A stretch of DNA of 64,000 nt, taken from NCBI GenBank assembly GCA_023246055.1, contig JAHFJD010000001.1, positions 2,781 through 66,780 on the forward strand, read 5' to 3'. Source of the stretch: Candidatus Doudnabacteria bacterium. GTDB taxonomy: Bacteria > Patescibacteriota > Doudnabacteria > UBA920 > 2-01-FULL-46-14. The stretch's first letter is position 1. Each line of letters begins with the position of its first letter. Below the pieces are notes generated by a model. That model made no database searches, was not told where the DNA came from, and saw only the letters and a list, made by a program, of their open reading frames with translations. The position numbers and the translations under genes were made by a program. Positions 1 to 64,000 of the stretch are shown here, one piece after another.

Positions 1-182
1 TTTGAAATATGAATAGTTAGAGTTTTATTTTTGAGGCTCACAATATTGATGTCTTCGTCTGGGAAAATTTTTTTTATTTCTTGGCGGCATAAATCCAACA
101 CCTTGGCAATCTCGATTTGGCGGGAGAGGTCGTCTTTCTTGCTAAATTTGGCAGACAGGATATGGGAAAGTTTATTGAACAT
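1..182 (-). CDS. DUF721/DciA-like protein (partial, runs off left edge)
   Basis: Minus-strand ATG at 180-182; translation MFNKLSHILSAKFSKKDDLSRQIEIAKVLDLCRQEIKKIFPDEDINIVSLKN... resembles DUF721 proteins that usually follow recF; no stop within window. Confidence 0.45.
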   Translation of the reverse strand, partial: MFNKLSHILSAKFSKKDDLSRQIEIAKVLDLCRQEIKKIFPDEDINIVSLKNKTLTIHIS

Positions 183-1278
183 CTCCCACCCCCTCTCCAT
201 CTCCCCCTCGGGCAGGGGGAGAAATTGCACCCGCGTCTATATTGAATATTTGAGAATTGTGCGGCAAAAAATCCTTGATCTCTTCCAAGTGTGCAGTGGT
301 GAAAAACACTTGCTCAAAGGATTTGAGAAACTCGAGGAGTTGCTGCTGGTGAATGCTATCAAATTCGGAAAACACGTCATCGAGGAGCATAATAGGGGTG
401 TGACCGGATTTCACTAAATACTCCTTTTCCAAAATTTTTAAACCTAAAGTAATCGCTCGCAGCTGCCCACGTGAAAAATATCCGACGATTGGCTGATCGC
501 CTGCCATCAAAACCTCAAAATCGTCGCGATGCGGACCAATTGAGGTTGTTAATCTCTCCATGTCATGAGGTCGGGTAATCTCAAGTCTCCGCACAAATTC
601 GGACTTTTCAGTATTCCCACCTGCGTGATAAACGATTTGGACATTAAGTATCTGGGGAGATAGTGTTGTTAAAATTTCTCTCAAGTGTATATTCCCAAAA
701 TCTACAAATTCTTGTCGATACTTGGTAATGACGCTCCCGAAATCGGCCAGTTGTTCATCCCAAATCTCCACTGCCGTGTTTTGTGCCAAGGCCAAGTTGC
801 GCTGTTTCAAGGCTTGGTTATATTGCTGCATTGCATGCCGATATTCTGCTGAAACAGCAGATAAAGTTTCATCGAGGAAGCGGCGCCGGCCTGCTGGTGA
901 ATGGGTCAGCAGATTTAAATCCTCTGGCAAAAAACTGATCATCGCTTGTTGTCTTGCAAACTGATCTCGGGACACAGCTTGGCCATTTATTTTCAACTGC
1001 TGTTTTGATCTGCCTTCGGTCCTTTCCAAAAAAACCTCCACAACCCTACCATCACTCATTGTCAGCCTTAGACGAAAAAAAATCTGCTTGTTATTAATCA
1101 GTTGGTCAAGTGCGCTCGTCGGAAATCGGCGCAAGGCTAAACCGAAATATAAGGCTTCTAAAAAATTAGTTTTCCCCGACCCGTTTGGTCCGCTCAAAAT
1201 CACAAAACCAGGATTGAACGTCAACTCCAGATTTGATAGGTTGCGGAAGTTTTGAAAAGCCACTTGCTTTATATACAT
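172..1278 (-). CDS. recF: DNA replication/recombination protein RecF
   Basis: 368 aa, Walker A GPNGSGKTNFLEA, RecF signature, position between dnaN and DUF721; C-terminus extended by GC-rich hairpin repeat (ISPPARGGDGEGVGD). Confidence 0.85.
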   Translation of the reverse strand: MYIKQVAFQNFRNLSNLELTFNPGFVILSGPNGSGKTNFLEALYFGLALRRFPTSALDQLINNKQIFFRLRLTMSDGRVVEVFLERTEGRSKQQLKINGQAVSRDQFARQQAMISFLPEDLNLLTHSPAGRRRFLDETLSAVSAEYRHAMQQYNQALKQRNLALAQNTAVEIWDEQLADFGSVITKYRQEFVDFGNIHLREILTTLSPQILNVQIVYHAGGNTEKSEFVRRLEITRPHDMERLTTSIGPHRDDFEVLMAGDQPIVGYFSRGQLRAITLGLKILEKEYLVKSGHTPIMLLDDVFSEFDSIHQQQLLEFLKSFEQVFFTTAHLEEIKDFLPHNSQIFNIDAGAISPPARGGDGEGVGDVQ

Positions 1279-1370
1279 AAACTATGACCCCCTCTCAATC
1301 TCCCCCTCACGAGGGGGAGAAGAAAGAGGAGGCCTTACTAATCCATATACAAAATTCAATATTCGATATT

Positions 1371-2465
1371 CTAAATCTTGATTGGCATCACGATATAGAG
1401 ATAATTATCCCGCCCTACCGGCATAATCGCCGCGGGCGAAGACGATCCGATGATTTTCAACACCACACTCTCATCACCAAGATTAGACAGACATTCCAGA
1501 ATATACCGGTAATTAAAAATAATGGAATTTTTCTCGCCACTAATCTTTGCGTCCAGTCTTATTTCACTGTTCCCCACCTGCGCAGATTGCGCTTTGATGA
1601 TGATTTGTTTTTGCTGTGGATTAATCTCGAGTTCAATGTTGTTATTTTCAGTAGAAAACAGGCTGACAGCCTTTAGGGACTGTGTAAATTGGTTTTTTTT
1701 TACTTCTGCTTCGGTTGTGAAATTTTTGGGGATAATTTGTTTATAATCTGGGTATTGTCCTTCAATGAGCCTGGAAATAAGCTCTGTCTCAGCGGAACGA
1801 AAACAAATTTGCCCATCGCCAAGAAATATCTCTATAGGCCCCAAACTAATGATTCTCGCCACCTCGTTAACCGCTCGTGTTGGTATAATGATTTGTTTAG
1901 GGGTGGTTATTGGGGTGAGAAGAGGAACTTTTCCTTCAGTTAATCGATAGCGATCAGTGGCGGCTAATGTTAGGTTACTTCCTTCAAATGTAAACAAAAT
2001 TCCAGAAATTTCTGGCTGCGTCTCAGAAAACGATGCCGCAAAAGTCACCTCTCCAATACAATCAATCAAATCCTTTCCCTCTATTTTTGTAAAAACCCCT
2101 TCTTTTATTTTTGGGATAATAGGAAATTCCTCGGACGGCAAACCGTTGATATTGGTTTGGGTTTTCTCGGCTTCTAAGGATAAAATTTGGTTTTTGCTAT
2201 TTATTGTTATTTTCTCTGCTGTAATATTGTTCACATAATCATTCATTAATCTTGCTGGGACTGTTATCTCTCCTTCCTCTTCGATTTTTCCCCCAACCCA
2301 AGTATTCACCGCCATTTCTAGATTAGTTCCAGAAAGTCTTAATCCACCTTCTTCTGTTTTTAATAAAATATTATTCAGAATTGGGAGGGTGTTCCCAGAA
2401 CCAATAATCCGTGAAGTAATAGCGAGACCAGAGTTTAGATTTTTTTTTGTGCACACCATTCTCAT
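1371..2465 (-). CDS. dnaN: DNA polymerase III beta sliding clamp
   Basis: 364 aa, typical three-domain DnaN sequence, downstream of dnaA. Confidence 0.9.
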   Translation of the reverse strand: MRMVCTKKNLNSGLAITSRIIGSGNTLPILNNILLKTEEGGLRLSGTNLEMAVNTWVGGKIEEEGEITVPARLMNDYVNNITAEKITINSKNQILSLEAEKTQTNINGLPSEEFPIIPKIKEGVFTKIEGKDLIDCIGEVTFAASFSETQPEISGILFTFEGSNLTLAATDRYRLTEGKVPLLTPITTPKQIIIPTRAVNEVARIISLGPIEIFLGDGQICFRSAETELISRLIEGQYPDYKQIIPKNFTTEAEVKKNQFTQSLKAVSLFSTENNNIELEINPQQKQIIIKAQSAQVGNSEIRLDAKISGEKNSIIFNYRYILECLSNLGDESVVLKIIGSSSPAAIMPVGRDNYLYIVMPIKI

Positions 2466-2674
2466 AATATTAAATTAATCTTTTAATAATAGTAGTATTC
2501 ATAATATATCCTGTGTAAATGTTTATATTGAAATTTAACACCATATTTATTTGGGCAAACATATAATTGATATCAAAGGAGAGTGTTGTTTACATGGGGA
2601 GAGGGTGTTGGAAACTTCTCTCTTAAAAAAATCCCAGAAAACTTATCCCTAATTTTTCCCCACCTCATTCCCAA
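2466..2674. promoter_or_regulatory. AT-rich dnaA-dnaN intergenic region, candidate oriC/DUE
   Basis: 209 bp strongly AT-rich between dnaA and dnaN; only weak DnaA-box-like 9-mers (TTATCCCTA at 2645-2653). Confidence 0.3.
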
Positions 2675-4102
2675 CTAATCCATATATATTTTATTGGTGA
2701 TGAGGCTTAACTCTTGTCGCAAACTATCTTTTTGTTTTAACAAATTTTGTACCTTATCTATAGCGTGAATTACAGTCGTGTGGTCACGGCCGCCAAAAAA
2801 CTCACCAATCATCGGCAGGCTGGTCTCCAATTCTTTCCTGATAATGTACATAGAAATTTGCCGTGGCGTTACATATTCCTTCTTCCTCGATTCTTTGATG
2901 AGGTCATCCACAGATACGTTGTAAAAATCAGCAACCACTGACATGATGGTTTTTGGGGAAACCAAACGTTTTTTTGGAGGGAAAATAATGCTAGCGAGAA
3001 GATTTTTAACTTTTTCTAGTGTCGGGTTTGTGTTGTTGAGCTGGCAGTAAACTATCAACCGGTTTAAAGAACCTTCTAACTCACGAATATTCGTTTCTAT
3101 GGTTTGGGCGATGTATTCTAGGACCTCGGCATCGACTTTATAACCCCGTTCCCCCACTTTCGCCTTGAGAATGGCGAGTCTGGTTTCAAAATCGGGCGGT
3201 TGGACATCAGCAATCATCCCCCATTCAAACCGCGATACCAAACGCTCTTCAATGGCGGGAATCTCTTTGGGTAGGCGGTCTGAAGACAGAACAATTTGTT
3301 TATTATTTTGATGAAGAGCATTGAAGGTATGGAAAAATTCCTCTTGGGTTTGTTCTTTGCCCGCCAAGAATTGCACGTCATCAATCAGCAATACATCGAT
3401 TGAACGGTAGAGATTTTTGAATTTTTCAGTTCTATTCTCCCGAACAGCCTGAATAAATTCATTGGTGAATTTTTCCGAGGTCACATATAAGACGCGTCTA
3501 GTATCCATGTTTCGTAAATACGCATTGCCAATCGCTTGTATGAGGTGGGTTTTACCAAGGCCAACCCCGCCATATATAAATAATGGGTTGTAAGCTTTGC
3601 CAGGAGTTTTTGTTACCGCTTGGGCCGCCGCCGCCGCCAGTTCATTGTTCCCCCCAACAATGAAGGACTCAAATGAATATTTAGGATTGAGTCCGGAATT
3701 CAAAACAGAAGGGCGAAAGCTATTTGTTTCAAGATTTGGGGGGGCAACATTTTTTTTGACTTCTATTTTCTCCGCGATTGGAGCTGGATTGTTGTGGCCA
3801 CTCGCGATCCGATATTCTACAATCTTTACAGACGGATCAATAAGTTTAAAAGCCTTCAAAATATCTTGGTGGTATTTATTGACCAGCCATTCTTTGGTAA
3901 AAGTATTGGGAACACCAATAGTAATTTTTTCGTCATGCTGTTCCAAGATCGAAGTGTTCTTGAACCAAGTGGTGAAGCTGGCTTTTGATAATGTCAATTC
4001 CAGGTTTCCTAGCACCGCCTGCCAAATTTGCTGTAAAGAGTTCACAAGTAATAAATCCTTTGATAAGTTATATGAGCAGTTTACCAGAATGATTATCAAC
4101 AT
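2675..4102 (-). CDS. dnaA: Chromosomal replication initiator DnaA
   Basis: 475 aa, AAA+ Walker A GGVGLGKTHL, C-terminal DnaA DNA-binding domain; N-terminal start uncertain. Confidence 0.9.
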   Translation of the reverse strand: MLIIILVNCSYNLSKDLLLVNSLQQIWQAVLGNLELTLSKASFTTWFKNTSILEQHDEKITIGVPNTFTKEWLVNKYHQDILKAFKLIDPSVKIVEYRIASGHNNPAPIAEKIEVKKNVAPPNLETNSFRPSVLNSGLNPKYSFESFIVGGNNELAAAAAQAVTKTPGKAYNPLFIYGGVGLGKTHLIQAIGNAYLRNMDTRRVLYVTSEKFTNEFIQAVRENRTEKFKNLYRSIDVLLIDDVQFLAGKEQTQEEFFHTFNALHQNNKQIVLSSDRLPKEIPAIEERLVSRFEWGMIADVQPPDFETRLAILKAKVGERGYKVDAEVLEYIAQTIETNIRELEGSLNRLIVYCQLNNTNPTLEKVKNLLASIIFPPKKRLVSPKTIMSVVADFYNVSVDDLIKESRKKEYVTPRQISMYIIRKELETSLPMIGEFFGGRDHTTVIHAIDKVQNLLKQKDSLRQELSLITNKIYMD

Positions 4103-4279
4103 GTAAAATCAACAAAAATAGCTTTTAATAAGGCAATTTTTGAAAAATTTGAGGATAACTTGTGCATAACCAGTGCATGATCCCTCACCTTTTACAGAAC
4201 GCGGAAAATCTGTATAATTAATTCCATAAAGTTATTTTTTTACTATTTTGACTACCTGTCAAAAATTAAAAGGTGAGGG
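4103..4279. promoter_or_regulatory. Divergent rpmH/dnaA promoter region with DnaA-box-like TGTGCATAA and 13-bp inverted repeat
   Basis: TGTGCATAA at 4161-4169 (1 mismatch to TGTGGATAA); perfect inverted repeat GATCCCTCACCTTT (4178-4191) / AAAGGTGAGGGATG (4271-4284) overlapping rpmH RBS. Confidence 0.3.
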
Positions 4280-4414
4280 ATGAAGCGAACATATCAACCA
4301 AAAAAGAAACATAGGAAGCGCAGTCATGGTTTTCGGCGGCGTATGAAGTCACGCGGGGGGCGGCGGGTTTTGGCATCGAGAAGGTTGAAAAAACGAAAAA
4401 GTTTGACAATTTAA
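4280..4414 (+). CDS. rpmH: 50S ribosomal protein L34
   Basis: 44 aa [44 protein letters not shown], below ORF-table size cutoff; RBS GGTGAGGG upstream; stop immediately followed by rnpA ATG. Confidence 0.85.
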
Positions 4415-4747
4415 ATGTTGCCCAAACAAGCTCGATTAACTCAAGAGAAAGATTTTTCGCTTGTATATAAGAAGGGCCGCCGCGTTTCATCGCACAATCT
4501 GCGACTTTTTTTTCTAAAGACACCCCGAAACTTCAATCGTTTCGGTTTTGTGATATCCAAAAAAGCCATTGCTCATAGCACGGGCCGCAATCGGGTGAAA
4601 AGAAAATTGCGAGCAGCCATCTGGCAGGAGCGCCACCAGCTTAAAACCGCCTATGATATTATCATTCAAGGACTGTCGGGCAGCGCAAGCGTCAGTCCAC
4701 ATGCATTGTGCGAAGAACTCCTAAAACTTTTCGAGAAAGTACCATAA
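4415..4747 (+). CDS. rnpA: Ribonuclease P protein component
   Basis: 110 aa basic protein, RnpA-like, canonical rpmH-rnpA order. Confidence 0.85.
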   Translation: MLPKQARLTQEKDFSLVYKKGRRVSSHNLRLFFLKTPRNFNRFGFVISKKAIAHSTGRNRVKRKLRAAIWQERHQLKTAYDIIIQGLSGSASVSPHALCEELLKLFEKVP

Positions 4748-4752
4748 CCGTC

Positions 4753-5001
4753 GTGAAATATATAGTAGTTAACTTAATAAATTTATATCAGCGTATACTC
4801 TCTCCTGACCACAGCGCGTGGGGGAAGCATCGTTACCCATTTGGTTATTGCCGTTTTTATCCGACCTGCTCTGAATATTCCAAACAAGCGATTCTGACTA
4901 ATGGTTTTATTTTGGGCGGGGTCAAGGCTGTGGCACGAGTTTTGCGCTGCAACCCTTTTTCAGCGCCGGCCATTGACCCTGTGAGTAAAGTCTCTGACTG
5001 A
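4753..5001 (+). CDS. yidD: Membrane protein insertion efficiency factor YidD
   Basis: CRFYPTCSEY motif; proposed GTG start at 4753 avoids overlap with rnpA (ORF table starts 4708). Confidence 0.75.
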   Translation: MKYIVVNLINLYQRILSPDHSAWGKHRYPFGYCRFYPTCSEYSKQAILTNGFILGGVKAVARVLRCNPFSAPAIDPVSKVSD

Positions 5002-5006
5002 TCAAA

Positions 5007-5702
5007 ATGGAAATATTTCACCTGATCCTTATAAAACCCTTACTCAACCTCCTTATACTTGTTTATAATTTCCTGCCGGGCAGTGATATGGGGCTCGCGA
5101 TCATTGCTGTTACGATCTTCGTGCGAATTATTTTATTCCCATCATTTCAGAAATCTCTGAGAGCGCAAAAGGAACTCACGGAACTCCAGCCAAAACTCGA
5201 GGAGATCAAGGAAAAATATAAAGATGACAAGGAAGCGCAAACCAAAGCCACCCTGGAGTTCTATAAAACTAACAAAATAAACCCCTTTTCTTCTTGCCTA
5301 CCACTCTTGATTCAGTTGCCATTGTTGCTTGCTCTTTACACAGTTTTTCGGTCCGGGCTAGCAGGGCAAATTGCGGGTGAGCTCTACTCTTTCGTTGCAA
5401 ATCCAGGTGTTATTAACACGAAATTTTTAGGTTTTCTTGAGCTTTCTGCGCCGAGCCTGGTCCTTGCATTGCTCGCTGGTGTGTCGCAATTTTCGCAGTC
5501 AAAACTCATGGTCCCCAAGACCAAAACAGCGAAGGACAAAACCGCGAACATGATGAATTTGCAGTTGACTTATTTTATGCCTATCATCACAGTGATCATT
5601 GCCCGGAGGTTGCCGGCCGGTCTCTCGCTTTATTGGATTACAACCACGCTCTTTGCCATCGGCCAGCAGTGGTATATAATGAGGAGGCATGGACCCCGTT
5701 AG
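5007..5702 (+). CDS. yidC: Membrane protein insertase YidC (short form)
   Basis: 231 aa, multiple TM segments, YidC/Oxa1 family, position after yidD. Confidence 0.85.
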   Translation: MEIFHLILIKPLLNLLILVYNFLPGSDMGLAIIAVTIFVRIILFPSFQKSLRAQKELTELQPKLEEIKEKYKDDKEAQTKATLEFYKTNKINPFSSCLPLLIQLPLLLALYTVFRSGLAGQIAGELYSFVANPGVINTKFLGFLELSAPSLVLALLAGVSQFSQSKLMVPKTKTAKDKTANMMNLQLTYFMPIITVIIARRLPAGLSLYWITTTLFAIGQQWYIMRRHGPR

Positions 5703-5755
5703 AAATACTTGATGATTTCAGCGGGGCGATTGATTAACTTTTTATTTCCAATAGG

Positions 5756-6208
5756 GTGGAAGAAAAATACGGGACGATAAAACAGATCATCGCAGAGATT
5801 CTGCAACATATGGGGATCGAGGCAGAAATTGAAAACCGGTTTCTAGAAGAAACCGTGATTTTTAATCTCCGAACCCCGGATTCAGGCATGCTCATCGGCC
5901 AATATGGGGCAAACCTCGCCGCATTCCAGTATCTCGCCAGGCTCTTGGCGTTTCGGCGTTTGGGCGAGTCTGTGCGCTTTGTGGTAGATGTCGAAGATTA
6001 TAAAAAAACTCGCGAAGAATTTTTGCGAGAGTTGGCGAGGCAGGCCGCTGATCGCGTGCGAGAGACCAGACAAAGCTTACTCTTGAAGCCGATGTCAGCC
6101 TATGAACGCCGAATGGTGCACGCGGAGATCGGCAACATGCCAGATGTGATGAGCGAGTCAGCTGGCATTGATCCGGAACGAAGAGTGTTAATCAAATTGA
6201 AAATCTAG
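5756..6208 (+). CDS. jag: Jag/KhpB R3H-domain RNA-binding protein
   Basis: 150 aa, KH/R3H-like C-terminus (YERRMVHAEIG), canonical position after yidC. Confidence 0.75.
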   Translation: MEEKYGTIKQIIAEILQHMGIEAEIENRFLEETVIFNLRTPDSGMLIGQYGANLAAFQYLARLLAFRRLGESVRFVVDVEDYKKTREEFLRELARQAADRVRETRQSLLLKPMSAYERRMVHAEIGNMPDVMSESAGIDPERRVLIKLKI

Positions 6209-7654
6209 AAACGGCAAGACGTAGACGAGCCAGAAGAGGATAGAGAGATCGTTTTTGAAATAGGAGACGTCGACCAGACTGTGGAGCACGATCATTGCCA
6301 TGCCGGCTCCGGCAGCGAGGGCTAACCCCCTCTTGATCTCCCCCTCACGAGGGGGAGAAATTTGTTTTTGCCCCTCCTCGTGAGGGGGGGAAGGGGAGGT
6401 AACAGTTTTGTATATTTTTTTGTAAAATAGAATCAATAGCCCAATGATACTTAGCAATCCTAAAAGCCCGGTCTCCACCCAAAAGGTCAGAAAAAAATTG
6501 TGCGGATAGTTTTGAATGACCCGATCCGGGCCGAGGGGGTAGTTTTTGTAGGCTTCACGAAAACCCGTTAGCCCTACCCCAGTTATGGGATGATGCTTCA
6601 ATATATCCACTGCCGCAGTCCACAGCACATAACGATTTTCTTTGGATGGGTCAGCATGAGTGAGATTTAGAAGTTTGGCGCGGGAGACGGGGATGGCAAA
6701 GACAAGAGTGATAATAACCAATAGCGATAACAATAACTTTGGGGTGCGCGACCTCTCCTGGCCTTCGGCCACCCTCCCCTCGCCAGGGGAGGGGATAAGG
6801 AATGCGACCCCAACAAGGGTCGCCGCCAAGGCCAGCCAGCCCGCGCGGGAAAATGTTAAATAAAATGCAACCAGTCCAAATCCGAGCGCAGTCCACCTCA
6901 ATTTGTTTTTGGGCAGCATGATTAGCATGGTGAGAACGGGCCCTAAGAGCAAGGCCAATCCATTGGGGTGGTTTAGTAATGACACGATTCTGCGCTCCGC
7001 AAAACTGACGTCCCACCAGGAGGGCGGGAGATTTTGCAAGGTCAGATATTGATAAACTCCAAACGCAGATAAATACAAAACCAGGACGGTCATGCTTTGG
7101 AATAATTTTTTCAATTTTTCTTGCGAATCAATAGTAAGGCGCAGCAAGAAATAAAAGAGTATCGGTTCAAAAAAATAAGCTTTGAAAATACCAGCGGCTT
7201 TGAGCGTGTCTGGGGCGATGAATACAGAAATGACGGCCGCAAGGAGGAAGAGAATAATAAAAATATATTGGGCCACCCCCCACCTCACCTCCTCGCCTCG
7301 CCTTCGCTCGGACGAAGCGCCCCCCACAAGGGGGGAGGAATCCCTGGTTTTTATTCCTTCCCCTTGTGGGAGAGGGTTAGGCCTGCCCGCCATTGGCCTT
7401 GAGCCTTCAGGCGATTGGCAGGCGGGGAGGGGCGAAAGGATTGAAAGTATCCGCGGGTTTCGAATTAAAGCAATAACTTCCACTGCCGCCAATAGCAAAA
7501 TCATCCCTTCGAGAAATGTCGCGGGGACTCCGAATACTTGAAAACGAATTTGATAACTCGGCAGTCCCAGGACAATGAGATAAATCCCCCACTCTCGCCG
7601 GTAAAGACTTGCCACCAAAAAACCAATTAGACTGATTATTATCCAAGGGTTCAT
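6188..7654 (-). CDS. O-antigen ligase/Wzy_C family polytopic membrane protein carrying three in-frame GC-rich repeat insertions
   Basis: 488 aa; HPHNFFLTFWVETGLLGLL Wzy_C-like motif; insertions encode SPSPPHEEGQKQISPPREGE, IPSPGEGRVAEGQERS and a ~55-aa G/P/R-rich segment. Confidence 0.6.
   Translation of the reverse strand: MNPWIIISLIGFLVASLYRREWGIYLIVLGLPSYQIRFQVFGVPATFLEGMILLLAAVEVIALIRNPRILSILSPLPACQSPEGSRPMAGRPNPLPQGEGIKTRDSSPLVGGASSERRRGEEVRWGVAQYIFIILFLLAAVISVFIAPDTLKAAGIFKAYFFEPILFYFLLRLTIDSQEKLKKLFQSMTVLVLYLSAFGVYQYLTLQNLPPSWWDVSFAERRIVSLLNHPNGLALLLGPVLTMLIMLPKNKLRWTALGFGLVAFYLTFSRAGWLALAATLVGVAFLIPSPGEGRVAEGQERSRTPKLLLSLLVIITLVFAIPVSRAKLLNLTHADPSKENRYVLWTAAVDILKHHPITGVGLTGFREAYKNYPLGPDRVIQNYPHNFFLTFWVETGLLGLLSIIGLLILFYKKIYKTVTSPSPPHEEGQKQISPPREGEIKRGLALAAGAGMAMIVLHSLVDVSYFKNDLSILFWLVYVLPFLDFQFD
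6337..6390. repeat. GC-rich hairpin repeats (family 1) TCTCCCCCTCACGAGGGGGAGA plus second hairpin CCCCTCCTCGTGAGGGGGGG, inside CDS
   Basis: Perfect inverted repeats directly visible; same motif recurs at >=14 sites. Confidence 0.8.
7255..7440. repeat. Composite GC-rich insertion (family-1-related hairpins plus CCTGCCCGCC/GGCAGGCGGG motif) inside Wzy-like CDS
   Basis: ~185 bp of >65 % GC inside an AT-rich gene; contains CCCCCCACAAGGGGGGAGG hairpin and GCCTGCCCGCC...GGCAGGCGGGG. Confidence 0.6.
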
Positions 7655-7694
7655 ATTCGTATCATTCGAATGTTATTCGTATATTGGAATCGCT

Positions 7695-10514
7695 TTATGG
7701 AATTTTGACTGTTACTTGATTGCTTTTTTCATTGCCGATTCGCGCAAAAAGGCTATAGCTGCCTGGATTTGGGCGTGCTGTTTCGGGCCAGTTCAGGGTG
7801 TAGACAAAGATATCTCCGAAGCGCCGTTTGGAGATATTGCCGTCAATCTCCGTCTCGTTTCCAGCCGCAGAGCGCCGTAGAAATTCCACGGCATCAGTGC
7901 TCGCATCGAGAGAGGCTTCGATAGAAAAATTAAGAGGGAAATTTAAAGCAAAATTGTCTTGCGGCTCCAGAACGAGCAGTTTTTGACCGAGCGCAAAATG
8001 GAGATTCCGTATTTTTTGGGCCACACGGCCGGAAGCGGTTAGCACTTGCACCGTCAATTGATGCGCCCCGTCCACGTGGCTCGTTTGCCCCGTGTACTCG
8101 TACGGTACAGCCGCATCAGCGCCGATCACCCGGCCATCTAAAAAGAACCTTGCTTCTCTGATTTCGTCCGTTGATTTAACCTTGGCGCTGACCTTCCAGG
8201 AGTTTTCAGTGACCTTGTCTGGGGCGCTAATTTCGATTTGAATCGTGCTGTCAGTTTTGGGTTCCACTGGTCCATCTCCGCTGGCCGGATAAACATATCC
8301 ATTTGCCAGGGCCCAGAATCGGACAGGATCTTCCCAGCGCGGATCATCCGGTTTTTCCGAATGCAGCACAGTATAAACTTGAGTGGCGTTGTTTGCTGTC
8401 ACAGGGGCATGCACATCATCGTATTCTTCAGGCACATTGAAGCTTGCAAATATTTCAGTCTTGGTCTCCGGGCTGTATGTTGTTGGTAATTTGCCGGAGA
8501 GGCTGTCCACTGCGATTTCAGTAATCCCCGGCGGCCTCACGAACTCTTCTGCGGGTTTCCCCCCAAGGGCCTTTAGCATGAATCCTTGCCAGATGCTGGC
8601 CGCGACGAGTGATCCAGACGCTCCGCCAGTCATTGGCTCGTTGTTGTTATTGCCCATCCATACACCGGTTACCAGGCTCGGCGTATATCCCACGGTCCAG
8701 GCATCGCGGTATTCCTGGGTGGTGCCGGTTTTCGCCGCGACCGGGCGGCCGGGAAGCTGCAGGCGATTATTTTGCCCAAAAATATAAACTCGGGACGGGT
8801 TGTCTGACAACACATTGGTAATTTGGTAGGCAATTTGCGGGTCAAGTACTTCTTGCCCCCTTGATTCCTTATTTTCTTCCAACACGTTGCCTGATTTATC
8901 TTCAATTTTTAGGATGGCAGTAGTATTGTGCCTTACCCCTCCTGTGGCGAAGACTCCATAGGCAGCAGTATGTTCGAGGAGCTTGACCTCGGCTCCGCCG
9001 AGTACTAGGGCTGGGCCAAACCGCGACCGATCTTTGAGGGTAGTGATCCCCAGCGATTCCGCAGTTTCAATCGCATCGTCAATACCCGTGAGAATCAGGG
9101 TTTTGACAGCCGGGATGTTTAAAGATCCTTGCAAGGCTTTGCGGATAGACACCGGACCATGTTCTTTGCCATCATAGTTCGCCGGGATATACTCTTTACC
9201 GCCAAATTCACCAAAATCGGTGGTTACATCCATGATCAAGGTCGCCGGGCTCATGCCTTTTTTGAAGGCCGTGGCATAGACATAAGGCTTGAATGATGAA
9301 CCAGGCTGCCGCGGACGAAGCGCGACATTCACAGCGCCATCATGGGCTTTATCAAAATAGTCTCGGGAACCGACCATGGCCAGGATTTGGCCGGTGCGCG
9401 GGTCCATGGCCACGAGAGACGCATTGGTGGCATTGTATTTTTTTTCTGATGAAGCCACTTGGTCCGTGACTACCTGTTCGGCGATTTTTTGTAAATCTAA
9501 ATCCAATGACGTAGTGACGCGCAAGCCGTCGCGCCGCAAGCTGATATCACCGTATTTTTTCGCCAGTAAATCCTGGACATATAGCACAAAATGCGGGGCC
9601 AGAATTCCCCGACCAATGTTTCGGAATTCTACCTTTATACCCTGGGCTTCGTCGCGCTGTTTTTTTGTGATATATCCTTGATCAGCCATCACTGCGAGCA
9701 CAGTATCAGCGCGGGCATCGAGGGCTTCACGATTTGGGCCAAAGGGCGAATAATATGACGGAGCTTGGGGCATAGCAGCGAGATAAGCTGCTTCAATCAA
9801 GGTCAGATCACGGGCCGATTTTCCAAAAAAAGTCTGGGCCGCGGCCTCGACGCCATACGCGTTACCCCCATAGGGGATTTCATTCAGGTATAGCTGGAGG
9901 ATTTCATCTTTGGAATAGCGGCGTTCAATCTCCAGAGACAGGGCGATCTCCTTGATCTTGCGGCCCCAGGTTTTTTCGCGCGTCAACACAGCGTTTCTCA
10001 CAAACTGCTGGGTGATGGTTGACCCCCCCTGACTTTTACTGCCCTTGAGAATGTTTATGATTATTGCTCGGAGAATGCCGGTGATACTGATCCCCCCATG
10101 CGTATAGAAATTTTTATCTTCGATAGCAATGGTCGCATCTTTGACATACTTTGGTACTTGGTCCAGCGTGACAAGCGTGCGTTTTTCTTCATCATAGAGC
10201 TCGTAAAGAAGTTTCCCGTTGCGATCGAGGATTTTTGTTGATTCGACCGGCTCCCTTTTCGCCAGTTGCCCGGGATCAGGAATAGTAAAAGCATAGTAGG
10301 CAAAGGTTAGACCAAACAAGATGAAAAAAACAATGCCAGCAAAGACTCCAGCGACGAGTAATTTTTTAAACACTCCCTTGATCCGCCAAAACCGTCGCAA
10401 GAGGCGTCCCACATACACAAAAAACTTGCGAGCCAGAGAGGCTGAAGAGCGCTCTCGTGTCCGCAAGAATGGCTTGTCTCCAAATTTTTTCCAGCCGCGG
10501 CTGTAGTTAGACAT
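7695..10514 (-). CDS. Class A penicillin-binding protein (glycosyltransferase + transpeptidase) with long C-terminal extension
   Basis: 939 aa; GT51 motifs (EDKNFYTHGG, RQPGSSFKP SxxK), transpeptidase domain, N-terminal TM. Confidence 0.9.
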   Translation of the reverse strand: MSNYSRGWKKFGDKPFLRTRERSSASLARKFFVYVGRLLRRFWRIKGVFKKLLVAGVFAGIVFFILFGLTFAYYAFTIPDPGQLAKREPVESTKILDRNGKLLYELYDEEKRTLVTLDQVPKYVKDATIAIEDKNFYTHGGISITGILRAIIINILKGSKSQGGSTITQQFVRNAVLTREKTWGRKIKEIALSLEIERRYSKDEILQLYLNEIPYGGNAYGVEAAAQTFFGKSARDLTLIEAAYLAAMPQAPSYYSPFGPNREALDARADTVLAVMADQGYITKKQRDEAQGIKVEFRNIGRGILAPHFVLYVQDLLAKKYGDISLRRDGLRVTTSLDLDLQKIAEQVVTDQVASSEKKYNATNASLVAMDPRTGQILAMVGSRDYFDKAHDGAVNVALRPRQPGSSFKPYVYATAFKKGMSPATLIMDVTTDFGEFGGKEYIPANYDGKEHGPVSIRKALQGSLNIPAVKTLILTGIDDAIETAESLGITTLKDRSRFGPALVLGGAEVKLLEHTAAYGVFATGGVRHNTTAILKIEDKSGNVLEENKESRGQEVLDPQIAYQITNVLSDNPSRVYIFGQNNRLQLPGRPVAAKTGTTQEYRDAWTVGYTPSLVTGVWMGNNNNEPMTGGASGSLVAASIWQGFMLKALGGKPAEEFVRPPGITEIAVDSLSGKLPTTYSPETKTEIFASFNVPEEYDDVHAPVTANNATQVYTVLHSEKPDDPRWEDPVRFWALANGYVYPASGDGPVEPKTDSTIQIEISAPDKVTENSWKVSAKVKSTDEIREARFFLDGRVIGADAAVPYEYTGQTSHVDGAHQLTVQVLTASGRVAQKIRNLHFALGQKLLVLEPQDNFALNFPLNFSIEASLDASTDAVEFLRRSAAGNETEIDGNISKRRFGDIFVYTLNWPETARPNPGSYSLFARIGNEKSNQVTVKIP

Positions 10515-10537
10515 TTCTCTAATTATACAATAAAATT

Positions 10538-11719
10538 ATGATTATGGACATTCAAACTATTCTCACTCGGGGGGTCGCCGAGGTTATCGAAAAAAAACAT
10601 CTGGAGCAGGCTCTAAAGTCCGGTAAAAAATTGCGCGTGAAACTGGGCATTGATCCGACGAGCCCAAACATCCATATCGGCCGTGCAGTACTGCTTCTAA
10701 AGTTGCGTGCATTCCAGGAAGCTGGGCATACAGCGATATTTATCATAGGCGATTCGACAGGTATTGTTGGCGATACTTCGGACAAGGAATCGGAAAGACC
10801 AATGCTCACGGAAAAGCAAATCAAAGCAAACATGAAAACTTATCTAGCCCAGGCATACACAATTTTAGACAAGAAAAAAACAGAAGTTTATTACAATTCC
10901 AAATGGCTTAACAAATTGGGTTTCTTGGAGTTAGCCAGAATGGCAAACCTGTTCGGACTCCATGAGATGGAATCGCGGGAGATTATAGCCAGAAGGTTGA
11001 GCGCTGGACAAAGAGTATCCATTCACGAAATTCTCTACCCTCTAATGCAGGGGTATGATTCCGTAGCCGTGAAAGCGGATTTAGAATTAGGAGGCACAGA
11101 TCAGCGGTTTAATCTTTTGGCTGGCCGCAGAATCCAGCCCATGTATGATCAAACTCCGCAAGACATTCTCATGATGGAGCTTTTGGAAGGTACAGATGGT
11201 AGGAAAATGTCTTCCTCTTGGGGGAATGTGATCAATGTCACTGATGAGCCCGCCGAAATATTCGGCAGAGTGATGTCCATATCCGATGAGCTCATCATTC
11301 GTTATTTTATTCTATGCACCGAGGTGCCAGAGAGCGAGATCGCGAGCATGGCCATGGCACTGAAAAACAAATCTGTTAATCCGCGCAATCTCAAATCCAA
11401 ACTCGCCTTTGAAATTGTGAAGCTCTATCACGGAGAAAAGCCGGCCAAAACCGCGCACGAGGGATTTGAGAGCAAATTCGGTACAAGGCAAGGGGAGGTG
11501 AGCGCGGATTTTGAAATCAAGAAAACCGCCGGTAGCTATTCGATTGTCGATATTCTCGTGGAAGGCAAGCTGGCTTCCTCCAAATCTGAAGCTAGAAGAA
11601 AATTGCGCGAAGGAGCAGTAGAAATCGATGGCTCTAAAATAACAGACGAGACAGCTTCAGTGAAACTTACCAAAGGCACACTCATCCGCCTCGGGAAGAG
11701 GTTTTTGAGGATAAAATAA
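10538..11719 (+). CDS. tyrS: Tyrosyl-tRNA synthetase
   Basis: 393 aa, class I HIGH-like (PNIHIGR) and KMSSS motifs, C-terminal S4 domain. Confidence 0.85.
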   Translation: MIMDIQTILTRGVAEVIEKKHLEQALKSGKKLRVKLGIDPTSPNIHIGRAVLLLKLRAFQEAGHTAIFIIGDSTGIVGDTSDKESERPMLTEKQIKANMKTYLAQAYTILDKKKTEVYYNSKWLNKLGFLELARMANLFGLHEMESREIIARRLSAGQRVSIHEILYPLMQGYDSVAVKADLELGGTDQRFNLLAGRRIQPMYDQTPQDILMMELLEGTDGRKMSSSWGNVINVTDEPAEIFGRVMSISDELIIRYFILCTEVPESEIASMAMALKNKSVNPRNLKSKLAFEIVKLYHGEKPAKTAHEGFESKFGTRQGEVSADFEIKKTAGSYSIVDILVEGKLASSKSEARRKLREGAVEIDGSKITDETASVKLTKGTLIRLGKRFLRIK

Positions 11720-11991
11720 CAAATAGACCTGGATAACGAAGGAATCTCTACGCGCTGGTTCCAAAACCAAAGCTTTTAAGATTATTTTTATCTGGGGTGG
11801 GGCAATTGCGATAGTTATTTTAGTCGCCGCCGCGTTTTTTGGATACATTGAGGAGAATCAATCCGCTGAGCTTCTTTGGGCTGCGCTACTTTGGTTAATC
11901 TCGGGGATCTTGATTCGCCTCACTTATGGTAAACAATAGATTAGACTTATTTAAGCACTTCTAATTCCCCGCCGGTTACTGATCGGGGTTT

Positions 11992-12312
11992 TTATTTTTT
12001 CAGGGCGGATTTTAGTTTGGGCAGATTTTTTTTTACAACATTCCAGACACGCTTATAGTTTATCTTGAAGTACTCGTGAATTATCCGATTTCTTAAACCG
12101 ACTATATCGTGCCACGGAATGTCAGGATATCGATTGCGGAATTTCGCGGACAAGTGATTTGCCGCCTCGCCAATTATCTCTAATTCCCGGACCACACCGG
12201 CACGACGAAGTTTGTCTCGTCTAAAATTTTCGCAACTCATCCTCAACACAAACGTTTCAGCTTCCGCGATAGCCTCTAAGATATGTTTTTTATATAAAGT
12301 ATCTTTATCCAT
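11992..12312 (-). CDS. HepT-like toxin (DUF86, RX4HXY motif)
   Basis: 106 aa; RNRIIHEY motif; overlaps cognate nucleotidyltransferase gene. Confidence 0.7.
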   Translation of the reverse strand: MDKDTLYKKHILEAIAEAETFVLRMSCENFRRDKLRRAGVVRELEIIGEAANHLSAKFRNRYPDIPWHDIVGLRNRIIHEYFKINYKRVWNVVKKNLPKLKSALKK

Positions 12313-12781
12313 AAAGTATCTTTAAATCTTTGACCGCCTGCGGTTCGACAAGCTCATCCAGGTCCCCTTCCTCAGCCAAATCAACCTTCAAGTTTAGTGC
12401 GTCTTGGAGTATATTCTGTAGTCGGATAACATCTAAAAGGCTTTTATCGTTTTGTTTATGAAACCGAACTAGCACATCCAAATCACTATCGGGCCGCGCT
12501 TCGCCTCTGGCATAGGAGCCAAAAATACCGGCGAACTCAACGTCATTTTTTTTGAGAATCGGTACAGCTATTTTTTTGATTTGCTCCAAAGTCAAAACTG
12601 GCTTCGGATGGCTTGCAAACGGCGCCTCTGAAGCTTGATCAATGAGTTCTGGATTGGTTTTGGCAGCAAACCGCAAAAGTGCGCGAACGAATTCGCTGCG
12701 ATTGGCAAAACCATAGTTTTTTGTCGTTTGATCAACAAACTTGGCTTGTTCAGCAGTTAAGCTGATATTTACAGTCTTCAT
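12305..12781 (-). CDS. MntA-like nucleotidyltransferase antitoxin with N-terminal ribbon-helix-helix domain
   Basis: GSYARGEARPDSDLDVLV NTase motif; N-terminal NRSEFVRALL RHH-like segment; start placed at second Met (MKTVNISL) because upstream Met lies in GC hairpin repeat. Confidence 0.65.
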   Translation of the reverse strand: MKTVNISLTAEQAKFVDQTTKNYGFANRSEFVRALLRFAAKTNPELIDQASEAPFASHPKPVLTLEQIKKIAVPILKKNDVEFAGIFGSYARGEARPDSDLDVLVRFHKQNDKSLLDVIRLQNILQDALNLKVDLAEEGDLDELVEPQAVKDLKILYG

Positions 12782-12825
12782 AGATCCATTATAGCAAACT
12801 TTGGCAAGGTTTGTCAACCCCCTCT

Positions 12826-13323
12826 TCATCTCCCCCTTGATAAGGGGGAGAAAGAGTGAGGGTGATTGGCTCCGCAGATGGCCAGGGCTAGGGCGTCGGC
12901 CGCGTCATCGGGCTTGGGGATGGATTTCAGGTTCAGAAGAGTTTTAACCATGTACTGAACCTGTTTTTTGTCGGCCTTGCCGTAATTGGTTAAAGAGTTT
13001 TTAACTTGCAGGGGGGTGAATTCTGTGATGGGGATTTTATTTTGTCTCGCGCACAGCAACACCACACCGCGTGCCTGTGCGACCGCGATTGCAGTTTTTA
13101 CATTGTTATAAAAAAATACAGATTCCACCGCGACCTTGCCTGGCTTGTGTTTGCGGATTAACGAATTTAAATCCTTGTAAATTTCTTCGAGTCGTTCTGG
13201 TAGTGAATTATTTTTCGAAGTTTTCAGGCAGCCATATTCAATCGCGCGCAATTTGCCTTTTGCGGATTCAATGACTGCGTAACCAGTTGTGGCAGTGCCG
13301 GGATCAATACCGAGTATTATCAT
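12826..13323 (-). CDS. ruvC: Holliday junction resolvase RuvC
   Basis: 165 aa, MIILGIDPGTATTGYAV N-terminus, RuvC fold residues. Confidence 0.9.
   Translation of the reverse strand: MIILGIDPGTATTGYAVIESAKGKLRAIEYGCLKTSKNNSLPERLEEIYKDLNSLIRKHKPGKVAVESVFFYNNVKTAIAVAQARGVVLLCARQNKIPITEFTPLQVKNSLTNYGKADKKQVQYMVKTLLNLKSIPKPDDAADALALAICGANHPHSFSPLSRGR
12829..12851. repeat. GC-rich hairpin repeat (family 1) TCTCCCCCTTGATAAGGGGGAGA at ruvC 3' end
   Basis: Perfect 9-bp stem seen directly. Confidence 0.8.
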
Positions 13324-14039
13324 AGATTCGCGCTAGTGTGCACAGCGATTACGTCTTCATCATTTTCCAGCTCTGCGAACAAGGTATCTACTGCTGGTTT
13401 TTGTTCATCAGATAGATCCACTCCTTGGCTGCTTTCTTTTATGATTTGCGCTTCCGCAATCTTGACTCCGAGACTCTGGAGTTTTTGTTTGATAGGGTTG
13501 AGATCCAAAGGACGGGTGTAGACCTCGAGTCCTTCTTTTGATTCACGGACATCTTCGGCACCAGCATCGATCGCGGCCAGTTCCAGATCTGATAGATCAA
13601 CCCCAGATCTTTCCACGAGTATTTGTCCCCTTGTAGCAAACTGCCAGGCAACGCTCCCCTGTTCCGCGAGATTGCCCCCATGCTTTGCGAAGATATGTTT
13701 GATGTTGTTTACTGTACGATTCTTGTTGTCTGTCGCGGTCTCTATGAGAAACGCGGTGCCGAAAGGCCCGTAACCTTCATAGACTACCTCTTCAAGGGTG
13801 TTTCCGTCTTGTGCCCCTGCGGCCCGCGAGATAGCTCGTTCAATATTGTCACCGGGCATGCTCAGCGTTCGGGCATTCTCAATGACCATGCGCAGTTTGA
13901 AATTGGTAGCCGGGTCCACGCCTCCGTTTTTTGCGGCAATGGTTATTGCGCGGGCGAGTTTGGAGAAGGCCTGCCCTTTCTTTTTGTCAGCCGCGCCTTT
14001 TTGTCTCTTGATTTGTGCCCATTTGCTATGCCCGCTCAT
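13320..14039 (-). CDS. YebC/PmpR family DNA-binding transcriptional regulator
   Basis: 239 aa, MSGHSKWAQIKRQKG N-terminus diagnostic of YebC family. Confidence 0.9.
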   Translation of the reverse strand: MSGHSKWAQIKRQKGAADKKKGQAFSKLARAITIAAKNGGVDPATNFKLRMVIENARTLSMPGDNIERAISRAAGAQDGNTLEEVVYEGYGPFGTAFLIETATDNKNRTVNNIKHIFAKHGGNLAEQGSVAWQFATRGQILVERSGVDLSDLELAAIDAGAEDVRESKEGLEVYTRPLDLNPIKQKLQSLGVKIAEAQIIKESSQGVDLSDEQKPAVDTLFAELENDEDVIAVHTSANL

Positions 14040-15385
14040 ATTGTGATCGTTTCTCCATATTTCGGAATCGTGGCTTCAAGCTTGTGCTCTTTTAATTTTG
14101 CCCCAAATTCCAGCATGCTTTCCGCATCGCCGTGTACGAGACAAATTTGCCCGATTTCTTTGGCCGTGCTGATCCACGAAAGCAATTTTTTCTGATCCGC
14201 ATGAGCAGAAAACCCCCCGATGGCTATGACCCGGGCTTTCACTGGCACACTTTTGTTGAGCAGCTCCACCCATTTTTGTCCGTCCAAAATTTTTCGTCCA
14301 GGGGTGTGTGCTGCTTGGTAGCCAATGATTAGCAGGGTGTTTCTGGGGTCAGGCAGGTAGCGCTCGAGATGGTACATGATGCGGCCCCCGTTCATCATGC
14401 CGCTGCCGGCGATGATAATTTTGGGGCTGGGAATTTTATTGATCACTCTGGATTTTTGGCGGGTGGGGGTGAGGCGCAGCCCGGGGAAATCAAACAAATC
14501 ATGATCCTTTTTCTGTTGCAGCCAATCGTCGTTATTGAAAAACTCCGGGTATTTTCTGAAAATTTCTGTGACCTTGATAGCAAGCGGTGAATCCAAAAAG
14601 ATCGGCATCGCCGGAATCATCCCGGCTTTAATCATATTGTGCAGTTCGTACAAGATTTCCTGGGTTCGCTCAACGGCAAACGCGGGGATGAGCAGTGTCC
14701 CGCGTTGTTTGATGGTTTGCACTACGGTGTCTTCGAACAGCTGGCTGCGCTGCTGTGGGGTCTCATGCAGGCGGTTGCCATAAGTGGTTTCGCAGACCAG
14801 GAGATCAATAGCTTCGCGGAGCGGTTCAGTTTCGCGGATAATCGGCGGATGTTCATTGCCAATATCCCCCGAAAATATGAGCTTTTTCCCGTCGATGACA
14901 AGTTCTATGAACGCAGCCCCCAGGATGTGGCCGGAATTGTGAAAGATAGCGTAGTCTGTTTCTGAAAGCGGGATTTTTTGTCCATATTCTACACCTTGGA
15001 AAAATTTTTCTACTCGTTTTGTGGCCGCGGCACTATACAAAGGTAGGCGGCCGGTCTCCTGATACTCGATCTCCATAATTTCTATGGCATCTTCCCATAG
15101 GGCATTCATGAGCTCCAGGGTCGGGCTCGTGGCAAAGATTTTTCCGGTAAACCCTTCGGCGCATATTTTTGGCAGGCGGCCGGTATGATCCAGATGCGCG
15201 TGAGTTATCAAGACATTGTCAATCGCGCCACAGCCAAAAGGCAGCGCTTCATAATTTCTCGCCCGAGCGAACCGCTCACCTTGAAACAGACCGCAGTCTA
15301 CGAGTACGGTTGTGCGTTCGCCGCGTACTAGGTAGCAAGATCCGGTCACCTCAGTGGTAGCTCCATAAAAAGTGATTGAAGGCAT
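14036..15385 (-). CDS. MBL-fold beta-CASP family RNA-metabolising hydrolase
   Basis: 449 aa; HAHLDHTG metallo-beta-lactamase motif, beta-CASP-like C-terminal region. Confidence 0.7.
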   Translation of the reverse strand: MPSITFYGATTEVTGSCYLVRGERTTVLVDCGLFQGERFARARNYEALPFGCGAIDNVLITHAHLDHTGRLPKICAEGFTGKIFATSPTLELMNALWEDAIEIMEIEYQETGRLPLYSAAATKRVEKFFQGVEYGQKIPLSETDYAIFHNSGHILGAAFIELVIDGKKLIFSGDIGNEHPPIIRETEPLREAIDLLVCETTYGNRLHETPQQRSQLFEDTVVQTIKQRGTLLIPAFAVERTQEILYELHNMIKAGMIPAMPIFLDSPLAIKVTEIFRKYPEFFNNDDWLQQKKDHDLFDFPGLRLTPTRQKSRVINKIPSPKIIIAGSGMMNGGRIMYHLERYLPDPRNTLLIIGYQAAHTPGRKILDGQKWVELLNKSVPVKARVIAIGGFSAHADQKKLLSWISTAKEIGQICLVHGDAESMLEFGAKLKEHKLEATIPKYGETITI

Positions 15386-15417
15386 TGTAATTGAAGCATA
15401 GCATAATTTTAGAAACC

Positions 15418-15447
15418 AAAAACCGCTGGTTAAGCGGTTTTTGGTTC
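15418..15447. terminator. Rho-independent terminator hairpin (AAAACCGCTGGTTAAGCGGTTTTTGGTT)
   Basis: GC stem + T-run downstream of minus-strand gene ending 15575. Confidence 0.5.
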
Positions 15448-15574
15448 GGAATCATCGGAAGCAGGGCTCTGACTTCCTTCTGGATGTTTACTAATATCAT
15501 GACCGTCCATATTCTCAACATCATCGACGTCAGCGCTGCACATTGGGCAAGTTGGCATTGTGTTGCACCCCCTT

Positions 15575-16546
15575 TCAAGGTTTTACTGTAAACGTGGTTG
15601 TTTGATAAAGAATTGAACCATTTTTTGCAAAACCAAAAACTCGCACTTCGTATTGCCCGGTAGCCACCGGAGCACTGAACGTGAATCGGAAAGGCGAGCG
15701 TTCATCCGTAAGCCGTAGAGGTTCAGAAATCAAAATGGCTTGGGCGAGTTCAGTCGGTGCGCTCAGCTCTACGGTGATTTCGCTTCCGGGAACCACAGCT
15801 GTTTGTGAGAGGTCGGTGATGTTTAACTCCGGTGAAGGGGAATTGACAATCAGTCCCTTCACCAGTTGGTTGGCTGTTTTTATCTCCGCGGCCTTGATGA
15901 GATTCTGGGGATTCACATTTTGGAGGCCACGTTTGAGAATACCAAAATCGGTCTCGAGGGAAAAGGTCAGAGAGTAATCAAGCGCTGGATCGCCTAGCGC
16001 CATATAGAGATAATTGTCTTTGGTTTGCGGATCAATGGGGATGCTCAAGAGATTTTTTCCATTCAAGAGTTCATCAAGTGTTTGGGGATACACATGATTG
16101 GCCGTGAAAAATGCGGAAAGCGCAGCTTGTATGGTTTCGATATCCTCAAGCCTCCGCTGGTCGTGGATAGTAGCGTCCTGTTCGAGTTCGGCAGAGGAGA
16201 TAGTTGCGGAGTTGACCGTCCCGTTTTCTCCAGATCCAGAGAACCATGAATAGCTCCAGTATGCTGTGATACCGACTATCGGTATAGCCATTATTACGAT
16301 GAGAGATGGAATCACCATTTGGCGCATGCGGCCGAGAAACCCTGGTTTACTTTGTGCTTGCGGGGCGAGTTCTTTTTCGAGAATATCCATGCTCTGCGGT
16401 TTTGGTCGAATCGTCGCAACACTAAAAGCTTCTTCAACATCCATAGCTCCCCAACCCGCGCCGAGCAAAATCTGCCGGATCTCTAGTTCCGAAAATCCGT
16501 CTTTGAGATTTTGTTTGATATAGGAGAGAAGACTTGGTTCTATCAT
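15575..16546 (-). CDS. Hypothetical membrane-anchored protein
   Basis: 323 aa ORF with one TM segment, no recognisable domain. Confidence 0.45.
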   Translation of the reverse strand: MIEPSLLSYIKQNLKDGFSELEIRQILLGAGWGAMDVEEAFSVATIRPKPQSMDILEKELAPQAQSKPGFLGRMRQMVIPSLIVIMAIPIVGITAYWSYSWFSGSGENGTVNSATISSAELEQDATIHDQRRLEDIETIQAALSAFFTANHVYPQTLDELLNGKNLLSIPIDPQTKDNYLYMALGDPALDYSLTFSLETDFGILKRGLQNVNPQNLIKAAEIKTANQLVKGLIVNSPSPELNITDLSQTAVVPGSEITVELSAPTELAQAILISEPLRLTDERSPFRFTFSAPVATGQYEVRVFGFAKNGSILYQTTTFTVKP

Positions 16547-16556
16547 GGTTGTTATA

Positions 16557-16630
16557 TGGGCGTGCCTGGATTCGAACCAGGGACCCTCTGTGTATAAGAC
16601 AGATGCTCTAACCAGCTGAGCTACACGCCC
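16557..16630 (-). tRNA. tRNA-Ile (anticodon UAU)
   Basis: 74-nt cloverleaf by hand: acceptor GGGCGTG/CACGCCC, D-arm GCTCAGCTGGTTAGAGC, anticodon loop CTTATAC, T-loop TTCGAAT. Confidence 0.7.
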
Positions 16631-16655
16631 ATACCAGTATTATATCTGTTTCATC

Positions 16656-16928
16656 TTATGAAATCGAGATGCGTAGTTCAGCATCGAGAGCTTCAGCTAT
16701 CCGATGAAGAAACTTAATTGAAGGGTTGTAGCCCCCTCTTTCCAGCCGGGAGATAACAGGTTGTTTTGTGCCAAGCTTAGCCGCTAGCTGTTTTTGGGTC
16801 AGACCCTCCTTGAGGCGTTTTTTTATGATCATTCTGATCAAATCAAATTCCGGCCCCAGTTCATCGTAGGCTTTTTTGAATTCTTTATTTTTTAGTAACT
16901 GCACTCTAAAAGCTTTGTAAGTTCTCAT
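16656..16928 (-). CDS. XRE-family HTH antitoxin (HigA-like)
   Basis: 90 aa; HTH LTQKQLAAKLGTKQPVISRLERG; paired with upstream gp49/HigB-like toxin. Confidence 0.7.
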   Translation of the reverse strand: MRTYKAFRVQLLKNKEFKKAYDELGPEFDLIRMIIKKRLKEGLTQKQLAAKLGTKQPVISRLERGGYNPSIKFLHRIAEALDAELRISIS

Positions 16929-16954
16929 AAAGATAATATAACTTATAAGTTATA

Positions 16955-17260
16955 TTATGTCAAGTGTTTCATCCTGGAAAATGCGATATCAAGCTCCTTT
17001 CGAGGAGTTTGTTGAGATTGCTTTATAAATCCGTGTAATAAATAAACTGCATTGTTGTGAAAGCAATAGAAAATTCTAATCTCTTGTTTCCCCCTGACGC
17101 GCAGTTCAAAGACGCCTTTATTTATGTGTCTACTATGAGGCATGCTGAGCTGATAGCCAAATTCTTCGATCAAGCTAATAGTTCTATCTACTTTGGCGGC
17201 AGCTGGCATTCCGAGAGAACGGATAAATTTTTCTACACTTGCATCGATAAACAGCTGCAT
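16955..17260 (-). CDS. HigB-like toxin (phage Gp49/DUF891 family)
   Basis: 101 aa; ...GKQEIRIFYCFHNNAVYLLHGFIKQSQQTP typical of RelE/HigB-superfamily Gp49-like proteins. Confidence 0.7.
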   Translation of the reverse strand: MQLFIDASVEKFIRSLGMPAAAKVDRTISLIEEFGYQLSMPHSRHINKGVFELRVRGKQEIRIFYCFHNNAVYLLHGFIKQSQQTPRKELDIAFSRMKHLT

Positions 17261-17261
17261 A

Positions 17262-18014
17262 TTATTTTCCAGAAGGCAGCAAATCCCAGATAAGCTTAAA
17301 CCAGGTCCGGTAGGTTTCTGCGAGCTGCGGATGAATCATTACAAAGATTTTTCCGTCTTCGCCAAAATTGCCAATGTCTGTGCTGACAAAGGTTACGACA
17401 TAATCTCCAAACACATCCGTGTGTCCTTTGGCGGAATATTTTTTTGGTAGGATTTTATATTCCCCGCGAACCTTTTTAAAAGCCTGTGGCAGTTTTTCTT
17501 TTACGCGCCAATCATATAGTGTGTAGTATTTTTTCTTTTTGTGATGCATGGCGGATTGAAAGTCCTCTAGGTATTGTTTTTCAATCCCCGGAGAGAACCA
17601 CAACCCTTTGGCCCCCAAAAAATAGGTATCCTCTGCCACCCGGGCCATGTCGCGCATATAGTTTTTGAATCCCTCCAAGCCTTTGTAAATATAAGCGGCT
17701 TCTTCGAGTGGTTTGGCGTCATAGAGTTTTCTCATTTCAGGAAGCACGTTTGCGAGAGCATGTTCTTTTTCTGCCAAGACTTCGGCCAGCTTGTCAGGAG
17801 TGACGGCCCGGAACTGGTTCTCGCCTTTTTGAAAAATCCGAAACACCAGGCCTTTTTCTGTTAAGCGGTTCAGTGCGTCATAAACATTCCGCCGATGCAC
17901 GGCTGCTTTGAGGGAGATTTCCGACACACCAATCTCCCCTGCCGCAAGCAAGGTTTCGTAGATTTTGGCTTCATTCGGAGAAAGCCCTATATTTTCTAAT
18001 ATTTCCGCGTACAT
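17262..18014 (-). CDS. TrmB-family transcriptional regulator
   Basis: N-terminal HTH MYAEILENIGLSPNEAKIYETLLAAGEIGVSEIS; start placed at MYAEIL because the upstream 28 codons lie in a MITE-like repeat. Confidence 0.7.
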   Translation of the reverse strand: MYAEILENIGLSPNEAKIYETLLAAGEIGVSEISLKAAVHRRNVYDALNRLTEKGLVFRIFQKGENQFRAVTPDKLAEVLAEKEHALANVLPEMRKLYDAKPLEEAAYIYKGLEGFKNYMRDMARVAEDTYFLGAKGLWFSPGIEKQYLEDFQSAMHHKKKKYYTLYDWRVKEKLPQAFKKVRGEYKILPKKYSAKGHTDVFGDYVVTFVSTDIGNFGEDGKIFVMIHPQLAETYRTWFKLIWDLLPSGK

Positions 18015-18025
18015 ATGGTCATTTC

Positions 18026-18093
18026 TGTCATTCCCGCGGAGGCGGGAATCTATATAAACTAATCCTGGATTCCGGGTCAAGCCCGGAATGACA
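18026..18093. repeat. MITE-like element (family 2) with 9-bp terminal inverted repeats TGTCATTCC/GGAATGACA and internal hairpins
   Basis: TGTCATTCCCGCGGAGGCGGGAATC...CTGGATTCCGGGTCAAGCCCGGAATGACA; homologous copy at 48561-48620 and partial copy at 32304-32355. Confidence 0.55.
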
Positions 18094-18229
18094 ACCATTG
18101 TTAATGGTGCTCTTTATCACCCTATGGTGCTCTTGGCCACTCAATATCTTTATTGTATGCTCTCCTGTCACCATTGTCAACCCCGAACTGATTCGGTCCC
18201 AAAGCAGTGGTGCATTAAGGAGGAACAGG

Positions 18230-18769
18230 ATGGAGATAGAAGAAGGTAAAACAGCTTTGATTCAAACGGTCAAGTCGTTAGACAGAGACGACTCACTCAT
18301 CAGAAAAATTCAAGAAGAGGAGATTCCAGCAACTCCTTTGCCTAAAAATTTGCGGGCTTTGGTCGAGGTGATTGTGATGCATCTTACAAGGCTGGGGACT
18401 TTGTGCGGCTCTGTCCCCTCTTGCAATGGCTGGTCACTGGCTGTCCGTGAGGCTCCGGAGACAAGGGATCACTATTCTCAACAATGCTTTTTTGCAGTAA
18501 AAGGCCAATCGCGAGTTAGGCTTAGTAGAAGTTATTTGACGGATTTAGTTAAACCTTCGGAAGTGCTTGGGGTAGTACAGGCTTTGTCCACGTTGCCAGC
18601 AATTCTGACGGCTTGGCAGAGAGACGTAGAAAAGAAAAAGAAAGACGCGGCGGAGAAATTAAAAAAGACCGAAGGTGAGCTTGTGGAGGCAGAAAAGCAA
18701 TTAACCGATCTTTGTCGGGAATTGGTTAAAGTATCTACAGAAATTCTGAATCAAAAAAAGGAGAACTGA
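18230..18769 (+). CDS. Hypothetical protein with C-terminal coiled coil (first gene of 3-gene cassette)
   Basis: Start at ATG 18230 preceded by AGGAGG; 179 aa; KKKDAAEKLKKTEGELVEAEKQL coiled coil; no known domain. Confidence 0.5.
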   Translation: MEIEEGKTALIQTVKSLDRDDSLIRKIQEEEIPATPLPKNLRALVEVIVMHLTRLGTLCGSVPSCNGWSLAVREAPETRDHYSQQCFFAVKGQSRVRLSRSYLTDLVKPSEVLGVVQALSTLPAILTAWQRDVEKKKKDAAEKLKKTEGELVEAEKQLTDLCRELVKVSTEILNQKKEN

Positions 18770-18770
18770 A

Positions 18771-19424
18771 ATGCGGAAAAAGCTAATGGCGATGTGGAAA
18801 ACGCTATGGAGAACGTTTCTGTCTTATTTGATCGGTTGTGTGTTTGGGACTTTACTGTCCGCCCAAGACATCTCCCGGGCATCGTTTCTTTTGACGGCGG
18901 TCACTGTGACGGCCTTTGTCGTGTCGTTCAAACATCCCTTTGCCTCCCTTGCGAAAAGCGAGTGGTGGCAAAGATATGTTTTGCAATACGCGCCCTCGGC
19001 TCTGTTTGGACTCATCGCACCAGCAGTCTGGCAGGAAGCGGGTATTGCCGGGATTGTAATTCTGCTTGTCTCTGGTTCGATCCATGTCTCAAGCTGGAAT
19101 AACAATTCTGACTCCCGCTGGTACCGTTTGCAGCAGTTTCGGGAAGGGCTGGCGCAGGAGATGCCAGCCACCAACAGAGTGATTTCATTCCTCAATGGTC
19201 GCGGGTTGTCTGACGAGGCTGATCTGATCCTCTTGGCGATTTTTCGGGAGAAATCCAAAGACGAATGCGTGTCCCCAATGTTTGACATGAAGGAGATCCA
19301 GATGCAGTTTGACCTCGGTCAGCAGTGGCTTTTCCTAGACATTGCCAAGGAATTGACGAAGTACGTTGGGGTGAGAATGGGCCGCGGCATCGAAGTTCCA
19401 GAGAATATGGAGGAGAATCAATGA
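18771..19424 (+). CDS. Hypothetical membrane protein (N-terminal TM helices + cytoplasmic domain)
   Basis: 217 aa; 2-nt spacing to upstream gene; stop overlaps next start (ATGA). Confidence 0.5.
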   Translation: MRKKLMAMWKTLWRTFLSYLIGCVFGTLLSAQDISRASFLLTAVTVTAFVVSFKHPFASLAKSEWWQRYVLQYAPSALFGLIAPAVWQEAGIAGIVILLVSGSIHVSSWNNNSDSRWYRLQQFREGLAQEMPATNRVISFLNGRGLSDEADLILLAIFREKSKDECVSPMFDMKEIQMQFDLGQQWLFLDIAKELTKYVGVRMGRGIEVPENMEENQ

Positions 19425-19858
19425 AAAACAGGCATACCAGGAGCAACAGATATCCGATCACGGACGAGGTTCGAGTTTGGATAGTAAACTGCATCCGCAA
19501 GATCAATCTAACGCAAGACCTTTTGGCAAGCGAAAGCGGCGTGAAGAGATCGTGGCTTTCTCAAGTCTTGTCAGGGAGAAGGCACCAAGCAGTTGATCCG
19601 AACCTGATGCAGAGACTGCAGAGCGGTCTTGCAAAAGCCTTGAAAGAGTCCAAAGCTGAGGGGGTACAACAGCTGATCAGCGAGCTTCGCGTGCACTTTG
19701 CCGCGTTCGTGGACAATCTCCAGAGTTTGGACGATACCTCGTCTGCCTCTATGCGGATTGCTGCGGAGCTGCTTGAGAAACTGATTCAGGCTTGTCCCAG
19801 CAAGAAACAGCGCCTGCAAGTCATCAAGTTTTTGCAAATCATCGTCGAATCAGATTGA
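19421..19858 (+). CDS. HTH-domain protein (XRE-like)
   Basis: 145 aa from ATG 19421 (overlapping stop); LTQDLLASESGVKRSWLSQVLSGRR HTH-like. Confidence 0.5.
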   Translation: MKNRHTRSNRYPITDEVRVWIVNCIRKINLTQDLLASESGVKRSWLSQVLSGRRHQAVDPNLMQRLQSGLAKALKESKAEGVQQLISELRVHFAAFVDNLQSLDDTSSASMRIAAELLEKLIQACPSKKQRLQVIKFLQIIVESD

Positions 19859-19869
19859 GCTTTGATTTC

Positions 19870-19915
19870 ACGACCAAAAAAGGCGGCGGATAGCGAGCGA
19901 GCTACCCTACCGCCT
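19870..19915. terminator. Bidirectional rho-independent terminator
   Basis: AAAGGCGGCGGATAGCGAGCGAGCTACCCTACCGCCTTTATTTT hairpin with flanking A/T runs between convergent genes. Confidence 0.45.
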
Positions 19916-19920
19916 TTATT

Positions 19921-20178
19921 TTATTTATACAGATTGCTGTGGGTATCGAGGTCAGTGAAAAGAGCGGTATTTTTATCTAACAATTCATAAACAGCCCGAT
20001 AATCTCCGGTGATATTAATACTTCGGTATCCTTGGTATTTGCCAGTCAGGGCGTGATTACCAAGCATCGGGTGGGAAGGATTGGCCATGAATAAAATAAT
20101 TCGCTCATGAACTCGACTCTGCAATGTCCGGTATTTTTTATACTGTCTTATAAAGTCCTTGTGGTAGCGAACATTCAT
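19921..20178 (-). CDS. RelE/ParE-family toxin
   Basis: 85 aa; GDYRAVYEL motif; overlaps upstream antitoxin gene by 4 nt. Confidence 0.75.
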   Translation of the reverse strand: MNVRYHKDFIRQYKKYRTLQSRVHERIILFMANPSHPMLGNHALTGKYQGYRSINITGDYRAVYELLDKNTALFTDLDTHSNLYK

Positions 20179-20450
20179 TGAGAACGCAGGTAGCGGATGG
20201 CTTCTTGTGGATCAGAAAAAGCCGGCGAAATATTTTTTCCAGTTTTTAAATCTTTTTCAACTTTCGCCAAATGCCGCTCCAGCTTGACACTCATTTGGTA
20301 CGGAGCAGAAAAACGAATTTCTTTTTTTTCAATACTCTCCTTGAGAGAGCCAGCCACAACTGTACTCAAAGGCAAGCCGACCTCTTCGGCGAAGGTTTGC
20401 GCCTGTTTTTTGAGTGCTCTATCAATTTTGACGGTTAACACAGTTTTCAT
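20175..20450 (-). CDS. RelB/DinJ-family antitoxin
   Basis: MKTVLTVKIDRALKKQAQTFAEEVGLPLSTVV RHH-like N-terminus; start at internal Met (ORF table extends upstream). Confidence 0.7.
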   Translation of the reverse strand: MKTVLTVKIDRALKKQAQTFAEEVGLPLSTVVAGSLKESIEKKEIRFSAPYQMSVKLERHLAKVEKDLKTGKNISPAFSDPQEAIRYLRSQ

Positions 20451-20511
20451 AACAATATAACCATTGTATACACAACGGTAATATTTGTCAAGATTTATTT
20501 TTTCGGGTTTT

Positions 20512-23049
20512 TTACACGATCGTTGCGGAAGCGACAGTGTCTTTGTCATCAAGTCTGATGACGCGCACACCCTGGGTGGAACGGCCCAAGGTAGAGATAG
20601 TGCCGAGTGCAGTGCGCAGAGTCTGGCCGGCTTTGGAGATCACCACCAGATCAGCTTCGATAGCGCGATCCACAATATGCATGACACAGATGTTGCCGGT
20701 TTTTTTGGTGATATTCAGGGTTTTGATGCCCGACCCGCCGCGGCCCTGGATTTTGTATTCGGAAAGATTGGTTTTTTTGCCTAGGCCAAACTCGGACACC
20801 ACCAAAACTTGTAAATTTTTGGGATCTAAAGCTTTTTCAATGATCTCCACACTCATCACCTCATCGCCTTTGCGGAGCCTCATCCCCCGCACACCGGAAG
20901 CGTTTCTCCCCATTGGCCGGACCTGCCCCTCTTTATATCGAATAGCTTGTCCGTGGGCTGTGGTCATCATCACCTCGTCACTTCCAGAGGTCAAATGTAC
21001 CCATTTTAGTTCATCATCAGGGCGCATTTTCATGGCAATGAGTCCGGATTTTCTAACTTTGGTTAATTCAGAAATTTCCACTTTTTTGACAGTTCCGCGT
21101 TTTGTGCCCATGAACATAAATTTGTATTTTCCAGCCTCGGTTTTTCCGTACGTCAGCACTGCGGTGGCACTTTCCCCTGGCCCGAGATTCAAGAAATTCA
21201 CCAGCGCTTGCCCTTTGGCTGTCCTGGAAGTCTCGGGTAATTCATAGACTTTGGTTTGGAAAGCCCGACCTTTGTTTGTAAAAAATAAAATGTCATCATG
21301 TGTCTCGGCAGACAGCATTTTTTCCACTACATCTTCCTCTTTGGTGGTGATGCCGATCACGCCTTTGCCGCCGCGGCCTTGTTTGCGGTAAGTGTCAGGG
21401 GGTAAGCGCTTTACGTATCCTCCCTTAGTGACTACGATTATCACCTCTTCGTTGGCGATGAGATCCTCGACCTTGAACTCTCCGATCGGGGATTTTACGA
21501 GCTTGGTGCGCCGCGCATCCCCAAACTTGGTTTTGAGATCGAGAATCTCCTGTTTGATGACACCGTCAATTTTTTTCGGACTTTTGAGCAAATCTTCAAG
21601 CGTGGAAATCAGGCGGAGTTTCTCTTTGAGTTCATCATCAATTTTTTTGCGCTCGAGGCCCGCGAGAGCAGACAGGCGCATCTCCAGGATGGCTGCGGAC
21701 TGTTTGTCGGAGAGCTGGAATTTTTTCATGAGCGCAGCGTGCGCTTCCTCACGGGTAAATGATTGCTTTATGGTCTTGATTACCTCGTCAATATGATCGA
21801 GGGCTTTTTTGAGCCCCTCCAAAATGTGTGCGCGGTCGCGGGCCCGTTCCAGTTCAAAACGAGTGCGCCTCGTCACCACTTCGCGGCGGTGGGTCACGTA
21901 GTATTCCAAAATCATTTTCAGATTTAAGACCCGCGGGTCTATGCCATCCACCAGCGCCAGAGTATTGAGGTGAAAAGTCTCTTGCAATTGGGAGTAGTTA
22001 AACAGCTGGTTCAAAACTTTGTTGGGGATAGCATCCCTTTTTAGTTCGATGACAATGCGCACCCCGTCCTTGTCTGATTCGTCCCGCAGATCGCGAATCC
22101 CCTCGATTTTTTTATCCCCTACGAGTTTCGCGAATTGCTCCAAGAGTGTAGCTTTGTTTACGCGGTATGGTATTTCAGTGACAATAATATGATAACTGCC
22201 GTCTTTCACCTCAATTATCTCGGTTTTGGCGCGCATGACAATGCTTCCCTTGCCAGTGGCATATGCGGCTTTGATGGCACTCCAATCATAAATAATCCCG
22301 CCAGTGGGGAAATCCGGACCTTGCACAAATTCCGTCAAATCTTCGCTCGTGAGTTTCGGGTTGTCAATGATTGCCACGGCAGCATCCACCACTTCGCCAA
22401 GGTTGTGGGGCGGAATGTCGGTGGCCATGCCCACGGCAATGCCCAGAGTGCCATTGAGGAGCAGATTTGGGAGTTTGGCTGGCAGCACTTTTGGTTCTTT
22501 TTTTGTGGCATCATAGTTGTCCATGAAATTTACTGTGTCTTTGTCCAAATCAGTAAGCAGCTCAAGGGACATGGGCGCGAGTCTGCATTCCGAATACCGC
22601 ATGGCAGCCGGCGCGTCGCCATCGAGGGAGCCAAAATTTCCTTGTCCATCCACCAGCGGATAGCGCATGGAAAAATCTTGGGCCAGACGAACCAGTGAAT
22701 CATAGACCGCGACATCCCCGTGCGGGTGGTACTTACCAAGTACCTCTCCAACCACAGTAGCCGATTTGCGGTACCTGGCTTGCGGCGTGAGCCCCAGCTC
22801 GCTCATAGCGTAGAGCACGCGGCGATGAACCGGTTTGAGGCCGTCACGAACATCCGGTAAAGCTCGGGACACGATCACGCTCATGGCGTAATCAAGATAG
22901 CTCTCCTGCATTTCGTCCTCAATATGCCGCGGTTTTATGTAGCCGATTTCTCCGCCAGTCGGCGGATGCGGCTTCTCGAGCTTATCTTGGTGCTTCGGTT
23001 TTTTGGAGTTGTGATCGCCCGATTTTTTTGCCATCTTAGAAATTTTCAA
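20512..23049 (-). CDS. gyrA: DNA gyrase subunit A
   Basis: 845 aa, GyrA N-terminal and beta-pinwheel C-terminal domains. Confidence 0.95.
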
Positions 23050-23143
23050 TTATCAATTTTGCAATTTTCAATCAAATCCCAATTACCAATTGAGAATTGA
23101 AGCCTTGAAAATTTATTGATAATTGGTCATTGAAAATTGATAA
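23050..23143. promoter_or_regulatory. AT-rich gyrA upstream region with reiterated CAATT/TTGATAATT motifs
   Basis: aattttcaattatcaattttgcaattttcaatcaaatcccaattaccaattgagaattgaag...ttgataattggtcattgaaaattgataatt. Confidence 0.3.
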
Positions 23144-23344
23144 TTATTTAAATTTCGATTTAAGCTCTCTAACGTTATTCCATATCTCTTGCAGTTTCGA
23201 AGTATCGCCTTTTTCTGTAGCTCGGAATTTCAAGGTCAGACCCCAAATTGCCAGAATCAGAACCGCGGTCACAACTGAAGCAATCTTGAGAATGCGTAGC
23301 CGTTGTGCAAAGGGCTTGGCCTGCAGTTTTTTTAAGTAATTCAT
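23144..23344 (-). CDS. Hypothetical small membrane protein
   Basis: 66 aa ORF with one TM helix, fits intergenic gap. Confidence 0.35.
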   Translation of the reverse strand: MNYLKKLQAKPFAQRLRILKIASVVTAVLILAIWGLTLKFRATEKGDTSKLQEIWNNVRELKSKFK

Positions 23345-23354
23345 GTTGCGGCAT

Positions 23355-23978
23355 TTAGCGCTGCGGCTCCAGCACGATCACTTCAGTCTTGTCTGAAACT
23401 GCCAGATCGCTCTTCTTGAGGGTGAATTTTTCTTGCGGAGCGGCTTTGGTGCCCCCGAGCTCTTTGAGGAATTGTTCGACCTTATCAAGCGACGTCTTGA
23501 GTCCGGATTGCGCGTAATGCATGGGGATGACAAATCGCGGTTCGAGCTGATTAACGATTTTTACAGCCTCCTCGGCATCGCAGACACTATGCCCCCCGAC
23601 TGGCACAAACAGAATGTCTATTTCTCCCAGCTCCTCGACTTGCTCATCGGACAGTTCTGTTTCTTTGAGACTACCCAAAAAACCCAATCGAATATCTTCC
23701 ATGCGGATGGAGTAAATTGTCGCGCCGCGTCCGGCCACCCCCCTGATAAATAGACCTTTGACGTCATATTCACCTGGTGAATCGACCACAAAGGTGTTTT
23801 CATCTCCGACTGTGTCGCGGTTGCTATAGAGTTCTGATTCCGCATTCGACAGAATCACAAGATCTGTCTGTCCGCGAGGAGGCATAAGGCCAGTGGTTTT
23901 GGAAAAAGGGTCTGTGATTAGGGACAGGGACCCAAAAGAAATTTTGAAACTCGAGAGTCCAAACCAGGAAATTACCAT
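23355..23978 (-). CDS. MBL-fold metal-dependent hydrolase
   Basis: 207 aa; beta-lactamase-fold like (…VPVGGHSVCD…) small hydrolase. Confidence 0.6.
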   Translation of the reverse strand: MVISWFGLSSFKISFGSLSLITDPFSKTTGLMPPRGQTDLVILSNAESELYSNRDTVGDENTFVVDSPGEYDVKGLFIRGVAGRGATIYSIRMEDIRLGFLGSLKETELSDEQVEELGEIDILFVPVGGHSVCDAEEAVKIVNQLEPRFVIPMHYAQSGLKTSLDKVEQFLKELGGTKAAPQEKFTLKKSDLAVSDKTEVIVLEPQR

Positions 23979-24054
23979 GGGTTAATTATAGCCGATTATC
24001 CTTGACTTGTCATGCCTTTTCAGCTATATTTTGGAGTCCTTAAGGAGGATTATA

Positions 24055-24345
24055 ATGCGGTCATTTTGGAATTTTTTGCGGGACTGTTGGTACTGGTTTT
24101 ACGCGGGTCTCATGTCGAATGCGTCAAATTACCATTTGGATAAGCAGGAGGAGGAACGAAGGCTGATAATCAACCACGCGGCTGACGCGTCTCGAACTGA
24201 TGAGGAAGTTCATAGAGAATTTCTCGAGTACGTTCGGGATTATGATCGGCCCATGCGCTTGAGGCGGACATGGCAGTTAGTAGAAGAGCTGTTCGAACTC
24301 CGTCCGGTTATGATGGCCAAGTATTCGCGAAAGGAGCAAAAATAG
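24055..24345 (+). CDS. Hypothetical protein
   Basis: 96 aa from ATG 24055 preceded by AAGGAGG; followed by terminator. Confidence 0.45.
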   Translation: MRSFWNFLRDCWYWFYAGLMSNASNYHLDKQEEERRLIINHAADASRTDEEVHREFLEYVRDYDRPMRLRRTWQLVEELFELRPVMMAKYSRKEQK

Positions 24346-24348
24346 GCG

Positions 24349-24380
24349 GGCGACCTCCCATAAATGGTCGCTTTTTTTTT
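24349..24380 (+). terminator. Rho-independent terminator
   Basis: GGCGACCTCCCATAAATGGTCGC + T9. Confidence 0.6.
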
Positions 24381-24520
24381 CTGAAACAGGGAAGCTTATT
24401 TAATGATTGCATAAAACAAAAGCCGCCTTTCGGCGACCTTTGGATCTCACTTCAGTGAGAGAATCAGGCTTATCATCCTATAAATGTATTATAGGCAAAA
24501 AAAAATATTTGTCAAGCGCC

Positions 24521-24590
24521 GTTGGAGGTGAGGGGAGTTGAACCCCCGAGATCTGGGATGATAAGCCCTATCTCCCACCCGGCACCCCCA
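24521..24590 (-). ncRNA. tRNA-like element with Ala-type acceptor stem (G3:U70) and canonical T-arm but atypical 67-nt core
   Basis: Minus strand: GGGGGTG...GGGGGTTCAACTCCCCT CACCTCC A; acceptor and T-arm pair perfectly, D/anticodon region does not fold as standard cloverleaf. Confidence 0.3.
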
Positions 24591-24799
24591 CGGCCAAATA
24601 ATTATACCACGCAGTGGCCGGGCTTGATTTATTTTATTACCTTTGTTAGTATATGAAAACAATTGAATAAGTCTCAAGCAAGACTATTTAACTCTTAATT
24701 AACTACTAACTCTTAACCCTTGCCCGCCCTTCCGAAGCTTTAGCGCAGGAGGGCGCAATCAAAGTGGATACGGGTTAAGTATCCTTTTTTCTTACCAAA

Positions 24800-26068
24800 A
24801 TGCCCGAACAGACCATGGAGGAGCTCCTCCTCCAGTCAAAAATCAAAATCCTCGCTGCCGGCGATGTGGTCAAAGGCCGCATTTTGAGCGTGGGCAAAAA
24901 CGAAGTCTACGTGGACGTGGACGGCATCGGCATTGGCGTGGTGCGCGGCCGCGAGCTTTATGATGACGAGACGATTCTTTCTTCCCTAAAAGCCAATGAC
25001 GAGGTATTTGCCTCGGTGATCGAGGTAGAAAACAAAGAGGGCAACATTGAGCTATCTTTCCGCAAAGCCGGTCTCGAACGAGTTTGGCAAACTTTGCGGG
25101 AGAAGATGGAGAGCCGCGAGGTGATCCGAACCAAGATTCTGGAAGCGAACAAGGGCGGTCTCATGGTGCGCATCAACAACGTGGTTGGTTTTTTGCCTGT
25201 ATCGCAGCTCGCCCCCATGCATTATCCGCGGGTGGAGGATGGCGATAAAAACAAGATTTTGTCAGTCTTGCGGGGTTACGTGGGACAGGATTTTGATGTT
25301 CGAGTGATTACCGCCGAGCAGGACGGGGAGAAATTGATTGTTTCGGAACGAGCAGTAATCGAAAGCGAGTTGTTGCAAAAAATCGGCAAACTCTCAATCG
25401 GTGACATAGTAGAAGGTGAAATCACAGGAGTCGTGGATTTTGGGGCATTCGTGAAATTTGGGGATGGCCTCGAGGGGCTCGTGCATATCTCCGAGCTCGC
25501 TTGGCAACGGATTGAAAATCCCAAGGACATAGTGAAGGTCGGGCAAAAGGCCAAGGCCCAGATTATTGCCATTGATAATGATCGCATTAGTTTGTCCCTG
25601 AAGCGGCTCCTTAAGGATCCGTGGGAAGACGCAGTGAAAAAATATAAAATTGGGCAGATGGTCAAAGGCCGAGTTTTGAAACTCGCGACCTTTGGAGCGT
25701 TCGTTGAGCTGGATCCGGAAATCCATGGCCTCGCGCATCTTGGGGAGTTGTCTGTGGAAAAAATTGCCGATGTCAGTGCAGTCATCAAAGAAGGCGAAGA
25801 GCGAGAGTTTCGCATCATTTCTATTGAGCCAGCAGATCACCGATTAGGGTTATCTTTGAAACCGCCCGCCCGGCAATCGCCTGAAGGCTCAAGCCAGATG
25901 GCGGACGGGCCAAAAACAGAGGCACGGACTGAGGCCAAAACGGAAGAAACAAAAACTCCAACATCCCCTGAAAGCGGGGTCGGAGCGTCGACCGAGAGTG
26001 GAATCGCAGTTCCGACCGAAAGCGTCGGCGAACAACAAGCTCCCGAAGCAGCGAAAACCCCGGCCTAA
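24800..26068 (+). CDS. rpsA: 30S ribosomal protein S1 (four S1 domains) with low-complexity C-terminal tail
   Basis: 422 aa; repeated S1 domains; tail PKTEARTEAKTEETKTPTSPESG. Confidence 0.85.
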   Translation: MPEQTMEELLLQSKIKILAAGDVVKGRILSVGKNEVYVDVDGIGIGVVRGRELYDDETILSSLKANDEVFASVIEVENKEGNIELSFRKAGLERVWQTLREKMESREVIRTKILEANKGGLMVRINNVVGFLPVSQLAPMHYPRVEDGDKNKILSVLRGYVGQDFDVRVITAEQDGEKLIVSERAVIESELLQKIGKLSIGDIVEGEITGVVDFGAFVKFGDGLEGLVHISELAWQRIENPKDIVKVGQKAKAQIIAIDNDRISLSLKRLLKDPWEDAVKKYKIGQMVKGRVLKLATFGAFVELDPEIHGLAHLGELSVEKIADVSAVIKEGEEREFRIISIEPADHRLGLSLKPPARQSPEGSSQMADGPKTEARTEAKTEETKTPTSPESGVGASTESGIAVPTESVGEQQAPEAAKTPA

Positions 26069-26117
26069 TCCGGGGTTTTAAATCCACGAAAATAAAGATA
26101 TAATTACCGAGTCAAAT

Positions 26118-26170
26118 CGGTCTGGTGCCCGAGCAGTTAGGGAGCGGTCTGCCTGCCCGCCACGGCCTGA
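26118..26170 (+). other. Partial duplicate of tRNA-Cys 5' half (38 nt identical to positions 1-38 of the intact gene)
   Basis: GGTCTGGTGCCCGAGCAGTTAGGGAGCGGTCTGC repeated verbatim at 26171. Confidence 0.6.
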
Positions 26171-26241
26171 GGTCTGGTGCCCGAGCAGTTAGGGAGCGGT
26201 CTGCAAAACCGCGTAGACGGGTGCAACTCCCGTCCAGACCT
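26171..26241 (+). tRNA. tRNA-Cys (anticodon GCA)
   Basis: 71 nt; acceptor GGTCTGG/CCAGACC, anticodon stem GCGGT/ACCGC, loop CTGCAAA; unusual T-loop TGCAACT. Confidence 0.7.
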
Positions 26242-26300
26242 TGGGCGATGGCAGGCGGGCAAAACCGCCATTCACGGGTGCAACTCCCGTCGTGGCCTCC
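26242..26300 (+). other. Degenerate tRNA-Cys-like 3' fragment with encoded CCA
   Basis: Shares ACGGGTGCAACTCCCGTC T-arm with the intact gene; ends CGTGGCCTCCA; lacks D-arm. Confidence 0.45.
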
Positions 26301-26345
26301 AAGGTATTATTCCCCTCTTAGGCTAAGAGGGGTTAGGGGAGTTAA

Positions 26346-26732
26346 GAATTTGTAGTATATTATAACAATCCCCAAACGAAAACGAACCGCCACGAGCTTC
26401 GGCGAAATCAAACTGAAGTCGAGAAGAGGTTATGGCAAGTTCTGCGAAATAAACAGCTTGAAGGATTATTTTTTTTCCGGCAATATAATGTTGGTCAGTA
26501 CATATTGAATTTTTATTGCCCAAAGCTGAAGCTTGCGATTGAGCTAGACGGCGGACAGCACGCTGAAGAAATAAATAAAACATACGATGATCAGCGATCC
26601 GATTTTCTGCGCGAAAGGACAATAAAAGCCTTGAGATTTTGGAATAATGAAGTAATGGAAACAATGGATGGAGTTATTGATAAGATACGAATGAAAATTA
26701 AAATAACCCCTCCTAACCTCCCCTTAGTTTAA
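26346..26732 (+). CDS. DUF559 (Vsr/PD-(D/E)xK endonuclease-like) domain protein lacking a canonical start codon
   Basis: In-frame translation ...RLWQVLRNKQLEGLFFFRQYNVGQYILNFYCPKLKLAIELDGGQH...LRFWNNEV matches DUF559; only TTG at 26505 available as start; flanked by GC hairpin repeats at 26316-26340 and 26709-26740. Confidence 0.55.
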   Translation, partial: EFVVYYNNPQTKTNRHELRRNQTEVEKRLWQVLRNKQLEGLFFFRQYNVGQYILNFYCPKLKLAIELDGGQHAEEINKTYDDQRSDFLRERTIKALRFWNNEVMETMDGVIDKIRMKIKITPPNLPLV

Positions 26733-26751
26733 GGGGAGGAACAAAGCCCAT

Positions 26752-26835
26752 GCCCTCGTGGCGGAACTGGTTTACGCAGCGGACTTAAAATCCGCGGCTC
26801 GAAAGAGCTTGTGGGTTCGAATCCCACCGAGGGCA
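26752..26835 (+). tRNA. tRNA-Leu (anticodon UAA)
   Basis: 84 nt class II tRNA; acceptor GCCCTCG/CGAGGGC; anticodon loop CTTAAAA; long variable arm; T-loop TTCGAAT. Confidence 0.85.
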
Positions 26836-26911
26836 TTTAGTTGAGGGTTCCATGTCCGCCGTAGCTGTAGCGAAGGTCGGAGAGCCCCTCCCCAGGCATA
26901 GCAAATTAAAT

Positions 26912-27352
26912 ATGATCCTTGCCCATTCTATAATCGGCTTGCTACCGGTTGATAACCATCATTTTTCCTGGTATTGGTTCATCGGCTCTATTATTCCAGA
27001 CATAGACCATCTCTTTGTTCTGTATCAACACAAAATTTTTTCCCGGGACAAAATTGTTGACGTGATGCGGTTTGAAAAGAAATATAATCTTCATTTCAAA
27101 ACAAAATATTTACATTCCGTTTTCGGAGCAATAGTCATGACAGCCCCGGTCTTGCTAATGAGCAGCACAGGAGCCGTATACTTTTTTACAGCTTATATTC
27201 TCGCCTTGCTTCTGGATTGGCCGGATATAGACGAGAAACAATATCTTTTTCCGTTCAAAAAGAAATTCCGAGGGTTTCTGCCGATTTTTTCTGTCCCCGA
27301 AAGAGTCATCACCCTGGTGTTATTGGTTCTACTGGTTTACTTTTATTTGTAA
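26912..27352 (+). CDS. Membrane-bound metal-dependent hydrolase (YdjM/DUF457-like)
   Basis: MILAHSIIGLLP...WFIGSIIPDIDHL motifs; start set at second Met to avoid overlap with tRNA-Leu. Confidence 0.5.
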   Translation: MILAHSIIGLLPVDNHHFSWYWFIGSIIPDIDHLFVLYQHKIFSRDKIVDVMRFEKKYNLHFKTKYLHSVFGAIVMTAPVLLMSSTGAVYFFTAYILALLLDWPDIDEKQYLFPFKKKFRGFLPIFSVPERVITLVLLVLLVYFYL

Positions 27353-27444
27353 GACACTGAAATAAAAAGGAGTCCTAGATACTAAGGCTCCCGACTGTGA
27401 TTCGTGGTTTGTTATTGTCGGTACTCCTTATCTTTCAGGCAATT

Positions 27445-28599
27445 TTACCTGACGAAGTTTATCAGTTTTTTTCCGAGTTTAAAGAGTTTATAATAATTTT
27501 TGTCCAAAATCAAATCCCAGGTCCCGGTGTAATGTTTCTCGAGCCCGGTCTCCCCCGCCCGCAACGCCTGCGGCGTAGCGCTGGCGGGCAGGCCTACTGT
27601 GACATACCGCGATTTGAAACGGGTGATGCCTGACCAGGAGTGGGATTCTGACGCGTCCGGCGGCGCGATGCCCCACATGTCATAATATTTTTTGCCAGCA
27701 GCTTTGGCCGCGCGAATGGCTTCCCAGAGGACCAGACTTGGGACATTAGCATTGCGCATCTCTGCCGAAGACGCAGCGTAAAGATAAGTGCCGCTGTCGC
27801 CGAATAGCATGATAATCGTCGCGGCCAGAGTTTTACCTTCGTATTCGCCAGTGAGGAGTATGGCGCGGGGAGAGAACTCACCCTTACCCTCTCTTTGTAA
27901 AAGAGAGGGAGTCTCCCCCCCTTTAATTAAAGAGGGGGTCGGGGGGAGTTCGGCATACATAAAATGTTCTCTAAACTTTTCAAACCTTTTCCTGGGCCAG
28001 ACAGTGATACCATCCCGTTTCGAGGTTTCCGCTATCAACTCCAGGAATTTTTCGAACCCTGCACTATCTCCTGTTTTATCCTCGACGCGCACGCCTTTTT
28101 TCATGGCCAGTCTGATGTTGTAGCGGGATTTTTCATGCATTTTCGACATTAGCTGGTCTTCGGGTTTTGTCAGATCAACAAGCACTGTGTCTTCCGGCTC
28201 CATTTGTTTCTGCAGAATTTCTGGTTTTTGAAATTTGAAATTTGAAATTTGAAATTTATTTTGATAAGGTGGGCTTATCCTGACCAGCACAGCATTTTCA
28301 ACAGCCGCTATCGTTTTTAATTCCGCAACAAGTGTTTCCCAAACAGCCTTATCAAAATTACCCACCGGCCCCTTTGCCACCTCCAAATAGGTTTTACCGA
28401 GATATAGAGAGCGCACGACGATTTGGGCCGCAGCGAGCCATTTGCCATCATCCCCCATCACCACAACACGGTGGATTTTGTTTCCCAGTGCGGCCTGAAA
28501 CTCACCCCACTGCCAAGATTGCAGAAATGACGAGGGTGAAGAATTTTCTATAACGAATTTATTCCATTGATCTTTGTCTGAGGCGATTATAATTTCCAT
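27445..28599 (-). CDS. FemAB-family peptidoglycan bridge-forming aminoacyltransferase
   Basis: 384 aa; FemAB-like N- and C-terminal acyltransferase halves; contains GC-hairpin insertion (SPPTPSLIKGGETPSLLQREGKG) and a 7-bp tandem repeat. Confidence 0.75.
   Translation of the reverse strand: MEIIIASDKDQWNKFVIENSSPSSFLQSWQWGEFQAALGNKIHRVVVMGDDGKWLAAAQIVVRSLYLGKTYLEVAKGPVGNFDKAVWETLVAELKTIAAVENAVLVRISPPYQNKFQISNFKFQKPEILQKQMEPEDTVLVDLTKPEDQLMSKMHEKSRYNIRLAMKKGVRVEDKTGDSAGFEKFLELIAETSKRDGITVWPRKRFEKFREHFMYAELPPTPSLIKGGETPSLLQREGKGEFSPRAILLTGEYEGKTLAATIIMLFGDSGTYLYAASSAEMRNANVPSLVLWEAIRAAKAAGKKYYDMWGIAPPDASESHSWSGITRFKSRYVTVGLPASATPQALRAGETGLEKHYTGTWDLILDKNYYKLFKLGKKLINFVR
28227..28257. repeat. 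Heptanucleotide tandem repeat (GAAATTT)x4.4 inside FemAB CDS
   Basis: tttgaaatttgaaatttgaaatttgaaattt; encodes KFQISNFKFQK. Confidence 0.8.
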
Positions 28600-28620
28600 T
28601 CCCTTATTATACTGACAAAA

Positions 28621-28665
28621 GCAAAACCCCTCCAGAGAGATAGCGGAGGGGTTGCTTGTTTTGAA
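28621..28665. terminator. Rho-independent terminator
   Basis: AAAACCCCTCCAGAGAGATAGCGGAGGGGTTGCTTGTTTT. Confidence 0.55.
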
Positions 28666-28693
28666 ATTTACCTCGTTAGAGAACTGAGGGGCT

Positions 28694-29341
28694 TTACAGG
28701 CCTCGTGCTTCCAAGGCGTTTGTCACTTGTTCTACAGCCAGAATCCAGTTATGATTTTTCCAGCCCACCCAGCGGTCTCGCATGAGCTGGGGGTTTGTGA
28801 GTCCCGAATCCTGGTATTTATCGATCAATTGATTGGCCCGGATCACGGCTTCGTCGTAGTTTGAGTAAGATTCCGGATAGTCACCGCCTATCCCCCAGCA
28901 GTTGTGGGGCCGAATGTTTCTTTTACAGAAATTGCTTTCAGCAAAAGAGATCCCGATGATCAGGCGGTAGTGATCTTGTTTGAGCAGGGTTTCCACATGA
29001 CCTGCAAGTGGAGAGTTTTTAAGCTCTAAATATTTTTGCAACTCTTCCGCGCGAAGATCAGGAACAGTTAATGAATCCTGATTCCCCAAAAAGGCGTTGG
29101 CAAAATATTCTTGAGGGAAAGTCGGCAACGGCCAATCTTGCAATCCACTAAAGTCATTAGTTTCAAAAACAAACGAATGATCCCCTGTTGCAACTTGAGC
29201 TGCGGCAACATGAGGGGCAAATGTCCAGAGCAGGATTCCAACCAGAGAAGCACCTACAAAAAATCTATCCGAGGCAGACAAATGATTCTTCAGCAAGGAA
29301 GTTTCAATGCTGCCCCACTGGGAGAAACGAAGTGTCTTCAT
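28694..29341 (-). CDS. Hypothetical secreted protein, possible glucosaminidase-like peptidoglycan hydrolase
   Basis: Signal-like N-terminus from MKTLRF; ...IGISFAESNFCKRNIRPHNCWGIGG weakly resembles glucosaminidase/FlgJ-type motif. Confidence 0.4.
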   Translation of the reverse strand: MKTLRFSQWGSIETSLLKNHLSASDRFFVGASLVGILLWTFAPHVAAAQVATGDHSFVFETNDFSGLQDWPLPTFPQEYFANAFLGNQDSLTVPDLRAEELQKYLELKNSPLAGHVETLLKQDHYRLIIGISFAESNFCKRNIRPHNCWGIGGDYPESYSNYDEAVIRANQLIDKYQDSGLTNPQLMRDRWVGWKNHNWILAVEQVTNALEARGL

Positions 29342-29859
29342 ATTTGTGATTAAACGAATTCCTTTCTTGACCCTCTCGTTACAGTTATGGGTCTTGATCA
29401 ATAATTCGTGAAGCTTAGGTGTTGCCTACCCTATCCGGTTAGGGATAGGGCACGCAACCTGCCATCTTAACATAAAATGCTTTTTTGGTCAAGAGTCGCA
29501 GGTTGCAAATATTGGTTTTTTCTTTGTTTACAAACTAAAAACCGCTACAATTTGCGGTTTTTCGAAACATTGAACAATCTTATTATAGCAGATTTATACC
29601 TATTAGTCAATGCGCACTCTTCCGTGGCTACACTGATAGTGCACAACGAGACTCCTGATCTCTAGCCTGGTGATGTGGCCTTAACCCCCTCTCCCATTTG
29701 GGAGAGGGCGGGGGTGAGGTTTGGAAGACCGCTACATAAGCCGAAAGTCCTGTGGTTTTTAATATCTCCGCTACCTCACCCTAACCCTCTCCGTTGTCGG
29801 AGAGGGAATTCAGACAGTTTGCCAGCTATCAGAAAATTGTGCATGATCAGTTTGACTAT

Positions 29860-29927
29860 GACCCACTGAGGGATTCGAACCCCCGACTCCCGCCGTGTAA
29901 AGGAAGAACTCCCCGCCTGCCAAAGCC
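29860..29927 (-). other. tRNA 3'-half-like fragment (T-arm GGGGGTTCGAATCCCTC + acceptor strand) without matching 5' acceptor
   Basis: Minus strand ...GGCGGGAGTCGGGGGTTCGAATCCCTCAGTGGGTCA; no complementary 5' strand found. Confidence 0.35.
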
Positions 29928-29930
29928 TGG

Positions 29931-30004
29931 TGGCCATTGCTGGGTTCGAACCAGCGACCTTTCGGATGTAAACCGAATGCTCTAACCAGCTGAGCTAAAT
30001 GGCC
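29931..30004 (-). tRNA. tRNA-Val (anticodon UAC), CCA encoded
   Basis: GGCCATTTAGCTCAGCTGGTTAGAGCATTCGGTTTACATCCGAAAGGTCGCTGGTTCGAACCCAGCAATGGCCACCA. Confidence 0.85.
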
Positions 30005-30040
30005 AATGGCGGGCAGGTACCACTGAGTTAAGTGCGCGAA

Positions 30041-30124
30041 TGCCCGGGAGAGGATTTGAACCTCCACGGCCTTGCGGCCACTACCACCTCAAGGTAGCGA
30101 GTCTGCCAGTTTCTCCACCCGGGC
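30041..30124 (-). tRNA. tRNA-Leu (anticodon GAG)
   Basis: 84-nt class II tRNA; acceptor GCCCGGG/CCCGGGC; anticodon loop TTGAGGT; long variable arm; T-loop TTCAAAT. Confidence 0.85.
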
Positions 30125-30205
30125 TTTTTTGGCTTATTTAAGAGCTATATTATTATACTGAAAAATCATTGGCTTTTCAAACCCAAATCTTTATAGTTAA
30201 AACAA

Positions 30206-31690
30206 ATGACTTCTAAAAAACTTTTTTTTCTTCTGGTTTTTCTGCTTCCCATCAGCACTGGGAAAGTGTTTTTTTCGGAGCAGAGTTTTTTTTATGGTTA
30301 CCATATTTTTTATCATAGTTTTTGGGTATTCTTGACAGATATTGTATTTTGTGGTTTGATGTTGGCTTGGTTATGGGAAACCTTGACCCCCACTTCATCT
30401 CCCCCTCATGAAGGGGAGAAAATAGAAGGAGTCCCACACCAAATCACCTCAGCTTTCCTAAAAGACAGAGTTTATCAGGGATTGTTGTTTTTTTGGCTTA
30501 TTTTAGCGATTTCAACAATTCTTTCACGTGAAATGTTGCTGTCTTGGTATGGATTGGCTAGGTTTACTGAATATTTTTTCGTCTTCATCTATATCAGGGA
30601 AAATTTTCACATTTCACGTGAAATGAAGTCTTTTTTTTGGCTTATTTTAGCGATTTCTCTACTTGAAACTGGTCTTGGTATAGCCCAATACGTAAATCAA
30701 AGTTCCCTGGGTTTGAAATATCTTGGAGAATCACTTCTAAAACCAGGCATGCCAGGCGTAGCAGAATTTATTTCTCACGGAATTGGGAGCTGGCAAAACA
30801 TTTCACATGAAATGTTGGTTATGAGAGCTTACGGAACATTGCCTCACCCAAATATTTTGGGAGTTTTTCTGTTTACTGGACTGCTTGCCAATATTTGGCT
30901 TATTTATGGCACTTTGAAAGGGTTTCGATCATGGGAAATCTCTTTATTTCCAGCCCTGATCCTGGTTTCCACAGGAATGGTGTTAACTTTTTCACGCGCA
31001 GTTTGGATAGTTATTGCCCTGGTTTTGCTGAGTTTACTTGTTATGCTCCGCATCCGCAAATATCGGGTTTTTGAGACAATGCGCAGCGGGCGAAGAATGG
31101 CAGAACAGCAGGGTATTTATCTGCCCAAACATATCGCAGCCCTTATTCTGGCTTTGCTTGTGGCTTTGGGTTTGAATTTTTTTCTGTTTGGCGAGCAAAT
31201 TAAGGATCGAATAGTGGGGCGAGGTGTGGCAGCTATCGCAGAACAGGAAAGTTTTGTGGATCGCCAGCATTTCAACTCCATTTCACGTGAAATGATCAAA
31301 ACCCATCCACTGCTCGGCGTTGGGCTGCGAAATTTCGTAGCAAGAATGGATGAGTTTAACAGGCCTGCCCGCCATGCTTCGCAAGGCGATGCGGGCGGGG
31401 GAGAGCGCTTATTCCCTCAACAGCACCAGCCAGTGCACAATATTTATTTCCTGGTAGCTGCGGAAACTGGACTTGCTGGTCTCGCGGCATTGTTGTTTCT
31501 ACTCTATAATATTGTGCGACACGCAATCCAAAAGATCAGAGCCGGGGATAGGGGAGAGCGGACCATCTTGCTTGTATTGTTTTTCGGATTTCTATGTTTA
31601 GGGCTCGTTGACCACTATTTTGTTTCGATTCAGCCATCAGCCATGCTGTTTTGGATAGTGGCGGGACTCGTCTCTGCCAAAAGCGTATAA
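30206..31690 (+). CDS. O-antigen ligase/Wzy_C family polytopic membrane protein (paralogue of 6188-7654) with repeat insertions
   Basis: 494 aa; HNIYFLVAAETGLAGLAALLF Wzy_C motif; SSPPHEGEKIEG from GC hairpin; four copies of TTTCACGTGAAATG. Confidence 0.6.
   Translation: MTSKKLFFLLVFLLPISTGKVFFSEQSFFYGYHIFYHSFWVFLTDIVFCGLMLAWLWETLTPTSSPPHEGEKIEGVPHQITSAFLKDRVYQGLLFFWLILAISTILSREMLLSWYGLARFTEYFFVFIYIRENFHISREMKSFFWLILAISLLETGLGIAQYVNQSSLGLKYLGESLLKPGMPGVAEFISHGIGSWQNISHEMLVMRAYGTLPHPNILGVFLFTGLLANIWLIYGTLKGFRSWEISLFPALILVSTGMVLTFSRAVWIVIALVLLSLLVMLRIRKYRVFETMRSGRRMAEQQGIYLPKHIAALILALLVALGLNFFLFGEQIKDRIVGRGVAAIAEQESFVDRQHFNSISREMIKTHPLLGVGLRNFVARMDEFNRPARHASQGDAGGGERLFPQQHQPVHNIYFLVAAETGLAGLAALLFLLYNIVRHAIQKIRAGDRGERTILLVLFFGFLCLGLVDHYFVSIQPSAMLFWIVAGLVSAKSV
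30398..30419. repeat. GC-rich hairpin repeat (family 1) TCTCCCCCTCATGAAGGGGAGA inside CDS
   Basis: Seen directly. Confidence 0.8.
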
Positions 31691-31726
31691 TTAGCTTAGC
31701 TTACTTTCGAGCCATAAGGGGGGATT

Positions 31727-32317
31727 ATGAAAAAGGTTGGTTTCGTAACGCTTGTTTGCGGAATTACTTTATGTTTGTTAATGGGGACCGCCGCGTATGC
31801 GCAAGGTTCTGACGTGGATCGCAATCGTCATGATGCAGCATTCGCGCTCTTTGATGAAATTCTATGGTACATGGACCGGGAGTCGCGTTTCGGCTGCGAG
31901 TCAAAGAATAGCCCAAGGTATTTCCCTCAATTTCCTACACTCACAATCAGTGTCTGGCAAAATGGGGTTAAAAGTCCCGCGGAGAACATTTGGAGCGATT
32001 TGCCATTATTTATTAGACAAATTGCACCAACAGTGAGGTTAGTGTCGAACGATGGCTTACTTCCTGATACGTATCGCCTCGAGATCATGGATATCACGGG
32101 ACTGGAAGGAGAACTGGCGTTGATTACGTATCAGCATTCGACATTCAATTTCAAAATGTTTGAAACTGCTAGTGCTGGGTTTGCCCGTGGTGATGCGCTC
32201 CGATCTGCCTGCGGCAGACCGGAGCGTTATTTATATAAAAAAGGTTTAGTTTTTGTATCTTTACAGTGCGGCTCGAAATCATTTCATGAGGTCGGCCGAA
32301 AACTGTCATTCCCGTGA
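31727..32317 (+). CDS. Hypothetical secreted protein (signal peptide)
   Basis: 196 aa; N-terminal hydrophobic leader ...GTAAYAQG; 3' end runs into partial MITE-like repeat. Confidence 0.45.
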   Translation: MKKVGFVTLVCGITLCLLMGTAAYAQGSDVDRNRHDAAFALFDEILWYMDRESRFGCESKNSPRYFPQFPTLTISVWQNGVKSPAENIWSDLPLFIRQIAPTVRLVSNDGLLPDTYRLEIMDITGLEGELALITYQHSTFNFKMFETASAGFARGDALRSACGRPERYLYKKGLVFVSLQCGSKSFHEVGRKLSFP

Positions 32318-32396
32318 AGCTTGCCCTCGACCACGATCGGGGGACGGGAATCCAGTTTATTGTAAAAGCCTTGATAATTTGCTCGTCTTTTTTAAC

Positions 32397-33572
32397 TTAA
32401 TCGTCTTTTTTAAAAATGTTTGGTTGATCAGGGCCCTCAACTATAATCTCGCCGAGCGCTCCTTTGTCGATTGCCCGCGAGAGGCTGTGATCAACAATCA
32501 GATATTTCCCAGGCACTTCCAATTTAAATTCTGTCATCATGGCACCGCCTGGGGGCACAATGGTTGTTTGAACATTGCGGTGCGGTGGGGAAACAATATC
32601 GCCCTCTGGGTAGAGTTTATCCAGAATTCCGCCAATCACATGAAAATTTGCGGCAATGTGCGGACCGACACCAAAAAAGATTCTGATTGTTTCGCCAACT
32701 TTCGCCTTTAGGGCGTGTTCGCCGGTCAATGCCCCAACACGTCCGTTAAATACAAAGTATTCCGGTTTCTCCTGTTGTAACTTTTCGAGACTAAATTCCT
32801 GGTGTCCTTTTTCTCCGAATTTGCCCTTTGTATATAGTTCGCCCTGCATCACATAAAATTCGTGATCAACTTTTGACAAGCCGTCTTTTGGTTCAACAAG
32901 AATAAGGCCGTACATGCCATTTGCAACATGAGTGGGAATGTGAGGACTTGCGCAATGATACACGTAAATGCCTGGACGAGTTGCTTTGAATTGAAACGAC
33001 TTCGTTTCGCCGGACGCGGCTTGCGTCAATACTGCGCCGCCGCCAGGGCCAAGAACCGCGTGGAGATCAACAGAATGCTTTCCATGTCCCGCTTTTTCGT
33101 GTTCCGCGGAATCCATATCCATGTGCCCATCTTCCTCATCTCCGTGAGCAGATACCGAATGGATGGCGAGAGTGTCTACGGCAAAAGAATGAAGGGGGTT
33201 GATTGAGGCCCCTCGTTCGTTATTCCCGTGCATTGAATGCGTCAAGTGAATCTCTACCGTATCTCCTTCTCTGACGCGAATGAAAGGGCCGGGCACAGTT
33301 CCGTTATATGTCCAGTATTCATAGGTGACACCAGATGCAAGCTCGGCAACGACCTCCTTGGTCTCAAGTTCCACAAGAACCTTTTGACTTTCTTTTCTAG
33401 CAATTTGAGGAGGCACGTCACTCGCGTGGCGGCTTATATCTTGAACGGAAACCTCTTTCACTGGCAGAGTGGATTCCTGGGTAGTTTTATAGAAAACTCC
33501 CGCCGCAATAATCAAAATAATAATTCCCGCAAAAATCCATATATTTTTCATATTCATGATTTGTTTTTCCAA
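32397..33572 (-). CDS. nirK: Copper-containing nitrite reductase (NirK-type multicopper oxidase)
   Basis: 391 aa; two cupredoxin domains; type-1/type-2 Cu ligands (HTHVANGMYG, YVYHCASPHIPTH), N-terminal TM/signal. Confidence 0.75.
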   Translation of the reverse strand: MEKQIMNMKNIWIFAGIIILIIAAGVFYKTTQESTLPVKEVSVQDISRHASDVPPQIARKESQKVLVELETKEVVAELASGVTYEYWTYNGTVPGPFIRVREGDTVEIHLTHSMHGNNERGASINPLHSFAVDTLAIHSVSAHGDEEDGHMDMDSAEHEKAGHGKHSVDLHAVLGPGGGAVLTQAASGETKSFQFKATRPGIYVYHCASPHIPTHVANGMYGLILVEPKDGLSKVDHEFYVMQGELYTKGKFGEKGHQEFSLEKLQQEKPEYFVFNGRVGALTGEHALKAKVGETIRIFFGVGPHIAANFHVIGGILDKLYPEGDIVSPPHRNVQTTIVPPGGAMMTEFKLEVPGKYLIVDHSLSRAIDKGALGEIIVEGPDQPNIFKKDD

Positions 33573-33853
33573 AGATCATGAAGGATTCGACACGGCTCCA
33601 CGATTTTTGGATTGGATATTTTATAATAGGCATTAAGCCCATTGCGCCTCGCAGTGACCAGCCGCGCGTGGCGAAGAAGGGTAAGGTGTTGAGATAGGTT
33701 CGCTTTGGGAATTCCAAGCATTTTTATAAGTCTTTCAACTGACTGCTCTCGCACTTTGAGGATATTTAAAATTTCGAGCCGTTTTGGATTGGCGAGAATC
33801 TTATATATTTCGGCATTTTTTGCGTATACGCTTTTTGGAAATGGTGATTTCAT
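33554..33853 (-). CDS. ArsR/SmtB-family metalloregulator
   Basis: ILANPKRLEILNILKVREQSVERLIKMLGIPKANLSQHLTLLRHARLV winged-HTH; start at MKSPF. Confidence 0.7.
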   Translation of the reverse strand: MKSPFPKSVYAKNAEIYKILANPKRLEILNILKVREQSVERLIKMLGIPKANLSQHLTLLRHARLVTARRNGLNAYYKISNPKIVEPCRILHDLWKNKS

Positions 33854-34009
33854 TGTTTCGAAACTATATGTTATGGTTAAAGTATACCACATTCAAGAAA
33901 TCATGCAATAAGAAGGGCCTGTAGCCGAGTTGCTTAATCTGTCATTGCGAGCCTCGCCGTTTCGGCCGGGAACCCCTACCGCAGCAATGCGCCCCATTAG
34001 TCCATTTGG

Positions 34010-34080
34010 TGGACCTAGCGAGAATCGAACTCGCGTCCCGGCAATGCGAATGCCGTGTCTTACCACTGGACCATAGGCCC
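34010..34080 (-). tRNA. tRNA-Ala (anticodon CGC), G3:U70 present, CCA encoded
   Basis: GGGCCTATGGTCCAGTGGTAAGACACGGCATTCGCATTGCCGGGACGCGAGTTCGATTCTCGCTAGGTCCA(CCA). Confidence 0.8.
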
Positions 34081-34112
34081 AAATGGAATCGACTAAGGGG
34101 TAAAATGCCCCG

Positions 34113-34287
34113 CTAAAATAATTTTTCCAGATAGTTCAAGATGGCGTATTTTTGGTTGGCAAAATACAGACCAACGAGCAGGGCGAGGAACACAACATTT
34201 CCGATAACCACGAGTTTCAGATCTGATTTGATATGCAGGTATTCGGATGCGAATTCAGGATCGATTTTTTGGTCGTTTTCAGTCATA
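34113..34287 (-). CDS. Hypothetical small membrane protein (58 aa)
   Basis: MTENDQKIDPEFASEYLHIKSDLKLVVIGNVVFLALLVGLYFANQKYAILNYLEKLF; below ORF-table cutoff. Confidence 0.3.
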
Positions 34288-34405
34288 TGTCGTATAATTA
34301 TTTTAGATGTACGTATTATAGAGGAGATTGCCCAAGAAATCCACCCCCCTTTTCCCTGACCCGGGATCGTGATATATTTACTGACTAAGCATAATAATTA
34401 TTAAC

Positions 34406-34798
34406 ATGGCATTTATGGCAAAACGAGATGAATATGAAAACGGCTCTACTCCGGAAACCGTCGTTGGCTCCTCGGTCAAAATCGAAGGAGATTTGGTAAG
34501 TGACGGCGATATCCGCGTGGAAGGTGCTGTGTCGGGAAAAATAAAAACCACAAAAAATCTTTACATTGGCGTAGAGTCGCAAATCGAGGCTAACGTGGAA
34601 GCTGGCAATGCAGTGATCGCGGGCCAGGTCAAAGGAGAAATCAATATCAAAGATAGTCTTCTCATCCAAGAAACTGGCAAGGTTTCCGGAAATATTTCCT
34701 GTGCCCGGTTGTCTATAACCGAAGGCGCGCGGTTTTCCGGATCATGCACCATGGCCATGCCCGAGGGGGAAACCGTTCAAACGGAGTCTAAAGAATAA
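34406..34798 (+). CDS. Bactofilin (DUF583 polymer-forming cytoskeletal protein)
   Basis: 130 aa; beta-helical repeats (IEGDLVSDGDIRVEGAVSGKI...). Confidence 0.8.
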   Translation: MAFMAKRDEYENGSTPETVVGSSVKIEGDLVSDGDIRVEGAVSGKIKTTKNLYIGVESQIEANVEAGNAVIAGQVKGEINIKDSLLIQETGKVSGNISCARLSITEGARFSGSCTMAMPEGETVQTESKE

Positions 34799-34800
34799 TC

Positions 34801-34880
34801 TACTACGAAATACGAAACGGTACGAACATACGAAAACGTACCTTTCGTACTTTCGTAAAAATTCGTAATTTCGTAGTATT
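34801..34880. repeat. TACGAA/TTCGTA-rich palindromic element (family 3), copy A, ends at ATG 34881
   Basis: tactacgaaatacgaaacggtacgaacatacgaaaacgtacctttcgtactttcgtaaaaattcgtaatttcgtagtatt; exact reverse complement of copy at 46097-46173. Confidence 0.8.
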
Positions 34881-35744
34881 ATGTATTTCTATATTTTTGA
34901 CGCGGGTAAAGACCGGGAGGTGAAAAATTTTGAGCGGATCCAAGGCCGACTCCTAAATTTACTCGCCGAACACCATATTGAAGGTGAAACCTACCGGGTG
35001 ACCTCGATCCGGACAGTGGAGCTGCTCGTAGATCAGGCGATTGGCCTTGAGGCCAAAACCGTGATTGTGGTGGGCTCGGATAGCACACTTAATCGCACTA
35101 TCAATAGCCTTGTTCGGAAAAACGTGGATATAACAGTAGGTTTTATTTCGCTTGATTCGAGTTCGCGCTTGGGCCAGATTTTCGGCATTACCGCCGACAT
35201 TGACCAATCAGTGCGCTCTCTGGCCGGCCGGCTTGTGGCCGAGCTCGATATCGGGGAAATCAATGAGCATTATTTTTTATCCAAAGTGGAACTAGGGGAG
35301 AATCAATTTTCGCAAATTGAACGAGGTTTTTTGGGGCTTACCGCAATGCGAAAATTTTTAAACCTCAAGCCCTTTGTGCTAAATCTGCGCCTTGAGGATT
35401 CCTATAATGTTTCGACGGAGGTGTTGGCGGCGCAGATTATCAATTGCCGCAACAATGAGGGCTGCAAGATGAAGCTTGGCAACCCCACTGACCGGCTGCT
35501 CGATATTTTGCTTTTAAATAAATTATCAGCAACTCAGATCATTCGATACCGGCGCGATTTGGAGGGTAGGTGTTTTGATAACCTGCCTGGTGCGACTATC
35601 ATGCATGCTAAAAAGATAGAAGTCCTTGGCCCGCGCAAACTGCCCCTGGCCATTGAAGGACAGGTTTATACGAAAGCGCCGGCTATGGTCAAAATCGCGA
35701 AACAAAAAATCAAGATGATTGTCGGCAAACCCCGGCAGTTTTAG
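34881..35744 (+). CDS. DAGK_cat/YegS-like lipid kinase family protein
   Basis: 287 aa; ...KTVIVVGSDSTLNRTINSL... resembles diacylglycerol-kinase catalytic domain (GGDGT-like motif degenerate). Confidence 0.5.
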   Translation: MYFYIFDAGKDREVKNFERIQGRLLNLLAEHHIEGETYRVTSIRTVELLVDQAIGLEAKTVIVVGSDSTLNRTINSLVRKNVDITVGFISLDSSSRLGQIFGITADIDQSVRSLAGRLVAELDIGEINEHYFLSKVELGENQFSQIERGFLGLTAMRKFLNLKPFVLNLRLEDSYNVSTEVLAAQIINCRNNEGCKMKLGNPTDRLLDILLLNKLSATQIIRYRRDLEGRCFDNLPGATIMHAKKIEVLGPRKLPLAIEGQVYTKAPAMVKIAKQKIKMIVGKPRQF

Positions 35745-35821
35745 AACTTTTTTCCCTCAGGCCTCGCCAAGCGCAGCGGGACGGGCAGGCGTGGGGAGGG
35801 TTAGGGAGAGGTCGAATAACT

Positions 35822-35861
35822 TATAACTCACAGGCTTCACGGCCGTGAAGCCTGTGAGTTA
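35822..35861. repeat. 40-bp perfect palindrome ATAACTCACAGGCTTCACGGCCGTGAAGCCTGTGAGTTAT
   Basis: Seen directly in convergent intergenic region. Confidence 0.85.
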
Positions 35862-35872
35862 TGTTAAATTTA

Positions 35873-35917
35873 GCAACAAAAAAAACCGGGCGATGAGAAT
35901 GCTCTCGCCTCGGTTTT
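35873..35917. terminator. Bidirectional rho-independent terminator
   Basis: AAAAAAAACCGGGCGATGAGAATGCTCTCGCCTCGGTTTTT. Confidence 0.6.
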
Positions 35918-35919
35918 TA

Positions 35920-36555
35920 TCAGGGAGTGTATGAAACACCCAAACTCGCTGCCTGCAATTTCTTGCCGTAGTTGTATTCGACGAAAATTGCGGTTTTTTT
36001 GATGGGCAACATCATGCCAAGCGGCACGGTTTTGGTGATCCTCGGGGGCGTGAACAGCTTTGTTGTTTTGTCCGGTCCGAAAGGAGCTAGAAATGAATAT
36101 CCAGAGTAAAACGTGAATGGCTTCTCTGCGATTTTCAGATTCTTGCTCACGATCGTGGAATTGAACCATAGCAGGTTCGAGGAATCTTCGCGTTTGGTCA
36201 GGCCGGTCGTGAAAAGGTTGAAGTTCGAAACCGCAACTCCACGATTCCACAGATTCACATTCGCGCCGACCGTGGCATTGATTTGCGACCGGCCAAACGC
36301 TGTGATAATACCAGCGCCCGCGTAAAGATCCACTCGACTGCCAACGCCGTACAAAATCTGCGTGTAGCCATAGTGCAGGGTAGTAAAGTCGTTCGCGATC
36401 AAGCCATTCGTGGCAACGAAAAAGGCAATTTTATCTTTGCCAATGGTTTCCGCTGTGGTGAGTGTTTGACCGAAGGCAGTGCATTTGCTCGACAGAATCA
36501 TCGTGAAGCCCATGGCGCTGACAAGCAAAAAGAAGTTTTTCCAAGTCCTTTGCAT
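35920..36555 (-). CDS. Hypothetical secreted protein (possible beta-barrel)
   Basis: 211 aa; signal-like N-terminus; alternating hydrophobic pattern; C-terminal aromatic. Confidence 0.45.
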   Translation of the reverse strand: MQRTWKNFFLLVSAMGFTMILSSKCTAFGQTLTTAETIGKDKIAFFVATNGLIANDFTTLHYGYTQILYGVGSRVDLYAGAGIITAFGRSQINATVGANVNLWNRGVAVSNFNLFTTGLTKREDSSNLLWFNSTIVSKNLKIAEKPFTFYSGYSFLAPFGPDKTTKLFTPPRITKTVPLGMMLPIKKTAIFVEYNYGKKLQAASLGVSYTP

Positions 36556-36589
36556 ATTTCCTCCATATTAGTTTTTGTTCAGTTCCTTT

Positions 36590-36619
36590 CAGACAACATT
36601 CACTGTTGAATATTGTCTG
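36590..36619. promoter_or_regulatory. 30-bp near-perfect palindrome (operator-like) upstream of 35920-36555 gene
   Basis: CAGACAACATTCACTGTTGAATATTGTCTG, 35-65 bp upstream of start codon. Confidence 0.4.
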
Positions 36620-36662
36620 GAAAAAATTCCCGTCTATTGTGTCCCGACGGGGAGGGAGATTG

Positions 36663-36914
36663 TCAGTCCTCCTCATATAGCACTAATTTTGGATGGTCAT
36701 GAATAAGCCGATTAAGCCTCTCAATTACCGCAGCTTTTTGATCGTCTTCTACATCGTCCACACAAAATACGGCTTCAACTACATCCTCGCCGCCCGCATA
36801 TCCAAGCTCGCCCAGTAGTAAGAAGAATTCCTTTTCAATTGCGTTCACCTCCGGCGCTTCGCCCATGGTAAAAAAGTCGTTATTCGCTGGTCTAAAACGC
36901 AAACAAATTTTCAT
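36663..36914 (-). CDS. Hypothetical small acidic protein
   Basis: 83 aa from MKICLRF with GGAGGA RBS; ORF table version extends upstream. Confidence 0.4.
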   Translation of the reverse strand: MKICLRFRPANNDFFTMGEAPEVNAIEKEFFLLLGELGYAGGEDVVEAVFCVDDVEDDQKAAVIERLNRLIHDHPKLVLYEED

Positions 36915-37085
36915 AATCCTCCAATTTGGTTCGATATTAGCCGGAGACATTTCCAGCGTAACGAGGAAGAATAGCATTATTTTTGTAGAATGTCCATGAT
37001 TATGACTTTTAAAATTGATAATTTGTGCCTTATTTAAGAGAAAATAGATTGATAGAATAATATTTGTCAGAAAAATTGACAAAAT

Positions 37086-37886
37086 ATGGAATTCAGATAT
37101 TCTGCAAATATGGATATATTAGAAGCTTTAGAAAAGATTGGATTAAAAGATAAACAGGCGGGAGTATATCTTGCTCTTTTAGAGCTGGGGACAGCAAGTG
37201 TGGAGTCTATAGCCAAAAAGGCAGGGACCAAACGGCCAACAACATATTTGATTCTCGATGAGTTGCAGAGTCGCGGACTCGTGAGCATTGTGCCGCGTGC
37301 GAAAAAGACCCTATATTCTGCCGAATCTCCTCAATTGATTTTGAGTGAGATCGGCCACAGGGAGGAGTTGCTAAAACGTTTTATGCCGAATCTGCTCGCT
37401 GTTTACAATACTCGAAAAGAAAAACCCCAAGTATTATTGTTTGAAGGCAAAGAGGGGGTGGGACAAGTGTATGACAAGATTTTTTCTTCTCCAGAGGTGC
37501 AGTTTTTTTCCACGATTCGGGACGTGTTTGTGATGTTTCCGGAGATGTCGAAACTTTTGAGCAGTTTGGTAAACGCGAAACAAATAAAAATTAGAGAAAT
37601 TTTAACTCAAACCCCGGCAGATTTGGAATACATCGGTAGGACGAAGCAAGGAGAACATTATCAAAGTCGACTAGCGCCAAAAAAATTTCCAGAATTTTTA
37701 TCTGACAGCGCCATTTTTGGTAATAGTGTGGCATTTTTTTCTTTCAAGCCCCAGGTTTTTGCCGTGCAAATAGACAGCAGGGAAATCAGCCAATCACTGA
37801 GAGTATTGTTTGATTTGGCGTGGTTGGCTGCAGAGCCTTATGAAAAAGTAATCCACTTGGCAAAGGGCCGAGAATCTGTAAAATAG
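37086..37886 (+). CDS. TrmB-family transcriptional regulator (second paralogue)
   Basis: MDILEALEKIGLKDKQAGVYLALLELGTASVESIAKKAG HTH + TrmB C-terminal domain. Confidence 0.7.
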   Translation: MEFRYSANMDILEALEKIGLKDKQAGVYLALLELGTASVESIAKKAGTKRPTTYLILDELQSRGLVSIVPRAKKTLYSAESPQLILSEIGHREELLKRFMPNLLAVYNTRKEKPQVLLFEGKEGVGQVYDKIFSSPEVQFFSTIRDVFVMFPEMSKLLSSLVNAKQIKIREILTQTPADLEYIGRTKQGEHYQSRLAPKKFPEFLSDSAIFGNSVAFFSFKPQVFAVQIDSREISQSLRVLFDLAWLAAEPYEKVIHLAKGRESVK

Positions 37887-37911
37887 GGAATTAGAAAGCT
37901 TCGCGGAGGAA

Positions 37912-38364
37912 TTGATGAACAGGAATCTAGTTGCCATGCGGCAATGGCCGCAGCGGATTCGCAAAGAGGCGAGTCAGGATTGGCTATGGAAAGCAACAGA
38001 AGCCCGATTCAAATTTGTGATCGGGTTGTCGTTGAGTTTGATGGCGTCATTCATTTTGTCAACTCTGCCTCAAAGGTGGGTGACATATACGATAGTTTTT
38101 GGCGGCGGCATACTCGTGGGCATTGTCCTAAGGGAAAAGCGGACCTGGTTTGTGCTAGGTGCCATTGTCGGCAGTGTCGATTTGCTTTTGGCAAGCCGAT
38201 TTGTTCTATCGTTATTGTACGTCGTAGGTTTGGTTTTTGCGACCAATGTTGTGGGTTTTGGCACGAGGTATCTCCGAATATTAATGTGCACTCACGATTT
38301 TCATGTCAATAAACGTCTGCCATACCGCAATGCCCTATCCCTAGCACGCACTTTGACGCACTGA
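37912..38364 (+). CDS. Hypothetical membrane protein
   Basis: 150 aa; 3-4 TM helices. Confidence 0.4.
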   Translation: MMNRNLVAMRQWPQRIRKEASQDWLWKATEARFKFVIGLSLSLMASFILSTLPQRWVTYTIVFGGGILVGIVLREKRTWFVLGAIVGSVDLLLASRFVLSLLYVVGLVFATNVVGFGTRYLRILMCTHDFHVNKRLPYRNALSLARTLTH

Positions 38365-38479
38365 AATGACCATAAGGATTCCTAAATGTGATGAAGACGG
38401 CAGGTCTTGGGATCAGCCGTCTTTTTATGGGCTGCCAGTTGCAAAAATTGAAAGAAAATGACATAATAGGTTCTAACTT

Positions 38480-40477
38480 ATGGATTTAAGTACTTTATCC
38501 CAGCAGCTGAATATGTCAGTGCAGGAACTGCGCGCGAAGATGCGAGTGGCCGGATTTCGTGTGTCGCTGAAAGCACGCAAGGTGGAGAACAGTCTCGCAA
38601 GAGATATTTACAAGAAGCTTTCCGGGGTTGTGCCAGAGGCAGAGCCGAAAGCAGTCAAAATCACAAAGATTAGTGTGCCGCCGTTTATTACGGTCAAAGA
38701 ATTGGCAGAAAAATTGCATGAGCCTGTCACTGCGGTGATCAAAAAACTCATTCAGAATGGAGTGATGGCGACAATCAACGAGGAGATAGATACAGAAACC
38801 GCTGCCATCATCGCGGCAGAGTATGGAGTTGAGGTCGAAGCAGAACAAGCCAGTGGAGAGAGCGTGAAACTGGGCCTTGGTTATGTATCTGAACAAATGG
38901 GCCGGGAAAACGCGACAGATCTCGAGACTCGCCCGCCGATTGTGGCTGTGATGGGACATGTTGATCATGGCAAGACCACTTTGCTTGATACTATCCGCAA
39001 AACCAAAGTGGCAGCCTCGGAAGCCGGTGCTATTACTCAGCACATTGGTGCGTATCAAATTGAGGTTCCGCAGGAACCGAAATCCCGAGGAGGCGGAGCC
39101 GAGCTCGGGATCCCCGCCTCCGCTGGGGATGATTTTACTGGACGTAAAATCACCTTTCTTGACACTCCGGGCCACGAAGCTTTTGCAGCAATGCGAGCTC
39201 GCGGCGCTAATGTCACAGACATCATTGTTCTAGTCGTGGCGGCAGACGATAGCGTGAAGCCGCAAACTTTGGAGGTTATCAATCGAGCCAAGCTGACCAA
39301 AACGCCAATGATAGTGGCGATCAACAAAGTTGACAAACCAGAAGCCAATCCGGAGCGAGTGAAAGCGGATTTGGTAAATCTCGGAGTAACCATCGAGGAG
39401 TGGGGTGGCGGAACGCCGGCTGTGAATATTTCTGCAAAAACCGGACTCGGCATTGAAAAACTTTTGGAAACTATTCTGCTGGTCGCAGAGGTTGAAGAAC
39501 TCAAAGCCAATCCCAAAGGCCAGACCCTGGGGACAGTAATCGAATCGCATCTGTCCAAAGGACAGGGGGCGGTGGCCACAGTCATCGTGCAAAACGGAAT
39601 TTTGCGAAATGGCGACAACGTGATGGTGGGGAGCACTCACGGCCGGGTAAGGAGCATGGAAGATGCAGCCGGTAAAAGGGTGAAAGAGGCCGGGCCAGCT
39701 CTGCCTGTGGTTATTTCTGGACTCTCAGACCTACCCGAAGTCGGCGATATTTTGCGCGTGGCCCTGACACTCGAAGAGGCCAGAGCTGAAGCCATTGCGC
39801 TCGCGAAACTCGAGCGCGCCAAGCGGCTCTTGAGCCGCAGCGAGCTCAAACCTGATCCATCGACGCGCGAGCTCAAGCTCATCTTGCGTGCTGACATGGC
39901 AGGCAGTCTCGGGGCGATTACTGATGCTCTGGGGAAGCTTGGCACAGAAGAGGTGAAGGTGAATATTGTTGACCAGAAAGTGTCCGAGATTACAGAATCA
40001 GACATTCTCCTCGCGGAAAATACTGGGTCGCCGATCATCGGATTTCACACGAGGTTTACTCCGGGAGCCGCGAAACTAGCCAAGCAGAAAAATATCACAG
40101 TGGATATCTATGAAGTGATCTATGAACTCATTGAGGACGTGACATCAGCCCTTCTCCGGATGATGCCCATGGTGATTGTGGAAACAGTTTTGGGCAAGGC
40201 CAAAATCAAGGCCGTGTTCCGGACCGAAAAAGACGGTGGCATAGTCGGTGGCGAGGTGGCTGATGGCAAGATTGTAGACAAGAAAAAATTCCGCATCATG
40301 CGCGAGCAGCAATTGGTTGGCGAGGGGAAAATCGAAGAGCTGCAGCAGAACAAGGTCGAAGTCGGAGAGGTGGCTGTCGGTCGGGAATTTGGCCTGAAGA
40401 TTCGGTCAACAGTCCCCGTTAAGAGCGGTGATGTGCTGGAAATTTACGATGAGAGTGTGAAAAAGAAAGGCACGTAG
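38480..40477 (+). CDS. infB: Translation initiation factor IF-2
   Basis: 665 aa; GTPase G1-G4 motifs (GHVDHGKTT, DTPGH, NKVD), IF-2 C-terminal domains. Confidence 0.95.
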   Translation: MDLSTLSQQLNMSVQELRAKMRVAGFRVSLKARKVENSLARDIYKKLSGVVPEAEPKAVKITKISVPPFITVKELAEKLHEPVTAVIKKLIQNGVMATINEEIDTETAAIIAAEYGVEVEAEQASGESVKLGLGYVSEQMGRENATDLETRPPIVAVMGHVDHGKTTLLDTIRKTKVAASEAGAITQHIGAYQIEVPQEPKSRGGGAELGIPASAGDDFTGRKITFLDTPGHEAFAAMRARGANVTDIIVLVVAADDSVKPQTLEVINRAKLTKTPMIVAINKVDKPEANPERVKADLVNLGVTIEEWGGGTPAVNISAKTGLGIEKLLETILLVAEVEELKANPKGQTLGTVIESHLSKGQGAVATVIVQNGILRNGDNVMVGSTHGRVRSMEDAAGKRVKEAGPALPVVISGLSDLPEVGDILRVALTLEEARAEAIALAKLERAKRLLSRSELKPDPSTRELKLILRADMAGSLGAITDALGKLGTEEVKVNIVDQKVSEITESDILLAENTGSPIIGFHTRFTPGAAKLAKQKNITVDIYEVIYELIEDVTSALLRMMPMVIVETVLGKAKIKAVFRTEKDGGIVGGEVADGKIVDKKKFRIMREQQLVGEGKIEELQQNKVEVGEVAVGREFGLKIRSTVPVKSGDVLEIYDESVKKKGT

Positions 40478-40561
40478 CGATCCCAATCTACGAATGACAT
40501 ACTAATGATACGAATGCATTCGAAACATTGGAATGAAGATTAGAGTCATTAGAATCGCCAC

Positions 40562-40912
40562 ATGAGCACACGACAAGAGAAGGTCAATTCATTGATCCAG
40601 CGGCTGGTCAGTGAGTATCTGGTAGCCGAGCGTTTTGAAGGCATCACCGGACTTTTAACTATCACTGCCGTGGGTGTGTCCGCGGATTTGGAACATGCCA
40701 AAATATTTTTTTCCAGCCTCGGGCAAGATCAAACAGAGGTTTTGAAAATTTTGCGTGAGCATATCTACGAGATTCAAGGCATGCTTTATAATCATCTGCA
40801 GATGAAAAAAATTCCGCGCATTGTTTTTGTGCCTGACTCCTCTGGAGCACATGCTGGGAGGATTAATCAGATTTTAAATGAATTGGCCGATGACCATACC
40901 GGTGCGCAGTGA
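40562..40912 (+). CDS. rbfA: Ribosome-binding factor A
   Basis: 116 aa; RbfA KH-like fold; canonical position after infB. Confidence 0.85.
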   Translation: MSTRQEKVNSLIQRLVSEYLVAERFEGITGLLTITAVGVSADLEHAKIFFSSLGQDQTEVLKILREHIYEIQGMLYNHLQMKKIPRIVFVPDSSGAHAGRINQILNELADDHTGAQ

Positions 40913-41864
40913 TTTGCAAAAACAGTTTGCAGCCGCCAGGGAGCTTGTGAGGGGTTACCTGCGGTTTATTGTGATTTCTCATGAATATACGGATGGGGAT
41001 GATTTGGGATCCCTACTCGCTCTGGCTCGGGTTCTAGAAGCTGAGGGCAAAGTGGTGGCCAGAGTGGCTTTTGGCGGGATGCCGGAAAATCTGCTGTTTA
41101 TGCCGGGGCACAGTGAGTTGCAAAGCGCGTTGCCTCATGATTTTCAAGAGTATGATTGTTTGATTACATTGGGCTGCGGGAAACTCGATCGCGCGGGTTT
41201 TCCGGCCTTGCAGAACTGGTCCAAGCCAATTTTGAATATTGATCACCACCATGACACTCAAATGTTTGGCACGGTGAATGTCTGGGATGAAAAACGGGCG
41301 GCCAATTGTGAGCTTGTGTACGTGATGCTCAAAGATTGGGGAGTGGCGATAGATAAAGTTGTTGCCCTGAATTTGCTCACCGGAATCTTCACAGACACGG
41401 GCGGTTTCAGACATGCCAATGTCACGAGCGATACTCTGGAAATCGCTGCGGAATTGTTGCGTCGCGGGGCGCGGCTGGATCTCATTTCGCGTTTTACAAT
41501 GTCTCGCAAGGATTTGCCAAAACTGCGGGTTTGGGCCATGGCCCTCGAACACGCGCGTTTCGACGAGAAGCGCAAGGTTGTATATACTGTAGTTACGGCA
41601 GAAGATTTGGAAAAAGCCGGAGCCAGAGAAGAGGACCTTGAGGGTGTGGCCGAGCTTCTGAACACCATCCCGGAAGCGAAATTTTCTATGCTCTTAAAGC
41701 AGCGGGGGGGTGAGGTAAAAGGGAGCTTGAGATCAGAGCCGCATAAAGGTGTGGATGTCTCCGAGATCGCGAGATCTTTTGGCGGCGGCGGTCACAAACT
41801 CGCCGCGGGATTCAAATTTGACGGGACGATCGAAAAGACTGAATCAGGTTGGCGAATCTCCTAG
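40878..41864 (+). CDS. DHH/DHHA1 phosphoesterase (NrnA-like nanoRNase/pAp phosphatase)
   Basis: ISHEYTDGDDLGS, NIDHHHD, GGGGHKLAAG (DHHA1) motifs. Confidence 0.8.
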   Translation: MNWPMTIPVRSDLQKQFAAARELVRGYLRFIVISHEYTDGDDLGSLLALARVLEAEGKVVARVAFGGMPENLLFMPGHSELQSALPHDFQEYDCLITLGCGKLDRAGFPALQNWSKPILNIDHHHDTQMFGTVNVWDEKRAANCELVYVMLKDWGVAIDKVVALNLLTGIFTDTGGFRHANVTSDTLEIAAELLRRGARLDLISRFTMSRKDLPKLRVWAMALEHARFDEKRKVVYTVVTAEDLEKAGAREEDLEGVAELLNTIPEAKFSMLLKQRGGEVKGSLRSEPHKGVDVSEIARSFGGGGHKLAAGFKFDGTIEKTESGWRIS

Positions 41865-41947
41865 TACTACGAACTACGAATTTTTACGAAAGTACGAAAG
41901 GAGACAAGGTTTTTTTGTAATTTCGTATTTATTAGTAATTTCGTAGT
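41865..41947. repeat. TACGAA-rich element (family 3), copy B, ends at ATG 41948
   Basis: tactacgaactacgaatttttacgaaagtacgaaagg...taatttcgtagt; first 37 nt match copy C. Confidence 0.7.
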
Positions 41948-42451
41948 ATGACGACTGTCAAAGACATCATGACTAAAAATGTAATCTTCTGCACACCGTA
42001 TGATTCCATCCGAGATGCAGCGCGGTTGATGTTTTTAAATGCGCTGACCGGCCTGCCAGTAGTTGATGAAGAGAGCAAGGTCATGGGTATCATCACCGAG
42101 GTTGACATTGTGAAGCTTGAGGAGCCAGTGCATATCCCGAAAATGCTAGCTATCCTCGGTAGTTTCGTGTATTTGGACAATCCGATAAACGGTGATGAGA
42201 TTGAAAAACAGCTAGAGGTTTTAACAGCCACCAAGGTGAACGAAGTGATGACCACTGACGTGGTTAGTGTTGGGCCGGATGATTCGGTTGAAACTCTAGC
42301 GGAAATTTTTTTGCACAAAAAAGTCAATCCCGTTCCGGTGGTGGAGGCTGGCAAACTCGTTGGCATCGTGAGCCGCGCTGACATTGTGAAACTCATTGCC
42401 GGTGACAAGGAATTGGCAAGACAAGAATGGAAAGCGCTCGTGAAGAAATAA
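41948..42451 (+). CDS. CBS-domain pair protein
   Basis: 167 aa; two CBS motifs (VVDEESKVMGIITEVDIV; PVVEAGKLVGIVSRADIV). Confidence 0.8.
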   Translation: MTTVKDIMTKNVIFCTPYDSIRDAARLMFLNALTGLPVVDEESKVMGIITEVDIVKLEEPVHIPKMLAILGSFVYLDNPINGDEIEKQLEVLTATKVNEVMTTDVVSVGPDDSVETLAEIFLHKKVNPVPVVEAGKLVGIVSRADIVKLIAGDKELARQEWKALVKK

Positions 42452-42471
42452 TCGCAACCGCTCTCGCAAAC

Positions 42472-42505
42472 AAAAAATCCCGATCAGTTTGGGATTTTTT
42501 GTTTG
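42472..42505. terminator. Bidirectional rho-independent terminator
   Basis: AAAAAATCCCGATCAGTTTGGGATTTTTTG. Confidence 0.6.
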
Positions 42506-42509
42506 GGCT

Positions 42510-43235
42510 TTATTTACTTATATCTTCTGCAATCTTCCACCTCTGTTCAAATAACTCATCCATAAACGTTGCAAACGGCGCGTAATCAAATCTCATACCA
42601 ATGGCTTCTTCCTTATGTTTCGGATCGTAGGAGGTAAAATAAACTATACGGTGATCATACACAAAAATTCGCGCTTCCATATTGGGATAGTATTTCACCT
42701 CAATGCCCGCCTTTTCCCAACTGCGCAATTTTTCCACACTCACTTCTGTTCGATTTTGAACCAACCACCTCACTTTGACACCTCGTTCTACGGCTCGTTG
42801 GTTTACCAAAAGAGTTTCAGCAGGTAGCTCCAGTCCAGAGACAATCAAGTTTATGCTTTCTTTGGCAGTCTTGGCATCTTGTTCCGTCATTTTTATAATC
42901 TGCTTTCTTTTCTGTACAAAAACCAGTTTTAGTAAATCGCGATGATTTGTAACCTTTCTTTCACTTCCAAAAGTGTCTTGAAAGTTTTGTCGGATGAGGG
43001 AAGAAAAAAAATCTACTCCTTCAGAGGCAGACCTGGCTTTAAACTTTATAGGGTAACTACGCACCTCTTCGACTAGTCCAGCTTGCATCAATTGTTTTAC
43101 TGCTCTGTATGCTGCATTAGGAAAAACCCGCAGGTCTTTACCAATTTCTTTTGCAGACATTGATCGGCCCTTCTCCAGCAGACGATATATGCTGGCCGCT
43201 TGCGGTGAGATTAATTTCAACAATAGATTAGTCAT
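42510..43235 (-). CDS. TrmB-like HTH regulator (third paralogue)
   Basis: N-terminal wHTH AASIYRLLEKGRSMSAKEIGKDL...LMQAGLVEE; C-terminal TrmB-like domain. Confidence 0.55.
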   Translation of the reverse strand: MTNLLLKLISPQAASIYRLLEKGRSMSAKEIGKDLRVFPNAAYRAVKQLMQAGLVEEVRSYPIKFKARSASEGVDFFSSLIRQNFQDTFGSERKVTNHRDLLKLVFVQKRKQIIKMTEQDAKTAKESINLIVSGLELPAETLLVNQRAVERGVKVRWLVQNRTEVSVEKLRSWEKAGIEVKYYPNMEARIFVYDHRIVYFTSYDPKHKEEAIGMRFDYAPFATFMDELFEQRWKIAEDISK

Positions 43236-43310
43236 AAATTGATTTTAACGTACTTTGGTTAAAATAGCAAGTCTGATATTTTTAACCGTTCCAATTGAAA
43301 AGGAGGACAA

Positions 43311-43973
43311 ATGTTAAAACAGCTAGGGGTCAGCATATTCCTGCTCTTTTTTGTTTCCACACCATCTCACGCCCAAGGCGTAAAAATGGGTAAAATCACC
43401 TTGACCGGAGAAGTCGAGTTTACGCAAGATCAAAAAGGTCGCCAGACTTATGATCTTTATATGTTCGGCCACACTCGCAATATCGAGTTTCTGGGACGTG
43501 CAACAGACGTAGAAAATAGCATCCGTCGCATGGAGCTTTCGCTTGGCAAGAGCTTCGCGCTGTTTCCCAACCAAGACAAGAAGCCGCGGATTGTGATAAT
43601 CGGATACGCTGGCCTGACCACTGATGGAGCAATCTACACGCCCGTCGTTGTGGTATTTAACTTCCGCTGTCTGAATGGAGCTTATATTGCTGACCCTAAG
43701 TTTTACTACTACCACGGGCAGCCGGAGTATCTCCACAGCAATACGCTTTATCAAAAAAGCTATATAGACTTAACAAAGGGTGGCGGATGGCAATTTCGGT
43801 GGGAGCGATTGCAAGCTGTAGGAAACCTGACAATCTTTAACCGCTTCGGAATTGAGCGCCGCATCTGGGTTAGAAATGAGACCCTAGGAAAAAATAGCCA
43901 CTTTCATATCTCCCCATTCGTGGATACGGCAAACAAGCAGGTTGGGTTCTATACCGGCTTCCGATGGCAATAG
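43311..43973 (+). CDS. Hypothetical secreted protein
   Basis: 220 aa; signal peptide ending HAQG; aromatic C-terminus (FRWQ). Confidence 0.45.
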   Translation: MLKQLGVSIFLLFFVSTPSHAQGVKMGKITLTGEVEFTQDQKGRQTYDLYMFGHTRNIEFLGRATDVENSIRRMELSLGKSFALFPNQDKKPRIVIIGYAGLTTDGAIYTPVVVVFNFRCLNGAYIADPKFYYYHGQPEYLHSNTLYQKSYIDLTKGGGWQFRWERLQAVGNLTIFNRFGIERRIWVRNETLGKNSHFHISPFVDTANKQVGFYTGFRWQ

Positions 43974-44154
43974 AACAAAGCGCACGCCCCACCTAACCAG
44001 TGGGACACGGCGCTTTCTTTTTTTATCCGAAATTTTGCTCAGGCTTCGGCGCGTAGCCGGCGCGTAGCCTTCGCATTTAATTATTTTTATTTTAATCCAA
44101 TCTTCGGCAAACCTGCTTCTGGCGTAAGCCAGCCGTAGCCTTGGCGAAGGCTGG

Positions 44155-44225
44155 AGCGGGTAACGGGAATTGAACCCGTTTCTCTACCTTGGCAAGGTAG
44201 CATAATACCGTTATACGATACCCGC
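44155..44225 (-). tRNA. tRNA-Gly (anticodon GCC), U73 discriminator, CCA encoded
   Basis: GCGGGTATCGTATAACGGTATTATGCTACCTTGCCAAGGTAGAGAAACGGGTTCAATTCCCGTTACCCGCT(CCA). Confidence 0.85.
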
Positions 44226-44250
44226 ATGATGGAATTTAAGAGAAAAACTC

Positions 44251-44501
44251 TCAATCATGGAGGCCGAGTCGTTGCGTGTCTTTTTCGGTCCACCTGGCTT
44301 GCGTTTCTATCATGCTCTTTAGGGTTTTGGGCGGAAATGTGTCAGCCAAGTGGTGAAAAGAAACAGTGACCTGCCTACCATCGGAATGTTTGTATAAGGG
44401 TGACTGCCTTTTTGTCTTTTAAGAAGAAACCCGTCCTGTTGTAGGGCGCGGACAAGCTTGCGAGTATTGAGATTACGGAGTCTGACATAATCAATGCCCA
44501 T
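44251..44501 (-). pseudogene. hicA: HicA toxin gene disrupted by a -1 frameshift in a C/G run near 44398-44405
   Basis: Frame 1: MGIDYVRLRNLNTRKLVRALQQDGFLLKRQKGSH then nonsense; frame shifted by one continues ...LYKHSDGRQVTVSFHHLADTFPPKTLKSMIETQARW, matching HicA C-terminus. Confidence 0.6.
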
Positions 44502-44502
44502 T

Positions 44503-44754
44503 CTACACAGTCACAGCAACTGCTGGCTCGTTTGAAACCATTACACTCTCTGGAATTTTCTGGCCTTCTTCTAACAACTCCTCGATTACCATTTGGGCAA
44601 CCTCTTGAATATTGCGAATTGCTTCTTCTTTGCTATGACCCCAGGTGGCCGCGCCTTTGTTTTCCAACTCCGGAAGGTAAGCCCGCCAGCCGTCGCCATC
44701 AGGCTCAACCACCACCCGAAAGACATAAGATTTAGTTTTTGCTAAATATTTCAT
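44503..44754 (-). CDS. hicB: HicB-family antitoxin
   Basis: 83 aa; YVFRVVVEPDGDGWRAYLPELENKGAATWGHSKEEAIRNIQE HicB/UPF0150 fold. Confidence 0.75.
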   Translation of the reverse strand: MKYLAKTKSYVFRVVVEPDGDGWRAYLPELENKGAATWGHSKEEAIRNIQEVAQMVIEELLEEGQKIPESVMVSNEPAVAVTV

Positions 44755-44825
44755 AGGCTAAATTATACATCAAAGTGGGAGCGCTGGGAATCCCTGCCCG
44801 CAGTGCTACGCATCAGAGACTAATG

Positions 44826-44898
44826 TGGGTCCGGCGCGAGTCGAACGCGCGACCGTTGGCTTAAAAGGCCACTGCTCTACCAGCTGAGCTACGGACCC
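44826..44898 (-). tRNA. tRNA-Lys (anticodon UUU)
   Basis: GGGTCCGTAGCTCAGCTGGTAGAGCAGTGGCCTTTTAAGCCAACGGTCGCGCGTTCGACTCGCGCCGGACCCA; loop CTTTTAA. Confidence 0.85.
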
Positions 44899-44947
44899 AT
44901 AAATTTACTTGATAATTATACAAAATTTAACAAATCTTTTCCAGGCC

Positions 44948-46096
44948 TCAAAAGCTGTCTTTTATTTTTCCCCAGAAACTTTTGTTCACGTTCACTGTTT
45001 CACCAGACTCCTCGGCCAAAGTTTTGAGGAGTTCTTTTTCTTTTTTCGTGAGTTTCTGCGGGGTGACTATGCGCACAGTGACCAAATGATCGCCTCGCCG
45101 TGTTTTGTGGTCTAGGTGTGGCACCCCTTTCCCAGCGAGGCGCAAAATTTTTCCTGATTGAATTCCCGCTGGAATTTTTAACATGACCGGCCCGTCTACA
45201 GTAGCGACCTCGGTTTCCCCTCCGAGAGTGGCCCCATAAAAACTGATCGGGATCTCGCTGCGGATATCAAAGCCGTCCCGGATAAATTCCGGATGCGCTT
45301 TGACCCGAATCTGAATATACAGATCGCCGGGTTTGGTGCCGCGGTATCCCATTTCTCCTTCTCCGGTGAGGCGAATCCGCTGCCCCGAATCTATGCCGGC
45401 TGGAATGTTTATGGTAATGGTTTTTGTTTGACGTTTGATCCCCGCGCCTACGCATTCACGGCAAGGTTTTTCCGGGATTTTCCCTGTCCCATCACAACGG
45501 TCACAAGTTTGAGCTGATTGCATATTGCCGAGGATGGTGCGGCGGTGAGTGATAATCTGCCCTTGGCCATGGCATTTGGGGCAGGTGATGACCTCGGTTC
45601 CGGGTTCTGCACCTTGGCCTTTGCAATGCTGGCAAGCATCCTTTTTTTCAAGATTAATTTTCTTTTCTAACCCAGTCACGCTTTCCAGAAATTCGATATC
45701 AAGGTTCATCTCCAGGTCTATGCCCTGGGGTTTGCGGGTTTTGCGTCCCCCGCCGAAAATATCAGAGAAGATATCAGAAAAATCCGCGCTAAAAGTTGAT
45801 CCGTTTCCCGCGGAAAACCCGCCAAAGTCGAAGCCCTGAGAAAAATCCCCGGTAAATCCGCCAAAGCCGCTGCCTTGTCCGGCTTGATCAAAGGTCTGCC
45901 CGAACCGGTCATACTGCGCGCGCTTCGCGTCATCAGAGAGAGCCTCATAGGCCTCATTGACTTCCTTAAATTTTTGCGCCTCGCCGCCACCCTTGTCAGG
46001 GTGATACTCGTGCGCGAGCCGCCGATAGGCGCGTTTAATCTCGTCTTTGGACGCGGTTTTGGGAACCCCTAGAATTTGATAAAAGTCCTTAGCCAT
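44948..46096 (-). CDS. dnaJ: Chaperone DnaJ
   Basis: 382 aa; J-domain HPD, G/F region, 4x CxxCxGxG zinc finger. Confidence 0.95.
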   Translation of the reverse strand: MAKDFYQILGVPKTASKDEIKRAYRRLAHEYHPDKGGGEAQKFKEVNEAYEALSDDAKRAQYDRFGQTFDQAGQGSGFGGFTGDFSQGFDFGGFSAGNGSTFSADFSDIFSDIFGGGRKTRKPQGIDLEMNLDIEFLESVTGLEKKINLEKKDACQHCKGQGAEPGTEVITCPKCHGQGQIITHRRTILGNMQSAQTCDRCDGTGKIPEKPCRECVGAGIKRQTKTITINIPAGIDSGQRIRLTGEGEMGYRGTKPGDLYIQIRVKAHPEFIRDGFDIRSEIPISFYGATLGGETEVATVDGPVMLKIPAGIQSGKILRLAGKGVPHLDHKTRRGDHLVTVRIVTPQKLTKKEKELLKTLAEESGETVNVNKSFWGKIKDSF

Positions 46097-46173
46097 ACTA
46101 CGAAATTACGAATTTTTACGAAAGTACGAAAGGTACGTTTTCGTATGTTCGTACCGTTTCGTATTTCGTAGTA
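46097..46173. repeat. TACGAA-rich element (family 3), copy C, between dnaK stop and dnaJ ATG; identical to reverse complement of copy A
   Basis: actacgaaattacgaatttttacgaaagtacgaaaggtacgttttcgtatgttcgtaccgtttcgtatttcgtagtag. Confidence 0.8.
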
Positions 46174-46174
46174 G

Positions 46175-48025
46175 TTATTTTTTTTCTTTAAACTCCGCAT
46201 CTTCGGGTTTGTCTTTCTTCTCTTCTGTTTTCCCGTCTGCTGACTTCTGATTTCCGTCTCCCGTCTGTCCGCCAGGGGCGGACTGATACATTTGCGCGCC
46301 AACCTTTTGGATTTCCGCGCTGATTTCGTCCATTTGTTTTTTGATGGGCTCAATGTCACTGCCGTCTTTGACTTTTTTGAGCTCCGCGACCTTGGCTTCG
46401 AGGTTCGTTCTGGTTGCTACATCTATTTTATCGCCTCCATCCTTGAGAGTTTTTTCCACGACTGTGATGAGTCCGTCAGCTTGGTTGCGGATGTCCACTA
46501 CTTCGCGGCGTTTGCGGTCTTCCTCGGCATGCGCTTCCGCTTCTTTTTTCATGCGCTCTATCTCGTCTTTGGAAAGGTTGGAAGACCCGGAAATCGTGAT
46601 GTGCTGCTCTTTGCTGGTGGCCTTATCGCGAGCCGTGACCTTGAGGATGCCGTTGGCATCAATATCAAAAGTCACTTCAACCTGGGGCACACCGCGCGGT
46701 GCTGGCGGCAAGCCGTCGAGAATAAATCTCCCTAGAGATTTGTTGTCTGCGGCCATGGGCCGCTCTCCTTGCAGAACATGGATTTCGACAGAGGTCTGAT
46801 TGTCTCCGGCTGTGGAAAATGTCTGGGATTTGGCGGTGGGGATAGTGGTATTGCGTTCGATGAGAGGAGTAGCCACGCTGCCCAGAGTTTCTATTCCCAG
46901 AGTCAGGGGAGTAACATCTAAAAGCAAGACGTCTTTGACTTCACCGCCCAGGACCCCGGCCTGGATGGCTGCTCCCTTGGCGACCGCCTCCATCGGATCA
47001 ATACCGCGTTCCACTTGTTTGCCAATGTAGTCCTCTACATTTTTTTGCACTATTGGCATGCGAGTCGGACCGCCGACCATGATGATTTTATCAATATCTT
47101 TCGGCGACAATTTGGCATCAGTTAGCGCCTGTTCCAGAGAAGTTCGGGTGCGTTCCACGATCGGTCGGACGAGCTCCTCGAGCTTCGCGCGGGTGATTTT
47201 TAGGCTAAGATGTTTGGGGCCTGCGCTATCCGCGGTGATGAATGGCAGGTTGATTTCCGTTTCCAGAGTGGTGGAGAGCTCGATCTTGGCTTTTTCCGCA
47301 GCTTCCTTGAGGCGATTAAATGCCATTTTATCCTGCTTGATGTCGATTCCGGATTCTTTTTTAAATTCGTCAGCGATATATTCCATGATCCGGTTATCCA
47401 TGTCTGTGCCGCCCAAATGCGTATCGCCCGAGGTGGATACTACTTCAAACACACCTTGACCGAAATCCATGATGGTGACGTCAAGCGTGCCGCCGCCGAA
47501 ATCGAACACCAGGATTTTTTGTTCCGCACCTCCTTTATCCAGACCGTAAGCCAGAGCCGCGGCGGTTGGCTCGTTGATGATCCGGATGATTTCTAGGCCA
47601 GCGATTTCTCCGGCATTTTTTGTGGCTTGCCGCTGGGCATCGTCAAAATACGCCGGCACAGTGACCACGGCTTTGGAGATCGGTTCGCCCAGGTAGGCCT
47701 CCGCATCCTTTTTGATTTTCTGCAAGATAAAGGCGGAAATTTGTTCCGGAGTATATTCTTTGTCTTTCATTTTCACTTTATCCTTGGTTCCCATTTTACG
47801 TTTCACGGAATAGACTGTGCCTTCCGGATTGGTGACAGCTTGGCGCCTGGCTGGCTCACCCACCAGAAGCTCGCCGTCTTTTGTCATGGCCACGTAGGAT
47901 GGAAAGGCTTTGCCGCCACCGACCGTGGTGCCTTCTGCAGAGGGAATGATGACCGGCTTGCCGCCTTCGAGCACCGCCGCCGCGCTGTTAGATGTCCCGA
48001 GATCGATTCCTATAATTTTTGGCAT
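46175..48025 (-). CDS. dnaK: Chaperone DnaK (Hsp70)
   Basis: 616 aa; [23 protein letters not shown] Hsp70 signatures. Confidence 0.95.
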
Positions 48026-48091
48026 ATAGATTTTCCTTACTTTAATTATTCTTATAGATCCCCGCCTCCGCAGGGATGAAAGTCGCTAGTT

Positions 48092-48550
48092 TTACTTCAC
48101 GACTTTCACCTTAGCAGGTCTGATGACTTTATTGTTAAGTTTATAGCCTGGTTGCACCTCTTCGATTATCGTTCCCGATTCTCCGTCTCCAGCTGTCATC
48201 TCTACGGCTTCATGAAGCTGAAAATCGAATCTCTCTCCCACGGTCTTGATTTTTTCTATTCCCATTTCGAGAAGCGTTTTCTCCAGTTGCTGCACGATTT
48301 TTATGACTCCTTGCGACCAAGTTTCAAATTGTTGGTCCTGGGGAGAATTTTTCAGCGCCCGCTCCAGACTCTCCAGTGTCGGCAGCATTTTTACTACCGT
48401 AACCTCTTGCGCAAACTGGATGAGTTCCTGATTTTCTTTGTCGCGCCGCTTTTTGTAATTCTCAAAATCCGCGGCAGTCCGTTTCCAATTGTTGAGGTAT
48501 TCTTCGGCTTTTTGCTTGAATTCTTCTAATTCACTATTTGTTTCTTCCAT
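48092..48550 (-). CDS. grpE: Nucleotide exchange factor GrpE
   Basis: 152 aa; GrpE coiled-coil + beta domain. Confidence 0.9.
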   Translation of the reverse strand: MEETNSELEEFKQKAEEYLNNWKRTAADFENYKKRRDKENQELIQFAQEVTVVKMLPTLESLERALKNSPQDQQFETWSQGVIKIVQQLEKTLLEMGIEKIKTVGERFDFQLHEAVEMTAGDGESGTIIEEVQPGYKLNNKVIRPAKVKVVK

Positions 48551-48560
48551 ATCATTCTTC

Positions 48561-48620
48561 TGTCATTCCCGCGGAAGCGGGAATCCAGTTTCTGGATCCC
48601 AAATCAAGTTTGGGATGACA
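48561..48620. repeat. MITE-like element (family 2) with TGTCATTCC/GGGATGACA terminal inverted repeats, 11 nt upstream of grpE ATG
   Basis: tgtcattcccgcggaagcgggaatccagtttctggatcccaaatcaagtttgggatgaca. Confidence 0.6.
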
Positions 48621-49356
48621 ATACACTGAAATTAATTATTATTGCGGCTCCCAACCCAGATGCTAACATTTTCTTCACATACTCCAGCAGGGAAATATTC
48701 CTCGCGTATTTCATACGTTTCGGTCCAATGATGCCGATCACGCCTTTTTCGCCACGTGGCAAATTGACCCGGGTGACGACAAGGCTAAAATCTTTGGCCA
48801 GTGGCACTGGCGCTTCGCGGCCGATAAATGCTTTGACCTCTTGCAAATCTTTTTTTGCGAGCATGCTTCCATATTCAGAGACGTCATCAAGGAATCTCGC
48901 GATTTCTTTGACTTCGGCTGTTGACACATTCTCATCAATCACATTCGAGAGGCCAGTGGTGCTGGCATTTCCTGGCAACAGAGCAAATGCTGCGCCGTCA
49001 GCTTCACGCGCAAGCAATTTTGTGAGGCTCTTGCCAAGCTCTATATACTGGCGCTGCAGGTCCCGCAAATCCGCATTGAGCTTTTGCTGCTCGAGTCGGG
49101 ACAATTCCAGATGTTTCATGAGTTTATTTATAAAGAACCGGAAACCCTCATCTGTCGGGATGCGCCCGGCGCTAGTATGCGGCTGATAAATATAGCCAGA
49201 CTTCTCCAAAGCCTGCATTTCGTTTCGGATCGTGGCCGCGCTCACTGAAAAACCATATTTTTCAGAGAGTTCTACAGACCCGACTGGCTGGCCGGTAGCG
49301 GAATAGTCCTTGACAATCGCAGCCAGGATTTTCGCTTGTCGTTGGGTGATTTCCAT
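48604..49356 (-). CDS. hrcA: Heat-inducible transcription repressor HrcA
   Basis: 250 aa; N-terminal wHTH; HrcA family; CIRCE upstream. Confidence 0.9.
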   Translation of the reverse strand: MEITQRQAKILAAIVKDYSATGQPVGSVELSEKYGFSVSAATIRNEMQALEKSGYIYQPHTSAGRIPTDEGFRFFINKLMKHLELSRLEQQKLNADLRDLQRQYIELGKSLTKLLAREADGAAFALLPGNASTTGLSNVIDENVSTAEVKEIARFLDDVSEYGSMLAKKDLQEVKAFIGREAPVPLAKDFSLVVTRVNLPRGEKGVIGIIGPKRMKYARNISLLEYVKKMLASGLGAAIIINFSVLSSQT

Positions 49357-49438
49357 ATACTACGAAATACGAATCTCTACGAAAATACGAATAAAATTCA
49401 TGTTTCGTAATTTCGCATCCCTTTCGTATTTCGTAGTA
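49357..49438. repeat. TACGAA-rich element (family 3), copy D, abutting hrcA ATG
   Basis: atactacgaaatacgaatctctacgaaaatacgaataaaattcatgtttcgtaatttcgcatccctttcgtatttcgtagta. Confidence 0.7.
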
Positions 49439-49447
49439 ATTATAAAT

Positions 49448-49474
49448 TTAGCACTCAACCCTGTCAAGTGCTAA
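49448..49474. promoter_or_regulatory. CIRCE operator (HrcA binding site) TTAGCACTC-N9-AAGTGCTAA
   Basis: ttagcactcaaccctgtcaagtgctaa; 1 mismatch to consensus TTAGCACTC-N9-GAGTGCTAA. Confidence 0.8.
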
Positions 49475-49588
49475 TCCTCCTCGGTGAATTCATTGGTCGA
49501 TCGTACAGATCACGATAGTCCAGGGGCAAAAAACCAGTTCGTTGTTACCATACTAGTATGCTAATACAGCGGGAAAAGACAAGATCAT

Positions 49589-49999
49589 CTAAAGAGCTCG
49601 CAAAAATTCTGTTGGTGTGAGGGTGGTGATATGTTTATAGACCTTGAGGTTGAGCAATTCACGGTCACCGGTCACAATAAAATCACAGCCGCCATCCACG
49701 GCGGCTTCTAATACTCGGTTATCATCAGGGTCTGTTTTTAAGATCTCCACAGTAGAAATCGGATGGATTAACACAAAATTCTTTCGAACCTCCTCTTCGA
49801 TCAACGTAATGTCATCGCTGGCCATATCAAATTTTCTACCCAGCACATCTGTCAGTTCTGCCAAAAGGACTGGCGAGATAATCACTTCCAGTCCCTTCGT
49901 CAAGACCAGAGACAAAATCTTCCGCGGTTTGCCGCCGCGGGTAATCGCTGATACTAAAACGTTAGTGTCAAGAACGGCCTTTTTTAGATTTTCGACCAT
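49589..49999 (-). CDS. PIN-domain toxin (VapC-like)
   Basis: 136 aa; VLDTNVLVSAI N-terminal PIN motif, conserved acidic residues. Confidence 0.8.
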   Translation of the reverse strand: MVENLKKAVLDTNVLVSAITRGGKPRKILSLVLTKGLEVIISPVLLAELTDVLGRKFDMASDDITLIEEEVRKNFVLIHPISTVEILKTDPDDNRVLEAAVDGGCDFIVTGDRELLNLKVYKHITTLTPTEFLRAL

Positions 50000-50231
50000 G
50001 CCGGTACTCGTTGACTATTCGGTCCACGTCTGCCTCGCTTTTAATTCCCAGCCTTTTGGCAGCCTCTCTGCCCGCCCGAAAAATTCTGTCCCAGCTTTGC
50101 AGCTGCCTCAAACGAAGCTGAACCGCCTCGCGAATAAATTCGCTGCGATTCTTGTATTCCGCTTTGGCAGTCTGGTCAATCTCCTTAACTAGCCCCGCTG
50201 GGAGAGCAATGTTGAAGGTTTTAGTACTCAT
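49968..50231 (-). CDS. Ribbon-helix-helix antitoxin (CopG/VapB-like)
   Basis: 87 aa; NRSEFIREAVQLRL RHH signature; overlaps PIN gene. Confidence 0.75.
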   Translation of the reverse strand: MSTKTFNIALPAGLVKEIDQTAKAEYKNRSEFIREAVQLRLRQLQSWDRIFRAGREAAKRLGIKSEADVDRIVNEYRHGRKSKKGRS

Positions 50232-50255
50232 ACAAATATTGTATATAATAAATAC

Positions 50256-50275
50256 AACCCCGTCAAGTGCTAATC
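50256..50275. repeat. 20-bp direct repeat (AACCCCGTCAAGTGCTAATC) duplicating the right half of CIRCE (49457-49476)
   Basis: 19/20 identity with aaccctgtcaagtgctaatc; the two copies bracket the vapBC cassette. Confidence 0.7.
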
Positions 50276-50297
50276 AATCAACTTCTAAAGCTAAAAT

Positions 50298-50876
50298 TTA
50301 GTTTGCAAGCTCGGCTACCACAACGAACCGTTTTAGAGATGTGCCGACCGGGTAAGAGGTTTGCAGGGTCAAGAGCCGGCGGCCGTTCGTCTCCTGGGAG
50401 AGCACGGACAGATCGTCTTTGGCTACCACGCGCGTTTCTGTGACTTGGTAGACAAATTTTTCACCCTGACTGTTTGAGATATAGATATTTTGTCCTATCT
50501 GCATTTTAGGCAGCAGCGCAAACACGGTTTTGAAATGACCTTTGGACCAGGCATTGTCAGATGAATGGCCGAAAATGTAGACATTGCCAACCTCTCCAGC
50601 ATCGGCTGTACCAGGATAATGCACGACTCCGTCAATGAGGAGAGCTTGAAATTCAGATTCATTGACTGCAGTGGCATATAGTACCGGTACCGTAATATTC
50701 AGCGCCGGAATCATGAGCACATTCGGATCTATTTTTTCCCTAACGGAAATTTGTCTTGTTGGTTTCTCGCGGCGCAACACAAACTCGACGTTCTGGCGAA
50801 AGTAATCGAAATTCAAAAGCACCCACGCGGTTGCCACCGCGAGAATCAAAATCAAGATTCTTTTGATGTGGTTCAT
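50298..50876 (-). CDS. Sortase-family transpeptidase homologue with Ser in place of the TLxTC cysteine
   Basis: 192 aa; N-terminal TM; IFGHS (His), LLTLQTSYP where TLxTC expected, KRFVVVAEL (Arg). Confidence 0.55.
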
Positions 50877-53761
50877 TTCAGAGATCTCGCTAAATATTGT
50901 CCCGTGTAGGACCGTTTCACGCGGGCGACTTCTTCTGGCGTGCCTTCCGCCACAATCTCACCGCCCTTATCCCCGCCCTCGGGTCCCAGATCAATGACCC
51001 AGTCAGCGTATTTGATGACATGCAGATTGTGTTCGATCACGATCACAGTGTTGCCCTTGTCCACGAGCTTTGAAAGCACAGTGAGCAAGCGCTTCACGTC
51101 CTCGAAATGCAGTCCGGTGGTCGGTTCATCGAGGATGTACAGGGTTTTGCCGGTTTGGGTGCGGGCCAGTTCCGTGGCGAGTTTGATGCGCTGGGCTTCC
51201 CCGCCCGACAGGGTCGTGGCGCTTTGGCCGAGGTGCATGTAGCCAAGGCCGACCAGGGATAATACGTCGAGTTTGCGGTAAATAATGGGAATATTGCGGA
51301 AAAAGATTCGCGCCTCATCCACAGTCATTTCCAGGACATCAGAGATATTTTTGCCTTTGTAATGAATGTCTAGGGCTTCTTTGTTGTAACGTTTGCCCTT
51401 GCATTCTTCACAAGCCACATAGACGTCCGGCAGGAAATGCATTTCGATCTGGATCACGCCATCTCCAGCGCAAGCCTCGCAACGGCCACCTTTGACATTG
51501 AATGAAAATCGCCCGGGCTCATAGCCGCGCATTTTGGCTTCCGGTGTTTCGGCAAATAAATCACGGATATAGGTAAACACCCCGGTATAGGTTGCGGGGT
51601 TGGATCGCGGGGTGCGCCCGATTGGGGATTGATCGATGTTGATGACCTTGTCAATGTTATCAAGACCCAAGATTTTTTTGTGCTCACCGGGCTGGTCTTT
51701 GGCGTTATAGAAATAAGCGGATAAAGCCTTGGCCAAAATGTCATTGAGCAGAGTGGATTTTCCCGAACCGGACACGCCAGTGATACTGATAAATTTTCCC
51801 AAAGGGATGCTGACGTCCAAATTTCTCAAGTTGTGTTCGCGAGCGCCATAGATGGTGATTTTTTTGCCGTTACCGGTTCTGCGCCGGGCCGGGATCGGGA
51901 TGCTTTCCTGCCCCGCAAGGTAACGACCGGTGAGTGATGTAGGATTTTCTTTGATGTCAACTGGAGTGCCCGCAGCTACGACCTCACCTCCGTGTTTGCC
52001 AGCTCCGGGCCCAATGTCCACAACCCAGTCAGCGCTCGCTATGGTATCCTCGTCATGCTCCACAACGATCACGGTATTGCCGAGATCACGGAGTGTTCGC
52101 AGGGTATCGAGTAAACGATCATTGTCCCGTTGATGCAATCCGATCGACGGTTCGTCGAGAATATACAGGACTCCGGTCAGGCCGGACCCGATTTGGGTGG
52201 CGAGCCTGATGCGCTGGGCTTCCCCGCCCGAGAGCGTGTCAGCGCCGCGGTTCAGAGTTAAATATTCCAGACCGACATTGTCGAGGAAATTCAGCCGGGA
52301 CCGAATTTCCTTGATGATTTGCTTACCGATTTTCAAATCCTTCTCGGACAGCTGACCTGCGAGGAGTTCAAAGAATTTCCGCAGTGCATCTACAGTGAGG
52401 CTTGATACATCCATAATGGATTTGCCCGTCTCGCCTCGGCTCGCCGAGGTCGGATCCATAACCGTGACCGCTAATATTTCGGGACGGAGTCTTTTACCCT
52501 GACATGTGGGGCAGGTTTTGAGGCGCATGTATTGCTCAATTTCTGACCGCATGTAGTCCGAATCGGTTTCGCGATATCGGCGCATAAGATTTGGCACCAC
52601 GCCCTCAAAATCGAGATTGTTGTCTTTGGAGCCATAAAGAATAATGTCGAGAAATTTTTTGTTGAGTGTTTTTACCGGGACATTGGCCGAAAAGCCATGA
52701 GCTGTCGCGACGTCATCGATGATCCGATCATACCAGGATAACCTTGCCGTAGTTTTGCTCCACGGACGAATCGCGCCTTCAGCGAGGGACAATCGCGGAT
52801 TGGGAATCACGAGTTCTGGATCAACCTCAAGTTTGGTCCCGAGTCCCGTACAATCAGGACAAGCGCCATGCGGCGAGTTGAAGGAAAAATTTCGCGGATG
52901 AAGTTCTGCCAAACTGACATGTCCTTCGGGGCAAGCGAATTTCTGTGAAAGAGTTAGCGTCTGGTTTGTATCTGGAAAATAGACGACCGCGGTTTCATTT
53001 CCCAGATCGAGAGCAGTCTCCAAAGAGTCGCTGATGCGAGCCCGATCATTGCGCTCGATAGTCAAGCGATCCACCACCACATCCACTGAATGTTTTTTCT
53101 TTTTGTCGAGATCGGTTGCGAGTGCTTCTGCGATATCTATGAATGTGCCGTCGATTCGCACTCTGGCATAGCCGGCTTTTTTTATTTCCTCGAAGACGTG
53201 TTTGTGTTCTCCCTTGCGGTCGGATATGAAAGAGGCTAGGAGCATGAGTTTGGTGCCGCGGGGGTAGTCCAGGATTTGGTCGACCATGGCGGTCACGGTT
53301 TGGCCGGCAATTTTTTTCCCGCAAACTGGGCAATGCGGCACGCCGATCCGCGCAAACAGTAACCGCAAATAGTCATAGATCTCCGTAACCGTCCCCACTG
53401 TCGAGCGCGGATTATGGGAGGCAGATTTTTGGTCAATGGAAATCGCCGGACTAAGACCCTCGATTTGCTCGACGTCTGGTTTGTCCATGAGCCCTAAAAA
53501 TTGCCTGGCATAAGCCGAGAGACTCTCCACATATCGCCTCTGGCCCTCGGCATAAATCGTGTCAAAAGCCAAAGAGGATTTTCCAGAGCCGGAGATGCCG
53601 GTGAATACGATGAGTTTGTTACGCGGCAAATCCAGGTCAATGTTTTTGAGATTGTGAACCTTGGCCCCGCGGATTTTGATCAAACCAGCGCTCCCCCCTT
53701 CTGGCCTTAAAATAAGGGAGGAATGAGGCGGGTTATTAGATTTAGAATTACGTTTGGTCAT
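50873..53761 (-). CDS. uvrA: Excinuclease ABC subunit A
   Basis: 962 aa; two ABC ATPase modules, zinc fingers, UvrA signatures. Confidence 0.95.
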
Positions 53762-53909
53762 AGTATCTAGAGAAGTCTTGAGAGTGAAATTTATTCAAAA
53801 CAAGCTGTCCGCCGAGGAGGCGGATAACTGCCTGCCATTCTATCACTATTGTCAAGACGAGTCAATCGCCTTATGATATTTGGGTAAAACCTAGCATCTA
53901 GGAGGAACC

Positions 53910-54482
53910 ATGACTGAACAAGGTCAAACCACGCTCGTGATCATTGGGACAAAGAAACAAGATTTGCCGCCGGCTATCCAACAGAGTCGCGAAAATCTAT
54001 TTTGGAGTCCGGATAAACTCCATACGATGAGGGGAATCCCTTCCGGAATTGAAAGAGCAGTGACCACGGAGCAGATGCCTGTGGCTGTAAGAAACGCGCT
54101 CCAGAATGTACCGAAAGACGCGGCGACCATCGTCCAGGTGGTCAAAGATGTGAGGGCGTTGGCTGAGTATTTAGGATCGCGTACGGACCTCGTCTCCACT
54201 GCGTCACCGATTATCCTCATCATTCCGGATCGGTCAGTGCTGTCACCAGAGTTAGAAAAGGTGCTGGCAAATTTCGCGGACAGGATTGCTATGCGCACGA
54301 AAGCAGAGGCCATGCAGTTTGTCGGCAATCCCACCACCACCACTGCAGTCATCCTGTTCCGCGTGGACGATCGAGAGCTCAAAGCCCGTCTGGCAGTGTG
54401 GATGATTGGCGATGAAAGTATGAAGCTTTATTCTGCCAGAAATTTAGGCGCGCTCCTGGATTTGCTCGAGGACCTGGGATGA
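53910..54482 (+). CDS. Hypothetical protein
   Basis: 190 aa ORF between uvrA and uvrC, no recognised domain. Confidence 0.45.
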   Translation: MTEQGQTTLVIIGTKKQDLPPAIQQSRENLFWSPDKLHTMRGIPSGIERAVTTEQMPVAVRNALQNVPKDAATIVQVVKDVRALAEYLGSRTDLVSTASPIILIIPDRSVLSPELEKVLANFADRIAMRTKAEAMQFVGNPTTTTAVILFRVDDRELKARLAVWMIGDESMKLYSARNLGALLDLLEDLG

Positions 54483-54588
54483 CCAGCAAAATTTAGAGAC
54501 GGATCGCATTTAGACTCTTCAAAAAAAGAATCTGAATTGATCCGTTTTTTTAAAGTAATTATTTGGAAAACATCTATAATAGAAGAGT

Positions 54589-56598
54589 ATGGCAAACTTG
54601 GCCATAAAACTCAAAAATCTTCCTCAAGCCCCCGGGGTGTATCTGTTCAAAAACAACCGCGGCGAGGTTTTGTACGTTGGTAAAGCTAAAAATCTGAAAA
54701 ATCGCGTCAGGTCATACTTTCAGAATGGCAGAGATTTCGAAGCGCGACTCACGGTCATGAAGCAAAACATTGCGGATCTTGATTACACAGTGGTGTCCTC
54801 GGAAATCGAGAGCCTGATGCTCGAAAATAATCTCATCAAGCAATATCAGCCACGATTCAATGTGCTCATGCGAGATGATAAAAATTATCAGTTTATCAAG
54901 CTCGATTATTCTTTTGAAATCCCACAGATTTACACAGTGCGTCAGGTTCCCCTCCTCGTGAGGAGGGGTCAGGGGAGGTTAACCCCCTCCCCGCCCGCCT
55001 CGCAAGCGAGAGCGTTGCGGGCAGGTTCCTCTCCCCCTCACCTGCCCGACTTCGTTTGGGCGAAGTCCAGGCGGGCGGGCGAGGGGGAGAAACTTTCAAG
55101 GTATTTCGGGCCTTATACCTCCAGCCTGGCAGTCAAACAAACTTTGCACCTGTTGAAAAGCATTTTCCATCTCTGCCGCAACAAAAAGATCATTACCAAA
55201 CCCTGTTTCGCCTATCAACTCGGCCGTTGCAGTGGGGTGTGTGTTGGCAAGGTCTCATTACCTGAGTATCTTGAGACTTTTAAGCAAGTCGAAGGTTTTC
55301 TCAAGCATCGGCAAACCGAGATGATGAAAATTCTGCGCGGGGAAATGACCACTGCCGCCACGCGCCACAAATTTGAGAGGGCAGCCATGATCCGGGATAC
55401 GATTCGGTCACTAGAATATATGTGGCAAAAGCAAAAAATCGTGACAGCGAGAAATGAAAACCACGATTATCTCGGGTTGTTCAAACTGGCAACACAAGCG
55501 GTGGTGTGTTTGTTTGTGGTGCGGGGAGGGAGACTCATCCATACTGAACATTTTGAACTGGTGCATGACAATTCTTCATCACCGGAGATTATGGAGCGAT
55601 TTATCACCCAGTATTATGAACAAACCAGCGATATTCCTCAGGAGCTTATCCTCTCTGAAGAATTACCCCGCGTCCCACTCCTGGAAAAATTTCTCACTCG
55701 GCTCACAGGTCAGCGGATTACATTGATTGTTCCGCACCGCGGCAAAAAATCTGGATTGTTAAAACTTGCTGCGGAAAATGCCAGACTCTATCACGAGCGG
55801 CAAATGCCGGATTTTCAAAAAGAAAAACCCAAGCAAACACTCCATGCTTTATCGAGGTTTCTTGAACTTCCAAAAATCCCGATGCGCATTGAAGGTTATG
55901 ACATTTCCAACATCCAAGGAATCAATCCAGTCGGATCGATGGTAGTGTTTACTGCTGGCGTGCCGGACAAAAGCCAATATAGAAAATTTAAAATCAGACT
56001 CCCAGAAACCCCCAATGATTTTGCTATGATGCGCGAGATGCTGGAGCGGAGATTTCGTCACCTCCCCCTCATGAGGGGGAGGATGGGTGGGGGTCGCGGA
56101 GCAAATACACCCACAACCTTCCCTCCCCCTCCTCACGAGGAGGGGGACAATACCTCTTGGCTTCTCCCCGACCTCATCATTATCGACGGCGGCAAAGGGC
56201 AGCTAAATGCTGCTGTTTCCATACTGAAACACAATGATCTGAAAATTCCTGTGATAGCGCTTGCGAAACGACTCGAAGAAATTTTTTTGCCGGGGCGAAA
56301 GAATCCCCTGGTGCTTCCCCCAGGCAACCGGGCGTTATTTCTCCTTCAGCGTATTCGGGATGAGGCTCATCGTTTTGCTGTGACATTTTTCCGGAGCCGT
56401 CACCGGCGCGCTCAAATTTATTCTCGCCTCGAGGATATTTTTGGGGTTGGACCAGTAACTCGAAAAAAATTGATCAAAAAATTCGGCAGCGCTATAGCGG
56501 TCAGACGCGCTTCTCTTGACGCTCTTACGGCAGAGATCGGTCCGCGACTTGCAAAAAATATCAAGGAGCAACTGCCCCCATATCAAGCGAAGCCCTGA
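54589..56598 (+). CDS. uvrC: Excinuclease ABC subunit C carrying two in-frame GC-rich repeat insertions
   Basis: 669 aa; GIY-YIG N-terminus (GVYLFKNNRGEVLYVGKAKNLKNR), UvrC Endo-V/RNaseH-like and HhH C-terminus; insertions at 54940-55095 and 56060-56160 encode P/G/E-rich segments. Confidence 0.9.
   Translation: MANLAIKLKNLPQAPGVYLFKNNRGEVLYVGKAKNLKNRVRSYFQNGRDFEARLTVMKQNIADLDYTVVSSEIESLMLENNLIKQYQPRFNVLMRDDKNYQFIKLDYSFEIPQIYTVRQVPLLVRRGQGRLTPSPPASQARALRAGSSPPHLPDFVWAKSRRAGEGEKLSRYFGPYTSSLAVKQTLHLLKSIFHLCRNKKIITKPCFAYQLGRCSGVCVGKVSLPEYLETFKQVEGFLKHRQTEMMKILRGEMTTAATRHKFERAAMIRDTIRSLEYMWQKQKIVTARNENHDYLGLFKLATQAVVCLFVVRGGRLIHTEHFELVHDNSSSPEIMERFITQYYEQTSDIPQELILSEELPRVPLLEKFLTRLTGQRITLIVPHRGKKSGLLKLAAENARLYHERQMPDFQKEKPKQTLHALSRFLELPKIPMRIEGYDISNIQGINPVGSMVVFTAGVPDKSQYRKFKIRLPETPNDFAMMREMLERRFRHLPLMRGRMGGGRGANTPTTFPPPPHEEGDNTSWLLPDLIIIDGGKGQLNAAVSILKHNDLKIPVIALAKRLEEIFLPGRKNPLVLPPGNRALFLLQRIRDEAHRFAVTFFRSRHRRAQIYSRLEDIFGVGPVTRKKLIKKFGSAIAVRRASLDALTAEIGPRLAKNIKEQLPPYQAKP
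54940..55095. repeat. Long GC-rich composite hairpin insertion (family 1 + CCCGCCCGCC/GGCGGGCGGG arms) inside uvrC
   Basis: ttcccctcctcgtgaggaggggtcaggggagg...ccccgcccgcctcgcaagcgagagcgttgcgggcagg...caggcgggcgggcgagggggagaaac. Confidence 0.7.
56061..56148. repeat. Two adjacent GC-rich hairpin repeats (family 1) inside uvrC: CCTCCCCCTCATGAGGGGGAGG and TCCCCCTCCTCACGAGGAGGGGGA
   Basis: Seen directly; encode HLPLMRGRMGGGRGANTPTTFPPPPHEEGD. Confidence 0.8.
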
Positions 56599-56669
56599 TT
56601 GACTAAAATCGATGTTTGCAGTAAAGTGATTAGGTATGAACTATCTTTTGATACTTAATTTCTAACGGG

Positions 56670-56888
56670 GTGAACCAAGCATTACTCATCGCGCAAATGG
56701 CGATTTCAATACTAATCGTTGTAGCTGTACTGCTGCAAAACCGCGGTTCAGGGTTATCATCCGTGTTTGGCGGGGGCGGAGCGATTTACCGCACTAAGCG
56801 CGGCCTGGAAAAGGGACTATTTATCTTGACGATCATTTTAGTAATTTTGTTCATAGCCATCGGTGTTGCGAATCTGGCCTTGCAGTAG
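56670..56888 (+). CDS. secG: Preprotein translocase subunit SecG
   Basis: 72 aa; two TM helices, LLQNRGSGLSSVFGGGG motif typical of SecG. Confidence 0.7.
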   Translation: MNQALLIAQMAISILIVVAVLLQNRGSGLSSVFGGGGAIYRTKRGLEKGLFILTIILVILFIAIGVANLALQ

Positions 56889-56943
56889 CAGTTTGACAAG
56901 CTCACTGCGTGTTAATTTATCTAAACGATTCGTTACACGTAAA

Positions 56944-58704
56944 ATGCTCGATCTCCAATCACCGACAAATCACGAAGACCGCGACAAAACCACATTCTCG
57001 CGGTTTGTCGCGCGCGCTAAAATTTATTCGAACAGATTTTCCAGCGCAGAAAAAAAACTCTTAGCTGGATTGTTGATCCTACTGATTGGCAGTGCGGTAT
57101 TTTATGAGATCAGATTCCGCTCGAACTCGATCCTCGTGCCAAAAACCGGCGGCTCTTATACTGAAGGCCTCGTCGGTCAGCCGCAGCACATCAATCCGCT
57201 TCTGGCCCCAGCCAACAAAGTCGACCTCGACCTCTCCCGGATTGTCTATGCCGGGCTTTTGAAATTCGACCAAAACCTCAATCTAGTCCCGGATTTGGCA
57301 GAGGCCATGCCACAGATTTCCGCAGATGGCAAAGAGTATACAGTAAAGTTGCGCCCGAACCTGATCTGGCCGGGGAAGGAAGGCCGCCGCCTCACAGGAA
57401 GTGACGTGAGGTTTACCATACAAGCCATCCAAAATCCGGATTATCAGAGTCCCCTGCGGCTGTCGTGGAACAAGGTGGAAGTGCAAGAAATCGATGAGCT
57501 CACGTTAAAATTTATCATCCGAGAAGCCTCCGCCACATTCATTGCCAATCTTACGGTAGGGATCATGCCGAAACATATTTGGGAAAATATTTCCGGTTCA
57601 TCATTTGCGCTGTCGAATCTCAATCTCGAACCCACTGGCGCCGGTCCCTTTCAAGTGGATAAAATTACTCGCGGACGAAATGGCGAAGTTCGTAGCATCA
57701 GCCTTGTGCCGAATAAACAATATCATCTTGGTCGGTCGTATTTGGACAAACTTACTTTTCGTTTTTTTGAGTCAACCGATGATCTCATCGAGGCTTATCA
57801 CAGCCACGATATCGAGGGGCTTGGTTTTGAACCATTTGACCGGAGTTTGTTCATTGAACCCAAAAAAAGCCTCCAGCAAATCAAGTTGACACTCCCCCAA
57901 TATCAAGCGGTATTTATTAACGAACTAAAAAATCCGGCACCCCTCGGAGATCCCCGGGTGCGTCTCGCTCTTGCGAAATCCGTTAACAAACAGCAAATCA
58001 TCTCTGATATTTATGGGGATCAAGTGGGGGAGGCTTATGGTCCGATTTTGCCCGGGCACCTTGGCTATCATGAGCAAATCCCAGGGGCTCCAATGAATAT
58101 TTACGATCTAGAAGGAGCCAAGAAACTCCTCGAAGAGGCGGGTTGGACTGTGGATCCGGCGACCGGTTTTCGCAAAGACAAACTTGATCGTACTGTCACG
58201 TTGAGCCTCGTGACCAATGATTTTTCTCCAAACGTGCGCGTGGCTGATGCTCTCAAGCAAATGTGGGAATCAATTGGCATCAAAATCGTTTTGAGCATAG
58301 AAACGCCGCGCGACCTTGAAGAGAAATACATCCGGCCGCGGAATTTTGAACTCCTGTTGTTTTCGGAGAATGTGGGCGCTGATCCGGACCCGTATCCGTT
58401 CTGGCACTCGGCCCAGCGCCGCGATCCGGGTCTCAATTTCACGACTTTTGCGAACGCGCAGGCAGATCGTCTTTTGGTTGAGGCTCGAGGTAATGTCTCG
58501 GCAGTGGTTCGTGCCCAAAAATATCGACAATTTCAGGAAATTTTTGTCGGCGTGGTTCCAGCTATCTTTCTGACTCGTAGCCTGTATGTCTACAATCTAC
58601 CCGCCAAAATCCAAGGCGTGAAATTGGGCACTGTGGTTACCGCGGCTGATCGATTTGCCGATATCCGGGAGTGGTATATTGAAACCAGGAGAGTAAAGAA
58701 GTAG
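56944..58704 (+). CDS. ABC transporter oligopeptide-binding protein (SBP family 5) with N-terminal TM anchor
   Basis: 586 aa from ATG 56944; SBP_bac_5-like sequence throughout. Confidence 0.75.
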   Translation: MLDLQSPTNHEDRDKTTFSRFVARAKIYSNRFSSAEKKLLAGLLILLIGSAVFYEIRFRSNSILVPKTGGSYTEGLVGQPQHINPLLAPANKVDLDLSRIVYAGLLKFDQNLNLVPDLAEAMPQISADGKEYTVKLRPNLIWPGKEGRRLTGSDVRFTIQAIQNPDYQSPLRLSWNKVEVQEIDELTLKFIIREASATFIANLTVGIMPKHIWENISGSSFALSNLNLEPTGAGPFQVDKITRGRNGEVRSISLVPNKQYHLGRSYLDKLTFRFFESTDDLIEAYHSHDIEGLGFEPFDRSLFIEPKKSLQQIKLTLPQYQAVFINELKNPAPLGDPRVRLALAKSVNKQQIISDIYGDQVGEAYGPILPGHLGYHEQIPGAPMNIYDLEGAKKLLEEAGWTVDPATGFRKDKLDRTVTLSLVTNDFSPNVRVADALKQMWESIGIKIVLSIETPRDLEEKYIRPRNFELLLFSENVGADPDPYPFWHSAQRRDPGLNFTTFANAQADRLLVEARGNVSAVVRAQKYRQFQEIFVGVVPAIFLTRSLYVYNLPAKIQGVKLGTVVTAADRFADIREWYIETRRVKK

Positions 58705-58715
58705 AATACTTTGAT

Positions 58716-58833
58716 AAGGGCGCGTGGCGGAACTGGCCCGCCCAAATTTGCAAAGCAAATTTCAGTCGGGCAGGCAGATTTGCCCCGCATAGCTGGTGCC
58801 TGTATGGCGGAACTGGTATACGCGTACGTTCAC
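58716..58833 (+). other. Two tandem degenerate copies of the tRNA-Leu(CAG) 5' portion (pseudo-tRNA remnants)
   Basis: 58716-58800: GGGCGCGTGGCGGAACTGGCCCGCC... with Leu-like D-arm and variable arm but no T-arm; 58800-58833: 28 nt identical to tRNA positions 5-32 (GTATGGCGGAACTGGTATACGCGTACG). Confidence 0.55.
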
Positions 58834-60389
58834 CCCGCACTAACTCTTTGCAAGTTTAACAAATTACTTATTCTTGATGGGCGTATGGCGGAACTGGTAT
58901 ACGCGTACGCTTCAGGAGCGTATGGCCGCAAGGCCGTGAGAGTTCGAGTCTCTCTACGCCCACCACCCAAGTAATTTCTCCGATCGGCGATCAAGTCGTA
59001 AGGTTCTTTTAGCTTAAGGATCACATTTTCCGCGCTCACCAACCGGTTCGAGGTCAACGTTTCCACCAAACAATGCTTTTCTTCTTCATTTGCCATTTCG
59101 TAGCTTGAATATGCGGTTTTTGCGAGTTCGAGAACATTGAGGACGTGATCGGGAACGGCAGCCATTTTCTCTGGGGCTCCCAGCTGCTGCTCTAGATCTT
59201 TCTTCTCCAACAGCAGAAGCCGATTCCGATTGTCAAACGCTTCTTTATCGAGGACTTGATCCAGGTAGGCGTCGGTCAGGCGAGCCAACCGCTGTTCAAT
59301 GTTCGAAATCCGCAATCGCAAACCCTTCTGTGCCGATTCCGTATTCTGCTTCCAGTCCGCTTTCAGTTTTTCAATGGCTTGCCGAGCCCGGACTTCTTCC
59401 AGCGGCTCCAGTTCCAGCTTGAACAATTCCGCCCTAACAGCGTAGTCCACGGCCTCCTCTCGTACGCAACGGGTCGGACATGCCGAAGTATGGCAACGGT
59501 AATAAACATGGCCTTTCTGCCGCTCGCCGATCATGGTTGCCTGACAGAGGCTGCACGCCAGTAGCCGCCGGAAAGCAAACCAATGCCGGAAATTCCTCGG
59601 GTGATAACGTCCATCGAGTATGGCTTGCACACGATCGAAGGTAGGCTTCGGTACCAGCGGTACGTGAGCGCCGGGAAAGGATTCTCCAGTGCTGTGAATG
59701 AGAATCACACCGACATAGAAGGGATCCCGTAACATCAAGGCCCACCGGGCCCGCTGCACGGAGCGGTTCCTGGTGTTTCTCAAGCCTCGCTTCGTCATTT
59801 CCTCCGTCAGTTGATCAAGGTTGTATCTTCCGGATGCGTACAGATCGAAACCCAGACGAACGAGTGGCCCTTTGACCGGGTCGATGGCCTTGGGTTGACC
59901 GGCTCCTTGATCAAGGTAACCCAACGGGGCAGGGCGCGGATAGATACCTTGCTTGAGCCGGCCATAGAATCCTTTGCGCGTCTCTTCGCGTAGGTTTCGG
60001 ATATAGTCGGCGGCCACGACAGCTTGAATGTCAGCGGTCAGCCGCCCGCCGCGCGTGTTCAGATCCAGGCTTTCATTGGCAAACCAAACATCAGTCCCCT
60101 GATCGATGAGTTCTCCGAGATCCGCCCAGTCCCGAAGGTTCCTGGCGCTGCGGTCGATCTTGTGAATGACCACACCGGTCGCCTTGCCGGCTTTCAATGC
60201 TTTCAGCATTTGATTGAAAATCGGTCGTCCGCGTTTGGCAGCGGTTTCTCTTTCTTCAAACCATTCTCCAACATCGAACCCGCGGGTTCGGCAGAATCGC
60301 TCGATGGCGCCTCGCTGTTCTTGCAAAGAGACGCCTTTTTCGCCTTGTTTGGGCGTAGAAACACGGATGTAACCAAACACTTGTTTCAT
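58830..60389 (-). CDS. Large serine recombinase (resolvase/invertase N-terminal domain + recombinase + zinc-ribbon domains)
   Basis: 519 aa; YIRVSTPKQGEKGVSLQEQ catalytic Ser motif; C-terminal ~47 codons read antisense through tRNA-Leu so true stop may be earlier; high local GC. Confidence 0.85.
   Translation of the reverse strand: MKQVFGYIRVSTPKQGEKGVSLQEQRGAIERFCRTRGFDVGEWFEERETAAKRGRPIFNQMLKALKAGKATGVVIHKIDRSARNLRDWADLGELIDQGTDVWFANESLDLNTRGGRLTADIQAVVAADYIRNLREETRKGFYGRLKQGIYPRPAPLGYLDQGAGQPKAIDPVKGPLVRLGFDLYASGRYNLDQLTEEMTKRGLRNTRNRSVQRARWALMLRDPFYVGVILIHSTGESFPGAHVPLVPKPTFDRVQAILDGRYHPRNFRHWFAFRRLLACSLCQATMIGERQKGHVYYRCHTSACPTRCVREEAVDYAVRAELFKLELEPLEEVRARQAIEKLKADWKQNTESAQKGLRLRISNIEQRLARLTDAYLDQVLDKEAFDNRNRLLLLEKKDLEQQLGAPEKMAAVPDHVLNVLELAKTAYSSYEMANEEEKHCLVETLTSNRLVSAENVILKLKEPYDLIADRRNYLGGGRRETRTLTALRPYAPEAYAYTSSAIRPSRISNLLNLQRVSAG
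58879..58962 (+). tRNA. tRNA-Leu (anticodon CAG), CCA encoded
   Basis: GGGCGTATGGCGGAACTGGTATACGCGTACGCTTCAGGAGCGTATGGCCGCAAGGCCGTGAGAGTTCGAGTCTCTCTACGCCCA(CCA). Confidence 0.85.
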
Positions 60390-60470
60390 GGTTGTTGGTG
60401 GACTTGAGACTTACTTAGTTAAAAGATTACTGGCTAGAGTGGTGATAAAACGTGGAGAAACTCTCGCCCT

Positions 60471-62720
60471 TTATCGTCGGATGTATCCCCCAATCGCTCG
60501 GTCGTCCAACCCAGCAAGGTGGGCATCCTTCTTCCGATTTAGAAAAGCGAAGACATGCCAATAAAGCAGTCCACGCGCCGCTTCGCTGGCGCCGGCGTGC
60601 TCCTGAAGCAACTCGTTTAGCATTCCCCAAACTTGTCCATATTGCTCGTTTCGCAATAGTACTTCTGCCAAGCGAATGGTGATCTCGACACGAAGATCCT
60701 TGTCACTGCATGTATCGGCCCATTTTCGCCATTCAGCAAAGTCCGGCTTGGTGTCCATGCGTTCTCGCCACCTGGCACGGACTACATCGTACGCGCAACA
60801 CTGTTGGAGATTGGAAGGATCCGGCCGTTCAAGTGGAAACTCGTTAGCGCTTTCGCCCAACGTTTTAAGCTGCAGCAAGATTTCCAATGACTTTACGAGG
60901 TAGTCCTGGCCTGGCTTAAATCGTAGGTATGGGTTCGCCAGAATCCACTCCAGAACGCTTTCAACGTGAGTGTTCGTGTGCCTGAATGACGACCGGAAAA
61001 AAGGCCAAATATCACCGCTGATCAGCGCAAAAGTGACTTCCGACAGGTCGTTTCCAATTCGGGAACCAGACACCAAACCATCCTGGATCGCACTTAGCAA
61101 GTCTGATTTAGTCTTATCTTTTATATCTCGCCGTACGCGGTCAACCAATCCTTGATTGATGCGCTGGACGAATGTAATCGGCTGGACGAGACTAGCGAAA
61201 AGATTCTCCGCAGTAGGATCGATTTGTGAGGCATCAACATGAATTACGCTCGCAAAACCGAACGTATCAAGATCGTCGATCAGCCGAGTGATGTCACTCT
61301 CCAGATGTTCGTTCAGGTTTTGAAATGCACTCTCAGCGGCCCTCACAAAGAGCGTCTTCGTAAATCCTAAAGGCGCATTCGAATCCAGAAGGACCAAAAG
61401 GTCGAGGAGCGCTCTTGCGCGTTTCGATAGCGACTCCAGAAAGTAGTCGCAATGGTTGTCAGATAGCCTCAGAAATTTTGATTGAGTCATCCTGACGGCG
61501 GTCCCAGGATTGCCACTTGACATCGCGGCGATGGTAGCTACGTCCACGTCACGCGGAAGGTCCATCCGATTCAAGATGGCTGCGATGTCTGAGCGCCTGA
61601 GAGGTTGAAGCTTGAGGCTCGGCAGTTCTGCCACATCCAAGGGGTAAATGGATTCGAAAATCCATACAGTACGATCCCGAGCCGGAGCGGTCTTCCCTTG
61701 TGAGGTGACCTCGCGCACAAATTCCCTGATACTGTTGGCTGCAGCAATTGGATAGGATTCGACCCATATAACAATATCCTTCGAATCCAGTTCCTCAATT
61801 AGCTTTGTACGGCCTAGACCGCTGGGATCAGCATCTGTCACCGCCCGAAAGGTGTGTTGTAGGAACTTATCCACGGAGCGAGCATCTCCCGGACTAACTG
61901 GAAAGCAGTCGCGTTCTCGATTGCGTATATAGTGCTTGATTAGCTCGCTTTTCCCCAGTCCAGGCACAGAGACAACGTCGACGAAACGAACAGTTTTAAG
62001 CGATTCTTTCAACCGTTCGTAATCACTTGATCGTAATTTGTCTAAGTACCAGGGTTTTGAAATCAGATTGTGAACACCATCTAGGTTCTGTCTTAGGAAG
62101 GTTGAAAGACTTTCTAGGTCTGGAAAGGAGGCTAGGCGTTGTTTGATGATAGACTTTAATTGGTCTGCAGCGGAGAGGTGACCGTCAATTTGCGCGCTAC
62201 GAAGCTGCTTCTTCAAAACATCGAGCAAGTTGTATTCATGGGTATAATTCGCTTTCGGTTCGCCTGCGATTCCGACATTGTCATGCGAGAGGTCATGGAG
62301 ATCCGACTTGATCTTCTGAATGTCTGAAAGATCAAGGCCAGGGCAATAGAACAGAATTTCTGGGTCGCGACGGCTTAGAAACCTTATACCCTGATTAACG
62401 AGTGCTCCCTTAAGGAATCCCTGTAAACGCTCCAACTTTTCCAAGAAGGAGTGGAGCTGGCGAGAAACTTCATCGCCAGGTAGATTCTTGACTTCACAGA
62501 CCGCTAGTCGATCTCGAAACGCCAGAACCAAGTCAGCTTGTCTCGCTTTTTGCCAGGGGAATGCCACTTCGAAGAACGCTGACAATTCACCTCGGCTATC
62601 GGTATCCAAAGTGTCCGCCCACCTCTCAATGTCTCGAATTGTGTTTAACGTAGTGGGCTTACTCACCCATTGTTTAAGAGCTCTTATCCACTTTGGATCG
62701 TCTGGAACAAAGCATCGCAT
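60471..62720 (-). CDS. NERD/PD-(D/E)xK nuclease-like domain fused to P-loop NTPase and C-terminal alpha-helical domain (candidate defence/abortive-infection protein)
   Basis: 749 aa; N-terminal ...ADLVLAFRDRLAVCEVKNLPG (D...EVK NERD-like); Walker A VSVPGLGKSELIKHY near aa 300; long helical C-terminus; ~55 % GC vs ~42 % flanks. Confidence 0.55.
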   Translation of the reverse strand: MRCFVPDDPKWIRALKQWVSKPTTLNTIRDIERWADTLDTDSRGELSAFFEVAFPWQKARQADLVLAFRDRLAVCEVKNLPGDEVSRQLHSFLEKLERLQGFLKGALVNQGIRFLSRRDPEILFYCPGLDLSDIQKIKSDLHDLSHDNVGIAGEPKANYTHEYNLLDVLKKQLRSAQIDGHLSAADQLKSIIKQRLASFPDLESLSTFLRQNLDGVHNLISKPWYLDKLRSSDYERLKESLKTVRFVDVVSVPGLGKSELIKHYIRNRERDCFPVSPGDARSVDKFLQHTFRAVTDADPSGLGRTKLIEELDSKDIVIWVESYPIAAANSIREFVREVTSQGKTAPARDRTVWIFESIYPLDVAELPSLKLQPLRRSDIAAILNRMDLPRDVDVATIAAMSSGNPGTAVRMTQSKFLRLSDNHCDYFLESLSKRARALLDLLVLLDSNAPLGFTKTLFVRAAESAFQNLNEHLESDITRLIDDLDTFGFASVIHVDASQIDPTAENLFASLVQPITFVQRINQGLVDRVRRDIKDKTKSDLLSAIQDGLVSGSRIGNDLSEVTFALISGDIWPFFRSSFRHTNTHVESVLEWILANPYLRFKPGQDYLVKSLEILLQLKTLGESANEFPLERPDPSNLQQCCAYDVVRARWRERMDTKPDFAEWRKWADTCSDKDLRVEITIRLAEVLLRNEQYGQVWGMLNELLQEHAGASEAARGLLYWHVFAFLNRKKDAHLAGLDDRAIGGYIRR

Positions 62721-62845
62721 ACGCGTTTACTTGGATTGGATTGGGCAGAGCATACGAAAAGCAGGCTGCAAAAGCAACCTGCCGAAATCTCCCCGAGCTA
62801 GTAGCTGAAGGAAATCCACACCATCCTCCTGTAAATATAACTTGG

Positions 62846-62880
62846 GCTGCTATGTCCGATAGGACTCGGACATAGCAGCT
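62846..62880. repeat. Strong perfect hairpin GCTGCTATGTCCGA-TAGGA-CTCGGACATAGCAGC downstream of island-internal gene start
   Basis: 14-bp perfect stem seen directly. Confidence 0.8.
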
Positions 62881-63600
62881 TGCAGCCACGCACGTCTTAC
62901 AAGTCGTGCTTGGGTCTGTGGCCGACGCCAATGTTGTGCACAATGACTTGCGCGCTCCCATTTCCTAGACAACCGTGATAAACCATGCTCCACATCTACT
63001 AGCGCTACCGCGTGCCGCTAGGACACACTAGTAAACGTGTGCTAGCGTGAGCATCCCTATCATCGGCGGAAACAAGCATTGACGACCCTGAGGCCCCCTT
63101 ACTCCATGGCTAGTGTAGTGGCCATTTTGAGCGCCAATAACCCAACGAAGACGCGGTCAGCCACGCGTTGGGTCAAAGAATAAAGCGTTCGCAACACCAC
63201 CAATTACCACTTTCGTGGGGTGCTCAATGATTCATTGAAGTAGGAAGGAACTATCGAAATCCTTGGCTGGACACCGCAGATTACAAGGCAGTATATACCA
63301 TTCAAGTTATTGTTTCAATAGGACTTACAGTTCAGAAACTCCTTTTAATACCGTCTGCTTATGGAAGTATAAAATTTCTGTAAAAAGGAAAGTGGGCGTT
63401 ACGATGAGGGTTTCGTCTTGACGCGTTGCGAGGGAACCCGTATAGATACTTTCATGATCTTGGTTATGCGGATATTTCTTAAAACCTAACCTGTCGTAAT
63501 CACGCCCGCCTCAGGCGGCGTTCACGCATTGAATGCGGACACGGTGGCCACGCAACAAGAACCAGAAGAGCCAACCGACAATCGAAAGGAGAAACAATCG

Positions 63601-64000
63601 GTGGCTCGACAAAGTAAACGCTCTTATGGGAGCGGATGTGTGATTCAACGGGGGAAGGGTTTTGCAATCCGCTGGCGCGAGATTCAAATCCTACCGGATG
63701 GAACGAAGCGGTTCGTCAATCGCTGTGAAGCTGTGGGCCGCGTATCCAAGAGGAAAGCGGTTGATATTCTCAACGAGCGGCTGGCTACGGCAGCGACGAC
63801 GGTCCAACGTCCGGTTATCACGTTTTCGGAACTCGCCACGGTTTGGAAAGCAACTGTACTCCCCATGTACAAATACTCCTCGCGGCTTGTTCGCGGGGAT
63901 ACCGTAACCAAGAAGCTCATTCCACGTTTCGGAGACTGGGAGTTGACTGACGTGACGAAGCAAGAAATCCAAAGCTACATCGCGGAACTTCACCGTGCCG
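63601..64000 (+). CDS. Tyrosine-type site-specific integrase, N-terminal part (runs off right edge)
   Basis: GTG start after AAGGAG; VARQSKRSYGSGCVIQRGKGFAIRWREIQILPDGTKRFVNRCEAVGRVSKRKAVDILNERL...SELATVWKATVLPMYKYSSRLVRGDTVTKKLIPRFGDWELTDVTKQEIQSYIAELHRA resembles phage-integrase N-terminal arm-binding/SAM-like regions; no stop before window end. Confidence 0.55.
   Translation, partial: MARQSKRSYGSGCVIQRGKGFAIRWREIQILPDGTKRFVNRCEAVGRVSKRKAVDILNERLATAATTVQRPVITFSELATVWKATVLPMYKYSSRLVRGDTVTKKLIPRFGDWELTDVTKQEIQSYIAELHRA

What the first reader, a model, noticed from the sequence alone, without database searches (positions are those of the whole stretch)
6188..7654. Wzy/O-antigen-ligase-like membrane protein carrying three independent repeat insertions; paralogue at 30206-31690 also hit
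Gene 6188-7654 contains hairpin copies at 6337-6390 and 6766-6790 plus a ~185-bp GC-rich block at 7255-7440. All are in-frame, giving about 100 extra residues in predicted loops. The paralogue (30206-31690) carries another family-1 hairpin. Surface polysaccharide polymerase/ligase genes appear to be preferred or tolerated targets.
Basis: partly seen in the sequence, partly recalled or inferred. Interest (0 to 1): 0.5.

Follow-up and report, generated by a model that had tools for sequence, protein, structure and literature searches.

The report
In-frame palindromic repeats in Wzy gene
An intact membrane-enzyme gene of a tiny "candidate phyla radiation" bacterium has absorbed at least five short GC-rich palindromic repeat elements that are read through as floppy cytoplasmic loops, which is the selfish-DNA behaviour known from Rickettsia, seen here in a new bacterial group.

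Summary
Gene 6188-7654 (-) is an intact 488-aa Wzy_C/WaaL-fold protein of a Doudnabacteria-like (CPR) genome. It carries three insertion sites, and site 1 is a nest of at least three elements. All are in frame and add about 85-100 Pro/Gly/Glu/Arg/Ser-rich residues. The elements belong to dispersed GC-rich palindrome families. These also occur in intergenic DNA and in frame in recF, ruvC, an S1-domain gene, a femAB-like gene, uvrA, uvrC and the paralogue.

AlphaFold places all three sites in low-confidence loops between TM helices. By the positive-inside rule these loops are cytoplasmic. Across 57 orthologues, all six outside loops keep a near-constant length. Four of the five cytoplasmic loops carry different insertions of up to 53 aa. 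The syntenic neighbours yidC, jag, PBP1a and tyrS stay collinear.

So the gene family is a recurrent, tolerant recipient, but it is not the only target. This behaviour matches Rickettsia palindromic elements and intragenic REP dimers. I call it a new member of a known kind in a new phylum.

A by-product may be more interesting. The paralogue carries four in-frame parS-like palindromes (core TTTCACGTGAAA, read as [I/L]S[R/H]EM). The motif was confined to this gene family in six genomes.

The parts
6188..7654 (-). Wzy1: intact 488-aa Wzy_C / WaaL-fold 12-TM membrane protein. It lies downstream of PBP1a and converges on jag.
   Evidence: ORF; Pfam PF04932 E 1.9e-24; AF2 pTM 0.80; the only significant PDB fold match is WaaL 7TPG; 118 invariant alignment columns retained.
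7274..7453 (-). Site 1, aa 68-127, loop TM2/TM3 (inferred cytoplasmic). Composite GC-rich block that encodes RILSILSPLPACQSPEGSRPMAGRPNPLPQGEGIKTRDSSPLVGGASSERRRGEEVRWGV.
   Evidence: Absent from or much shorter in most orthologues; pLDDT 41-54 with no secondary structure; codon-threaded comparison with P0005 and P0002.
7379..7429 (-). Site 1 element (a): 51-nt family-3 hairpin (CCTGCCCGCC...GGCGGGCAGG), peptide LPACQSPEGSRPMAGRP. Present in the query only.
   Evidence: Missing in P0005, which shares the flanking element; roughly 85% identical, by eye, to an in-frame copy in the S1-domain gene at 25865-25910, same frame, QSPEGS; arm motif 11 matches against 1.4 expected.
7322..7378 (-). Site 1 element (b): long inverted repeat of two hairpins, AACCCTCTCCCACAAGGGGAAGG / A-rich spacer / CCTCCCCCCTTGTGGGG. 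Peptide NPLPQGEGIKTRDSSPLVG.
   Evidence: Shared, with near-identical DNA, with orthologue P0005, so this insertion is older; inverted repeat I2; long stem in the fold.
7298..7321 (-). Site 1 element (c): about 24-nt hairpin CGCTTCGTCCGAGCGAAGGCG, peptide GASSERRR. Present in the query only.
   Evidence: Absent in P0005 at this exact point. No convincing second copy in the window, 5 weak matches against 2.0 expected, so its family is unassigned.
6743..6793 (-). Site 2, aa 288-304, loop TM8/TM9 (inferred cytoplasmic). Hairpin CCCTCCCCTCGCCAGGGGAGGG plus small hairpin TGGCCTTCGGCCA. Peptide PSPGEGRVAEGQERSRT.
   Evidence: Hairpin; empty site in P0005 and a different double-hairpin element in P0002; baseline loop is 9 aa (GLFTxHRKK) in 37 of 57 orthologues; pLDDT below 50 at residues 295-301.
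6324..6401 (-). Site 3, aa 418-443, loop TM10/TM11 (inferred cytoplasmic). Inverted dimer of family-1 units (6324-6361 and 6367-6401) around an A-rich spacer. Peptide VTSPSPPHEEGQKQISPPREGEIKRG.
   Evidence: nhmmer hits of both units; folds as one hairpin, -48.3 kcal/mol, z -4.5; shared with P0002, empty in P0005; on the + strand it is the best terminator-like site, 129 nt after the jag stop codon.
30206..31690 (+). Wzy2: the paralogue, 494-aa Wzy_C protein.
   Evidence: Pfam E 1.5e-15; AF2 pTM 0.87; orthologues of 462-595 aa with many loop inserts.
30385..30431 (+). Family-1 unit in Wzy2. Peptide LTPTSSPPHEGEKIEGV, in the TM2/TM3 loop, the equivalent of Wzy1 site 1.
   Evidence: nhmmer E 5.8e-8; absent in the closest orthologues P0122 and P0123; coil at residues 61-75 with pLDDT about 58-67.
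31362..31403 (+). Family-3 hairpin in Wzy2. Peptide RPARHASQGDAGGG, in the extracytoplasmic domain just before the conserved HQPVHN motif.
   Evidence: Arm match; sequence and translation; 12-aa gap in P0122 and P0123; coil with pLDDT about 52.
187..225 (+). Family-1 unit forming the C-terminal tail and stop region of recF (ISPPARGGDGEGVGDVQ*).
1286..1323 (+). Intergenic family-1 unit between dnaN and recF. Its 22-nt core is identical to the one in Wzy1 site 3.
12816..12864 (+). Family-1 unit, a full symmetric hairpin, supplying the last 12 codons and the stop codon of ruvC and a possible start codon for the next gene.
   Evidence: The RuvC Pfam profile ends at aa 150 of 165.
25865..25910 (+). 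Family-3 unit in frame in the C-terminal tail of an S1-domain protein (PPARQSPEGSSQMADG).
27536..27601 (-). Family-3 unit in frame in the femAB-like gene (GLPASATPQALRAGE). A second, double-hairpin insert lies at 27880-27955 (ELPPTPSLIKGGETPSLLQREGKG).
54944..55100 (+). Composite insert of about 50 aa in uvrC between the GIY-YIG region and YFGPY. It contains family-1 and family-3 units.
56058..56152 (+). Two inverted family-1 units in uvrC, a 31-aa insert in the endonuclease domain.
   Evidence: nhmmer; in the alignment to solved UvrC structures (2NRT, 3C65), query residues 495-525 have no counterpart.
53689..53735 (-). Weak hairpin element in the N-terminal 25 codons of uvrA ([18 protein letters not shown]).
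   Evidence: This assignment is weak (nhmmer E 0.6).

Best explanation
Gene 6188-7654 encodes a functional WaaL/Wzy_C-fold glycan ligase or polymerase of a Doudnabacteria-like CPR bacterium. The gene has been colonised repeatedly by short, GC-rich, non-autonomous palindromic repeat elements. These are REP-like units of about 36-50 nt, often present as inverted dimers of about 80 nt. The same families are scattered through intergenic DNA and other genes of this genome.

Insertions are filtered by selection. Only copies survive that have a length divisible by three, lie in one of the two stop-free frames, and sit in protein segments where extra disordered Pro/Gly/Glu/Arg/Ser-rich peptide does no harm. 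In this 12-TM enzyme those segments are the short, non-conserved cytoplasmic loops TM2/3, TM8/9 and TM10/11, plus TM6/7 in relatives. The outside loops that carry the invariant motifs never change length.

The elements are therefore transcribed and translated as loop extensions. Older copies are inherited: element (b) is shared with P0005 and site 3 is shared with P0002. Newer copies nest next to or inside older ones: elements (a) and (c).

Shown here: the elements are dispersed repeats; orthologues differ in presence or absence; the frame and the ORF are intact; the inserts lie in loops; and the length pattern differs by loop side. Inferred: transposition-like mobility, since no transposase was found; cytoplasmic sidedness; actual translation; and neutrality.
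For: Dispersed families are far above chance. The nhmmer catalogue finds 10 family-1 copies. An identical 22-nt core occurs in intergenic DNA at 1299-1320 and in Wzy1 at 6337-6358. Element (a) is roughly 85% identical, by eye, to a copy in an unrelated gene, read in the same frame.

Codon-threaded alignment with the two closest orthologues shows filled against empty sites and nested additions.

Across 57 orthologues, the 6 outside loops are near-invariant in length, and 4 of the 5 inside loops expand to as much as 37-53 aa, with at least 3-5 unrelated peptide alleles per loop. K+R density is 0.27 in inside loops against 0.09 in outside loops.

In the AF2 model the inserts are coil with pLDDT about 41-63, lying between helices. 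The fold match is to WaaL 7TPG.

Inserts are 65% P/G/E/R/S against 21% in the rest of the protein.

The syntenic neighbours yidC, jag, PBP1a and tyrS are collinear in the same genomes, whereas Wzy1 shows 30-90 residues of indels.

The same behaviour is seen in recF, ruvC, the S1-domain gene, the femAB-like gene, uvrA and uvrC.

Element sites make up 13 of 22 in coding DNA, against about 85% expected from coding density, which is consistent with purifying selection.

The precedent is in-frame RPEs and intragenic REP dimers that encode 20-30 aa, including in uvrA and uvrB (PMC3733652; PMC10969869).
Against: No transposase (RAYT/IS200-like or other) is encoded in the 64-kb window. No target-site duplications are recognisable.

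The nearest orthologues are only about 60-68% identical, so no recent empty and filled allele pair is available.

Translation of the inserts is inferred from frame conservation only.

One insert in the paralogue (31362-31403) lies in the extracytoplasmic domain, so the restriction to cytoplasmic loops is not absolute.

Sidedness rests on the positive-inside rule and the known WaaL topology. It was not computed with a dedicated topology predictor.
Confidence: 0.8

Rival explanations
1. Some copies have been co-opted. The site-3 dimer, read on the + strand, acts as the intrinsic terminator of the convergent yidD-yidC-jag operon. More generally, the stable mRNA hairpins placed just after pairs of TM helices might pause ribosomes or transcription to aid membrane insertion.
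For: On the + strand, hairpin 6337-6358 followed by AATTTGTTTT is the top terminator-like site, 129 nt after the jag stop codon. The orthologue P0002 keeps the same dimer with a T-run on the antisense strand. In all five dimers examined, which represent three independent events, the A-rich spacer is on the sense strand, so the T-run never faces the host gene's own transcription.
Against: P0005 lacks site 3 altogether and still has the convergent gene. The sample is tiny and partly non-independent. The orientation bias is equally expected from simple counter-selection of sense-strand terminators. Most copies have no T-run.
Confidence: 0.12
2. The extra segments are lineage-specific low-complexity loops that arose in place by slippage or GC-biased drift, or they are ancestral loops lost elsewhere. 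They are not inserted mobile DNA.
For: Several loop peptides look like diverged versions of one another across orthologues, for example the ...GE.L.ERS series in loop TM8/9. This shows long vertical inheritance after the initial event.
Against: The same DNA sequences occur in unrelated genes and in intergenic regions of the same genome. The same loop holds unrelated hairpin sequences in different orthologues. Insert GC is about 75% in a genome region of about 47% GC.
Confidence: 0.04
3. The gene is a decaying pseudogene, and the inserts are damage that happens not to have broken the frame yet.
For: There are at least five insertion events in one 1.4-kb gene. No expression data exist.
Against: The ORF is open over 488 codons, and all 118 invariant family columns are retained. 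Every insert is a multiple of three and stop-free. Across the roughly 13 coding sites in the window, the chance of all preserving frame is about (1/3)^13. Inserts avoid every conserved segment. Two inserts are old enough to be shared with orthologues of about 60-68% identity.
Confidence: 0.03
4. The inserts are removed before the mature protein is made, as RNA-level excision of the hairpins or as intein-like elements.
For: They form very stable hairpins in the mRNA.
Against: If they were excised, there would be no reason for lengths to be multiples of three or for the used frames to lack stop codons. No Rfam family matches. The peptides have no intein or splicing motifs and are only 8-26 aa long.
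Confidence: 0.01

Closest known systems
Rickettsia palindromic elements (RPE; Ogata et al. 2000 Science, 2002 Genome Res, as summarised in PMC10969869 and PMC3733652)
   Same: Both are dispersed palindromic repeats found in frame inside many unrelated, apparently functional genes. They are translated as extra peptide at tolerated positions. Both occur in small genomes with few intergenic landing sites.
   Different: The taxon differs (CPR/Doudnabacteria-like rather than Alphaproteobacteria). Sequence relatedness to the RPE families was not tested here. The units are shorter (36-50 nt; dimers about 80 nt, against about 100-150 bp). These units are GC-rich and encode Pro/Gly/Glu/Arg-rich coil.
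Intragenic REP units and REP dimers (GTAG/CGTC-tagged REPs; Di Nocera et al. 2013, PMC3733652)
   Same: Both are 20-40-bp GC-rich stem-loops that often occur as inverted dimers encoding 20-30 aa. Both are found inside known genes, including DNA-repair genes (uvrA, uvrB there; uvrA, uvrC, recF, ruvC here). Both sets of authors argue the inserts lie in loops or linkers or at protein termini.
   Different: The window's copies have no conserved GTAG or CGTC tag; the head motif is CTAYGACCCCCTCT. No RAYT gene is seen in 64 kb. The intragenic fraction here is high, about 13 of 22 sites.
Bacterial MITEs with in-frame intragenic copies (ERIC/RU elements, PMC2759123; review PMC10969869)
   Same: Both are non-autonomous, form hairpins, are dispersed, and occasionally fuse in frame with host ORFs.
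   Different: The units here are much shorter than typical MITEs (70-300 bp). No TSDs are detectable, and no cognate IS is known.
WaaL O-antigen ligase (PDB 7TPG) / Pfam Wzy_C
   Same: The host protein shares the 12-TM fold and a conserved extracytoplasmic loop region with invariant Arg and His residues.
   Different: Sequence identity is 15% and a profile search finds no PDB hit. The substrate and the ligase-versus-polymerase role are unknown. The organism probably has no LPS.

Membership tests
Pfam Wzy_C (PF04932) / WaaL-fold glycan ligase-polymerase | Profile match above the curated threshold | tested here: met
   86.6 bits against a cutoff of 31.7 for Wzy1; 57.7 bits for the paralogue.
Pfam Wzy_C (PF04932) / WaaL-fold glycan ligase-polymerase | Polytopic fold of about 12 TM helices resembling WaaL | tested here: met
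   AF2 pTM 0.80. The only significant Foldseek PDB match is 7TPG_B: E 3e-4, probability 1.00, TM-score 0.47/0.55.
Pfam Wzy_C (PF04932) / WaaL-fold glycan ligase-polymerase | Catalytic periplasmic Arg/His residues equivalent to those of WaaL | tested here: inconclusive
   Invariant R221/R222, R270 and H385 lie in the conserved outside loops. Residue-level equivalence to WaaL was not established, and a profile search against PDB sequences found nothing.
Rickettsia palindromic elements (RPE) | Multi-copy dispersed palindromic repeat | tested here: met
Rickettsia palindromic elements (RPE) | In-frame insertion in ORFs of unrelated function that stay intact | tested here: met
   Eight genes in the window. 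uvrC was checked against solved structures. Wzy1 and Wzy2 were checked against orthologues.
Rickettsia palindromic elements (RPE) | Sequence membership in the RPE-1 to RPE-10 families of Rickettsia | not tested
   No RPE sequences were available in the tools. The different phylum, unit length and composition make membership implausible. The claim here is 'works like', not 'is a member of'.
REP / REPIN (RAYT-mobilised) | Imperfect GC-rich palindrome of 20-40 bp, frequently in inverted dimers | tested here: met
REP / REPIN (RAYT-mobilised) | Conserved GTAG or CGTC tetranucleotide at one end | tested here: not met
   The window's copies start with CTATG, GCTA, CTTG or GTCA followed by ACCCCC. A few metagenomic relatives end in ...GGGGGTCGTAG (L099, L186), so a degenerate tag cannot be excluded.
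REP / REPIN (RAYT-mobilised) | Cognate RAYT (Y1 transposase) gene in the genome | not testable with these tools
   None among the ORFs of the 64-kb window. The rest of the genome is not available.
MITE | Terminal inverted repeats plus target-site duplication | tested here: inconclusive
   The dimers have long inverted arms. No TSD is recognisable, and no recent empty site is available.
Chromosomal parS (for the palindromes noticed in the paralogue) | Match to the 16-bp consensus TGTTTCACGTGAAACA | tested here: met
   The inner 12 nt are identical in 23 of 24 sites from six genomes. One site is 16/16 and several are 14-15/16. The window's own sites are 12-13/16. The consensus is taken from PMC7383237 and PMC7022226.
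Chromosomal parS (for the palindromes noticed in the paralogue) | Few sites per genome, clustered near oriC | tested here: met
   All sites lie in one gene about 26-27 kb from dnaA. There are none elsewhere in the window, in the flanks of five orthologous loci, or in 0.89 Mb plus 0.47 Mb of other loci.
Chromosomal parS (for the palindromes noticed in the paralogue) | Cognate ParB in the genome that binds the sites | not testable with these tools
   There is no ParB in the window. A ParB homologue (E 1e-48) exists on one CPR-like metagenomic contig that carries the same family-1 repeat (L101). Binding is untested.

The most novel reading that the evidence does not exclude
These CPR elements may be more than passively filtered junk. 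They may have a genuine target preference, for instance for the A-rich Lys-codon tracts that encode cytoplasmic loop bases, or for pre-existing copies. That would explain why the same four loops of one enzyme family were colonised again and again by unrelated elements. Some copies may also have been co-opted, for example the site-3 dimer as terminator of the convergent jag operon. Together with the parS-like cluster embedded in the paralogue, this would make the two Wzy_C genes dedicated 'palindrome-hosting' coding sequences in which DNA-level signals and protein loops co-evolve.
Probability: 0.15. Interest if true: 0.6.

Novelty: new member of a known kind. Interest (0 to 1): 0.42.

Why it matters
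The finding extends translated selfish palindromes, the RPE and intragenic-REP phenomenon, to the Candidate Phyla Radiation. I found no report of it there in four literature searches.

The orthologue series also works as a natural insertion-tolerance map of a WaaL-fold enzyme. Every outside loop is frozen in length, and four cytoplasmic loops accept 10-50 extra residues. That is useful for engineering tags or for topology work.

There are practical consequences too. These elements inflate and diversify CPR protein sequences, they break assemblies, and they can mislead annotation and alignment.

The parS-like cluster found in the paralogue would, if confirmed, locate the centromere of these uncultured genomes. 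It would also explain a 'conserved protein motif' (SRE) as a DNA signal.

Tried and rejected
- **Rfam scan:** the whole window at gathering thresholds returned only tRNAs and nothing for the hairpins.
- **Transposase search:** about 50 ORFs of the window were scanned against Pfam. None is a RAYT or IS200-like transposase. The only recombinase is a large serine recombinase at 58830-60389.
- **Target-site duplications:** none could be recognised from flanks of copies or from the orthologue comparison.
- **GTAG/CGTC REP tags:** not present in the window's copies.
- **Metagenome scan for the family-1 core:** most of the 120 or more contigs belong to a different composite repeat (GTGAGCGACCCCCTCGCTCGCTTCGCTCGCG plus hairpin) in soil contigs of about 56% GC. 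In those contigs it is mainly intergenic. They therefore say little about the CPR family; only about 9 loci share the window's head motif.
- **Element (c):** no convincing second copy in the window.
- **Profile search of the Wzy1 alignment against PDB sequences:** no hit.
- **Cluster look-up for the source organism's name:** no names returned.
- **Canonical 16-mer parS with up to 3 mismatches:** only one window site matched, so the parS reading rests on the invariant 12-mer core and on the orthologues.
- **ParB and Soj search:** tblastn with sequences written from memory found ParB only on L101, and not in the window or in any Wzy locus.
- **'Cytoplasmic loops only' rule:** rejected as absolute, because the paralogue's family-3 insert is in the extracytoplasmic domain.
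Full report
**Context.** The window starts at the chromosomal origin region, with recF 172-1278, dnaN 1371-2465 and dnaA 2675-4102, all on the minus strand. Homologues of the target gene and its neighbours are annotated as Candidatus Doudnabacteria or Patescibacteria. The neighbourhood tyrS - PBP1a - wzy - jag - yidC - yidD is syntenic in about 19 related loci. GC content is about 47% overall.

**Observation.** The ORF 6188..7654 (-) is intact and 488 aa long. It matches Pfam Wzy_C at E 1.9e-24, and the paralogue 30206..31690 (+) matches at 1.5e-15.
- 6337-6358 and 6371-6390
- 6772-6793
- a GC-rich block at about 7274-7453

The core of 'family 1', CCCCCTCNNGAGGGGG, occurs 8 times in the window against 0.26 expected. 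A profile built from the copies finds ten good family-1 units. The unit is about 36-41 nt: a head, (CTAYG)ACCCCCTCTnnn, followed by the 22-nt palindrome TCTCCCCCTCAYGAGGGGGAGA. Some copies carry an inverted head on the far side and so form a symmetric hairpin of about 50 nt.

Two further families are above chance:
- CCCTCTCCC..GGGAGAGGG, 4 matches against 0.02 expected
- 'family 3', with arms CCTGCCCGCCA.. / ..GGCGGGCAGG, 11 matches against 1.4 expected

**Anatomy of the three sites.** I threaded the DNA of the two closest orthologues on a protein alignment. These are P0005 (locus L081) and P0002 (locus L082), at about 60-68% aa identity.
- **Site 3 (6324-6401, 26 codons).** This is an inverted dimer of family-1 units around an A-rich spacer. 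It folds as one long hairpin, -48.3 kcal/mol, z -4.5. It is shared with P0002 and absent from P0005.
- **Site 2 (6743-6793).** It is empty in P0005, where the loop reads TDYKKK. In P0002 the site is occupied by a different double-hairpin element.
- **Site 1.** This is a nest. A double hairpin (b, 7322-7378) is shared with P0005 with near-identical DNA. Two additions are specific to the query.
  - Element (a), 7379-7429, is a 51-nt family-3 hairpin. By eye it is roughly 85% identical to an in-frame copy in an S1-domain gene at 25865-25910, and both are read in the same frame: QSPEGS.
  - Element (c), 7298-7321, is a 24-nt hairpin.

The gene has therefore received at least five insertions at different times. 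The three segments total 103 residues. They are 65% P/G/E/R/S, against 21% in the rest of the protein.

**Are the inserts in loops?** The AlphaFold2 model has pTM 0.80. It shows each segment as coil with pLDDT about 41-63 between helices: 66-113, 287-303 and 420-436. The only significant match to solved structures is the WaaL O-antigen ligase 7TPG.

I aligned 57 orthologues and measured every loop.
- The six loops I assign to the outside vary by no more than 6 residues (four are exactly constant). These loops carry the invariant motifs YQIRF/TFLE, PPSWW..RRI.SLLNHPN, FSRAGW, NR..LW...QNYPHNFF and D..YFKNDL.
- Four of the five inside loops reach 53, 37, 46 and 46 residues, from baselines of about 10-19, 10, 9 and 7.

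The sidedness is inferred. K+R density is 0.27 in the 'inside' loops and 0.09 in the 'outside' loops of an insertion-free orthologue. The established WaaL topology also has cytoplasmic termini and periplasmic catalytic Arg/His residues; this point comes from my own knowledge of the 7TPG work.

The expanded loops hold several unrelated peptide alleles in different orthologues:
- Loop TM8/9: PSPGEGRVAEGQERS, NPLNPPYIKGEV..SPPLKLRGGW and SPPARGGDEEGVGGERS.
- Loop TM10/11: SPPHEEG single or double, PSPQGRG...GEDKG, and SPELSAEDRL.

So the same loops were hit independently.

**Is the Wzy gene special?** It is not the only target. In-frame copies also form or interrupt these genes:
- the recF C-terminus
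- the ruvC C-terminus and stop codon
- the tail of the S1-domain gene
- a femAB-like gene, at two sites
- the uvrA N-terminus (weak assignment)
- uvrC, at two sites

For uvrC, the alignment to solved structures shows 31 query residues (495-525) with no counterpart.

Even so, Wzy is clearly more permissive than its neighbours. In the same genomes yidC, jag, tyrS and PBP1a align end to end with indels of at most 15 aa, and mostly 0-2. Wzy1 shows 30-90 residues of indels. The paralogue family behaves the same way, at 462-595 aa with many loop inserts.

Within the window, 5 of about 22 insertion sites fall in the two Wzy genes, which occupy 4.6% of the sequence. This gives a binomial p of about 0.003, but the test is post hoc. 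Overall, 13 of 22 sites are in coding DNA, against about 85% expected. That is a depletion consistent with selection.

**Mechanism.** The best reading is that these are REP/RPE-like non-autonomous palindromes. Their surviving intragenic copies are the ones that preserve frame and sit in dispensable loops.
- Two of the three frames of the family-1 core are open in either orientation, giving SPP[HR]EGE and LPL[MTV]RGR.
- The third frame usually contains TGA (sequence inspection).

Mobility itself is inferred. No transposase is encoded in the window, and no target-site duplication is visible.

The core hairpin also occurs in 120 or more metagenomic contigs. Most of those belong to a different composite repeat in soil contigs of higher GC, where it is mostly intergenic: 6 of 49 hits lie in long ORFs, against 64% for random positions. 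About nine contigs carry the window's head motif.

**Comparison with known systems.**
- In-frame palindromic repeats are known from Rickettsia (RPEs).
- Intragenic REP units and dimers that encode 20-30 aa are also known, notably in uvrA and uvrB (PMC3733652; PMC10969869).
- The present elements work in the same way. They lack the GTAG/CGTC tag, they are shorter than RPEs, and they come from a phylum where I found no such report.

Hence my verdict: a new member of a known kind.

**A possible extra layer.** On the + strand, the site-3 hairpin followed by AATTTGTTTT is the best intrinsic-terminator-like site in the region. It lies 129 nt after the stop codon of the convergent jag gene. In all dimers examined, the A-rich spacer is on the sense strand. 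This could reflect co-option. It could equally reflect simple counter-selection of sense-strand terminators.

**By-product in the paralogue.** Wzy2 contains four copies of (A/C)TTTCAC(G/A)TGAAATG, read in frame as [I/L]S[R/H]EM. TTCACGTGAA occurs nowhere else in the window.

I fetched five orthologous loci. In each one, every SRE tripeptide is encoded by exactly TTTCACGTGAAA. That makes 23 of 24 sites exact across six genomes. The motif is absent from the flanks of those loci and from 0.89 Mb plus 0.47 Mb of other loci.

All 30 family members have 1-6 [FILVM]SRE motifs, with a mean of 3.3. The expectation from composition is 0.03, and the Wzy1 family averages 0.05.

The 12-mer is the core of the chromosomal parS consensus TGTTTCACGTGAAACA (PMC7383237 and PMC7022226). 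One orthologue site is a perfect 16/16 match. The gene lies about 26-27 kb from dnaA.

I therefore read these palindromes as an origin-proximal parS cluster embedded in frame in the gene. ParB binding is untested, and no ParB gene lies in the window. A ParB homologue does occur on one CPR-like contig that carries the family-1 repeat. I found no paper that mentions parS, ParB and Patescibacteria together.

**Verdict.** The phenomenon is a clean CPR example of a known class, so it is of moderate interest. The loop-by-loop tolerance map and the parS-like cluster in the paralogue are the parts most worth following up.

Noticed in passing
window 30520-30535, 30610-30625, 30799-30814, 31279-31294 (inside Wzy2); L203, L204, L205, L206, L207: parS-like palindromes with core TTTCACGTGAAA are embedded in frame as [FILV]SRE in the paralogue. 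In six genomes, 23 of 24 sites have an identical core, and one orthologue site is a perfect TGTTTCACGTGAAACA. The motif is absent everywhere else examined. All 30 family members carry 1-6 such motifs. This is probably an origin-proximal centromere (parS) cluster, so the 'conserved SRE motif' would be a DNA signal rather than a protein signal.
   Followed up: yes
window 26119-26300: Nested structure at tRNA-Cys. An intact tRNA-Cys (26170-26242) is flanked by family-3 arms (CCTGCCCGCCACGGCC / GGCGATGGCAGGCGGG). These in turn are flanked by an exact 34-nt copy of the tRNA's 5' half (26119-26152) and a diverged 3' half (26261-26300). Removing the arm-bounded insert would restore an anticodon stem-loop with a GCA anticodon. 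It looks like a family-3 element inserted in the anticodon loop of a tRNA-Cys gene, with a complete copy nested inside it. Rfam did not call this tRNA at its gathering score; ARAGORN did.
   Followed up: partly
window 29860-30017: Two tRNA-Val(TAC) genes are called overlapping by 8 nt (29860-29935 and 29928-30004). An exact family-3 arm, CCTGCCCGCCATTGGCC (30001-30017, minus strand), runs into the 5' end of the second gene. Three more hairpin elements lie in the adjacent 29401-29860 spacer.
   Followed up: no
window 34798-34897, 41862-41949, 46104-46133, 49355-49439: Four intergenic regions carry arrays of TACGAA(A)/TTTCGTA heptamer-like repeats (direct-repeat families D4, D5, D7). They lie next to the bactofilin/DAGK genes, the CBS gene, dnaJ and hrcA. 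They could be operator or promoter motifs. Three TrmB-family regulators are encoded in the window.
   Followed up: no
window 58788-60389: A large serine recombinase (Resolvase + Recombinase + Zn_ribbon_recom, 58830-60389, minus strand) abuts or overlaps tRNA-Leu(CAG) at 58879-58965. A partial repeat of the tRNA 5' part lies at 58788-58823. This may be an integrated mobile element at the tRNA.
   Followed up: no
window 30488-30513 and 30632-30657: An exact 26-nt direct repeat lies inside Wzy2. It encodes FFWLILAIS at the start of two TM helices, and each copy sits next to a parS-like palindrome. This suggests an internal duplication or gene conversion.
   Followed up: no
L083-L202 (metagenome contigs): The 22-nt core TCTCCCCCTCAYGAGGGGGAGA is also part of a different, abundant composite repeat in soil contigs of about 56% GC: GTGAGCGACCCCCTCGCTCGCTTCGCTCGCG + core + TTA.... 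In those contigs it is mostly intergenic and often sits at contig ends.
   Followed up: partly
L101:1038-1900: A ParB homologue (E 1e-48 to a B. subtilis Spo0J sequence written from memory) lies on a CPR-like contig. Two family-1 units sit at or just past its 3' end (CCCCTCCTCATGAGGAGGGG ... GACCCCCTCTTAATCTCCCCCTCATGAGGGGGAGAA). No parS-like site is on that contig.
   Followed up: partly
window 39082-39131 and 35753-35811: Further GC-rich hairpin-like segments are possible additional elements. One lies inside IF-2 (KSRGGGAELGIPASAGD, within the GTPase region). One is intergenic, after the DAGK-like gene.
   Followed up: no

Follow-up and report, generated by a model that had tools for sequence, protein, structure and literature searches.

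Probable head-to-head dimers of CGTC-tagged REP hairpins upstream of grpE and a TrmB-family regulator gene in a Candidatus Doudnabacteria genome

We identified two full copies of a small repeated element, at positions 18026-18093 (copy 1) and 48561-48620 (copy 2) of the 64-kb stretch of Candidatus Doudnabacteria DNA analysed here (the window). With a probability of about 75%, these are head-to-head dimers of CGTC-tagged REP hairpins, each joining a CGTC-1/NTS-dRS3-type arm to a CGTC-2-type arm with a CTTGA loop, that are related to the Ssn motifs and represent selfish, non-autonomous insertions which would spread in a REPIN-like manner via a nuclease of the Ssn family. The elements are absent from the orthologous sites of relatives, and are insertions that carry no promoter. 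The original prediction had described them as a MITE-like family acting as a mobile promoter or 5'-leader cassette; its mobile-element reading is partly right, and its promoter or leader reading is not supported. The hairpin class and its tags-out dimer organisation are already known (PMC3733652) and are found here in Candidatus Doudnabacteria.

Both full copies were found at the predicted positions, and their sequence is non-random. Each is built of two inverted hairpins with 8-bp stems, with an unpaired TGTC tag outermost and a CCAG-type tail pointing inward, and the ends of the element are the outer T of each tag. The left arm, TGTCATTCCCGCGGARGCGGGAATC, is common to both. In copy 1, arm a (18026-18053, plus strand) consists of the TGTC tag, the stem ATTCCCGC, a GGAG loop, GCGGGAAT and a CTAT tail, and arm b (18065-18093, read on the minus strand) of TGTC, ATTCCGGG, CTTGA, CCCGGAAT and CCAG. 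The corresponding arms of copy 2 are TGTC, ATTCCCGC, GGAA, GCGGGAAT and CCAG (48561-48588, plus strand) and TGTC, ATCCCAAA, CTTGA, TTTGGGAT and CCAG (48592-48620, read on the minus strand), so that three of the four tails are CCAG and one is CTAT. Measured between the 3'-most bases of their stems, the two arms are 19 nt apart in one dimer and 11 nt apart in the other. Candidatus Jettenia (L172) and Nitrospiria (L158) have arms identical to arm b of copy 1, and the right arms of the two copies differ from each other at eight positions, which amount to four compensatory base-pair swaps.

Such structures are far more frequent in the window than expected. The pattern ATTCCCGYGNNNGCGGGAAT has five matches against 0.49 expected, and TGTCAT...ATGACA pairs no more than 100 nt apart occur exactly twice against 0.21 in simulations. 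A structure-aware scan recovered four perfect hairpins with a tag and an 8-bp stem, plus one probable chance match, where 0.25 were expected; overall, hairpins of the class number 5-6 in these 64 kb against 0.25-0.4 expected, and TGTC precedes all five of the well-formed hairpins in the window. Folding as single-stranded DNA gave two hairpins for each full copy (z = -4.3 to -6.4).

The CGTC REPs are defined by an unpaired terminal CGTC tag (variants TGTC and CCTC) at one end of a palindrome, by a stem of 8-9 bp starting with AT, by a loop of 4 nt in family 1 or 5 nt in families 2-4, and by a short CCA-type tail (PMC3733652). According to the same report, they occur mostly as head-to-head dimers with the tags outside and partners 1-100 bp apart, are neither associated with transposase genes nor adjoining RAYT genes, are present in many copies per genome, and come from five phyla, mostly from Alphaproteobacteria. 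Tag, stem, loop, tail and head-to-head arrangement were all found in the dimers of the window, which resemble the CGTC-1 and CGTC-2 REPs (Di Nocera, De Gregorio & Rocco 2013, PMC3733652) in their TGTC tag variant, AT-starting 8-bp stems, loops of 4 and 5 nt and CCA-type tail, and for which the predominance of head-to-head dimers, heterodimers included, is a further likeness. In addition, CGTC REPs, like the hairpins of the window, often lie near or overlap the ends of ORFs, and donated stop codons were reported there for GTAG REPs (PMC3733652). The differences are that the host here is a bacterium of the candidate phyla radiation, and that the dimer joins a family-1 arm to a family-2-like arm.

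The left arms also resemble the NTS/dRS3 repeats of Neisseria. The NTS/Ssn-related motifs form a pan-bacterial class. The small GIY-YIG nuclease SsnA binds them strand-specifically as single-stranded DNA and cleaves immediately 5' of the tag; the positions reported to be critical are the three nucleotides that precede the palindrome and the C that directly follows it (PMC11893778). Against the NTS consensus CGTCATTCCCGCGMAVGCGGGAATCYRG, the left arm of copy 2 matches at 26/28 positions and that of copy 1 at 25/28, and both retain the critical bases, with GTC before ATTCCC and C after GGGAAT. As in Neisseria NTS/dRS3 (PMC11893778), the hairpin is oriented. However, with 2 and 3 mismatches the left arms fall outside the strict NTS definition of at most one mismatch to CGTCATTCCCGCGMAVGCGGGAATCYRG, and the published degenerate SRM pattern, which accepts A or C at the first position of the loop, has no match in the window, where that base is G. 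This G is excluded by both the NTS and the SRM patterns, and the first tag base here is T instead of the C of Neisseria NTS. Furthermore, the Neisseria copies lie in large clusters (NIMEs), whereas those described here are isolated dimers, an arrangement that is not described in PMC11893778.

Orthologous sites show that copy 2 is an insertion. It is located within the operon hrcA-grpE-dnaK-dnaJ, whose perfect sigma-70 promoter, TTGACA-17-TATAAT, lies upstream of hrcA and of the copy and is overlapped by the CIRCE operator TTAGCACTTGACAGGGTTGAGTGCTAA (49439-49474, minus strand). As had been predicted, grpE (48092-48550, minus strand) starts at 48550, 10 nt from the element. The 3' end of hrcA falls in arm b, which supplies its final five codons and its stop (LSSQT*, 48604-48606). 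When positions 48561-48620 were deleted in silico (60 nt, exactly from TGTC to GACA), GTA TGA was recreated, and hrcA (48604-49356, minus strand), which now encodes 250 aa, encoded 245 aa as in the relative L121. In relatives L121 and L253, hrcA and grpE overlap by ATGA. Copy 2 has thus given HrcA a new five-residue tail and stop codon at the expense of the hrcA/grpE overlap. Both copy 2 and a single hairpin at 32304-32355 overlap the 3' ends of upstream ORFs. In L249 the arm next to grpE is of the other type, so the history of this site may have involved one insertion, several, or an inversion.

Copy 1 precedes a gene for a TrmB-family HTH regulator (17262-18014, minus strand). Its start at 18014, 11 nt from the element, had been predicted correctly: TrmB relatives measure 247-254 aa, whereas the database annotates a product of 278 aa that reads through copy 1 and acquires from it a spurious N-terminal extension of 28 aa. 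Upstream of copy 1 are the sigma-70-like promoter of this gene, TTGACA-17-TACAAT (18152-18180, minus strand), and an operator-like block, both of which are kept in relatives that have a different element or none. Among these relatives, L339 has no element in the TrmB leader, L336 and L337 have another doublet there, and L333 has a D1-type element. The empty orthologous sites in L121, L253 and L339 show that the element behaves as an insertion.

It is very improbable that the element is a mobile cassette from which the gene downstream would take its promoter, ribosome-binding site or leader. That idea drew on the distance of 10-11 nt between the end of each full copy and a start codon and on the sequence GAA...ATGA...ATATG that follows both, and the relative L249, in which a hairpin of the same class but of the other arm type lies 13 nt before grpE, might be taken to agree with it. 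However, the conserved promoters of the TrmB gene and of the hrcA operon lie outside the elements, no gene-directed promoter-like site was found inside them, and the same genes are expressed in relatives that lack the element or carry another. Copy 2 is internal to an operon, and since hrcA and grpE overlap in relatives, no internal promoter is needed. Nearness to start codons is explained by the compact genome: its intergenic gaps are very short, and an insertion of any kind into them would show the same. The apparently conserved spacer dissolves into GAA plus a partial echo of the end of the element (AATGAC-AGA-AATGAC in copy 1, GAATGA-CAGAA-GAATGA in copy 2); this flank is host DNA in the empty-site reconstruction, and GAA is found next to the element because the 5' flank of the hairpin is T/C-rich in all phyla sampled among the matches listed.

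It is similarly doubtful, to a high degree, that the copies are classical MITEs, that is, deletion derivatives of an insertion sequence whose DDE transposase recognises the 9-bp terminal inverted repeats TGTCATTCC/GGAATGACA. The element is indeed repeated, small (60-68 bp) and variably present at orthologous sites, and it has inverted termini, TGTCAT(T/C)CC...GG(A/G)ATGACA. Each of these termini, however, is made up of the TGTC tag and stem bases of its own REP-type hairpin, and such hairpins also stand alone, at 32304 in the window and in 55 of the 130 cases among the matches listed. The target-site duplications for which the original prediction proposed a check were seen at neither copy; these are flanked by GTGTAT/GAAGAA and AATGGT/GAAATG, and the reconstruction of the hrcA site needs exactly 60 nt with no duplicated base. 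The compensatory differences between the internal stems are unexpected for a decaying insertion sequence, no transposase or parent element with these ends was found in the window or the loci examined, and CGTC REPs in general lack an association with transposases (PMC3733652).

The hairpin is widespread, and the concern that only the copies in the window might exist did not materialise. The exact 25-mer occurs in at least 120 stretches of species-representative genomes from more than 20 phyla or classes, many Patescibacteria among them, where about 0.002 matches would arise by chance (arithmetic), and also among viral contigs. Against the proposed explanation, canonical copies are rare in the relatives sampled and only 5-6 hairpins were seen in the 64 kb. 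Among the matches listed, 75 of 130 hairpins (58%) are accompanied within 110 nt by an inverted partner in tail-to-tail arrangement, against 13-32 for other arrangements. In a set of 13 hairpins with a CTTGA loop, drawn from many phyla, 97% of cells were paired and compensatory changes were seen in five of the six pairs not fixed by the search pattern, with a score that none of 500 shuffles reached.

In other genomes the 25-mer, like Neisseria NTS/Ssn, adjoins genes for GIY-YIG proteins of about 95 aa. Such ORFs (PF01541, 95-98 aa) are separated from the hairpin by 16-68 nt in L136, L221, L233 and L242, and similar ones lie near hairpins of the same class at the viral loci L037 and L095. The Ssn gene of NTS/SRM systems encodes a single-domain GIY-YIG protein of about 94 aa (cd10448) and is often flanked by the motifs (PMC11893778). 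In contrast to Neisseria, neither the 64-kb window nor some 255 kb of sequence from Doudnabacteria yielded an ssn-like gene, UvrC accounting for the only GIY-YIG matches, and this counts against the proposed explanation. If the dimers are REP-type insertions, they would insert into the few non-coding gaps of the Doudnabacteria genome, the two hairpins would extrude on single-stranded DNA, and a nuclease of the Ssn family, with its gene at another place in the genome, would cut or join them in trans. Ssn has been demonstrated to cut single-stranded DNA, not to transpose, which speaks against mobilisation by Ssn.

REPINs and BIMEs, which are mobilised by RAYTs, are likewise inverted doublets of REP hairpins and non-autonomous, with an enzyme specific for single strands presumed to work on them in trans. 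It is nevertheless extremely improbable that the elements are REPINs in the strict sense, moved by a RAYT, which is a HUH tyrosine transposase of the IS200/IS605 type. The architecture is shared: two inverted hairpins, separated by 3-20 nt, are able to form one larger fold. Yet the tag is TGTC or CGTC here and GTAG there, no RAYT lies next to CGTC REPs (PMC3733652), and the enzyme superfamilies differ: the gene beside the hairpin in other genomes is GIY-YIG instead of HUH-Y1, and no HUH gene appears among the Pfam matches listed for neighbouring genes.

We also considered whether the dimers have been exapted, either as transcribed RNA (a stabiliser, a processing site or an FtrB-like small RNA) or as DNA hairpins that mark DNA for Ssn cleavage in natural transformation, which we regard as unlikely. 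Francisella FtrB (Rfam RF02748) is similar in that its 115-nt model, in which a first hairpin, CAUUCCCGCG-loop-CGGGAAUC, precedes a second with a UCAAG loop, aligns with the dimer from end to end. The two dimers scored 34.2 and 27.4 bits and a third match 21.4 bits, all below the gathering threshold of 66 bits, of which a dimer reaches about half; FtrB differs, moreover, in being a stand-alone transcript with its own promoter. Copy 2 must be transcribed in the operon mRNA, the stems are preserved by compensatory changes, and SsnA/NTS lowers transformation by NTS-bearing DNA in Neisseria (PMC11893778). On the other hand, deletion of ftrB caused no growth, stress-sensitivity or virulence phenotype (PMC3091763), and the dimers have no U-tract terminator. 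Their presence varies at the same sites among close relatives, which argues against a needed local function, and recognition of the hairpin by a nuclease explains the conservation of the stems equally well.

Rickettsia palindromic elements insert into genes and add residues to proteins. They are usually longer than the dimers (about 100-150 bp) and lie within coding regions, whereas only five codons of hrcA are affected here. Two of these families, RPE-6 and RPE-4, have been equated with CGTC-1 and CGTC-4 (PMC3733652).

The window also holds solo hairpins. The sequence at 32304-32355 (plus strand), originally taken for a truncated copy, is not a truncated doublet; it folds as a single hairpin consisting of TGTC, ATTCCCGT, a 28-nt loop that holds its own small hairpin, ACGGGAAT and CCAG. 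The ORFs on either side of it converge, and one of them (31727-32317), for which searches of Pfam and NCBIfam gave no match, has its stop codon within the hairpin. A fourth, degenerate hairpin (48053-48084, minus strand) lies in the gap between grpE and dnaK, and consists of TTTC, ATCCCTGC, GGAG, GCGGGGAT and CTAT. This gap measures 11-22 nt in relatives L121, L249 and L253, and in a 92%-identical relative it holds, after grpE, a gene annotated as a GIY-YIG protein of 94 aa (PF01541).

We found that both copies of the repeat in the window (copy 1 at 18026-18093, before a TrmB regulator gene, and copy 2 at 48561-48620, between hrcA and grpE) carry the left sequence TGTCATTCCCGCGGARGCGGGAATC and the terminus GGRATGACA, as originally predicted. 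Each is composed of two separate, mutually inverted hairpins, and ssDNA folding recovered two 8-bp hairpins per copy (z = -4.3 to -6.4); in copy 2, an alternative pairing joins outer TGTCAT/ATGACA and central ATCCAG/CTGGAT segments. On the plus strand, the left arm of both copies reads TGTC, ATTCCCGC, a loop of GGAG or GGAA, GCGGGAAT and CTAT or CCAG. The right arm lies on the minus strand and reads TGTC, ATTCCGGG, CTTGA, CCCGGAAT and CCAG in copy 1 and TGTC, ATCCCAAA, CTTGA, TTTGGGAT and CCAG in copy 2. Between the two right arms there are eight differences, which represent four base pairs swapped on both sides, with none disrupted. What had been taken for terminal inverted repeats are therefore the outward-facing tags of two inverted hairpins together with the first stem bases.

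The sequence ATTCCCGYGNNNGCGGGAAT has five matches in the window against 0.49 expected, and pairs of TGTCAT...ATGACA no more than 100 nt apart occur exactly twice, compared with 0.21 in simulations. The stretch at 32304-32355, previously listed as a truncated doublet, is instead one hairpin whose 28-nt loop contains a small inner hairpin; it sits between convergent ORFs, and the upstream ORF has its stop codon inside it. In addition, a degenerate solo hairpin, TTTCATCCCTGCGGAGGCGGGGATC, was found on the minus strand at 48053-48084.

A full-text search for the hairpin sequence led to a 2025 paper on the Ssn nucleases (PMC11893778), in which the Neisseria Transformation Sequence (NTS), which includes dRS3, is given as CGTCATTCCCGCGMAVGCGGGAATCYRG. 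SsnA is a 94-aa single-domain GIY-YIG protein that binds and cuts the NTS solely as ssDNA and on one strand, and ssn genes of many phyla are flanked by Ssn-related motifs (SRM), in an arrangement that resembles an insertion sequence (PMC11893778). The cut falls somewhere within 0-3 nt 5' of the tag (PMC11893778). The left arms in the window agree with the NTS consensus at 26 and 25 of 28 positions and keep the bases reported to be critical, namely the GTC before the palindrome and the C after it. However, the published NTS and SRM patterns exclude G at the first loop position, where the left arms have G, and owing to this one loop base the strict SRM pattern had no matches in the window. The window was therefore scanned with a looser pattern that takes structure into account (GTC followed by a stem of 8-9 bp beginning AT and a loop of 3-7 nt). 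Four hairpins were perfect and a fifth match was probably due to chance, against 0.25 expected.

The window elements agree more closely with the CGTC-tagged REPs of a 2013 survey (PMC3733652), and do so in every listed feature. The tag of these REPs is frequently TGTC, the tails are CCA-like, the stems of families 1 and 2 have 8 bp beginning with AT, the loops have 4 nt in family 1 and 5 nt in family 2, and most occur as HH dimers, with the tags outside, that are often heterodimers (PMC3733652). The same survey equates CGTC-1 with Neisseria dRS3 and Rickettsia RPE-6, and a dedicated transposase was not found (PMC3733652). The window elements are hairpin pairs of this known pan-bacterial class. 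The kind was thus already described in 2013 and its enzyme partner assigned in 2025; the host lineage and the mixed-arm dimer are new here, and the NTS/SRM class of Ssn substrates is extended to Candidatus Doudnabacteria, a candidate-phyla-radiation lineage to which the GrpE and TrmB homologues assign the window. Both dimers also align over the whole length of the Rfam model FtrB (Francisella sRNA B) at 18015-18109 and 48551-48640, with 34.2 and 27.4 bits, below the threshold of 66. This full-length alignment suggests, from sequence comparison, that the published FtrB sRNA may be a transcribed CGTC-REP dimer. Deletion of ftrB left growth, stress sensitivity and virulence unaffected (PMC3091763).

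The class is widely distributed. A 25-mer with the loop variant of the window was found in at least 120 stretches, with at least 130 hairpins, of species-representative genomes, where chance would give about 0.002 matches in 596 Gb. The hosts among the matches listed include many candidate phyla of Patescibacteria, Planctomycetota, several proteobacterial classes, Chloroflexota, Omnitrophota, Nitrospiria, Cloacimonas, Ignavibacteriales and others, and a looser hairpin pattern is likewise abundant in the viral collection, where the counts are lower bounds. Among the 130 hairpins listed, the tail is YAG, the 5' flank is rich in T and C, and 75 have an inverted tail-to-tail partner within 110 nt; other pairs of the same 130 were head-to-head (18) or direct (13 and 32). 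A Candidatus Jettenia genome (L172) carries an arm identical to the right arm of copy 1, and the arm in a Nitrospiria genome (L158) differs from it only in the first tag base, which is C instead of T. Across 13 distinct CTTGA-loop hairpins from many phyla, 97% of stem positions were paired, five of the six pairs that the search pattern left free had compensatory changes, and none of 500 shuffles reached the observed score. Such co-variation of the stem, with tag, loop and tail conserved, is as expected if a protein reads the folded strand.

Two viral contigs, L012 and L017, carry arrays of NTS-type hairpins spaced about 68 and 155-175 nt apart, with 13 hairpins in 13.5 kb of L017. These resemble the clustered organisation in Neisseria and Wolbachia, unlike isolated dimers; CRISPR-like arrays were considered for these matches and set aside, given the irregular spacing and the NTS as the motif.

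The elements were inserted without duplication, with their ends at the tags. Copy 2 lies within a minus-strand hrcA-grpE-dnaK-dnaJ operon, and hrcA and grpE overlap by ATGA at two loci of other genomes, L121 (GrpE 82% identical) and L253 (79%), the latter being the one close relative among the matches listed from a metagenome scan with GrpE. HrcA of L121 has 245 aa. Removing exactly 48561-48620 in silico joins GTAT to GAAG, which restores GTA TGA and a 245-aa HrcA, and the grpE start then falls 8 bases past the restored hrcA end. The inserted unit begins with the T of one TGTC and ends with the A of the other GACA, and because the reconstruction needs no duplicated base, this site has no target-site duplication of the kind that the original prediction proposed to look for. 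An ancestral grpE start regained by excision (MKND-MEET...) was rejected, as several 152-aa relatives begin at the same ME... as the window. In L249 (GrpE 83%), a hairpin also precedes grpE but has the other arm type, and thus the history of the site involves either more than one event or an inversion.

The grpE-dnaK gap measures 11-22 nt in L121, L249 and L253 compared with 66 nt in the window, where it contains the degenerate hairpin. This gap (48026-48091 in the window) is a site of repeated insertion in the clade: L125-L128 hold another TGTCAT...ATGACA dimer there (L125 5006-5101), and L250-L252 a Bro-N gene with small ORFs (L250 10523-12078). Five orthologous TrmB leader regions, when aligned, share a conserved promoter and operator-like block, after which they differ: the window has the NTS-type dimer, L336 and L337 have another dimer, TGTCATCCTGAGG...CAGAATGACA, L333 has a D1-type CCCCTCCC hairpin element, and in L339 the place is empty.

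The copies do lie just before start codons, copy 2 at 10 nt from grpE and copy 1 at 11 nt from the TrmB start at 18014, as had been reported, and on that account had been read as a mobile promoter or 5'-leader cassette. This reading is not supported, and the promoters lie outside the elements. The TrmB promoter (TTGACA-17-TACAAT, 11 of 12 matches; minus strand, 18180-18152) is upstream of copy 1 and is conserved with or without an element after it, and the hrcA operon has a perfect sigma-70 promoter (TTGACA-17-TATAAT) with an overlapping CIRCE, TTAGCACTTGACAGGGTTGAGTGCTAA, on the minus strand at 49439-49474; a TACGAA element is inserted between this promoter and the hrcA start. Neither a promoter-like site pointing to the gene nor a terminator was found within copies 1 and 2, and the elements are not needed for promoter function. 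The conserved spacer noted after both copies is host DNA in the empty-site reconstruction: the shared GAA belongs to the general T/C-rich 5' flank of the hairpin, and the remaining likeness concerns two sequences and echoes the element end. Mobility was broadly right, and the label MITE was wrong. The main value of the analysis is that an incorrect annotation, as promoters or leaders, is averted.

The elements also corrupt gene calls. Copy 2 contributes the stop codon of hrcA and the five codons before it, giving HrcA a foreign 5-residue tail. The database call for the TrmB regulator (P0121, 278 aa, minus strand, 17262-18098) starts at 18098 and translates the repeat, and is 28 aa overlong; as its relatives have 247-254 aa, the real start is 18014. 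In L333, too, the call is overlong, at 285 aa, and there it runs through another repeat.

If REPINs and their RAYTs are a guide, the hairpins may be spread in trans by a GIY-YIG nuclease of the Ssn type that acts on DNA in extruded or single-stranded form. Ssn is known to cut ssDNA and is not known to join DNA. Among the matches listed, PF01541 GIY-YIG ORFs of 95-98 aa lie 16-68 nt from a hairpin at four genome loci, similar ORFs occur near hairpins of this class at two viral loci, and in a relative at 92% identity, which shares its sample (ENA ERZ27297570) with the window, the gene table of a 1,945-bp contig places a 94-aa GIY-YIG gene in the grpE-dnaK gap. When the window and about 255 kb from relatives were searched by motif scan and tblastn, UvrC was the only GIY-YIG ORF detected, and a PDB sequence search with an Ssn-like protein gave no match. 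We regard it as a tentative possibility, with a probability of roughly 0.3, that tags-out Ssn-hairpin dimers are non-autonomous transposons moved on ssDNA by GIY-YIG Ssn nucleases, with precise TGTC-to-GACA insertion and no target duplication. If so, this would be a REPIN-like system that relies on a third class of enzyme besides DDE and HUH and works even in reduced candidate-phyla-radiation genomes, and the hrcA/grpE site and its empty orthologues would show, in nature, the states before and after insertion. Orthologous sites, filled and empty, whose boundaries lie exactly at the tags provide material for testing whether Ssn spreads the hairpins. An 84-aa GIY-YIG gene of another subtype was also seen between tRNA-like sequences in a Candidatus Paceibacterota locus (L132 4100-4529), 2.7 kb from an NTS-type hairpin.

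The window holds other repeats. A third family of palindromes, about 85 nt long and with termini ACTACGAAATACGAA...TTCGTATTTCGTAGT, occurs at 49355-49439, 46095-46184, 34790-34879 and 41862-41950, and partially at 7655-7694 and 40476-40515. It stops 0-2 nt short of the start codons of hrcA, dnaJ and ORF 34881, and the copies at 34790-34879 and 46095-46184 are 96% complementary. As the dnaK-dnaJ gap is just 3 nt in L249, these copies too look like insertions. A hairpin family ACCCCCTCT..TCTCCCCCTCACGAGGGGGAG, probably the first family of the original prediction, was found at 188-224, 1287-1323, 6325-6361, 12817-12853, 26705-26741, 30386-30422 and 56055-56081, with inverted copies near 6366, 54946 and 56116; a member of this type occupies exactly the place of the window dimer in the L333 TrmB leader. 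Finally, we observed a tRNA-Ile with anticodon UAU (16556-16631), two overlapping tRNA-Val(UAC) predictions (29860-30004), and, immediately upstream of the tRNA-Cys gene, a duplicate of its 5' half that forms a 34-nt perfect direct repeat (26119-26204).

What the first reader, a model, noticed from the sequence alone, without database searches (positions are those of the whole stretch)
26118..26835. tRNA-Cys flanked by partial self-duplications, followed by a start-less DUF559 gene bracketed by GC hairpins and then tRNA-Leu(UAA)
The first 38 nt of tRNA-Cys are duplicated immediately upstream (26118-26155). A degenerate tRNA-like 3' module with an encoded CCA follows downstream (26242-26300). 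A DUF559/Vsr-like endonuclease ORF lies between this and tRNA-Leu. Its conserved N-terminal half lacks any ATG/GTG start, and it is flanked on both sides by family-1 hairpins (26316-26340, 26709-26740). The pattern suggests repeated integration/excision scars at a tRNA hotspot and a decaying homing-endonuclease-like gene.
Basis: seen in the sequence. Interest (0 to 1): 0.5.

Follow-up and report, generated by a model that had tools for sequence, protein, structure and literature searches.

The report
tRNA gene nested inside its predecessor
An intact tRNA-Cys gene, carried in the loop of a repeated GC-rich palindrome, sits inside the anticodon loop of an older tRNA-Cys gene whose two halves survive as flanking relics. 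The same arrangement recurs at other tRNAs and in related genomes, which points to an undescribed way of replacing tRNA genes in place.

Summary
The upstream copy is 34 nt exact, not 38 nt. The window is a chromosomal, origin-proximal region of a Candidatus Doudnabacteria (CPR) genome.

The pieces form one nested structure, not loose scars. It reads: promoter, outer 5' half of a tRNA-Cys (26119-26151), 19-nt arm, complete tRNA-Cys (26171-26241), complementary 18-nt arm, outer 3' half with CCA (26260-26301). The insert lies exactly between G34 and C35, with nothing duplicated or lost.

The two arms are one copy of a repeated palindrome, CCTGCCCGCC...GGCRGGCGGG. This repeat also occurs without cargo, including in frame inside protein genes.

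The same architecture holds tRNA-Val(TAC) at 29860-30037. In other contigs it holds Cys, Ile, Thr, Pro, Arg and Val(GAC), with inner and relic cognate wherever the relic can be typed.

The outer 3' half is the resident gene's end: it is 41/43 identical to a relative's live tRNA-Cys and has the same downstream junction.

The DUF559 gene is full length and was under purifying selection (dN/dS about 0.14). It has lost its TTG start through a small indel.

The integrase-scar reading is only partly supported. The enzyme is unknown. I found no published description.

The parts
26077..26104 (+). Promoter-like site (TTTAAA, 16-nt spacer, TATAAT), 14 nt upstream of the outer 5' half. Relatives have a TATAAT at a similar distance from their tRNA-Cys.
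26119..26151 (+). Outer 5' relic: tRNA-Cys positions 1-33/34. Identical to the 5' half of the inner gene. Belongs to a different tRNA-Cys class from the outer 3' relic.
26152..26170 (+). 5' arm of the family-2 palindromic element (CCTGCCCGCCACGGCCTGA). Pairs with 26242-26259 and extends the inner acceptor stem.
26171..26241 (+). Inner, intact tRNA-Cys(GCA). Perfect cloverleaf, U73, no encoded CCA.
26242..26259 (+). 3' arm of the family-2 element (TGGGCGATGGCAGGCGGG).
26260..26301 (+). Outer 3' relic: tRNA-Cys from C35 to the encoded CCA. With G34 (26259-26301) it is 41/43 identical to the live tRNA-Cys of L002. It is followed by the same junction (AG(G)TATTATT plus hairpin) that follows the live tRNA-Cys of L001.
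26312..26332 (+). Family-1 hairpin (CCCCTCTTAG G CTAAGAGGGG) upstream of DUF559. Conserved in L001.
26346..26732 (+). DUF559 (Vsr-like endonuclease fold) reading frame, full length but without a start. The TTG at 26350 is one base out of frame and is followed by TAG. The first in-frame start is the TTG at 26505, in mid-domain.
26717..26739 (+). Family-1 hairpin that contains the DUF559 stop codon. Inverted relative to the upstream copy.
26752..26835 (+). tRNA-Leu(UAA), intact.
26841..26898 (+). 3' relic of an L001-type tRNA-Leu(UAA): TTGAGGGTTCC ... CCCTCCCCAGGCA, with a 34-nt hairpin in its T loop.
29860..30037 (-). Second nested locus. Outer tRNA-Val 5' piece 30037-30018; arm 30017-30005 (CCTGCCCGCCATT); inner tRNA-Val(UAC) 30004-29928; arm 29927-29912 (GGCTTTGGCAGGCGGG); outer remainder 29911-29860. 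The insertion is at the D loop, A21|G22.
7382..7427 (+). Cargo-less copy of the family-2 element. It is the closest copy to the Cys arms and lies in frame in a Wzy_C-like ORF.
27553..27592 (-). Cargo-less family-2 copy. It is a 39-nt in-frame insertion in the FemAB-like gene and is absent from the L001 orthologue.
31364..31401 (+). Cargo-less family-2 copy, in frame in a second Wzy_C-like ORF.

Best explanation
The resident tRNA-Cys gene was replaced in place. A copy of a small mobile palindromic repeat ('family 2') carries a complete tRNA-Cys gene in its apical loop. Its termini are CCTGCCCGCC...GGCRGGCGGG(G). It was inserted at the DNA level into the anticodon loop of the resident gene, exactly between G34 and C35, with nothing duplicated or lost.

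The old gene's halves remain as non-functional relics on either side. The new gene has no promoter of its own and is read from the resident promoter at 26077-26104.

In the transcript the two arms pair into a helix of about 19 bp that stacks on the acceptor stem. I infer that this helix serves as a processing stem for RNase III, RNase P and 3' trimming. CCA would then be added enzymatically.

Shown: the nested anatomy; the identity of the arms with a repeat family; that the family is mobile (filled and empty sites); recurrence at other tRNAs and genomes; the relic status of the outer 3' half.

Inferred: that the palindrome plus tRNA moved or arose as one unit; that only insertions into the cognate, co-oriented tRNA survive selection; the processing route.

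The DUF559 gene is a separate hairpin-bracketed cassette in the Cys-Leu spacer. It recently lost its start codon.
For: Anatomy. A 34-nt exact copy and complementary arms. The RNA fold places the complete tRNA on a long stalk that emerges from the outer anticodon stem. Removing 26152-26259 restores GGTCTG|CAAAACC, as in uninterrupted relatives.

Arms belong to a repeat family. The termini are shared with cargo-less copies at 7382, 27592, 31364 and 55025, and with the Val arms. The motif is over-represented: 35 matches against 13 expected.

Mobility. A 39-nt in-frame insertion in FemAB is absent from L001. The tRNA-Cys site is filled in the window and L003, and empty in L001, L002, L004, L005 and about 40 other loci.

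Recurrence. The window's tRNA-Val shows the same architecture. So do L003 Cys, L004 Ile, L092 Thr, L098 Pro, L165 Arg and L170 Val-GAC, all with the same arms. L030, L031 and L038 have it with other hairpins. The nested loci are the outliers in leader/trailer pairing among 152 tRNAs.

Relic status. The outer 3' half is 41/43 identical to the live gene of L002 and has the L001-type downstream junction. The spliced outer Cys has two adjacent acceptor mismatches and does not fold as a cloverleaf. The outer Val is 62/72 identical to the live gene of L025 and shows mismatches in its acceptor and anticodon stems. The L003 outer is truncated, and the L031 outer carries two more hairpins and a mutated T loop.

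Expression. A promoter-like site lies 14 nt upstream of the outer 5' half.

Independent assembly: L325.
Against: No enzyme was identified. The 56 window ORFs that were scanned encode no transposase, and the family shows no replication-strand bias (3 copies on + against 4 on -).

The outer relic is chimeric. Its 5' half is 34/34 identical to the inner gene, while its 3' half belongs to another tRNA-Cys class. A simple one-step insertion does not predict this.

L003 has the same arms and the same relics but a different inner tRNA-Cys. That requires cargo exchange or gene conversion.

No tRNA-carrying copy was seen outside a tRNA relic, which a freely moving composite might be expected to produce (0 of 8).

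ARAGORN still calls the artificially spliced outers as tRNA at default settings.
Confidence: 0.55

Rival explanations
1. Integrase scars. Site-specific recombinases integrated elements into the tRNA-Cys anticodon loop. The arms are the two half-sites of a dyad-symmetric attP. The rest of the element has since been lost.
For: The breakpoints lie in the anticodon loop, and both junctions share GC. The arms are together about 37 bp, the size of an att site (from general knowledge, not tested here). In the same genome a large serine recombinase gene abuts tRNA-Leu(CAG). That tRNA has a 5' relic at 58798-58828, and an element body lies beyond it.
Against: The arms enclose nothing but a tRNA (108 nt). 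None of the ORFs scanned within about 10 kb hits a recombinase family. The Val, Pro, Arg and Thr composites share no central dinucleotide at their two junctions. About 40-nt cargo-less copies sit in frame inside proteins. D-loop target sites are not a known integrase sublocation (from my own knowledge).
Confidence: 0.15
2. Purely local origin. The resident tRNA-Cys was partly duplicated in situ (by slippage or template switching at a palindrome) and then homogenised by gene conversion, with no imported tRNA.
For: The outer 5' half is 34/34 identical to the inner gene. The tRNA-Leu(CAG) 5' relic shares a 26-nt exact block with its live gene.
Against: The outer 3' half belongs to another tRNA-Cys class, while the inner 3' half is closest to L041. 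At Val, L031 and L098, inner and outer differ in several stems in a pattern that looks compensatory. The outers match live genes of relatives where compared (window Val to L025, L031 to L024). The arms belong to a dispersed repeat family.
Confidence: 0.15
3. Functional interrupted gene. The outer halves are exons. The stalk plus inner tRNA is cut out of the transcript and the halves are ligated, as with archaeal intron-containing or split tRNAs. One transcript would then yield two tRNA-Cys.
For: The predicted fold brings the outer anticodon stem together under the stalk. ARAGORN calls the spliced outer sequences tRNA-Cys and tRNA-Val at default settings.
Against: The outer Cys acceptor stem has two adjacent mismatches. 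The outers in L003 and L031 are truncated or multiply disrupted. The fold shows no bulge-helix-bulge motif. There is no Rfam intron match, although group I introns were detected in the positive controls L012 and L041. Bacteria are not known to have the required endonuclease (from my own knowledge).
Confidence: 0.05
4. Assembly artefact caused by a repeated 34-mer.
For: The region comes from a metagenome-assembled sequence. Short-read contigs break at the repeat.
Against: The independent contig L325 is identical across the inner 3' half, the arm, the relic and DUF559. The same architecture appears in unrelated assemblies: L003, L098, L165, L170 and others.
Confidence: 0.02

Closest known systems
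tRNA gene fragments left by integrative elements (att sites in tRNA genes; e.g. PMC9897764)
   Same: Partial tRNA copies lie next to an intact tRNA, with a breakpoint in the anticodon loop. The incoming DNA restores tRNA function.
   Different: Both halves of the old gene flank a 108-nt insert. There is no element body and no nearby integrase. The insert brings a whole tRNA rather than the displaced part. It is bounded by arms of a dispersed palindromic repeat. D-loop sites are also used.
Small palindromic repeats: REP/BIME, MITEs, Rickettsia palindromic elements, and mitochondrial GC clusters or hairpin elements (PMC3733652, PMC3116915, PMC2800124; the Rickettsia case is from my own knowledge)
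   Same: A multi-copy imperfect palindrome with conserved termini, presence/absence polymorphism, and in-frame insertions inside protein genes and RNA genes.
   Different: Some copies carry a complete tRNA gene in the apical loop and sit inside the cognate tRNA gene. No target duplication was seen at the two sites that can be checked against live genes. No RAYT or transposase was found.
Disrupted tRNA genes of Archaea and algae: bulge-helix-bulge introns, split and permuted tRNAs (PMC3218864, PMC4033280)
   Same: The tRNA sequence is interrupted in the anticodon or D loop by a sequence that forms a long helix. Leader and trailer pair.
   Different: This is a bacterium. There is no bulge-helix-bulge motif. 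The interrupted gene is degenerate, and the interrupting sequence contains the working tRNA.
Group I introns in tRNA genes of Patescibacteria (PMC13011429)
   Same: Same phylum, with insertions in tRNA anticodon loops. Such introns are present in tRNA-Phe of related loci (L012, L041).
   Different: The insert here is 108 nt with no group I fold and no Rfam match.
Free-standing homing endonuclease genes between conserved genes, such as the phage T4 seg genes in the tRNA cluster (from my own knowledge), as a comparison for the DUF559 cassette
   Same: A small nuclease-fold ORF that is present or absent at one intergenic site between two tRNA genes. Other relatives hold an HNH-type ORF at the same site.
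   Different: No cleavage or homing has been shown. The ORF is bracketed by inverted hairpins, and this copy lacks a start codon.

Membership tests
tRNA (Rfam RF00005) | Covariance-model score above the gathering threshold, and a cloverleaf fold | tested here: met
   The inner Cys scores 49.3 bits and tRNA-Leu 60.7 bits. The flanking pieces are not reported. The inner gene folds as a cloverleaf; the spliced outer does not.
Integrase att-site scars in a tRNA gene | An integrated element body with a recombinase gene lies between the duplicated tRNA segments | tested here: not met
   Only 108 nt (arms plus tRNA) lie between the relic halves. The ORFs scanned from about 12 to 36 kb of the window hit housekeeping or unknown families.
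Integrase att-site scars in a tRNA gene | An identical core or crossover sequence at both junctions | tested here: inconclusive
   GC is shared at the Cys junctions (chance is plausible). Nothing is shared at the Val, Pro, Arg or Thr composites, which have the same arms.
Archaeal-type tRNA intron / split tRNA | A bulge-helix-bulge motif at the exon-intron junctions | tested here: not met
   The predicted structure has 1x2, 1x1 and 2x2 internal loops. It has no pair of 3-nt bulges spaced by 4 bp.
Archaeal-type tRNA intron / split tRNA | The exons join into a sound tRNA | tested here: not met
   The outer Cys acceptor has mismatches at 5-68 and 6-67. The outer Val has mismatches in its acceptor and anticodon stems. 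ARAGORN nevertheless still calls both.
Group I intron | A match to Rfam Intron_gpI | tested here: not met
   No match at E <= 1 in 25500-27500. Positive controls were found in L012 and L041.
REP/MITE-like palindromic repeat | A dispersed multi-copy family with conserved termini and an imperfect palindrome | tested here: met
   Copies also occur in Moranbacteria and Parcubacteria loci (L069, L076).
REP/MITE-like palindromic repeat | Presence/absence polymorphism at orthologous sites | tested here: met
   The FemAB site and the tRNA-Cys site.
REP/MITE-like palindromic repeat | Target-site duplication (classical MITE), or an associated transposase or RAYT | tested here: not met
   There is no duplication at the Cys or Val sites. 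A possible 4-nt TTCG repeat occurs only at L031. None of the 56 window ORFs scanned hits a transposase family. The rest of the genome was not available.
DUF559 (PF04480) endonuclease-like protein | A full-length domain match | tested here: met
   E = 5.6e-33, profile positions 3-108 of 109. NCBIfam names it a DUF559 domain protein but the score is below its cut-off. PDB 3hrl matches at E = 5e-19.
DUF559 (PF04480) endonuclease-like protein | An expressible gene with a start codon | tested here: not met
   There is no in-frame ATG, GTG or TTG before codon 54. The L001 orthologue has TTG at codon 2.
Homing endonuclease gene | Cleavage of the empty allele and homing | not testable with these tools
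   Only presence or absence at one intergenic site was seen.

The most novel reading that the evidence does not exclude
CPR bacteria harbour a previously undescribed cargo-carrying palindromic element. It captures whole tRNA genes in its apical loop and inserts them, without target duplication, into single-stranded loop positions of the cognate chromosomal tRNA gene. The insertion would be guided by structure or homology, not only filtered by selection. The arms would then also act as exchange sites for tRNA cassettes, as suggested by the window and L003, which have the same arms but different inner tRNA-Cys. This would be a dedicated route for horizontal turnover of single-copy tRNA genes.
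Probability: 0.35. Interest if true: 0.8.

Novelty: new variant of a known kind. Interest (0 to 1): 0.66.

Why it matters
CPR genomes generally carry few or no duplicate tRNA genes (from my own knowledge), so how these genes are exchanged without a lethal intermediate is unclear. A cassette that interrupts the old gene while delivering a working copy under the old promoter solves that problem. It would also explain the patchy distribution of tRNA-Cys sequence classes among Doudnabacteria.

There is a practical side. Relic halves and nested genes confuse tRNA annotation: ARAGORN called two overlapping tRNA-Val here. The relics also extend neighbouring ORF calls.

The repeat family inserts in frame into proteins and into tRNA relic loops, which makes it a bacterial counterpart of Rickettsia palindromic elements and mitochondrial hairpin elements. 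In this family some copies carry a gene as cargo.

Tried and rejected
ARAGORN intron mode (-i, -io) gave mostly chimeras of neighbouring tRNAs. Only the outer tRNA-Pro of L098 was recovered.

A brute-force scan that deleted every inner tRNA plus 0-45 nt on each side, then re-ran ARAGORN, was swamped by neighbouring genes and was abandoned.

The metagenome scan for the arm pair with a 70-100-nt gap returned mainly chance hits in GC-rich contigs. Four of 120 were tRNA composites. The same pattern in viral contigs gave no composite.

Hairpins with about 85-nt non-tRNA loops showed no decayed tRNA by Rfam at E <= 1.

Exact-protein look-ups for the window's S1, YdjM-like and FemAB proteins gave only short contigs, of which one (L325) was useful. 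S1 relatives P0015 and P0022 have un-nested loci.

I tested whether the junctions obey serine-recombinase logic (a shared central dinucleotide). Only the Cys site fits.

I tested for orientation bias of the repeat relative to the nearby origin and found none.

Eight literature searches found no description of nested tRNA genes or of this repeat.

Full report
**Source and setting.** The S1 protein gene that ends at 26068 has its best relatives (up to about 86% identity) in Candidatus Doudnabacteria, part of the CPR/Patescibacteria. The window carries recF, dnaN and dnaA, then rnpA, yidD and yidC, at 0.2-5.7 kb. It is therefore chromosomal and close to the replication origin, not an island.

**Observation check.**
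- ARAGORN and Rfam find one complete tRNA-Cys(GCA) at 26171-26241 and tRNA-Leu(UAA) at 26752-26835.
- The upstream duplicate is exact over 34 nt: 26119-26152 equals 26171-26204. The copy stops inside the anticodon.
- The downstream module is tRNA-like only from 26259, where GCAAAACCGC begins. From there it runs through an identical T arm to CGTGGCC-T-CCA at 26301.
- The frame 26346-26732 is a full-length DUF559 domain (E = 5.6e-33) with no canonical start before 26505.
- Hairpins lie at 26312-26332 and 26717-26739.
- An independent assembly (L325) is 100% identical to 26204-27627 and begins exactly after the 34-nt repeat.

**What the pieces are.** The 18-19 nt on each side of the intact tRNA (26152-26170 and 26242-26259) are complementary to each other and extend its acceptor stem (I1). 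The 196-nt transcript folds with the outer anticodon stem at the base, then a long stalk, then the complete cloverleaf on top.

If 26152-26259 is removed, the sequence reads ...GCGGTCTG|CAAAACCGC.... That is an uninterrupted tRNA-Cys anticodon arm, as found in about 45 related loci. The locus is therefore one tRNA-Cys gene interrupted between G34 and C35 by 108 nt, with no base duplicated or lost. Those 108 nt consist of a palindrome with a whole tRNA-Cys in its loop.

**The arms are a repeat.** The arm sequences (CCTGCCCGCC...GGCAGGCGGG) recur in the window as short hairpins without cargo, at 7382-7427, 27553-27592(-), 31364-31401 and 54988-55026(-).
- The copy at 7382 also matches the inner part of the Cys stalk. 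The tRNA therefore sits where that copy has its apical loop.
- These copies lie in frame inside Wzy_C-like, FemAB-like and UvrC genes.
- The FemAB copy is a 39-nt insertion that is absent from the orthologue in L001. The family is therefore mobile.
- Copies with the same termini occur in Moranbacteria and Parcubacteria loci.

**Recurrence in the window.** ARAGORN reported two overlapping tRNA-Val(UAC) genes, and this is the same architecture on the minus strand. A degenerate outer tRNA-Val is split at the D loop (A21|G22) by CCTGCCCGCCATT, an intact tRNA-Val, and GGCTTTGGCAGGCGGG. Other loci in the window carry relics too:
- tRNA-Ala(CGC) has a leader/trailer stalk, and an anticodon-start fragment lies beyond it.
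- tRNA-Leu(CAG) has a 5' relic at 58798-58828.
- tRNA-Leu(UAA) is followed by a 3' relic with a hairpin in its T loop.

**Recurrence in other genomes.** In 80 loci recovered through S1, tRNA-Cys and tRNA-Leu(UAA) are normally 2-30 nt apart.
- L003 has the same nested tRNA-Cys with the same arms.
- L030, L031 (Val, at the same D-loop site) and L038 have the architecture with other hairpins.
- L004 has Ile and Leu cases.
- A metagenome scan for the arm pair found Thr, Pro, Arg and Val(GAC) composites. Pro, Arg and Val(GAC) lie in a relic with the same anticodon, and the Thr relic has lost its anticodon arm. One composite has the palindrome in the opposite orientation.
- Among 152 tRNAs, the nested ones are the outliers in leader/trailer pairing.

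**Which copy works.** The inner genes score as normal tRNAs. The evidence that the outers are relics is as follows.
- The outer 3' half of Cys is 41/43 identical to the live tRNA-Cys of L002. It is followed by the same junction and DUF559 cassette that follow the live tRNA-Cys of L001. It is the end of the former resident gene.
- The spliced outer Cys has two adjacent acceptor mismatches and does not fold as a cloverleaf.
- The outer Val is 62/72 identical to the live gene of L025, with mismatches in its acceptor and anticodon stems.
- The L003 outer is truncated, and the L031 outer carries two further hairpins and a mutated T loop.
- ARAGORN still accepts the spliced outers at default settings, so the decay is recent or partial.

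**How it most likely works.** At the DNA level, a palindromic element carrying a tRNA was inserted into a loop position of the cognate gene. The old promoter (26077-26104) now drives the transcript. In order, that transcript contains the relic, an arm, the tRNA, the other arm and the relic; it probably continues through DUF559 and tRNA-Leu.

I infer that the arm helix acts as a processing stem and that CCA is added enzymatically. I also infer that cognate, co-oriented insertions are the only survivors, because any other insertion into a single-copy tRNA gene would be lethal. A promoter-less cargo landing elsewhere would be redundant.

**Points that do not fit a one-step model.**
- The outer 5' half is identical to the inner gene, while the outer 3' half belongs to another class.
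- L003 shares the arms and relics but has a different inner gene.
- Different hairpin families reuse the same sites: Cys G34|C35 and the Val D loop.
- No cargo-bearing copy was seen outside a tRNA relic.
- No enzyme was found. The 56 window ORFs scanned show no transposase family. The repeat shows no strand bias.

**DUF559.** The L001 orthologue (67% identity) has a Shine-Dalgarno sequence plus a TTG start. In the window a small indel puts that TTG out of frame, and it is followed by TAG. dN/dS is about 0.14 over both halves of the gene. The gene was therefore functional until recently, or it starts non-canonically. The ORF is bracketed by inverted family-1 hairpins. It is present only in the window and L001. 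Other relatives have an HNH-type ORF at the same site.

**Rivals.** The integrase-scar model has some support. Both Cys junctions share GC, and a large serine recombinase element sits next to tRNA-Leu(CAG). It fails on three counts: there is no element body, there is no shared core at the other composites, and cargo-less copies occur inside ORFs. Local duplication explains the identical 5' half but not the foreign-looking inner genes. An intron-like function is unlikely, given the degenerate exons, the absence of a bulge-helix-bulge motif and the absence of an Rfam intron match. An assembly artefact is excluded by L325 and by unrelated assemblies.

**Novelty.** Eight full-text searches found group I introns in Patescibacteria tRNAs, integrase-derived tRNA fragments, archaeal split and permuted tRNAs, and REP/MITE literature. 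None described a tRNA nested in a palindrome inside its cognate gene.

Noticed in passing
window 29860-30037 (-): ARAGORN's two overlapping tRNA-Val(UAC) calls are one intact tRNA-Val nested, through the same palindromic arms, in the D loop of a degenerate tRNA-Val of the L025 type.
   Followed up: yes
window 26841-26898 (+): A 3' relic of an L001-type tRNA-Leu(UAA) lies 5 nt after the live tRNA-Leu, with a 34-nt hairpin in its T loop. Relic and hairpin supply the first 20 codons of the called YdjM-like ORF (26852-27352). The next ATG is at 26912.
   Followed up: partly
window 58798-60389: A large serine recombinase ORF (58830-60389, -) runs through the complement of tRNA-Leu(CAG) 58879-58965. 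A 5' relic of that tRNA lies at 58798-58828. The gene list of a longer contig shows an element beyond the window end, with a tyrosine-integrase-like gene, a Rad52-like gene, an ECF sigma factor and CsgG.
   Followed up: partly
window 33970-34111 (-): tRNA-Ala(CGC) 34007-34080 is flanked by complementary leader and trailer sequences (CCCCTTAGTC.../...GACTAATGGGG). Beyond the trailer lies a fragment that starts at the anticodon (CGCATTGC...). This is probably a further, more decayed nested case.
   Followed up: partly
window 7382-7427, 27553-27592, 31364-31401, 54988-55079: GC-rich palindromic repeats are translated in frame inside Wzy_C-like, FemAB-like and UvrC genes (for example ...LPACQSPEGSRPMAGR...), much like Rickettsia palindromic elements. 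Around 55 kb several copies are nested in each other.
   Followed up: partly
L012 8581-8827; L041 7369-7600: Group I introns (Rfam, 68-72 bits) interrupt tRNA-Phe(GAA) in two Doudnabacteria relatives.
   Followed up: no
L023 about 5960-6080 (-); L024 about 8125-8260 (+): Downstream of a live tRNA-Leu (L023) and a live tRNA-Val (L024) lies a 3' relic whose T loop holds a conserved insert of about 80 nt (AGCCGGAA...GAGGCGGGGTCGCRACCGC...GAGTTGTGACC). It is shared between the two loci and has no Rfam match.
   Followed up: no
L008 5278-5450: Two tandem 3' relics of tRNA-Cys follow the live gene. Each carries a pair of small hairpins exactly at G34|C35.
   Followed up: no
L038, L039, L043, L046 (tRNA-Cys to tRNA-Leu spacer): A spacer of about 550 nt carries an ORF that begins MPKKKKW..EDQL... 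and resembles HNH-type homing endonucleases (my judgement from the sequence). It occupies the site that DUF559 occupies in the window and L001.
   Followed up: no
window 11992-12829 (-) and 16656-17260 (-): Two small toxin-antitoxin-like pairs: HepT with a nucleotidyltransferase (MNT-like), and Gp49-like with an HTH protein.
   Followed up: no
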